This document shows, in pieces, positions 1 through 24,976 of a DNA stretch of 24,976 bases. The notes beneath the pieces are model-generated. The model saw nothing but the letters and a program-made list of their open reading frames with translations, had not been told where the DNA came from and made no database searches. The translations under genes and the position numbers were made by a program. How positions within the stretch are numbered: the first letter of the stretch is position 1; each line of letters opens with the position of its first letter. This DNA comes from a virus (Duplodnaviria; Caudoviricetes), in the IMG/VR virus record IMGVR_UViG_3300021082_000090, positions 1 to 24,976 of that record; one strand, 5' to 3'.

Positions 1-108
1 GCGCGGCGAGTACTTCCGCATTTCGTCAAGATTTCAGGCAAATCGACGAATTTCGACCGGTTCAGTTGACATTTGGCCGGGGTTCCCGGCGGGGTTAGGG
101 GTTAGACC

Positions 109-510
109 ATGGGCGGTCGTCGACCAGAACCAACGGCGTTACGAGTCCTCCGCGGGAACCCTGGGAAACGCGGGATCAACCATGCCGAACCGCAGTCCGG
201 ACCGTTGTCACCGGATTGTCCGGACGAATTGACGAACCCGCTCGCGCGCAAGGAATGGGACCGCGTGGCGCCCGCGTTGATTGCGTCGGGCGCGGTCACC
301 GTGGCGGACCGGTCGACCCTGATTGCCTATTGCCAGAAATGGGCGGAATGGTTAGACGCTTCCAAAAAGACAACGACGCGCGACAAGGCGTTGACGCTCA
401 TGTTCCGATTCGCGCAGGACCTGGGCATGACGCCGTCGTCCCGGTCGCGCGTTCATGCGGTTCCAACGGCAACGGGAAAGGGTCAATCATGGGCGGACGT
501 TCTCAAGTAA
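109..510 (+). CDS. terS: Terminase small subunit (P27 family)
   Basis: N-terminal GRRPEPTALRVLRGNPGKR, central AR.EW.RV and D...L..YC, C-terminal LGMTPSSRSRV motif; upstream of terL. Confidence 0.92.
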   Translation: MGGRRPEPTALRVLRGNPGKRGINHAEPQSGPLSPDCPDELTNPLARKEWDRVAPALIASGAVTVADRSTLIAYCQKWAEWLDASKKTTTRDKALTLMFRFAQDLGMTPSSRSRVHAVPTATGKGQSWADVLK

Positions 511-905
511 CCGAAATCCAACCCGATCTACCCTGGACGCCCGACGACCGCGCGTCGTTGGAGCGTATCCGTTCGGTACCCCTTGCGCGGGCGCCGCGAC
601 CGCAACCCGCGCCAGCGGACGCGAGTCCGGCGCCGCCTGTTCAGACCATCCATTCCGTCTTGCGGTACCCGGACGTGATTGTCGCGGTCCCGCGCGTCGT
701 TGCGTCCGCGTATGGGCGGCGACCCTGGGCGGACGTTGTCGCCGCGGCAACCGCCGGGACGGACGGACTCGCGTTCGTCGACCGCCCGCGTTGGTGGCGC
801 GGGTTAGCTTGCGAACCGCCGCCGGACCCGCGTGACGTCGCGTTTCTCGCGGAGGGCGAGGACGATTGGCGCGGGCGGACGGTCCTCTATCAACAGAACT
901 GGTGA
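489..905 (+). CDS. Hypothetical protein between terS and terL (start uncertain)
   Basis: 3' part of ORF 216..905 from ATG 489 fills the gap after terS; its TGA overlaps the next GTG (GTGA). Confidence 0.55.
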   Translation: MGGRSQVTEIQPDLPWTPDDRASLERIRSVPLARAPRPQPAPADASPAPPVQTIHSVLRYPDVIVAVPRVVASAYGRRPWADVVAAATAGTDGLAFVDRPRWWRGLACEPPPDPRDVAFLAEGEDDWRGRTVLYQQNW

Positions 906-1006
906 CCGTGACGCGTCCGGAGGTCATTGGCTGGATCGCCATTGGATTGCAAGTCCTCGCGTTGACGTTGATCGGCGTCGGACTGTGGACGCAGTATGGC
1001 TGTTAA
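902..1006 (+). CDS. 34-aa single-pass membrane peptide
   Basis: GTG start coupled to the upstream stop; MTVTRPEVIGWIAIGLQVLALTLIGVGLWTQYGC, one hydrophobic helix; overlaps the terL start. Not in the ORF track. Confidence 0.6.
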   Translation: MTVTRPEVIGWIAIGLQVLALTLIGVGLWTQYGC

Positions 1007-2531
1007 GACCTCCGCGCAAGCGAAACGCGCGATCAACATCATCAACCGGTTGACGCATACCAAAGGTCCGTTTGCCGGTCAACCGTTCAAGCTCCGACCG
1101 TGGCAAGCGCGGATTGTCCGGCAATTGTTCGCGACGCGCGCGGACGGGTTGCGGCAGTACCGGACCGCGTTGCTGATGTTGCCGCGCAAAAACGGCAAGT
1201 CCGAATTGGCGGGCGCCCTCGCGATTTACTTTCTCCTGTTCGACGGCGAGATTGGCGGCGAGGTCTATTCGGCGGCGGCGGACCGGGAACAGGCGGCGCT
1301 CGTCTTCAACGCGGCGGCGACGATGATTCGCAACGCGCCCGAACTCCTCAACGTCGTCGACATTATCGACTCGCAGAAACGGATCGTCCATCGGCAGTCC
1401 GGATCGTTCTATCGCGCGATTTCCGCCGAGGCGTACAGCAAACATGGGTTCAACGCGAGCGTCGTCATTTACGACGAATTGCATGCGGCGCCGAACCGGG
1501 AACTCTGGGACGTCCTCGCGACGTCGCAGGGCGCGCGGTTGCAACCGTTGATGATGGCGATTACGACCGCGGGGTACGACCGCCATTCGATCCTCTGGGA
1601 GCTGTACGCCCATGCGCGCAAGGTCCTGGAGAACCCCGACCTCGACCCGTCGTTTTTGCCGATCCTGTACGAGGCGCCCGTGGATGCGGACTGGACGGAC
1701 GAATCGGTCTGGAAAGCGGCGAATCCGGCCCTGGGCGATTTTCGGTCCCTCGACGAAATGCGGACCATGGCGGCGCGGGCGCGCGAGATTCCCGCCCAGG
1801 AGAATACGTTTCGCCGCCTGTACTTGAACCAGTGGACCGAACAGGCGAATCGCTGGATCGCAATGCCCGCATGGGACGCATGCCGGGTACCCAGGGACCT
1901 CGACCGCTTGCGCGGGCGCCGTTGCTTCGTCGGCATGGACCTGTCGTCGACAAAAGACTTGACCGCGCTCGTCGCCGTCTTTCCAGACGACGAGGGATTT
2001 GACGTCCTCGCGCGTTGCTTTGTCCCGGCGGACGGCATGCGGACGCGCGGACTCCGGGACCGCGTTCCGTACGAGCAATGGGCGCGCGAGGGTCTGTTGA
2101 CCGCGACGCCGGGACCGTCCGTCGAATACAAGGCGGTTCGCGCGACCCTGCATGAATGGGCGTCCCAGTATGACGTCCGGATGATTGCCTTTGACCAGTG
2201 GAACGCGATCAACCTCGTCGACCAATTGCAAAAGGAGGACGGGTTTACCTGCGTCCCGGTCCGGCAGACGTTCAGCGGATTGGCGGCGCCGACCAAATCC
2301 CTGGAAAAAGCGATCCTGACGCGGACGTTGCGGCATGACGGCGATCCGGTCCTCCGCTGGAACGTCAGCAACGTCGCCGTCGAGTCCGACCCCGCGGGCA
2401 ATCTCAAACCGTCCAAAACCGCGTCGACGGACAAAATCGACGCGGTCGTCGCGTTGATCATGGCGGTCGATTTGTTGGACCGCAACGGGCGAACCCCAAC
2501 CCCGACGTACGACATGGTCATCATCGGATGA
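996..2531 (+). CDS. terL: Terminase large subunit
   Basis: Walker A PRKNGKS, Walker B VVIYDELH, coupling motif ITTAG, nuclease motifs GMDLSSTKDLTA and DKIDAVVA. Confidence 0.97.
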   Translation: MAVKTSAQAKRAINIINRLTHTKGPFAGQPFKLRPWQARIVRQLFATRADGLRQYRTALLMLPRKNGKSELAGALAIYFLLFDGEIGGEVYSAAADREQAALVFNAAATMIRNAPELLNVVDIIDSQKRIVHRQSGSFYRAISAEAYSKHGFNASVVIYDELHAAPNRELWDVLATSQGARLQPLMMAITTAGYDRHSILWELYAHARKVLENPDLDPSFLPILYEAPVDADWTDESVWKAANPALGDFRSLDEMRTMAARAREIPAQENTFRRLYLNQWTEQANRWIAMPAWDACRVPRDLDRLRGRRCFVGMDLSSTKDLTALVAVFPDDEGFDVLARCFVPADGMRTRGLRDRVPYEQWAREGLLTATPGPSVEYKAVRATLHEWASQYDVRMIAFDQWNAINLVDQLQKEDGFTCVPVRQTFSGLAAPTKSLEKAILTRTLRHDGDPVLRWNVSNVAVESDPAGNLKPSKTASTDKIDAVVALIMAVDLLDRNGRTPTPTYDMVIIG

Positions 2532-2728
2532 CGCCGGACGATCCGGACCGCCGCCGCCGCGGGCGTCCGTCCATTGGCGGGACCGACGACCCGTCCGTCC
2601 ATGTGGGTGTCCGGTTGGGGAAAGCGTATTACGACGTTCTCTGTCGACAGGCCAAACGCGAGGGCGTCTCTGTACCTGAGCTTATCCGCCGCGGTCTGAA
2701 TAAAAATCCCAAAAATCGACAATCGTAG
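2528..2728 (+). CDS. Ribbon-helix-helix (CopG/Arc-like) DNA-binding protein
   Basis: ATGA-coupled to terL; RRGRP tail, beta strand VHVGVRL, helices YYDVLCRQAKREG and SVPELIRRGL. Confidence 0.75.
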   Translation: MTPDDPDRRRRGRPSIGGTDDPSVHVGVRLGKAYYDVLCRQAKREGVSVPELIRRGLNKNPKNRQS

Positions 2729-2759
2729 AAACCCGTGCGATGGTTGCGGTCCCAACGAT

Positions 2760-4592
2760 ATGGACCGCGCATACGCCCTCCTCGACGTCAAATCGGTCGC
2801 GACCGACCGTCGCACGTTTGCGGGTATGGCGTCGACGCCGGAGCTTGACCGGCAAGGCGACCTCGTCGACCCCGCGGGCGTCACGTTCCGCAATCCCCTG
2901 CCGTTGCTGTTCCACCATGACCGCAAGCAACCGGTCGGGACGGTGACGTTGACCAAACTCGCGTCCGGGATTGCGTTTGAGGCGTCGCTCCCGACCATTG
3001 ACGATCCGGGCGTCCTCAAGGACCGCGTCGACGAGGCGTGGCAATCCATCAAGGCGGGACTGTTGACCGGCGTCTCCATCGGGTTTCGCATCCTGGAGGA
3101 CGGCGTCGAGTACCTCAAAAGCGGCGGCCGGCGTCTCCGCGCGACGGAAATTTGCGAACTCAGTCTGGTCACGATTCCCGCGAACGCCAACGCGACCATC
3201 CTCACGGTTAAGTCATTGGCGGCGCCGCCGCCGCGAAAGGAACGTCCCGCCATGGCCACGACAACGACGACGGAACATGTCACTAACCTAGAAAACAAAC
3301 GCGCCGCGCTCCTGGGACGGATGACGGACATCATGGACACCGCCGCCGCGGACGCGTCGACGCTCGACGACGCCGCCGCGACCGAACATGACGACCTCGC
3401 GGTCCAGGTCAAGTCCATCGACGCGGACCTCGTTCGCTGGCGGGAACTCGACAAGATGCAGGCGGCGGCGGCGAAACCCGTTCCGCCCGCGCCCGGAGGT
3501 CTCGTCGTCCCGCCGCGTCCCGTGATTTCGGTCCGGGCGAACGTCGAACCCGGAACCGGTTTTATCCGGTACTGTCAGGCCCTCGCGGTCGCCAACGGGT
3601 CGCCCATGCAAGCGTTGGAGTACGCCAAACGCTGGCACGATTCGACGCCGGAGGTCGAACTGGTCCTCAAGGCGGCGGTCGCTGCCGGGACAACGACGGA
3701 CGCGACCTGGGCGGGACCGCTGGCGCCCATCAAACCGTTGACGGACGAATTTATCGCCTTTCTGCGACCCGCGACGATCCTGGGCAAAATTCCGGACTTT
3801 ATGAAAGTCCCGTTCAATGTCTCCGTTGGCGCGCAGACGGGCGGCGGAACGTACGCGTGGGTCGGACAGGGCGCGCCCAAACCGGTCGGCAAACTCGCGT
3901 TTACGACCGTGACCCTGGGCATTACCAAATGCGCGGGCATCATCGTCATTACCGAGGAACTCGCGCGCAATTCGACGCCGGACGCGGAAGCGGTCATCCG
4001 GCGCGACATGATCAACGGAATCGCGCAGTTTCTCGACAGTGAATTTATCGACCCGACGAAGGCGGCGGTCGCGGGCGTCTCGCCCGGATCGGTGACCAAC
4101 GGCGTGACCCCGATCACGACCGCGGGTACCTCGCCCGCCAACGCGCGGACGGACATTCAGGCCCTCGCGAACGCCATGGCTGCCGCGAACATTTCGTCCG
4201 CGGGCGCGATCCTCGTGATGTCCGAGACCAACGCCAGCGCGTTGACCAACGCCCTCAACCCGTTGGGACAGCAACTGTTTCCGGGCATGGCGCAGTCCGG
4301 CGGGACGATCATGGGGTACCGCGCGATTACGTCCCAGATTGCCGGGACGACGGTCGCCATGATGAAACCGGATCAGATTCTGTACGCCGACGACGGCGGC
4401 GTGACGATTGACGTTTCGCGCGAGGCGTCGTTGCAGATGGACTCCGCGCCCATGGCGGTCCCGGACGCGACGGTCGTCCTGACGTCCCTCTGGCAGATGA
4501 ACTACGTCGGTCTGAGGGCCGAGCGGTTCATCAATTGGAAAAAGGCGCGAACGGGCGTCGTCCAGTACACCGTCGCGACCTACACCGCGTAA
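2760..4592 (+). CDS. HK97-type prohead protease / scaffold / major capsid fusion protein
   Basis: Protease motifs DRQGDLV, PLLFHHD, VSIGF and ELSLVTIPAN; coiled-coil delta-like segment; HK97 capsid motifs AWVGQGAPKP, GIIVITEEL and VGLRAERFINW. Confidence 0.93.
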   Translation: MDRAYALLDVKSVATDRRTFAGMASTPELDRQGDLVDPAGVTFRNPLPLLFHHDRKQPVGTVTLTKLASGIAFEASLPTIDDPGVLKDRVDEAWQSIKAGLLTGVSIGFRILEDGVEYLKSGGRRLRATEICELSLVTIPANANATILTVKSLAAPPPRKERPAMATTTTTEHVTNLENKRAALLGRMTDIMDTAAADASTLDDAAATEHDDLAVQVKSIDADLVRWRELDKMQAAAAKPVPPAPGGLVVPPRPVISVRANVEPGTGFIRYCQALAVANGSPMQALEYAKRWHDSTPEVELVLKAAVAAGTTTDATWAGPLAPIKPLTDEFIAFLRPATILGKIPDFMKVPFNVSVGAQTGGGTYAWVGQGAPKPVGKLAFTTVTLGITKCAGIIVITEELARNSTPDAEAVIRRDMINGIAQFLDSEFIDPTKAAVAGVSPGSVTNGVTPITTAGTSPANARTDIQALANAMAAANISSAGAILVMSETNASALTNALNPLGQQLFPGMAQSGGTIMGYRAITSQIAGTTVAMMKPDQILYADDGGVTIDVSREASLQMDSAPMAVPDATVVLTSLWQMNYVGLRAERFINWKKARTGVVQYTVATYTA

Positions 4593-4810
4593 TGCCGACG
4601 ATGACCGTGATTCGCGAGGGGTACTGGAACGGACGGTACCCCCGTCCCGGCGAGGCGATTGACGTCCCGGACGAATGGGTCGAGACGTTGGAAACCGCGC
4701 GATTCGCAACGAGGGAACAACCATGGCCGGAGACTCGCTCGACGTTACCTCCCGCATCTGGCATACCGAAAACGGCGTCGCTCACCCTGAAGGGGAAACG
4801 TACGCCGTAA
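4592..4810 (+). CDS. Small head-associated protein
   Basis: TAATG coupling to the capsid stop; motif NG....GE.I.V.DE...L...F seen in small post-capsid genes. Confidence 0.6.
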   Translation: MPTMTVIREGYWNGRYPRPGEAIDVPDEWVETLETARFATREQPWPETRSTLPPASGIPKTASLTLKGKRTP

Positions 4811-4932
4811 CCGATCCGGTCCTCGCGGAGACGTTGCGCGCCATCGGGTTTGTCTCCCTGGTCGGCTGGACGCCGGACCCGCCGCCGATTGAGGGTCGCA
4901 AAACCGAGGGTCGCGAGACGGAGAGGCGCTAA
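4723..4932 (+). CDS. Small head-associated protein, paralogous to 4592..4810
   Basis: GAGGGA RBS before ATG 4723; motif ENG....GETYAVTD..AETL...GF. Confidence 0.65.
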   Translation: MAGDSLDVTSRIWHTENGVAHPEGETYAVTDPVLAETLRAIGFVSLVGWTPDPPPIEGRKTEGRETERR

Positions 4933-4937
4933 CCGGC

Positions 4938-6275
4938 ATGGGGGTCTTCTCGACGCTCCGGACCCGGATCGGGTCGGCGTTTGCGGCGCCCGTCCGCGCC
5001 GCCGGACAGGGCGCATGGGTACCGGTTGTCCGCGAGACGTATCCGGGCGCATGGCAGGAAAACGCGGACCCCATTGCGCTCGATACCGCGTTGTCCAATC
5101 CGACCGTCTTTCGGTGTGTCTCGTTGATCGCGGGCGACATTGGCAAAACCCCCTTGCGTCTGGTCGCCCTCGACGACGACGGGATTTGGACGGAGACGTC
5201 CTCTCCCGCCTTTTCGCCCGTCCTCCGGAAACCGAACCGGTACCAGAACATCGGGCAGTTTCTGGAATCGTGGATGTTAAGCAAATTGCTCTGGGGCAAT
5301 GCCTACATCCTCAAGGACCGGGACGCGCGCGGCGTCGTCGTCGCGTTGTACGTCCTCGACCCGACCGGCGTCCAACCGCTCGTCGCACCGGACGGCGCGG
5401 TCTGGTACCAGTTGAACCGGTCCGACCTCGCGGGTCTCGCGGAGGGCGAGCTGGCCGCGCCCGCGCGCGACATCATCCATGACCGCTGGAATTGCGCGTT
5501 CCATCCCTTGGTCGGGTTGTCGCCGCTCTACGCATGCGGCGGCGCCGCGTACGAGGCGAACCAGATTCAACGCTCGTCGTCGGATTTTTTCAGCAAAGGC
5601 GGACGCCCGTCCGGACTCCTGGTCGCGCCAACCGAAATCGACGACCTCGCCGCGCAACGGTTGTCGACGAAATGGCATGGACTGGGTCCGGGCAAAACCG
5701 CCGTCGTCGGGAACGGGATGAAATACCAGGACATTGGGACGTCTGCGGTGGACAGCCAATTGACGGAGCAACAGGGCGCGACGGTCGCAACGATTGCCGG
5801 ATGCTTTGGCGTCCCGCTCGTCTACGTCGATTCGTCGAAGCAACCGCCCTACGCCAATTCGGAAGCGACGCAATTGCAGTATCACGCGGAATGTCTCCAG
5901 GTCCATATGGTCGGCATTGAACGCGCCCTCGACGAGGGATTGGAACTCCCGACGCCGTACGGGACGGAATTTGACGTGGACTTTTTGCTCTGGATGGATA
6001 CCGCGACGAAAACCGCCGCCGCCAAGGACGGCATTGCGTCCGGGGGTCTCACGATCAACGAGGCGCGGAAAAAGTACTACGGACTGGGACCGGTTCCCGG
6101 CGGCGAGTCCTGTTACCTGCAACAACAGATGTTCTCGCTCGACGCGTTGGCCGAACGGGACGCCGCGTCGCCGTTCAGTAAGCCGACGCCCGCGCCCGCG
6201 GCGCCAACCTTGCCGCCGGTCAATCCCTCCGAGGAGGACGTTGCCGCGACGGTCGGCGCGTTGTCGGAGTCCTGA
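4938..6275 (+). CDS. Portal protein (HK97 family)
   Basis: TVFRCVSLIAGDI, LRKPNRYQ, LLWGNAY, IIHDR, VGLSPL, IAGCFGVP, G.LTINEAR...GLGPVPGG. Confidence 0.95.
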   Translation: MGVFSTLRTRIGSAFAAPVRAAGQGAWVPVVRETYPGAWQENADPIALDTALSNPTVFRCVSLIAGDIGKTPLRLVALDDDGIWTETSSPAFSPVLRKPNRYQNIGQFLESWMLSKLLWGNAYILKDRDARGVVVALYVLDPTGVQPLVAPDGAVWYQLNRSDLAGLAEGELAAPARDIIHDRWNCAFHPLVGLSPLYACGGAAYEANQIQRSSSDFFSKGGRPSGLLVAPTEIDDLAAQRLSTKWHGLGPGKTAVVGNGMKYQDIGTSAVDSQLTEQQGATVATIAGCFGVPLVYVDSSKQPPYANSEATQLQYHAECLQVHMVGIERALDEGLELPTPYGTEFDVDFLLWMDTATKTAAAKDGIASGGLTINEARKKYYGLGPVPGGESCYLQQQMFSLDALAERDAASPFSKPTPAPAAPTLPPVNPSEEDVAATVGALSES

Positions 6276-6276
6276 T

Positions 6277-6627
6277 ATGGCGTTGGAGTACTCGCATGAC
6301 GCCGTCCGCGCCGTCGTCCCGCCGCTCGTCACGTTGGCGGACGCGAAGGTCCATCTCCGCGTGACCGATTCCGCGCATGACGCGGACGTGAGCGACAAGC
6401 TCGCGGTCGCGCAAGCCTGGGTCCTCGCGTACATGGGTCCCGCGGGCGATACGACCTGGACGTCGACGACGGCGCCCACACCGGTCATCCATGCGATCAA
6501 GATTGTTTTGACGCTCCTGTACGAACACCGCGGCGACGACATGGACTCCGGAACGTCCTCCGCGGAGGCGACCTGGGGTCATATCCGGACCCTCCTGTCC
6601 GGATTCCGCGATCCGACGTTGGCGTAA
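6277..6627 (+). CDS. Head-tail connector (HK97 gp6-like adaptor)
   Basis: LVTLADAKVHLRV, D...SDKL..A, AIKIVLTLLYEHRG; ATG 6277 directly after the portal stop. Confidence 0.88.
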   Translation: MALEYSHDAVRAVVPPLVTLADAKVHLRVTDSAHDADVSDKLAVAQAWVLAYMGPAGDTTWTSTTAPTPVIHAIKIVLTLLYEHRGDDMDSGTSSAEATWGHIRTLLSGFRDPTLA

Positions 6628-6629
6628 TC

Positions 6630-6968
6630 ATGCCCGCGGTTGGTACCTACCGTCATCGGGTCACGTTGACCAATCCCGGATCGCCGGTCCCGGACCCGGA
6701 CGGCGGGTGGTCGGAGACCCCGGTACCCCTGGTCCCGCCGTCCTGGGATTGCTCCATCGAACAGGCATCCGCGCGAACCCTGGAATCCATCGGCGCGGGG
6801 TCGGTCCTCGCGCAAGCGACGCATCTGGTCCGCGGGCGCTTCCATCCAGGGATTACGACGCAGACGCGCGTCACGTTCGGCGCGCGGACGTTGTCGGTCC
6901 TGTTTGTGGCGAATCGCGACGAACGGAACATCGAGACCGATTTAGTGTGCGCGGAGGTCGTTACGTGA
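6630..6968 (+). CDS. Head closure / head-tail joining protein (SPP1 gp16-like)
   Basis: G.YRHRVTL, D.DGG, THLVRGRFHPGITT..RV.FG.R, terminal LVCAE. Confidence 0.85.
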   Translation: MPAVGTYRHRVTLTNPGSPVPDPDGGWSETPVPLVPPSWDCSIEQASARTLESIGAGSVLAQATHLVRGRFHPGITTQTRVTFGARTLSVLFVANRDERNIETDLVCAEVVT

Positions 6969-7024
6969 AACAGCGTAACGACCTCGAGGTCGACGCCGGC
7001 GAAAATCGTTGGGGTTCAAAGTAA

Positions 7025-7414
7025 ATGGGTCTCCGATGGACGGGACTGGACGAATACCGGGACGCCCTCGCGGCATGGCCGGGACTCGCGGCGGCGGACG
7101 CGGCGAATCAGGTCGAACGCGCGGCGGAATCCGCATACGAAACGATCCGATCGCGGTACACGGTCGTCACGGGACATTTGCGCGACAGTCTCCAACGCGC
7201 GGACGTCACCAAAGACGCCATGAAACCTAGTTGGCGCGTCTGGAATGACGCGATCTATGCGCGCGTCTGGGAGTCCGGCGGCATGACGACCGCGGGTCCC
7301 TCGACGCCCGGAAAGAATTTCATTCCGAACATGCAGCGCCAACGCACGGACCTCCGCGGCGACTTGATCGAAATCGTGAAGACGGGCGCCGAACGCGTCA
7401 CGGTCAACGAATGA
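7025..7414 (+). CDS. HK97 gp10-like neck / tail completion protein
   Basis: GLDE...L, TGHLRDS and YARVWESG motifs; synteny. Confidence 0.75.
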   Translation: MGLRWTGLDEYRDALAAWPGLAAADAANQVERAAESAYETIRSRYTVVTGHLRDSLQRADVTKDAMKPSWRVWNDAIYARVWESGGMTTAGPSTPGKNFIPNMQRQRTDLRGDLIEIVKTGAERVTVNE

Positions 7415-7878
7415 CGCATCCGGACTCCGGCAAGATTTCGTCCGCGCTCGTCGCCGCCTTGCAAGCGGACGCGACCCTCGCGGGACTGATGCCCGACGGG
7501 GTCTGGTACGGCGTCGCGGCGCCAGGACTCCAACGGTTCGTCCTGGTCACGTTGATGATCGGAACGGACTCCGGCGTATTCGGGACGCGCGCGATTGAAG
7601 AACGGTTGTATGTGGTCAAAGCGGTTGGGTTGTCGCGCGTCGTCAATATCGCGACCATGAAATCCGCCGCACACCGCATTGACGAATTGCTCGACCTGGA
7701 GACGTTGCCGATTGCGGACTTTAGTTGGATGGACTGCGTCCGCGAGGAACCCTTAGAGGACCCCGTACCCGATCCGCTCGACCCGTCGTTGGTCTGGCAC
7801 CACTACGGCGGGCAGTACCGCATACAGGTTAGTTGGCCGGACCCCGTTCCGGCGGGAGAGGACGCACATGTCGATTAA
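7411..7878 (+). CDS. Tail terminator protein (DUF3168-like)
   Basis: ALVAALQADATLAGL..GVWY..AP...FV; lies immediately before the tail tube; ATGA coupled. Confidence 0.75.
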   Translation: MTHPDSGKISSALVAALQADATLAGLMPDGVWYGVAAPGLQRFVLVTLMIGTDSGVFGTRAIEERLYVVKAVGLSRVVNIATMKSAAHRIDELLDLETLPIADFSWMDCVREEPLEDPVPDPLDPSLVWHHYGGQYRIQVSWPDPVPAGEDAHVD

Positions 7879-8470
7879 ATCCGGACGGTACGGCAAGGTG
7901 GCGTGGGACGCCGCGGGCGGGTCCGCGCTCGTCCAGATCATTTCGATCAATTCCTGGAAAGCCTCGTTTGCGACGGATTACGAGGACGTTAGTTGTTTTG
8001 GCGATACAAATCGGGTCTACGTTCCGGGCGGACTGATGGATATCGGCGGCGATTTCAGTGGATTTTGGAACTCCGCGGAACTCGCGTTGTTCAAAGCGGC
8101 GACCGCGGCAACCCCTGGAACGTTGCAGCTCATGCCGAATACGACGGAGTCCGCGTTTTTCTGGCAGGGTCCCGCGTACATGGATGCGGACATTGATTGT
8201 TCGTTGTCCGCGCCCAAAGTGACTGGGACCTTCAAAGCGTCGGGACCGTGGACCTCGCCCGGACAGGTCATGGCGACCGGCGCGGGACCGGGTACCGGCA
8301 ACGGGACGTTTACGCCCGCGAACGCGACGCCGCCGACGAATTTTGCCGCGTTGACCGGCGTGACCGCGAACCCCGCGACCAATTGGACGTCGGGTCAATT
8401 TATCCAACTGGCGGACGGGACCCGCGCCAACTGGAACGGGACCGCATGGGTCGCGGGCGTCCACGCGTAA
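7868..8470 (+). CDS. Major tail (tube) protein with a C-terminal appendage
   Basis: SW.ASF..D..DVSCFGD...YVPG..D..G.FSGFW beta-rich tube pattern; GGAGAGGA RBS; synteny. Confidence 0.85.
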   Translation: MSIKSGRYGKVAWDAAGGSALVQIISINSWKASFATDYEDVSCFGDTNRVYVPGGLMDIGGDFSGFWNSAELALFKAATAATPGTLQLMPNTTESAFFWQGPAYMDADIDCSLSAPKVTGTFKASGPWTSPGQVMATGAGPGTGNGTFTPANATPPTNFAALTGVTANPATNWTSGQFIQLADGTRANWNGTAWVAGVHA

Positions 8471-8473
8471 GCG

Positions 8474-8749
8474 ATGCTGTTCGACGAGGTCGCGTTGCGC
8501 GGGTTGGAGGGTACCGTCGTCTGGGGGTACCACACGGCGGCGGTTTGCCGGACCTGGGTCGCGCGACGGATCGTCGGCGGGCAGTGGACCTTGACCGCGT
8601 CCGTCGTTCGGGCGGACGCGTTCCAATTGCGGCAACGGGATTTGAAATTTACCGCGCCGCGGGTCGGCGGGTTTTTCTGTTGGCCGATTGTCGCGGTCTC
8701 CCAGACCGGGACGACCTTGGCGGCGACGTTAGGACCGCCGGAAAGTTAA
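8474..8749 (+). CDS. Hypothetical tail-region protein
   Basis: Fills the gap between the tube and chaperone genes exactly (3-bp spacers); beta-rich. Confidence 0.7.
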   Translation: MLFDEVALRGLEGTVVWGYHTAAVCRTWVARRIVGGQWTLTASVVRADAFQLRQRDLKFTAPRVGGFFCWPIVAVSQTGTTLAATLGPPES

Positions 8750-8752
8750 GCC

Positions 8753-9208
8753 ATGCCGCGTTCGCGTTTTGTGCAACCGCAAACGACGATCCTCACGTTG
8801 GGCAACGGCGATACCCTCGTCGTCCGGCGGCGTCTCAACGTCGGCGAACAACGCGCGTCGTACCGTCTCTGTTCGGACGTCGTCGAACAACCGGACGGGA
8901 CGGTCAAGCTCGTTCCCAATCCGTTGATGATCGGCATGGCGAAGGTCGCTGCGTACCTCGTCGACTGGAACTTGGCGGGCGACGACGAACCGATTCGCGG
9001 TCTCGACCTCGCGCAACGGATCGCGGTCCTCGACAACATGGACCCCGCGTCGTTTGACGAACTCAAGACGGCGGTCGACGCCCATGAGTCCGCCGCGGTC
9101 GCGGACCGTCTCGCGGAAAAAAAAATCCTGACTGGCTCGACCAACGCCGATCCGACCTTGGACTCGCCGTCCGTTGCGGTTGGCGCGTCGACTGGGTCCG
9201 CGAGCTAG
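8753..9208 (+). CDS. Tail assembly chaperone (gpG-like)
   Basis: Position before the tape measure gene; LVDWNL motif; slippery A9 tract near the 3' end. Confidence 0.85.
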   Translation: MPRSRFVQPQTTILTLGNGDTLVVRRRLNVGEQRASYRLCSDVVEQPDGTVKLVPNPLMIGMAKVAAYLVDWNLAGDDEPIRGLDLAQRIAVLDNMDPASFDELKTAVDAHESAAVADRLAEKKILTGSTNADPTLDSPSVAVGASTGSAS

Positions 9209-9258
9209 ACCCGGATGATTACGCCCTCCTGGTTGAATTGGTCACGCCGCGCGAGTAA
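9113..9258 (+). other. Programmed -1 frameshift site and gpT-like extension
   Basis: GCG GAA AAA AAA ATC (A9 at 9117-9125). The -1 frame reads NPDWLDQRRSDLGLAVRCGWRVDWVRELDPDDYALLVELVTPRE and stops at 9256-9258, 3 bp before the tape measure ATG, as in the lambda G/GT arrangement. Confidence 0.88.
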
Positions 9259-9261
9259 CCC

Positions 9262-11085
9262 ATGCCGATAACCGGCCATTTCGAGGCGGACTTTTCCCAA
9301 TTCAACGAGGGCGTCAAGGACGCGACGGAGACCCTCAAGGACTTTCAGAAAGATTCGACCAACGCGGGCAAGGAAATCGACAAACTGGGGAAAGAGGCGC
9401 CCGCCGCGATCAACAAGATTACGACGGAGACGAAGGGCGCCAGTACCTCGTTGATCGACATGTCCGGCGTCGCGAAACAATTGGCGGGCGTCATGGCGGG
9501 CGCGTTCAGCGTCAATGCCATTCTGAATTTCGCGCAATCGGTCCTCGATACCGCGGACGCCATTGGGAAACTGTCCGCGCAAACGGGCATGACCTACGAC
9601 GAGGTCCAGCGTCTCCAGTACATCAGCGGACAGACCGGATCGGGCATGGGCGCGTTGACGAGCGCCGCGCAGCAATTACGCATCGACCTGGGCGACGACA
9701 ACAAGGGCGTCGTGGCCGCGTTGAAGCATCTGAACATCAACCTGGAGGACTTCAAGGACCTGGGCGCCTATTCCCAGATGACCCAATTGTCGACGGCGAT
9801 TGCCGGTCTCAAAAATCCGTACGATCAGGCGACGACCGCGGAAGCGTTGTTCCACAAACAGTGGAAAGAAATTTTCCCGGCCATGAAAACGGACATGGGC
9901 GAACTGGGAAAACAGGCATGGGTCATGGGCGACGACATGGTCAACAACATGCGTCGGACCAAGGACGAATGGGCGGCGACCAAACAGGCGTTGACGTTTG
10001 TCGGCGGCGAGATTATCGCCGTCATGCATGCCGTCGCGGAGGAGGTCAAGAAAGGGACCGCGGGTCCCGGCGGACTGGGCGGAACCTTTGACGCGTACGT
10101 CGTCGCGATTAGCAAATCCATTGCGGACCTCAAAGCCAAACTGGGCGGCGGCGAGTCCGGATTGGGCGGCGCCATTGCGGCGATTCCGCCGTTGCTCAAA
10201 CCGGTGGAAACCGGATTCAAGGCGATTGCGTTGTCGGCGGCGGACGCCAAGGTACAGGAGGACTCCTGGACGGCGTCGATCAAGGAACGGATCGCCCAGG
10301 AGAAAACGGAGCAAGACTTTCTCGCCGCGCAAAAGGTCCATTACGAGGCGGTCGCGTCCCTCCAGGATCAGATTTTCGGGAAACCCGCATTAGACAAAGC
10401 GGTCGTCTGGTCGGACGCCATGGTGGGACTCAGCGACGACGTCGGCAAGCTCTCCGCGGAGATGCGGGTCGACCTGCAAAACGCGCTCGTCGCCGCCCAG
10501 GGCGAAATGCAGAAACTCGGACTCCTGAACTCGGACCTCTCCGTCCGGTACTCCACGCTGATTTCCGCGGTCGATACGTTCAACGGGTCCATGACACGGA
10601 CCGCGGAGGTCGTTGTCCCGGCGGCGACGGGCGCGGTCACGGACTTCACGCAAGCGTTGTACGACGAGGCGGTCGCGCAGGACGCGGTTGCGGCGGCGGC
10701 GGCGCGGGCCAACGCCGCGCGGGCGGGCGACATGGCGGCGGCGACCGGCGGCGGCGGCGGGTCGGGCAAGATTGGGTATCTCCCGCCGCGCGGGTCTGAA
10801 GGGTACGTCGCCATGTCCGGCGGGTCGACGTCCGGGTCCGGCGCGGGGTCGAGCTATTACACGCCGCCGCGACGCGCCGCGGGCGGACCGGTCGCCGCGG
10901 GTCAACCGTACGTCGTCGGCGAGAAAGGTCCGGAACTGTTCGTCCCGGGCGCGTCCGGCGCGATTGCTCCGGGCGGCGGCGCGGTCGTCTATAACACGTT
11001 CAATCTCGTCGATACCGAATCCAACCTCGCGCGGCGCGTGAGCGATACGATCCTCCGGACGATTACGTCCGCGCGACGGATGTAA
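9262..11085 (+). CDS. Tail tape measure protein
   Basis: N-terminal ADFSQFNEG, Ala-rich helical body, LSAQTG....VQRLQY, C-terminal RAAGGPV..GQPYVVGEKGPELFVP. Confidence 0.92.
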   Translation: MPITGHFEADFSQFNEGVKDATETLKDFQKDSTNAGKEIDKLGKEAPAAINKITTETKGASTSLIDMSGVAKQLAGVMAGAFSVNAILNFAQSVLDTADAIGKLSAQTGMTYDEVQRLQYISGQTGSGMGALTSAAQQLRIDLGDDNKGVVAALKHLNINLEDFKDLGAYSQMTQLSTAIAGLKNPYDQATTAEALFHKQWKEIFPAMKTDMGELGKQAWVMGDDMVNNMRRTKDEWAATKQALTFVGGEIIAVMHAVAEEVKKGTAGPGGLGGTFDAYVVAISKSIADLKAKLGGGESGLGGAIAAIPPLLKPVETGFKAIALSAADAKVQEDSWTASIKERIAQEKTEQDFLAAQKVHYEAVASLQDQIFGKPALDKAVVWSDAMVGLSDDVGKLSAEMRVDLQNALVAAQGEMQKLGLLNSDLSVRYSTLISAVDTFNGSMTRTAEVVVPAATGAVTDFTQALYDEAVAQDAVAAAAARANAARAGDMAAATGGGGGSGKIGYLPPRGSEGYVAMSGGSTSGSGAGSSYYTPPRRAAGGPVAAGQPYVVGEKGPELFVPGASGAIAPGGGAVVYNTFNLVDTESNLARRVSDTILRTITSARRM

Positions 11086-13379
11086 TGGCGGCGACGTCGA
11101 ACAACGCGATTCTCAACGTCGGGCGTCTCAACGCGTTCCGGTTGAATTACGTTCAACCCGCGCTCAAGGTCGTCCGCGACAAGGCGATCACGATTACCCT
11201 CGACGGGGTACCCCTCAAGGTCCGGTACCGGTCGGTCGTCATCAAGGACGTCATCAACGACGCGCCCAATACCTGTACGTTGCTCGTCGACGACGCGACG
11301 CCGCCGGTTGTCGGCAAGCGGTTGCGGATCGTCCTGGGCGTCGACCCCAAGGTCCTCTTATTCGTCGGACCGTTGCAGTCCGCGCGCGAAACCTACGTCG
11401 GGAAACCGGACGTCCTGGAATGGCAATGCGAGGCGATTGACGATACCCAACGGTCCGATTGGTTGCGTCCGTTTGGCGCATGGGAAAACGTCTCCGCGAC
11501 GACCGTCGCCCAACAATTGATCGCGTCGTTCGCGCCCGGATTTTCCGCCGCCGGGGTACAGGCGGGACTCGCGCCCGTGACGCTCTATCTCGACGGGACC
11601 GAACGCATGGGCGGCGCGTTGAAATTGATCGCCAAACTGATTGGCGGCTATTACTACGTCGAGGACTACGTCCTGCATTTGTTCGTCGGGTCCGAATCGG
11701 GCGCGACGCCGGACCCCGTCGACGGGCGCCCGCATCAATTGCACCAGGACCCGTCGTTGACCTACGCGTCCGACGATTCGCAAATCCGGACGCGCGTCTA
11801 CGGCAAGGGGCACGGCGAACCGACGTTGACCGCAACCCTCGCGAACGAGTCCCGGTTGCCGATTGCGAATACGGTCATGTTCAACGCGGGCGGCGGCAAG
11901 GCGATTTCCGAATGGCAACGGCTGGCGTATACCGGGACGGTCCTGGGCGGAACGGGCGCCCTCGTCGGTCCCGGCGTGACGCCCTCCGGCGCGCCCGTCG
12001 CGGCGATTCTCGACGGGTCCGGCGTCAATCCGGGCGCCCACAATTACGCGTATACCTGGGTCACCGCGGCGGGACAAACGGCGCCCTCGCCCATTGCGAC
12101 GGTCTCGATTACGGGCGGGACGGTCGCGGCGCCGACGTTCAGCGTTTCGCAAGGGGTCCAATTCGGCGGACCGCCCGCAGGAACGACCCTCAATTACCAG
12201 ATGTTTATTACGGACGGCGCGGGCGGCGGGTTTTTTTCCGCGGGGTCGCCGGTCCTGGGCATTGTCTCCAACGGCAATCGACCCTCTCTGTATTTCACGA
12301 CGACCGTCGACATGCGCGGGCGCATTGTCCAGTTTTTCCGACAGGACAACGGCGGACTCTGGTCGCCGGTTCCCATTCAAAACGGACCGGTCGGGTCGAG
12401 TACGTTTAACCCGTTCCCGTTGTCGCAACCGCCCGGATACGGCCAACAGTGGACGGACGGTCTCGTCAACTTTACCGGCGGGTCCGCGACGCCGCCGGGA
12501 CCCAATAACGGACCGTTGACCAGTGGACGCGTCCAACTGTCCGGGATTTCGCCGGGACCCGCCGGGACGATCTATCGCTACCTGTGGCGAACGGCGGCGA
12601 ACGCGTCACAACTGCAATTCCTGTACGGGTACGCGGACAATACGACGACGACCCATACCGACGCCGCCGCGGACGCGACGTTGACCGGCGCGGCGCCGAC
12701 CGTCGATACCTCCGGGTTGACCATGCCCGCGGGACAGGTGCTCCCAGGGTCCGCGACGTTCCCGGTCTCCGCGACCGGATGGACGGTTCCCGGCGGCGGG
12801 TGGGCGGTCGTCGGCAACGGCGATCAAGTGATCCGGTACTCCGGCGTGACCGGGAACGCGTTGACCGGGATTCCTGCGACCGGTCCCGGCGCCGTCATTG
12901 CCGCGGTCAATTTCAACAGTACCGTGACCGGCGCGCCCATGTTGACCGGCGTCACGGGCAACGGGACGGGACTGCGCGAGGGCGCGCCCGTCAACATCTG
13001 GGTCCAGGTCGACGACGTGACCGCGCAAGCGGAACTTGCGGCGCGGGTCGGCGGGTCCGGCGTCATTGAACATCTAATCCAGGACGAACGCCGCGGCGAG
13101 GCGTCGTTGAACGCCCTCGCGACCGCGGACCTCGCGTTGTATGCGCGCCCGATTGTCACAGTCCGGTACGCGACGTTTGATCCCAAATCGAAATCGGGAC
13201 GACCGGTCCGCGTCACGTTGCCCGCGTTGGGGATTGATCAAACCCTGATGGTCCAGGACGTCACGATTGACAACCTCGGACCGACCGTCCCGCGGTTTAC
13301 CGTGACCGCCAGCTCTGTCCGGTCGTCATTGGAGGACGTCCTCAGGCAATTGGTCGGGACGTTGGAGGAGGGGTTTTAA
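11085..13379 (+). CDS. Tail tip / baseplate hub protein with inserted beta-rich domains
   Basis: TAATG coupled to the tape measure gene. Hub-like N-terminus (NTCTL, LLFVG, AIDDT, YYYVED..LHLF, IRTRVYG.G) and C-terminus (GVIEH.I.D, SG..V.V.LP.LGI..TLMVQDVTI); Gly/Thr-rich insert. Confidence 0.75.
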   Translation: MAATSNNAILNVGRLNAFRLNYVQPALKVVRDKAITITLDGVPLKVRYRSVVIKDVINDAPNTCTLLVDDATPPVVGKRLRIVLGVDPKVLLFVGPLQSARETYVGKPDVLEWQCEAIDDTQRSDWLRPFGAWENVSATTVAQQLIASFAPGFSAAGVQAGLAPVTLYLDGTERMGGALKLIAKLIGGYYYVEDYVLHLFVGSESGATPDPVDGRPHQLHQDPSLTYASDDSQIRTRVYGKGHGEPTLTATLANESRLPIANTVMFNAGGGKAISEWQRLAYTGTVLGGTGALVGPGVTPSGAPVAAILDGSGVNPGAHNYAYTWVTAAGQTAPSPIATVSITGGTVAAPTFSVSQGVQFGGPPAGTTLNYQMFITDGAGGGFFSAGSPVLGIVSNGNRPSLYFTTTVDMRGRIVQFFRQDNGGLWSPVPIQNGPVGSSTFNPFPLSQPPGYGQQWTDGLVNFTGGSATPPGPNNGPLTSGRVQLSGISPGPAGTIYRYLWRTAANASQLQFLYGYADNTTTTHTDAAADATLTGAAPTVDTSGLTMPAGQVLPGSATFPVSATGWTVPGGGWAVVGNGDQVIRYSGVTGNALTGIPATGPGAVIAAVNFNSTVTGAPMLTGVTGNGTGLREGAPVNIWVQVDDVTAQAELAARVGGSGVIEHLIQDERRGEASLNALATADLALYARPIVTVRYATFDPKSKSGRPVRVTLPALGIDQTLMVQDVTIDNLGPTVPRFTVTASSVRSSLEDVLRQLVGTLEEGF

Positions 13380-13909
13380 TGCCGATCAACAGGGGTCCGT
13401 TCAATGCCCTAGTCGACGATTCGGGCAATGGGACGTCCGGGTCCATCTGGAACAAGGCGGCGATCCAAAACGTCTTGCTCGATCCGATTGATCAATCCAT
13501 CGGCGCGCCATGGCTCGCGTTTAGTCCGTCCTGGTACGGGTCCGGCGGGATTGGTCCCGGACTCGGGAACGGGACGTCGGCAGGGATCTACGTCGTCATC
13601 GGGAAAATCTGTTTCTTTGAGTTCACGATCTGGACCGGCAGTACGACCAGTTTTGGATCTGGGACGATGTATCAATTCAACGGTCCGACCGTCCCGTACA
13701 GTCCGCCCCTAGCGGGACGCCAGAGCCCCAATATTCAAATGCATTTGATGACCGGCGGCGGCGGCGGCGTCCCGCTGATTACCTGTATCGGTGGACCGCT
13801 TGGTTTTTACGGCGTCACCGTGACCGGCGCACTACTGGGTCCAACGGCGCCGCACACCCTGGACGCCGGGACCGCGTTTTTTTGCCGCGGGACGTATCCG
13901 ACGACCTGA
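13379..13909 (+). CDS. Putative receptor-binding / short tail fibre protein
   Basis: Last structural gene; W.AFSPSW......LGNGT..G.Y.VIGK.CF pattern typical of fibre head domains. Confidence 0.65.
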   Translation: MPINRGPFNALVDDSGNGTSGSIWNKAAIQNVLLDPIDQSIGAPWLAFSPSWYGSGGIGPGLGNGTSAGIYVVIGKICFFEFTIWTGSTTSFGSGTMYQFNGPTVPYSPPLAGRQSPNIQMHLMTGGGGGVPLITCIGGPLGFYGVTVTGALLGPTAPHTLDAGTAFFCRGTYPTT

Positions 13910-13917
13910 GAGGGACC

Positions 13918-14199
13918 ATGGCTGCTCCACAAGGCGGACAGAAAAACTACGTGACCAAACCCCAACAGGTCTACGGCGAACAGTATCTCGAGGGCGGGAC
14001 GTTGCCGGTCGGCGCGGTCCCGGACTTTGGCGACCTGTTTCCGGCGTCCGGCGGACCATACCTCAACGGGACGGCTGGATTTTTTACGTTGCGCTCGACC
14101 GACTGGGTTCTGACGAACAAACGGACGGGCGTCCCGATTGAGGCGATTACCGACGAGGAGTTTACCGAACGGTACGGCGGCGGCGGTCCGCCCGCGTGA
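13918..14199 (+). CDS. Hypothetical protein
   Basis: GAGAGGGA RBS before ATG 13918; DWVL...G.......EEF.ERY resembles a common small phage family. Confidence 0.7.
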   Translation: MAAPQGGQKNYVTKPQQVYGEQYLEGGTLPVGAVPDFGDLFPASGGPYLNGTAGFFTLRSTDWVLTNKRTGVPIEAITDEEFTERYGGGGPPA

Positions 14200-14276
14200 C
14201 GCCGGAGGGTCCGGTCCTCGCGGTTCTGACCCTCCTGGGACTCCTGGTCATTGCGCGGTTGGCGCGTCGACGCTAA
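14196..14276 (+). CDS. 26-aa membrane peptide
   Basis: GTGA coupled to the upstream stop; MTPEGPVLAVLTLLGLLVIARLARRR (TM helix plus basic tail). Not in the ORF track. Confidence 0.55.
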   Translation: MTPEGPVLAVLTLLGLLVIARLARRR

Positions 14277-14397
14277 ACGGCCCGTCCGGGCGCCCAGGAG
14301 ACCGCAGGAGGGCCGAACGGCGATTCCGACGAGGGTCAGACCGTCCGGACCCGCGCCCGTTCTAAACGCCCGTCTCCGGTCTCGTCTGTTTCGACCG

Positions 14398-14416
14398 GGA
14401 GACAGGACGGAGACAG
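14398..14416 (+). repeat. Putative integrase arm-type site pair (left)
   Basis: GGAGACAG at 14398 and 14409 (11-bp spacing), matched by a similar pair on the other side of the attP core. Confidence 0.6.
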
Positions 14417-14459
14417 AAATCCGGGTCGGGTTGAGACTTTGCGTTTTTGTTAGGGATTT

Positions 14460-14505
14460 TGGTCGGGATGATCGGATTTGAACCGATGACCCCCTGACCC
14501 CCAGT
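14460..14505 (-). other. attP core: 3' half of tRNA-Pro(GGG)
   Basis: Minus strand reads A-CTGGGGG-TCAGG-GGGTC-ATCGG-TTCAAAT-CCGAT-CATCCCG-ACCA: anticodon loop, T-arm, acceptor 3' strand and CCA. The 5' half is absent. Lies ~220 bp upstream of int. Confidence 0.9.
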
Positions 14506-14603
14506 GTAGGAACGTTCGGGTTCCGGTCCCGCCGGTTTTGTTCCAGAATTGCCAGACCTCCGCTCCATGTTCGCCATTTCCCTGAGCAATTCCCTCGATA
14601 CCG

Positions 14604-14643
14604 CTCGTCTCAACTCGTCTCAATTGGTCTCGACTAATCTCAA
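14604..14643 (+). repeat. Four phased 10-bp repeats in the attP arm (candidate excisionase/RDF sites)
   Basis: CTCGTCTCAA, CTCGTCTCAA, TTGGTCTCGA, CTAATCTCAA in tandem. Confidence 0.65.
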
Positions 14644-14659
14644 CGAGTTCTGCAAAATA

Positions 14660-14678
14660 GGAGACGACGAGGAGATAG
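14660..14678 (+). repeat. Putative integrase arm-type site pair (right)
   Basis: GGAGACGA at 14660 and GGAGATAG at 14671 (11-bp spacing, same orientation as the left pair). Confidence 0.55.
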
Positions 14679-14726
14679 GCGGGGTCATGTCGACCCCCTG
14701 ACCGATCCTCAGAGGGTCCTGCAACC

Positions 14727-16013
14727 ATGCCACGCCACAACCGGATCGCGTTGACCGACCGCGCCATCCGCGCCGCCAAAGTCCAACCCGGACGGGCAAC
14801 CGCCGACCTGTTCGATTCGCTCGTGGTCGGACTCGTCCTCCGCGTCTCCGCGACCGGTCGCCGCGTCTGGTACGCGACGTATAAGAAACCCGGCGCGACA
14901 AACAAAACCTGGATGACGGTCGTCGATCCGGCGTCCGGGTCGTACGCGTACCCGATTGTTGACCTGGGACGGGCGCGCGAACTCGCGACCGAACTCCTGA
15001 AGGTCGCCGGGACGGGCAAGGACCCGCGCGCGGTCGTCGCCGCCGCCGCCGCCAAACAGGTCGAACAGGCGTCGCGGACATGGACCGACCTGGGCAAGCT
15101 CTATATCGACGTTTGGGCGCGCCCGCGCAAAAAAACGTGGAAGGACGATCAGGCGGACATTAAACGCCAACTGGCGGATTGGGCGACGACGCCGGTCGTC
15201 GAGACGACCCGCATGGACGTCAAGCGATTGACGGCGTCCATCATTGCCCGCGGCGCGCCAACCCGCGCCAATCGCATCCATTCCCTGATTTCAAAAATGC
15301 TCTGGGTCGCGTTCGACCATGAATGGGTCCCCATGAATGTCACGGCGCGCATGGGGAAACCCGCGCCCGAACAGAAACGGCGCCGCCGGTTGTCCGACGA
15401 GGAGGTCGCGAAATTCTGGGACTGGTTGAACCGACCCGCGCCCGCGGACCTCGACGAGGTCCTTGCGAACAACTGGGTCCTGTACCGCGCGATGTTGAAA
15501 CTCCGGTTGATGACCGCGGCGCGCGGGAATGAAATCCTCTCCATGCGATGGGCGGACCTGTCCTGGTCGACGGGTCCGGAGGGATCGTGGTGGACGATTC
15601 GCGAGACGAAAAACGGGCGGTCACACCGGTTGCCGTTGACGACCCTCGCGATCAAGGTCCTCCGCGACCTGGAATCGCGCGCGACCGACCTGGACCCGGA
15701 GACGTTCGTATTCGCCGGGATTCGCGGCAAGCGGCAGCAACGCGGGTTCCTGGTCGATCTACCCTTCCGGAAAACGACGGAGGGATTCAAACCGCGGGAC
15801 TTGCGGCGGACCGTGACGACGAACCTCGCGGCGTTGGGCGTCTCGCGGTTTGACGTGCAACGGGTCCTCAATCATGCGGACCCGGACGTGACCGCGGACT
15901 ATGACCTGTATGCGTACGGTCCGGAGAAACGCGCCGCCCTCGACAAGTGGGACGCGCGGTTGACCGTCCTCACAACGCCGCCGTCGACGCTCCGTCTCGT
16001 CGACCGCGCCTAA
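14727..16013 (+). CDS. int: Tyrosine integrase (P4-like, with N-terminal arm-binding domain)
   Basis: N-terminal LTDRAIRAAK..D....GLVLRVSATG.R.W; catalytic TAARGNEI, ETKNG, RDLRRT, LNH and DY; adjacent to attP. Confidence 0.95.
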   Translation: MPRHNRIALTDRAIRAAKVQPGRATADLFDSLVVGLVLRVSATGRRVWYATYKKPGATNKTWMTVVDPASGSYAYPIVDLGRARELATELLKVAGTGKDPRAVVAAAAAKQVEQASRTWTDLGKLYIDVWARPRKKTWKDDQADIKRQLADWATTPVVETTRMDVKRLTASIIARGAPTRANRIHSLISKMLWVAFDHEWVPMNVTARMGKPAPEQKRRRRLSDEEVAKFWDWLNRPAPADLDEVLANNWVLYRAMLKLRLMTAARGNEILSMRWADLSWSTGPEGSWWTIRETKNGRSHRLPLTTLAIKVLRDLESRATDLDPETFVFAGIRGKRQQRGFLVDLPFRKTTEGFKPRDLRRTVTTNLAALGVSRFDVQRVLNHADPDVTADYDLYAYGPEKRAALDKWDARLTVLTTPPSTLRLVDRA

Positions 16014-16231
16014 GCGGGGTCGGGGTCGTACGCTCCTGGCAACGGGACAATCGGCGCGAGACCATTCGCGACCCGCCGCGGGTTGACCCGCTCGACGCAG
16101 TCACGACAGACCGGTTCGCGCGTCCCGTTCACCGGCAACGACGGGACGCGCGAGGGACTGAACGAAAACAACCGCCGACAACCGATACATTCGCCTATCA
16201 CCCAGACGACCGGTCCGTCGTCGTCCCGCAT
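16010..16231 (-). CDS. 73-aa C4 zinc-binding protein
   Basis: GAGGT RBS before ATG 16231; CIGC...CRDC; stop overlaps the convergent int stop. Confidence 0.75.
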   Translation of the reverse strand: MRDDDGPVVWVIGECIGCRRLFSFSPSRVPSLPVNGTREPVCRDCVERVNPRRVANGLAPIVPLPGAYDPDPA

Positions 16232-16244
16232 ACCCAACCTCTGA

Positions 16245-16397
16245 TTAGCGCGGCGGTTTTTTCGGGAACCGCCGCGGTCGATTCCAGTACGGCGATTTGC
16301 ATTTCGGACAGGTCGCGGGCGCGTACCCCTTTTCCCGCGGCATCCATTCGTACCCGCAACGTTCACACCGCCAACCCGTGAAATGAGCTTTCGCCAT
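16245..16397 (-). CDS. 50-aa C4 zinc-ribbon protein, basic C-terminus
   Basis: MAKAHFTGWRCERCGYEWMPREKGYAPATCPKCKSPYWNRPRRFPKKPPR: CxxC-x15-CxxC with the CPKCKSPYW motif. Confidence 0.8.
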   Translation of the reverse strand: MAKAHFTGWRCERCGYEWMPREKGYAPATCPKCKSPYWNRPRRFPKKPPR

Positions 16398-16515
16398 GCG
16401 ACGCTTGGGATTGTCGTCTGACGAACGGCGTCGGCAGTATACGCGCCCAATGCCATTGGTTGTAGGAATAGGTCCGACCCCATACCGCGCTGCCCATACT
16501 GAAGCTTGCGACAAA

Positions 16516-16574
16516 CTGCAATAAATTGCAGCTAGCTGAAGTATTGCAACTAATGGCAGTGCAACGGGTTGCAG
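16516..16574. promoter_or_regulatory. Three 16-bp operator-like palindromes in the divergent control region
   Basis: CTGCAATAAATTGCAG (16516-16531), TTGCAACTAATGGCAG (16544-16559), GTGCAACGGGTTGCAG (16559-16574); consensus TGCAA-N4-TKGCA in an AT-richer intergenic stretch. Confidence 0.65.
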
Positions 16575-16680
16575 GGTTTCTTTGGACGGGGACAAATTTT
16601 CCGAATTCCGCCGCTGAAATCGGGAGACTATGCCGGTTCTTCTGGGGTCGACGGGACTCTATGGCGCGGAGGACGACAGT

Positions 16681-16920
16681 ATGGGACGACAGGCGGCGGC
16701 GACGCGAACCAAGCGACGACGGTCTCCCGGTCCGTCCGTCCATCTCAAAATCGCCATCATCAAAAGCCGGATGCCGCAATTCGTCATTGCGGAGAAACTC
16801 CGGATTTCGATTTTCCGGTTGTCGCGCATTGTCCGCGGACGCCAGCAACCGACCCAGGACGAACAGGATCGACTTGCCAAGATTTTAAAGGAACCGCGGT
16901 TGTTCAGCGGGACGCCATGA
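16681..16920 (+). CDS. XRE/Cro-like helix-turn-helix regulator
   Basis: LKIAIIKSRMPQFVIAEKLRISIFRLSRIVRGRQQPT..EQDRLAKIL; first rightward gene (start 16681 or 16630). Confidence 0.82.
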   Translation: MGRQAAATRTKRRRSPGPSVHLKIAIIKSRMPQFVIAEKLRISIFRLSRIVRGRQQPTQDEQDRLAKILKEPRLFSGTP

Positions 16921-17147
16921 GGCGACGACCGGCGGTCGCCGTTCGCGGCGATTCGATCCTCCGCTTGCCGGACGTCCTCGCGCGCGTCGGACTCTCGCGC
17001 CCGACCCTGTACCGGTTGATTGCCCTTGGGACGTTCCCGCGGGCGTTGCCCTTGGGACCGCAAGCGGTCGGCTGGCGCGCGAGCGACGTCGACCAATGGA
17101 TTGCGGACCGCATTAACCCGACCGACGCCGCGCGACGGACGGGATGA
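16917..17147 (+). CDS. alpA: AlpA-family regulator / excisionase
   Basis: ILRLPDVLARVGLSRPTLYRLIALGTFPRALPLGPQAVGWRASDVDQWI; ATGA coupled. Confidence 0.92.
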   Translation: MRRRPAVAVRGDSILRLPDVLARVGLSRPTLYRLIALGTFPRALPLGPQAVGWRASDVDQWIADRINPTDAARRTG

Positions 17148-17356
17148 TTGCCGAGCTCGTCTGCCGGTTGACCGGCGGACATGTATGGATTCAAACCGTC
17201 CAGGACGGGCGGTTGCGTCTGGTTTGTTTGCACTGTCTCGCGCGGACGCATGGCTGGAGTCCGAATGACCAACCCCGAACCAACCCCGTCGACCGACCTC
17301 GCGACGCGACCCGACAAGGTCCCGGTCGCGTTTGGCGTCGCGCCAGAGACCTATGA
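17144..17356 (+). CDS. Small Cys/His protein
   Basis: ATGA coupled; C...GH.W......CLHC; the 3' part overlaps recT. Confidence 0.55.
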   Translation: MIAELVCRLTGGHVWIQTVQDGRLRLVCLHCLARTHGWSPNDQPRTNPVDRPRDATRQGPGRVWRRARDL

Positions 17357-17951
17357 CGCCGCGTACCGCATGGCGAAAGCGTTGTCGGACTCGACGATTA
17401 TCCCCAAGGACTACCGCGGCAAACCGGCGGACGTCCTCGCGGCGATCCTGATGGGCGTCGAGGTCGGATTGCCGCCCATGACGGCGTTGCAGTCCATTGC
17501 GGTCATCAACGGACGCCCAGGGATTTTTGGCGACGGGTTGCTTGCGCTCATTCTGACCTCGCCGCTGTACGTCTCGCATGCGGAATGGTTTGAGGTCCTC
17601 GACGGCGCGGGCGGCGAGATGATCGGGATTGACGCGTTGACGCCGGACGCCCTCGTCCATCCGGCAACGCGCGCGGTCTGTGAGTTTGTCCGCAAGGACC
17701 GCAACGACCCCGTCCGCCGGACGTTCTCCGTCGCGCAAGCGAAACGCGCGAACCTCCTGAACAAACAGGGACCGTGGACGGAGTACCCCGACCGCATGTT
17801 GCAGATGCGGGCGCGGTCGTTTGCCGCGCGCGACGCGTTCCCGGACGTCCTCAAGGGACTGCGAACCCTGGAGGAGTTAACGGACATTTCGGAGGAGACG
17901 CCGCCGCCGGTCGTCCGCCGCAAATCTGAGACGGACCCCGTCGCGGAGTAA
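17265..17951 (+). CDS. recT: RecT/Red-beta-like single-strand annealing protein
   Basis: IPKDYRGKPADV...G.EVGLPPM.ALQSIAVINGRP and W.EYPDRML..RA.SFAARDAFPDVLKGL; GGAG RBS. Confidence 0.8.
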   Translation: MTNPEPTPSTDLATRPDKVPVAFGVAPETYDAAYRMAKALSDSTIIPKDYRGKPADVLAAILMGVEVGLPPMTALQSIAVINGRPGIFGDGLLALILTSPLYVSHAEWFEVLDGAGGEMIGIDALTPDALVHPATRAVCEFVRKDRNDPVRRTFSVAQAKRANLLNKQGPWTEYPDRMLQMRARSFAARDAFPDVLKGLRTLEELTDISEETPPPVVRRKSETDPVAE

Positions 17952-17953
17952 TC

Positions 17954-18628
17954 ATGGCGGCGCGCGGTCTCACGTTCGACGAGCCATCCCATACGTACCT
18001 GTTGGACGAGGTCCCGGTTGTCTCCGTAACCGGGGTTCTCAAACGCGCGGGGTTGATCGATTTCTCCTCCATTCCGAACGGCATCCTCGAGACCGCCCGC
18101 GCGCGGGGTACGGTCGTCCATCGGGCGGTCCACTACTACAACGAAAACGACCTCGACGTCGACCGGTTCGTCGCGGACTTTCCGGACTGCGCGGGGTACC
18201 TCCACGCGTGGATCGCGTTTACGGAGCAACGCCATTTCCGCGCGGTCCTCAACGAACGGCGGGTCGCGTCGCGGCGGCATCAGATTGCGGGGACCGCGGA
18301 CTGTTTTGGTCTCCTCGACGAGCATCCGGTCCTCTTGGACTTCGCGACCGGTCGACCCCAGGACGTCGCCAAGGACCTCCAGACCGCCGCGTACTACGCC
18401 CTCGCGACCGAATGGGCGGCAGAGGACGACCCGGAACTCGCGGCGTTTCTCGCCAAGACCCGCGGGGTCCTCCGGCGGTACGGCGTCGCCCTCCGCAAGG
18501 ACGGGACGTTTTCGCTCGACCCGTATACCAACCCGTCCGATTTCCGCGAGTTTCTGACCCTCCTCGACGCCCAACAAATCGTCGCGCGGCGACGCCCGAA
18601 TCGCGAGGAGATACCGGAGGTCGCATGA
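17954..18628 (+). CDS. PD-(D/E)xK exonuclease-like protein (motif lysine replaced)
   Basis: FDEPSHTY, SVTGVL, RGTVVH, E..V, AGTAD, LDFATG, LQTAAY; next to recT. Confidence 0.8.
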   Translation: MAARGLTFDEPSHTYLLDEVPVVSVTGVLKRAGLIDFSSIPNGILETARARGTVVHRAVHYYNENDLDVDRFVADFPDCAGYLHAWIAFTEQRHFRAVLNERRVASRRHQIAGTADCFGLLDEHPVLLDFATGRPQDVAKDLQTAAYYALATEWAAEDDPELAAFLAKTRGVLRRYGVALRKDGTFSLDPYTNPSDFREFLTLLDAQQIVARRRPNREEIPEVA

Positions 18629-18774
18629 CCGAACCGAAATACCGACTGGTTTACCTGTACCGCGGCGAACGGTATTCAACGCTTGTCGATTACAACAACC
18701 TTGCGGACGCCAATCTGGCGCGACGGGAGTTTCTCGCGGCGGGTTGGGTCGCGTGGATTGAACGGGTCGCATGA
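18625..18774 (+). CDS. 49-aa hypothetical protein
   Basis: GGAGG RBS; ATGA coupling at both ends. Confidence 0.7.
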   Translation: MTEPKYRLVYLYRGERYSTLVDYNNLADANLARREFLAAGWVAWIERVA

Positions 18775-18968
18775 CGGACGTGACGCACTACTGCGCGCGT
18801 TGCGGTCTCCCGCTCGACGACCGCTGGCGCTATGCCCTTTGCGAATCGTGCGGCAAGGCGCCCTGTCCGCATGGCGGGAAATGGGGTCAATGCGACGCAT
18901 GCGACGCGGACAGCGATTTCGCGTTTGAGGCAGAACGGGAACGACGGATTTTGGGACGCGATGACTAA
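18771..18968 (+). CDS. Cys-rich zinc-binding protein
   Basis: CARC, CESC, CPH and CDAC motifs; ATGA coupled. Confidence 0.7.
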   Translation: MTDVTHYCARCGLPLDDRWRYALCESCGKAPCPHGGKWGQCDACDADSDFAFEAERERRILGRDD

Positions 18969-19152
18969 ACCCGGCAATGACTGGATCGCATCATGGCGAC
19001 TGACGCGTCGCCAATTGGAACAGGTCGCCCGCGGCGAACTCCCGCGGACCTGGATCACCTGGGCGCGTCGGGACCTCGCGGCAATCACCGATCCGGCAAT
19101 GTGGTTTATCAACCGATTAGGACCGGTTCGCGAGAGGAGACCCAAACGATGA
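18961..19152 (+). CDS. Hypothetical protein
   Basis: ATG 18961 overlaps the previous gene end; its TGA is coupled to the next ATG. Confidence 0.6.
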   Translation: MTKPGNDWIASWRLTRRQLEQVARGELPRTWITWARRDLAAITDPAMWFINRLGPVRERRPKR

Positions 19153-19847
19153 CCGCGCCCGTGCTCGACGTCATGCAACCGGAGACCGCGAACGCGTTGG
19201 CGCCCGACCTGGAGACCGACGCGCGCCAATTGACCGTCCTCGCGACGATTGCGACAGTCGAGGAGTTAACGACCGCGGTCGCGGACCGCCAACGGATTGC
19301 CGACTTGCGAAAACGCGTCGTCGACTATTTCGCGCCGCTCAAGTCCATGGCGTATCAACTACACCGCAAAATCTGCGACCGGGAAAACGCCATTGTCGCG
19401 CCGCTCGACGCCCGCGACCGGTTGGTCCGGGACGCCATGGCGAACTTTAAACGCGCCCAGGACGACCAACGTCTTGCCCTGGAACGCGCCGAACAGGACC
19501 GCCGCCGCCGCGAGGACCATGCCCGCGCCCTCCATGAGGCGTCCATCCTGGAATCCGCCGGACATGCCGACATTGCCGCGGCGATTGTCGACGACGCGAT
19601 TACCGCGCCGCCGCCAGCGGTCACGTTGCCCGACCCCGTCCGCAACGTCTCCGGTCTGAAGTTCCGCAAGGTCTGGAAATGGCGGTACGCGGGAACCGCC
19701 GCCGACCGCGAACGGGTTTTGAAACTCATTCCGCGCGAGTTTCTCGCCGTCGACGAGGTCAAGGTCAACAGCTACGTCCGGTCCATGAAATCGTCCGGAT
19801 CGATTCCAGGGATTGAAATCTACAGCGTTGACGAACCCGTGAGGTAG
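19149..19847 (+). CDS. Coiled-coil phage protein (Gp157-like C-terminus)
   Basis: Long coiled coil, then RKVWKW...IPREFL.VDE.K......IPGIEIY; GAGGAG RBS. Confidence 0.75.
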   Translation: MTAPVLDVMQPETANALAPDLETDARQLTVLATIATVEELTTAVADRQRIADLRKRVVDYFAPLKSMAYQLHRKICDRENAIVAPLDARDRLVRDAMANFKRAQDDQRLALERAEQDRRRREDHARALHEASILESAGHADIAAAIVDDAITAPPPAVTLPDPVRNVSGLKFRKVWKWRYAGTAADRERVLKLIPREFLAVDEVKVNSYVRSMKSSGSIPGIEIYSVDEPVR

Positions 19848-19852
19848 ACGCA

Positions 19853-20281
19853 TTGGAAAACGAACAAGTAAACGGTTGGTCTGCGTGGAAATGGGTTCCC
19901 GCCAATAGGTCAATGACGGACGGTGAAATTGAATTGTGGAAGTCTGTCCGGACGATCCTCCCGTCGCCGCTGACGCCCGCGCGGTCATCTGATCAACCCG
20001 CGTTGTTCGACATGACAAAGGGTCCCGGCGTCTACATCCATTCGGACGGTACCGCGATCAAGATCGGAAAAACCGCGACCGCTGAACGCCAACGGCGGCG
20101 GTCGCATCAGACCGGGAACCCGCGGGACATTGTCCTGTTAGCGTGGATTCCCGGCGCGAACGAACGAACCCTCCACAAACGATTCGCGCATCTGAACATC
20201 CGCGGCGAATGGTTCCGGATGGACTCTGAGTTAATGACGTTTGTTCAGGCGTGGCGCCTCGTCGAGGCGGCGTTTGATTGA
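19853..20281 (+). CDS. GIY-YIG-like (T5orf172/MUG113) nuclease-domain protein
   Basis: GVYI.....IKIGKT, R...QTGNP, E..LHKRF....RGEWF; start uncertain. Confidence 0.8.
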   Translation: MENEQVNGWSAWKWVPANRSMTDGEIELWKSVRTILPSPLTPARSSDQPALFDMTKGPGVYIHSDGTAIKIGKTATAERQRRRSHQTGNPRDIVLLAWIPGANERTLHKRFAHLNIRGEWFRMDSELMTFVQAWRLVEAAFD

Positions 20282-20493
20282 CCCGTTGTGGTGTGGACGA
20301 TGACGCATGCGGCAGGCGGTCGGCGATTCCGCCATGTTGCCGTGCATGGTTTGCGGTCTGGGACCGCTTGCCGCACAAACATTCGATCCTTAAACCGTCA
20401 TGGGGTTATGTCCCTTGTCCCGGTTGTCGCCATTGCGGCGCGCGGGTTGTCGTCCTGGATTGTCCCTGTCCGATTGTCTACGCATGGAGGTAA
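20278..20493 (+). CDS. Cys-rich small protein
   Basis: TTGA coupled; IPPCC..WF, YVPCPGC..C and CPC. Confidence 0.6.
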   Translation: MTRCGVDDDACGRRSAIPPCCRAWFAVWDRLPHKHSILKPSWGYVPCPGCRHCGARVVVLDCPCPIVYAWR

Positions 20494-20497
20494 GCCT

Positions 20498-21235
20498 ATG
20501 CCGTATGGTCTAACCGTTTTTCCCAATCCGCTCGACGCCCGCGTTGCATTGACGCCGGACTCCGGCGTCCAGGTCGTTGGAACCCCAACGACCGACCCCG
20601 CGGGTCGCCAAGGGCAAGTCTGCAACGTCCCGGACTCGACGCCCTCCGGGCATGGCGCGACGCTGGAACTTTCCGCGACGGGGTTTCTCCCGTTGCGATT
20701 GCGCGGGTTTCTCCTCGTCGAACCGTCCAACAAGGTCGCGCGTCTCCAGGTCGACGACTACACGTTGACGCCGGAACCGACCGCGCCGCCGCCGACCGAA
20801 CCGCCGCCGCCGCAAACCGGCGGGTCGCCCATGGACATCATCAACCGCGTGTTCAACGAGACGCATCCGGATTTGACGACGGTCACGGGTTGTGGGTTGT
20901 TCACCGAGGACGTCTGTACCGCCCTCCACGATCAACATTCGACCATGTGGGGTCATATCGACAAGGACCCTGGACAGAACCAGTACAACGGTCACGCCGT
21001 CGACGCGGTCATGTTGCTGGCGCCCGCGTCCGGAACCAACGCGGGCATCTACGACATCATCTACTCGTCCGCGTCATCAGAGGCGCGCCCAGTTTTCAAT
21101 TACGTCGAACCGCCCAATTACGAGGACTGGGTGTACCCCGCGGGCGCGGCGACGCGCGGCGCGTTCGCTATCACGTTCCACATTCCGCGGCGGATACCGC
21201 GTCCGCCGGACGCAAACCAGATTACATGCTGGTAG
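20498..21235 (+). CDS. Two-domain protein: beta-rich N-terminus, Pro linker, putative Cys-His-Asp hydrolase domain
   Basis: Strong GGAGGT RBS; PEPTAPPPTEPPPP linker; GCGLF, GHAVD and YDII motifs. The function is inferred. Confidence 0.7.
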   Translation: MPYGLTVFPNPLDARVALTPDSGVQVVGTPTTDPAGRQGQVCNVPDSTPSGHGATLELSATGFLPLRLRGFLLVEPSNKVARLQVDDYTLTPEPTAPPPTEPPPPQTGGSPMDIINRVFNETHPDLTTVTGCGLFTEDVCTALHDQHSTMWGHIDKDPGQNQYNGHAVDAVMLLAPASGTNAGIYDIIYSSASSEARPVFNYVEPPNYEDWVYPAGAATRGAFAITFHIPRRIPRPPDANQITCW

Positions 21236-21240
21236 ACGCC

Positions 21241-21615
21241 ATGCGGTTAGATGGCTTGTTTTGGTGGATTCCGCGTTGGTTGAAATCGTCCGCGAAAATG
21301 ACGATGACCCTGGAGCAACAAGGCGCCTATCGCAATTTGCTCGACGCGGCGCAACTCCGCGGCGGCGCGTTACCGGACGACGAACGCATCCTTGCGGCGG
21401 CATGCGGCGATCCGGGTCGATGGAAAGCGATCCGCGGCGCGGTCATGCCGTATTTCGTCAAACGGAACGACGGATGGCATAACGAAACGCTCGACGAAGT
21501 CCTCGCCGTTTCGGTGAAACGCGCCGAACGGCAACATCGCTACCGCGAGGGATTGAAACGTAACGGCAAGAGTAACAGACCCCGTAACGCGCGGCGTAAC
21601 GCGCGGCATAACTGA
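21241..21615 (+). CDS. DUF1376/YdaU-like replication initiator N-terminal protein
   Basis: W.......MTLEQQGAYRNLLD......LPDDERILA...W..I...V..YF...DGWHNETL; 3' end carries iteron repeats. Confidence 0.8.
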   Translation: MRLDGLFWWIPRWLKSSAKMTMTLEQQGAYRNLLDAAQLRGGALPDDERILAAACGDPGRWKAIRGAVMPYFVKRNDGWHNETLDEVLAVSVKRAERQHRYREGLKRNGKSNRPRNARRNARHN

Positions 21616-21690
21616 CCCCGTGTATCTGTATCAGTATCTGTCTCTTGTACGTACGTTCCCGTCGTACCGTTTCTTTTATTGGGAGATTAG
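21559..21690 (+). repeat. Putative replication origin: five 12-bp-period iterons followed by GTATCW repeats and an AT-rich stretch
   Basis: CGTAACGGCAAG, AGTAACAGACCC, CGTAACGCGCGG, CGTAACGCGCGG, CATAACTGACCC at 21559/71/83/95/607; then GTATCTGTATCAGTATCT and TTTCTTTTATT. Confidence 0.7.
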
Positions 21691-21751
21691 TGCAGGCGCT
21701 GACGCGCCGATCCCCTGTGGAAAACGCAAAAACGACGAAGAAAAGAACGCT

Positions 21752-22033
21752 ATGCCCGCGCCGAAATCGCCCGCCCTCGTTGCTTTAACGCATGAGGTCC
21801 TCAATCGGGACCGGTTTGAGACCCTGTCGGACCTCTGCGAGACGCTCAAGCTCCGGGCGGCGCGTCTCCGGATTCCGTACGACGCGACGTCGATTACAGA
21901 GGCGTTGACCGCAGTCAAACATGGGCGTCCGTTGCTCCGACAGACGACCCCGCGGGTTCTGACGCGCCGAACCGCGGAGACCCGCTTACCCGATTGGAAA
22001 ATGCGACAGACAGGAGACAACGACGATGCATAA
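21752..22033 (+). CDS. Hypothetical helical protein (possible detached initiator C-terminal domain; alternative GTG start at 21620)
   Basis: ORF immediately after the putative origin; helical LCETLKLRAARLRIPYD segment. Confidence 0.6.
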   Translation: MPAPKSPALVALTHEVLNRDRFETLSDLCETLKLRAARLRIPYDATSITEALTAVKHGRPLLRQTTPRVLTRRTAETRLPDWKMRQTGDNDDA

Positions 22034-22286
22034 CCCCGCGCCCATTCCCGTCGACGCCGTCGCCGCGTCGTACGTCGACCTCACGGTTGCCATTGTCGCG
22101 TTGACCGAACGCATGGGAGGGATCGAGAAATGCCTAGAGGCGATGAGCGACTACATCCAGAACCAGGACGAAATGTTGTCCGCCGCCGTCCAGGTCCTCC
22201 AGACGTCGACGTCGCATCTCGCGACGATGGCCGGACTCCTCGACCAGATGATCGGACGCATTACACCAGGGCGGACGAACCCGTAA
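22026..22286 (+). CDS. Coiled-coil hypothetical protein
   Basis: AGGAG RBS; heptad pattern. Confidence 0.65.
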   Translation: MHNPAPIPVDAVAASYVDLTVAIVALTERMGGIEKCLEAMSDYIQNQDEMLSAAVQVLQTSTSHLATMAGLLDQMIGRITPGRTNP

Positions 22287-22417
22287 CGCGCTACGGCTGG
22301 ACGACTGCGGTCTGTGGGTACCGCGTCAACGAACGCCACGACATGGACGTCGACCTCGACGCGCCAACCTGTCCCTGGTGCAAGGCATGGCTGGACGAGC
22401 GGAATCATCAACCATGA
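22130..22417 (+). CDS. Small zinc-finger-like protein (start uncertain, overlaps the upstream gene)
   Basis: THY...AVCG...PTCPWC; stop coupled to the next ATG. Confidence 0.45.
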   Translation: MPRGDERLHPEPGRNVVRRRPGPPDVDVASRDDGRTPRPDDRTHYTRADEPVTRYGWTTAVCGYRVNERHDMDVDLDAPTCPWCKAWLDERNHQP

Positions 22418-22587
22418 CGATTGAGGTCGACGACGCGACGTTGGAGAACATGGACAAGTACGGCGGGAGTTTCATTCGCGCCCTCGCGAATCTCTATCGC
22501 CGCGCGGACGATGAGAACCGCGCGGAAATCCGTCGCACGTTTGCCCGGTACTTCCAGACGTACAAACGCATGGAGGAGGACAAATGA
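22414..22587 (+). CDS. Small hypothetical phage protein
   Basis: YGGSFIRAL...AD.EN...I...F..Y; ATGA coupled at both ends. Confidence 0.72.
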   Translation: MTIEVDDATLENMDKYGGSFIRALANLYRRADDENRAEIRRTFARYFQTYKRMEEDK

Positions 22588-22772
22588 TGAGACCGGCGGT
22601 CTGTGGCAATTGCGGCGCGGACCTCGCGAAAGTTCCCGGACGCGCGGAGATTTGGAGCGACAGGGAACAGGTCTGGTCCGGACTCCTCGATTGCCCGAGC
22701 TGCAACGCGTCGTATGTCTACATTCGCCCGCATGTACGCAAAACCAACGGCGTCCAGGAGAAACAACCATGA
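22584..22772 (+). CDS. Zinc-ribbon protein
   Basis: GGAGGAGG RBS; CGNC...CPSC. Confidence 0.7.
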   Translation: MMRPAVCGNCGADLAKVPGRAEIWSDREQVWSGLLDCPSCNASYVYIRPHVRKTNGVQEKQP

Positions 22773-22906
22773 CCCCGACGATCCATTTTTTGCTCTACGT
22801 CGTCGCGTTTCTCTGTTTCGTCGCGGCGACGTTCAACTATCCGGCGCGCGTCAATCTCGTCGCGTTGGGTCTCGCGATTTGGGTCCTCACGTTCTACCTG
22901 ATTTGA
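22769..22906 (+). CDS. 45-aa two-TM membrane protein (holin candidate)
   Basis: AGGAG RBS; two hydrophobic helices, FLLYVVAFLCFVAATF and LVALGLAIWVLTFYLI. Confidence 0.65.
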   Translation: MTPTIHFLLYVVAFLCFVAATFNYPARVNLVALGLAIWVLTFYLI

Positions 22907-22909
22907 CCC

Positions 22910-22993
22910 ATGCGTCGGGAGGACGTGTGGATTGCGTTGTTCGCGTTGCCGTTGGCGGCGTTCGCGTTGTGGTTGCTCTGGGTGATCCTCTGA
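22910..22993 (+). CDS. 27-aa membrane peptide
   Basis: MRREDVWIALFALPLAAFALWLLWVIL; TGATG coupled to HNH. Not in the ORF track. Confidence 0.6.
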   Translation: MRREDVWIALFALPLAAFALWLLWVIL

Positions 22994-23310
22994 TGCGGTA
23001 TTGCGCGCAACCCGGATGCGGAACCCTCGTCGACGGCGGACGTTGCGTCGTCCATGCGCGGACGCGCGAACATGCGCGCGGCAATCTCGCGATTCGCAAA
23101 CTGTACAAGACCGACCGTTGGGAACGTCTCCGGTTGCGGGTCCTCGTCGAATCCGACTACCAATGCGCCCAGTGTGGACAGGTCACGGCGGACCTCCAGG
23201 TCGATCACATTCGCCCGCATCGTGGCGACGTCGGGTTGTTCTGGGACCGTTCCAACGTGCAAGCGTTATGCGTTCCCTGTCATACGCGGAAAACAACGCG
23301 AGGCGAATAG
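22993..23310 (+). CDS. HNH endonuclease (HK97 gp74-like packaging cofactor)
   Basis: CAQPGC..C..H, Y...RW..LR, CAQC, VDHIRPH.G..LFWD.SNVQALC.PCH.RKT. Confidence 0.92.
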   Translation: MRYCAQPGCGTLVDGGRCVVHARTREHARGNLAIRKLYKTDRWERLRLRVLVESDYQCAQCGQVTADLQVDHIRPHRGDVGLFWDRSNVQALCVPCHTRKTTRGE

Positions 23311-23451
23311 ATGAAACGCATACCGATTCCTGTAGAACAACGACCTTGTCAGGATTGCGGACTAGTGCATTGGTGCGCGAAGCATCCGCCGAATACGCCC
23401 GCGGCGAATCGCTGTTTCTCTTGCTGGCTGCGGTTTATCAGAGGCGAATAG
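23311..23451 (+). CDS. 46-aa Cys-rich protein
   Basis: MKRIPIPVEQRPCQDCGLVHWCAKHPPNTPAANRCFSCWLRFIRGE; abuts both neighbours. Not in the ORF track. Confidence 0.65.
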   Translation: MKRIPIPVEQRPCQDCGLVHWCAKHPPNTPAANRCFSCWLRFIRGE

Positions 23452-23571
23452 ATGACCGTTGACCAAATGCAAACGGCGTCGATCATTCTGGTCGGACTCG
23501 CGGTCATCATCCTTGCGATCAACGTCATCGTCGGCGCCGTTGTCGCGCGTCGCTATGGACGGCGGCAATGA
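23452..23571 (+). CDS. 39-aa single-pass membrane peptide
   Basis: MTVDQMQTASIILVGLAVIILAINVIVGAVVARRYGRRQ; ATGA coupled to the next gene. Confidence 0.65.
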   Translation: MTVDQMQTASIILVGLAVIILAINVIVGAVVARRYGRRQ

Positions 23572-24137
23572 GAACCCTTGACCGCGGCGCAATCGTGACG
23601 TTGTCGGACGAGGAGGTCCGGATCGCCGCATGGATTGGGCGTCGACGCTCCGAGGTCGCCCGCGCCGCCGGGATTCCCGATTACAAGGTTCGCCCAGGGA
23701 ATCGCTCAGGGGTCGAGGTCGACATTGATGGATTCGGCGCGGAACTCGCGTTTTGCAAACTGGTCAACGTCTACCCGGACCTGAGTCCTCAACCCAAATC
23801 CGGCGGCGCCGATTGTCTCGTCGTCGGGTCTTACGTCGACGTCAAATCGCGACGCCAACCGAACGACGACCTGTTGGTCATTGCGCGCCCAGGGAAACAA
23901 ACCGGGATCGATTGGTATGCCCTGATGATTGTCAATTGGCCGACGTTCCGATTCGCGGGCGCCATTCAGACGCTCGACCTCGTACGCCAACCCGTCGTCG
24001 ACCTGGGATATGGACCGACGTACGCGGTACCCCAGAACAAACTCTCTGATTTCCGCTTGACATTGACGCCCGAACAGGTCGAGGAGTATTGCGCCCATGC
24101 CGTCAAAGCCGACGAAATTCGGTGGACGATCCGATAA
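23568..24137 (+). CDS. PD-(D/E)xK restriction-endonuclease-like protein
   Basis: G.GAELAF (helix Glu), GGAD (Asp), VDVKS (D-x-K), then DWYAL..V. Confidence 0.72.
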   Translation: MRTLDRGAIVTLSDEEVRIAAWIGRRRSEVARAAGIPDYKVRPGNRSGVEVDIDGFGAELAFCKLVNVYPDLSPQPKSGGADCLVVGSYVDVKSRRQPNDDLLVIARPGKQTGIDWYALMIVNWPTFRFAGAIQTLDLVRQPVVDLGYGPTYAVPQNKLSDFRLTLTPEQVEEYCAHAVKADEIRWTIR

Positions 24138-24270
24138 CCAATCGCAACGGGAGTTTCTGAAACTCCTCCGTCCGGCGTCGATAGTGGCAATCGTCGACGG
24201 TCAACGATTGCCGTTGCGGGTCCGCGTTCCGCGGTCGAAGTGTGGACCGTCGTACGGGTTCAATAAATGA
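24097..24270 (+). CDS. 57-aa basic hypothetical protein
   Basis: GAGGAG RBS before ATG 24097; MPSKPTKFGG...PSYGFNK; TGA overlaps the MTase ATG. Not in the ORF track. Confidence 0.55.
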   Translation: MPSKPTKFGGRSDNQSQREFLKLLRPASIVAIVDGQRLPLRVRVPRSKCGPSYGFNK

Positions 24271-24881
24271 GGGTCCTCATTGCCGGTGAATTTAGCGGCA
24301 AGGTACGCGACGCGTTTACGGCGCGCGGGCATTATGCGAAATCCGTCGACTATCGCCCAACGGAAACGCCTGGTCCGCATCATCAGGGATCGTGGTACGA
24401 CGCGGCGTTGTTGCATGAATCCTGGGACCTGATGATCGCGCATCCGGACTGTACGTTTCTCACAGTCTCAGGCGCCCGCTGGTTCGCCGTCGAATGGCGA
24501 CAGGAAGCACAGTTAGCGGCGTTGCATACGGTTCGCGCGTTGTTCAAGTTTCCCATTGACAAAATCGCAATCGAAAACCCAATCGGTCGCCTGTCCACGT
24601 TGTTCCGTCCGCCCGACCAGATTGTCCAACCGTTCCAGTTTGGCGACCCGTTCCGCAAAGCGACATGTCTCTGGTTAAAGAATCTCCCGCCGTTGGTCCC
24701 AACCCGTGACCTGGGCGACGGCGACGCCGCCTGTTGGCGCGAACCGCCCGGACCCGACCGCCAACGCAATCGCTCACGCACGTACGCCGGGATTGCGGAC
24801 GCCATGGCGGACCAGTGGGGTCAAACTACTTGCGACCGCAACGAATCAGGCGTTACGTTGATCGACGTAATGGCTCGATAA
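24267..24881 (+). CDS. Short phage DNA cytosine-C5 methyltransferase-like protein
   Basis: VLIAGEFSG (motif I-like), WDLMIAHPDCT.L (catalytic Cys motif IV variant), IAIENP (motif VI), QPFQFG...K.TCLW, RSRTY.GIA.AMA.QWG. Confidence 0.78.
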   Translation: MRVLIAGEFSGKVRDAFTARGHYAKSVDYRPTETPGPHHQGSWYDAALLHESWDLMIAHPDCTFLTVSGARWFAVEWRQEAQLAALHTVRALFKFPIDKIAIENPIGRLSTLFRPPDQIVQPFQFGDPFRKATCLWLKNLPPLVPTRDLGDGDAACWREPPGPDRQRNRSRTYAGIADAMADQWGQTTCDRNESGVTLIDVMAR

Positions 24882-24894
24882 AGTAACGTAACGC

Positions 24895-24976
24895 TAAGTG
24901 ATTGAAAACACAGGAGATACAGATACGCGGAGACCGGGGGGGATACCCAACCATACATTTTTTTTCGGCGGCGGAC
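24895..24976. promoter_or_regulatory. Probable cos-proximal region with an IHF-like site
   Basis: Minus strand TTTCAATCACTTA (24895-24907) is one mismatch from WATCARNNNNTTR. A G7 tract and a T tract follow. Position is just before terS if the genome is circularised. Confidence 0.4.

Follow-up and report, generated by a model that had tools for sequence, protein, structure and literature searches.

The window, the whole 24,976-nt stretch of DNA analysed here (IMGVR_UViG_3300021082_000090), represents a near-complete phage genome with a completeness estimate of 89 and a GC content of 63%. It is a temperate HK97-type phage from soil and sediment, with lysogeny predicted from an integrase frame and an att core. 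The genes named here lie on the plus strand. The leftmost of these encode the terminase small subunit (109..510; phrog_83, E 3e-28) and the large subunit (996..2531; phrog_9, PF20441), which serves as the clade marker. They are followed by a prohead protease fused to an HK97-type major capsid protein (2760..4592; phrog_617, PF04586, PF05065), a portal protein (4938..6275; PF04860, E 1.5e-71), and the neck, major tail, tape measure (9262-11085) and likely tail-tip genes (6277..13909; phrog_40, 25, 5, 10528, 9483). Genes downstream of the tape measure were named from position alone.

The likely attP core (14460..14504, minus strand) reads as a tRNA-Pro-like 3' half with a terminal CCA. It adjoins the integrase gene and matches an annotated tRNA-Pro at about 80%; a search of this segment against Rfam gave no match. 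The tyrosine integrase is encoded by an open frame (14727..16013; phrog_1, E 5e-51, PF00589, PF13356). Further downstream are genes for a RecT-like annealing protein and an exonuclease (17265..18628; phrog_561, phrog_298), a likely terminase-associated HNH endonuclease (22996..23310; phrog_144, PF01844), a DUF5843-like viral protein that is a candidate nuclease (23568..24137; phrog_18407, E 3e-7; PF19161 below cut-off; Atlas), and a short putative cytosine methyltransferase of PHROG 757 (24267..24881; phrog_757, E 9e-60; Atlas). Atlas naming of the putative methyltransferase is consistent with PHROG 757, whereas the protein gave no PF00145 match in a profile search and no PDB sequence match.

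A nucleotide search of the window against 50,697 phage records returned no match, and the best terminase matches among those records were less than 48% identical. A host was not found via the att core, the terminase or protein searches. In metagenomes, the sole match to the att core was the window's own contig. In genomes, the core matched 1/401 from one phylum (at 3 mismatches), 0/401 from another and 0/4 from a further set, and the matches listed among plasmid and phage rows were only 76-89% identical. Scanning species genomes for the terminase yielded five loci, all distant, and scanning viral contigs for the integrase yielded no match.

RGCY depletion within a wider loss of short words

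We confirmed that RGCY is depleted across the entire window. The initial annotation had put the depletion at about tenfold on the basis of hand counts in five segments (1, 1, 2, 1 and 0 sites), all of which proved exact. The whole window holds 73 sites where base composition predicts approximately 620 (O/E 0.12). The depletion is genome-wide, and its magnitude by composition is closer to 8.5-fold. Relative to pooled relatives, the O/E is 0.16. Every RGCY word is affected: GGCC occurs 23 times (0.09 of the composition expectation), AGCC/GGCT 28 times (0.10) and AGCT 22 times (0.26). Each kilobase contains 0-5 sites, and RGCY is low in every tested gene and spacer, spacers being no richer than genes. 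Observed and expected counts are 4 vs 32 in the terminase large subunit gene, 1 vs 27 in the integrase gene, 1 vs 28 in the annealing protein and exonuclease genes, and 1 vs 13 in the putative methyltransferase gene.

Under a second-order Markov model, the depletion persists for GGCC (O/E 0.18, z -12.4) and AGCC (0.44, z -5.3) and vanishes for AGCT (2.84), whose rarity is already accounted for because AGC and GCT are themselves rare. Of the words described earlier as abundant, CGCG and TCGA are common in the window; GATC is raised by composition (1.26) but stands at about one third of its level in most relatives. The loss of RGCY also depends strongly on flanking bases. Observed and expected counts range from 9/9 for AAGCTC, 8/13 for CAGCCA and 13/49 for CGGCCA to 0/55 for AGGCCG and 1/65 for CGGCCG. 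Among the RGCY sites within genes, 49/53 lie outside Trp-Pro pairs and hence could be removed silently.

RGCY is not the unit of avoidance; it is one part of a far wider purge. Of 1,085 well-sampled 6-mers, 156 (14%) have an O/E of 0.15 or below, compared with 0-1.8% in 18 typical relatives. By this threshold, eight of the 18 palindromic 6-mers that could be tested are all but missing, while ACCGGT, TCCGGA and GGTACC are over-represented. The avoided words include GGCC, CGATCG, GGATCC, CTGCAG and GCCGGC, which we take to be classical Type IIP sites. Most of the rare 6-mers (148/156) are non-palindromic, and many of these contain a 4-bp palindrome. Both strands are low for AGC (0.33; GCT 0.32), CAC (0.28; GTG 0.31) and GAAG (about 0.17-0.22; CTTC 0.21); CAAG, in contrast, stands at 0.82. 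AGCA (0.31) and AGCG (0.42) are low though they are not RGCY, and GCAC, GAAG, CACC and CGATCG are rare words that contain no RGCY, the first three being as rare as RGCY or nearly so. Given this strand symmetry and the equally poor spacers, a cause at the level of mRNA or tRNA was ruled out.

The depletion is graded, with 5-25% of sites retained for most words. Held-out likelihood improved from -2752 to -2265, -2091 and -2008 with one, two and four weight matrices, respectively, and eight matrices performed more poorly than four on held-out genes; a 34-motif decomposition provides an in-sample fit. More than one specificity is likely to lie behind the avoided words.

Distribution of avoidance among relatives

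Similar hyper-avoiding genomes make up 11 of the 88 terminase relatives, or one in eight. They are scattered on the terminase tree, with eight changes, seven of which are forced by well-supported branches. Their avoided word sets partly differ, as 5-mer correlations with the window extend from -0.06 to 0.52. RGCY is at ordinary levels in the two nearest terminase neighbours (L152, 0.85; L148, 0.86), and another relative, L008, shares the loss (0.13) with RGCY emerging there as a separate feature (x0.15). Median GC is 0.630 in avoiders vs 0.664 in the others. Among the genomes compared, no accessory gene separated avoiders from the rest. A small gene beside the integrase, found in four avoiders, was rejected as a marker: it was not strict (9/33 new loci vs 11/88, p 0.06). 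Relatives with 82-86% protein identity were present on 8-25 kb contigs. The reads of four sequencing runs came from a mixture of many phages and gave no usable substitution spectrum.

Synonymous replacement of lost sites

The loss of RGCY affects every reading frame as well as the spacers, is symmetric between the strands and came about by synonymous rewriting. For alanine, the codon is GCY in 14/195 cases after G (36% in relatives) and 31/76 after T (41% in relatives), and at invariant Ala columns GCY accounts for 2/19 vs 0.34 (p 0.019). In this frame deamination would be non-synonymous, and the frame is depleted as well, with no clear shift from Ala to Val or Thr.

C-to-T products had been described as very common in the initial annotation. 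Relative to relatives, this is true of GGTC/GACC (1.97) and GGTT/AACC (2.16) and not of AGTT/AACT (0.91). Among non-site codons, the transition product makes up 4/82 for Gly before T and 16/476 for Val. At a hypermutation equilibrium these shares should be 0.26-0.49 and 0.16-0.40, respectively, and the equilibrium model was rejected (p <= 4e-7). Deamination was likewise rejected in eight of nine codon contexts (p <= 2.5e-4), the one that fits being xxG before TG (0.28 observed, 0.30 predicted). For the most part, synonyms other than the C-to-T products took the place of the lost sites. The choice of GGA or GGT before CY was dropped as a discriminator, since GGA is also the deamination product of GGG before CY.

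Transition products are in excess at xxA before TG (23/83, p 4e-15), at Gly GGT before CA/CG (p 5e-6) and at Leu (p 8e-4), and a simple one-site avoidance model does not fit such contexts. In addition, A- and T-ending fourfold codons amount to 12% in the window vs 4% in relatives. Given the transition excesses and the lower GC of avoiders, mutation may therefore have contributed to the purge. Overall, these data support selection on double-stranded DNA and do not support erosion by the phage's own methylase.

Candidate causes and known systems

We consider it probable, at roughly 60%, that the purge reflects avoidance of several host restriction-type specificities, with codons and spacers rewritten on both strands. 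A host lineage with several sequence-specific DNA defences of the restriction-modification type would impose selection that removes recognised sites. RGCY would then be an overlap of several sites (GGCC, AGC-containing words and some 6-bp palindromes) rather than a single target. Host restriction is the presumed agent, and phages that face many specificities, or a changing set of them, would gain with each site lost. Long-term escape from a host defence, one of the two origins first proposed, fits the strand symmetry, the involvement of all three frames and spacers, and the synonymous rewriting. The graded loss and the many silently removable sites still in place are odd for strong Type IIP cutters. 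The predominance of non-palindromes in a temperate phage also counts against avoidance of host restriction, given the pattern reported in parts of a survey of phage site avoidance (PMC6286503).

The same first proposal treated RGCY as one CviJI-type site. That a single RGCY-cutting host enzyme was the driver is very improbable, despite the rarity of every RGCY word and the separate RGCY feature in L008: the loss varies strongly with the flanks and leaves some contexts untouched, 73 sites persist, and AGCA, AGCG and many words without RGCY are low or equally rare. As a sole cause such an enzyme is contradicted; as one component it may have taken part. The other original proposal was mutational erosion from persistent RG(m5C)Y methylation, possibly by the phage's own methyltransferase. 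Taken as m5C deamination at sites methylated by either the PHROG 757 enzyme or host methylases, we regard it as highly improbable. A putative C5 methyltransferase gene is present, GGTC and GGTT are up about twofold, A- and T-ending codons are enriched and one codon context fits; the remaining eight contexts, the equilibrium model and the alanine frame do not. Moreover, RGCY O/E is 0.58-1.62 at all 80 viral loci with relatives of the methyltransferase (44-63% identity), and the C-to-T products do not absorb the lost share. The PHROG 757 family is thus not associated with RGCY loss, although the window's putative enzyme may have a private specificity, its relatives being just 44-63% identical. 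Two near-complete genomes of strong avoiders (G042 and G045) lack genes of both PHROG 757 and PF00145, though the words they avoid differ from the window's.

Two further explanations place the cause in the host chromosome or in the phage's own nuclease. These words could be scarce in the host chromosome too, with the prophage having adopted its word spectrum. The integrase and att core indicate time as a prophage, the bias is common to every module, and parts of the survey (PMC6286503) describe site avoidance in temperate phages as similar to that of their hosts. We nevertheless judge this lineage background unlikely, as the nearest terminase neighbours are ordinary, mutually different avoiders would need many differently biased hosts, and the question of cause merely shifts to the host. 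It is quite improbable that the candidate nuclease, as a relaxed-specificity enzyme, degrades host DNA and that the phage purged its preferred sites. By eye, the protein has a D..D-x-K pattern resembling PD-(D/E)XK nucleases (D82 and K93 conserved in 5/5 rows), its gene adjoins the putative methyltransferase gene, and the depletion is graded, degenerate and largely captured by one or two matrices. GGCC is also absent from 6/13 loci with distant relatives of this gene. However, in five of those six, GC content is 27-33% and other palindromes are missing as well, and AGCC ranges over 0.39-1.65 across all 13. The family was found in 3/50 records, of which one is a mild avoider and the other two do not avoid, and in neither G042 nor G045, and a Foldseek search with a weak structure model (pLDDT 56) found no match.

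Avoidance of several host specificities, our preferred reading, would have a wider meaning for this clade of temperate phages. With about 1/8 of members purged of many short words in partly different sets, the pattern points to very large host restriction arsenals, phages moving among many hosts, or an unrecognised DNA-reading defence. A bolder version, which we think rather unlikely, is that a novel, quickly switching defence in the hosts of these uncultured soil phages, a very large clade, reads words that are short, degenerate and in many cases asymmetric, and that it restricts temperate phages too. Each hyper-avoiding genome would then show in negative what its host's specificities are and could be matched computationally to host and enzyme. 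The missing words offer a testable fingerprint linking uncultured phages to hosts through methylomes. In addition, an RGCY signal beside a phage methyltransferase gene need not mean methylation erosion.

Site avoidance is already known; among the titles listed in searches of the open-access literature, none describes the same purge pattern. According to parts of the survey by Rusinov et al. (2018, PMC6286503), site elimination is rare in temperate phages, there is hardly any avoidance of Type I, IIG and III sites, and avoidance is mainly lytic, palindromic and linked to a few Type II enzymes. As in the dsDNA phages described there, both strands of the window are purged and several words, palindromes included, fall below one tenth of expectation. 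Unlike them, this phage has an integrase, placing it in the class said to eliminate sites least; avoidance is unusually strong for such a phage, reaches 14% of well-sampled 6-mers, is mostly non-palindromic and graded, and recurs within one clade with different word sets. Its breadth in an integrase-bearing clade departs from the pattern in those parts of the survey.

The specificity of R.CviJI, described in part of one source as the RGCY cutter of Chlorella virus IL-3A, an algal virus (PMC3681635), is echoed in the rarity of all four RGCY words; the window's depletion differs in being flank-dependent and in reaching far past RGCY, and none of the genes identified in the window is CviJI-like. 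The putative methyltransferase is predicted from sequence to belong to the short phage cytosine methyltransferases of PHROG 757, whose 80 closest viral loci are, unlike the window, not depleted. Finally, in CRISPR PAM depletion, short non-palindromic words are under-represented after codon control, which parts of Kupczok and Bollback (2014, PMC4246573) ascribe to selection. Short non-palindromic words are low in the window as well; unlike the PAM case as set out there, the effect here needs 5-6 bp of context and involves several word families and 6-bp palindromes.

RGCY depletion and the wider loss of words

The window holds 73 RGCY sites where composition predicts 620 (0.12). They are evenly spread, and the ratio to the pooled relatives, phages of the same terminase clade, is 0.16. 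The initial annotation had proposed this genome-wide loss from five hand counts, all of which were exact. Across 91 terminase-clade rows (median ~0.76), only the relative contig L008 matches the window's low level (0.13), with the next value at 0.32. The depletion is genuine, and the clade as a whole does not share it.

RGCY itself is not the unit of avoidance. AGCT is over-represented under a Markov-2 model, indicating that its rarity follows from that of AGC/GCT. Plus-strand ratios to relatives are 0.33 for AGC, 0.28 for CAC, 0.15 for GCAC and 0.17 for GAAG, with matching complements. Within RGCY, loss depends on the flanks: it is strongest in AGGCCG (0 observed, 55 expected) and CGGCCG (1 versus 65), milder in CGGCCA (13 versus 49) and CAGCCA (8 versus 13), and absent from AAGCTC/GAGCTT (9 versus 9). 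Trp-Pro forces just 4 of the 53 in-gene sites. Among well-sampled 6-mers, 156 of 1,085 have ratios of 0.15 or below in the window, compared with 0–1.8% in 18 typical genomes; 14 of these served as the leave-one-out reference. A codon-aware greedy fit yielded 34 near-absent motifs in the window, an in-sample figure, versus 4 weak ones in a control set; held-out-gene log-likelihood was -2752 for the base model and -2265, -2091, -2008 and -2051 with one, two, four and eight weight matrices. These fits support several specificities behind the purge.

Selection, mutation and the methyltransferase gene

Loss is equal on both strands, across all three frames and in spacers, pointing to an effect on double-stranded DNA and arguing against an mRNA or tRNA effect as the cause. 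Methylcytosine deamination, one of the two routes offered in the initial annotation, predicts that the lost share passes to C-to-T products and that the alanine frame is spared, since both products change the protein. Neither prediction holds. Alanine GCY accounts for 14/195 cases after G (36% in relatives), 31/76 after T (41% in relatives) and 2/19 at invariant columns (versus 0.34). Eight of nine codon contexts reject the idea that all lost sites turned into the transition product. This product makes up 4/82 for Gly before T and 16/476 for Val, where the shares predicted by an equilibrium model calibrated on the measured loss are 0.26–0.49 and 0.16–0.40, respectively. GGA before CY, the earlier cue, is non-discriminating because it arises by either route. 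Counter to selection, one of the nine contexts fits deamination, several others hold more transition products than one-site avoidance predicts, and avoiders have lower GC; that excess may be forced by other avoided words.

The putative cytosine methyltransferase gene (24267-24881, +) belongs to PHROG 757 and lacks a PF00145 match. RGCY ratios are 0.58–1.62 in the best 80 of 444 viral loci carrying its relatives (44–63% identity). Of the 50 clade records, one matches PHROG 757 weakly and seven match PF00145, six of the latter being non-avoiders; G042 and G045, strong avoiders with near-complete genomes, match neither. L008, the one relative sharing the RGCY loss, is 57% complete and so cannot test the link to a methyltransferase. 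The neighboring DUF5843-like gene (23568-24137, +) resembles a nuclease by eye, and a fold search was uninformative. It lies directly upstream, giving 23568-24881 a layout like that of a minimal nuclease-methylase pair.

The phage and avoidance among its relatives

The window is an entire virus contig, 24,976 bases long (GC 63%, estimated completeness 89%), whose gene content points to a small temperate phage of the HK97 type. Profile matches cover terminase subunits, fused protease-capsid, portal, neck, tail, tape measure, tyrosine integrase, RecT with exonuclease, and HNH nuclease, besides the DUF5843-like and PHROG 757 genes. A tRNA-Pro-like 3' half adjoining the integrase is likely the attP core. 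A small zinc-ribbon open frame (16248-16415, −), a possible regulator, lies between the integrase and early genes and recurs in the relative genomes G042 (adjoining the integrase) and G039. Nucleotide and terminase searches of 50,697 phage records found no cultured relative, and the host was not found by att-core searches of metagenomes, species genomes and plasmid/phage rows or by a terminase scan of species genomes. The terminase (996-2531) belongs to a very large, uncultured group: 6,282 of the 7,999 clusters scored reach E <= 1e-100, and none of the 120 listed carries an organism name. An 11-kb IMG/VR contig differs from the window by 2 bases, and at least 0.9 of the window's sampled words occur in three runs from three studies (freshwater sediment, soil), which may include the source run.

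By 5-mer score, rougher for several rows of just 4–6 kb, strong avoidance marks 11 of the 88 terminase rows. On the tree, which excluded four outgroup or distant rows, the avoider label changes eight times, seven of them forced by well-supported branches, with slight clustering. The avoided words differ: G042 has nearly lost GTAC, CCGG, GCGC and CGAC; G046, GTAC and CCTC; and L008, AGCT, GAGC and CAGC. In G045 (contigs L209-L210), the non-palindromic CAGG/CCTG is almost eliminated (0.01 of expectation across 29.5 kb); this genome encodes a PDDEXK_14-like protein (L209:2787-3350). Contig L272 (10.6 kb), also an extreme avoider, lacks ACTG/CAGT and has CCAG and AGTC near 0.05. L147, L150, L156, L018, L180 and L247, from the same phage group, show clean single-site avoidance, with GTAC alone nearly absent.

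Genome comparison revealed no accessory gene separating avoiders from others. A gene of 140–165 aa without a Pfam match, absent from the window, was first met in four avoiding phages (L207:17652-18149, −, adjoining the integrase; L211:18190-18621; L210 near 8950-9430; L236 near 550-990) and subsequently in 37 viral loci. By eye, one part of its product resembles the RNA polymerase alpha C-terminal domain. Its enrichment in avoiders is weak (p 0.06); 9 of 33 new loci recruited through it are avoiders, by a reference that suits these more distant phages less well. L207, in G042, also carries an ARAGORN-called tRNA with a CUA anticodon (16613-16688, −), which may be spurious.

Proposed origin and known systems

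The purge is most likely driven by many host restriction-type specificities, or by passage among strains with different ones. Lineages would meet such hosts or move among such strains, each site removed would make entry likelier, and silent rewriting, itself shown here, would have proceeded over long times. The earlier interpretation is borne out in part, and its observation stands.

Four alternatives, taken in falling order, are all improbable. A host chromosome carrying the same word bias is unlikely, given that the window's sister rows in the terminase tree are ordinary and word sets differ among avoiders. Somewhat less probable is self-avoidance of a relaxed-specificity nuclease of the phage's own. 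GGCC is absent from 6 of 13 loci with distant DUF5843-like relatives (L290-L295), but AGCC is kept in all 13, and the three of 50 clade records with this family include no strong avoider. Five of the six are AT-rich, and CATG and other palindromes are missing from them too; in L290 (52% GC), CGCG, CTAG and AGCT are nearly absent as well.

A single RGCY cutter would account for the shared loss in L008, but the flank dependence and the rarity of GCAC and GAAG, which lack RGCY, make it quite doubtful. Methylation erosion is the least probable: the one fitting context speaks for it, while the other contexts, the depleted alanine frame and the methyltransferase-bearing loci that retain RGCY speak against it.

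Targeted searches of the open-access literature found no published account of such a pattern. RGCY is given as the CviJI site in PMC3681635, and PAM depletion (PMC4246573) is a further comparison system. The survey by Rusinov et al. (PMC6286503) places site elimination mainly in non-temperate phages and at orthodox Type II sites. The window's purge appears to work in the same way as the restriction-site avoidance surveyed, but departs from it in the phage's lifestyle, in how broad and graded the loss is, and in what share of the words is asymmetric.
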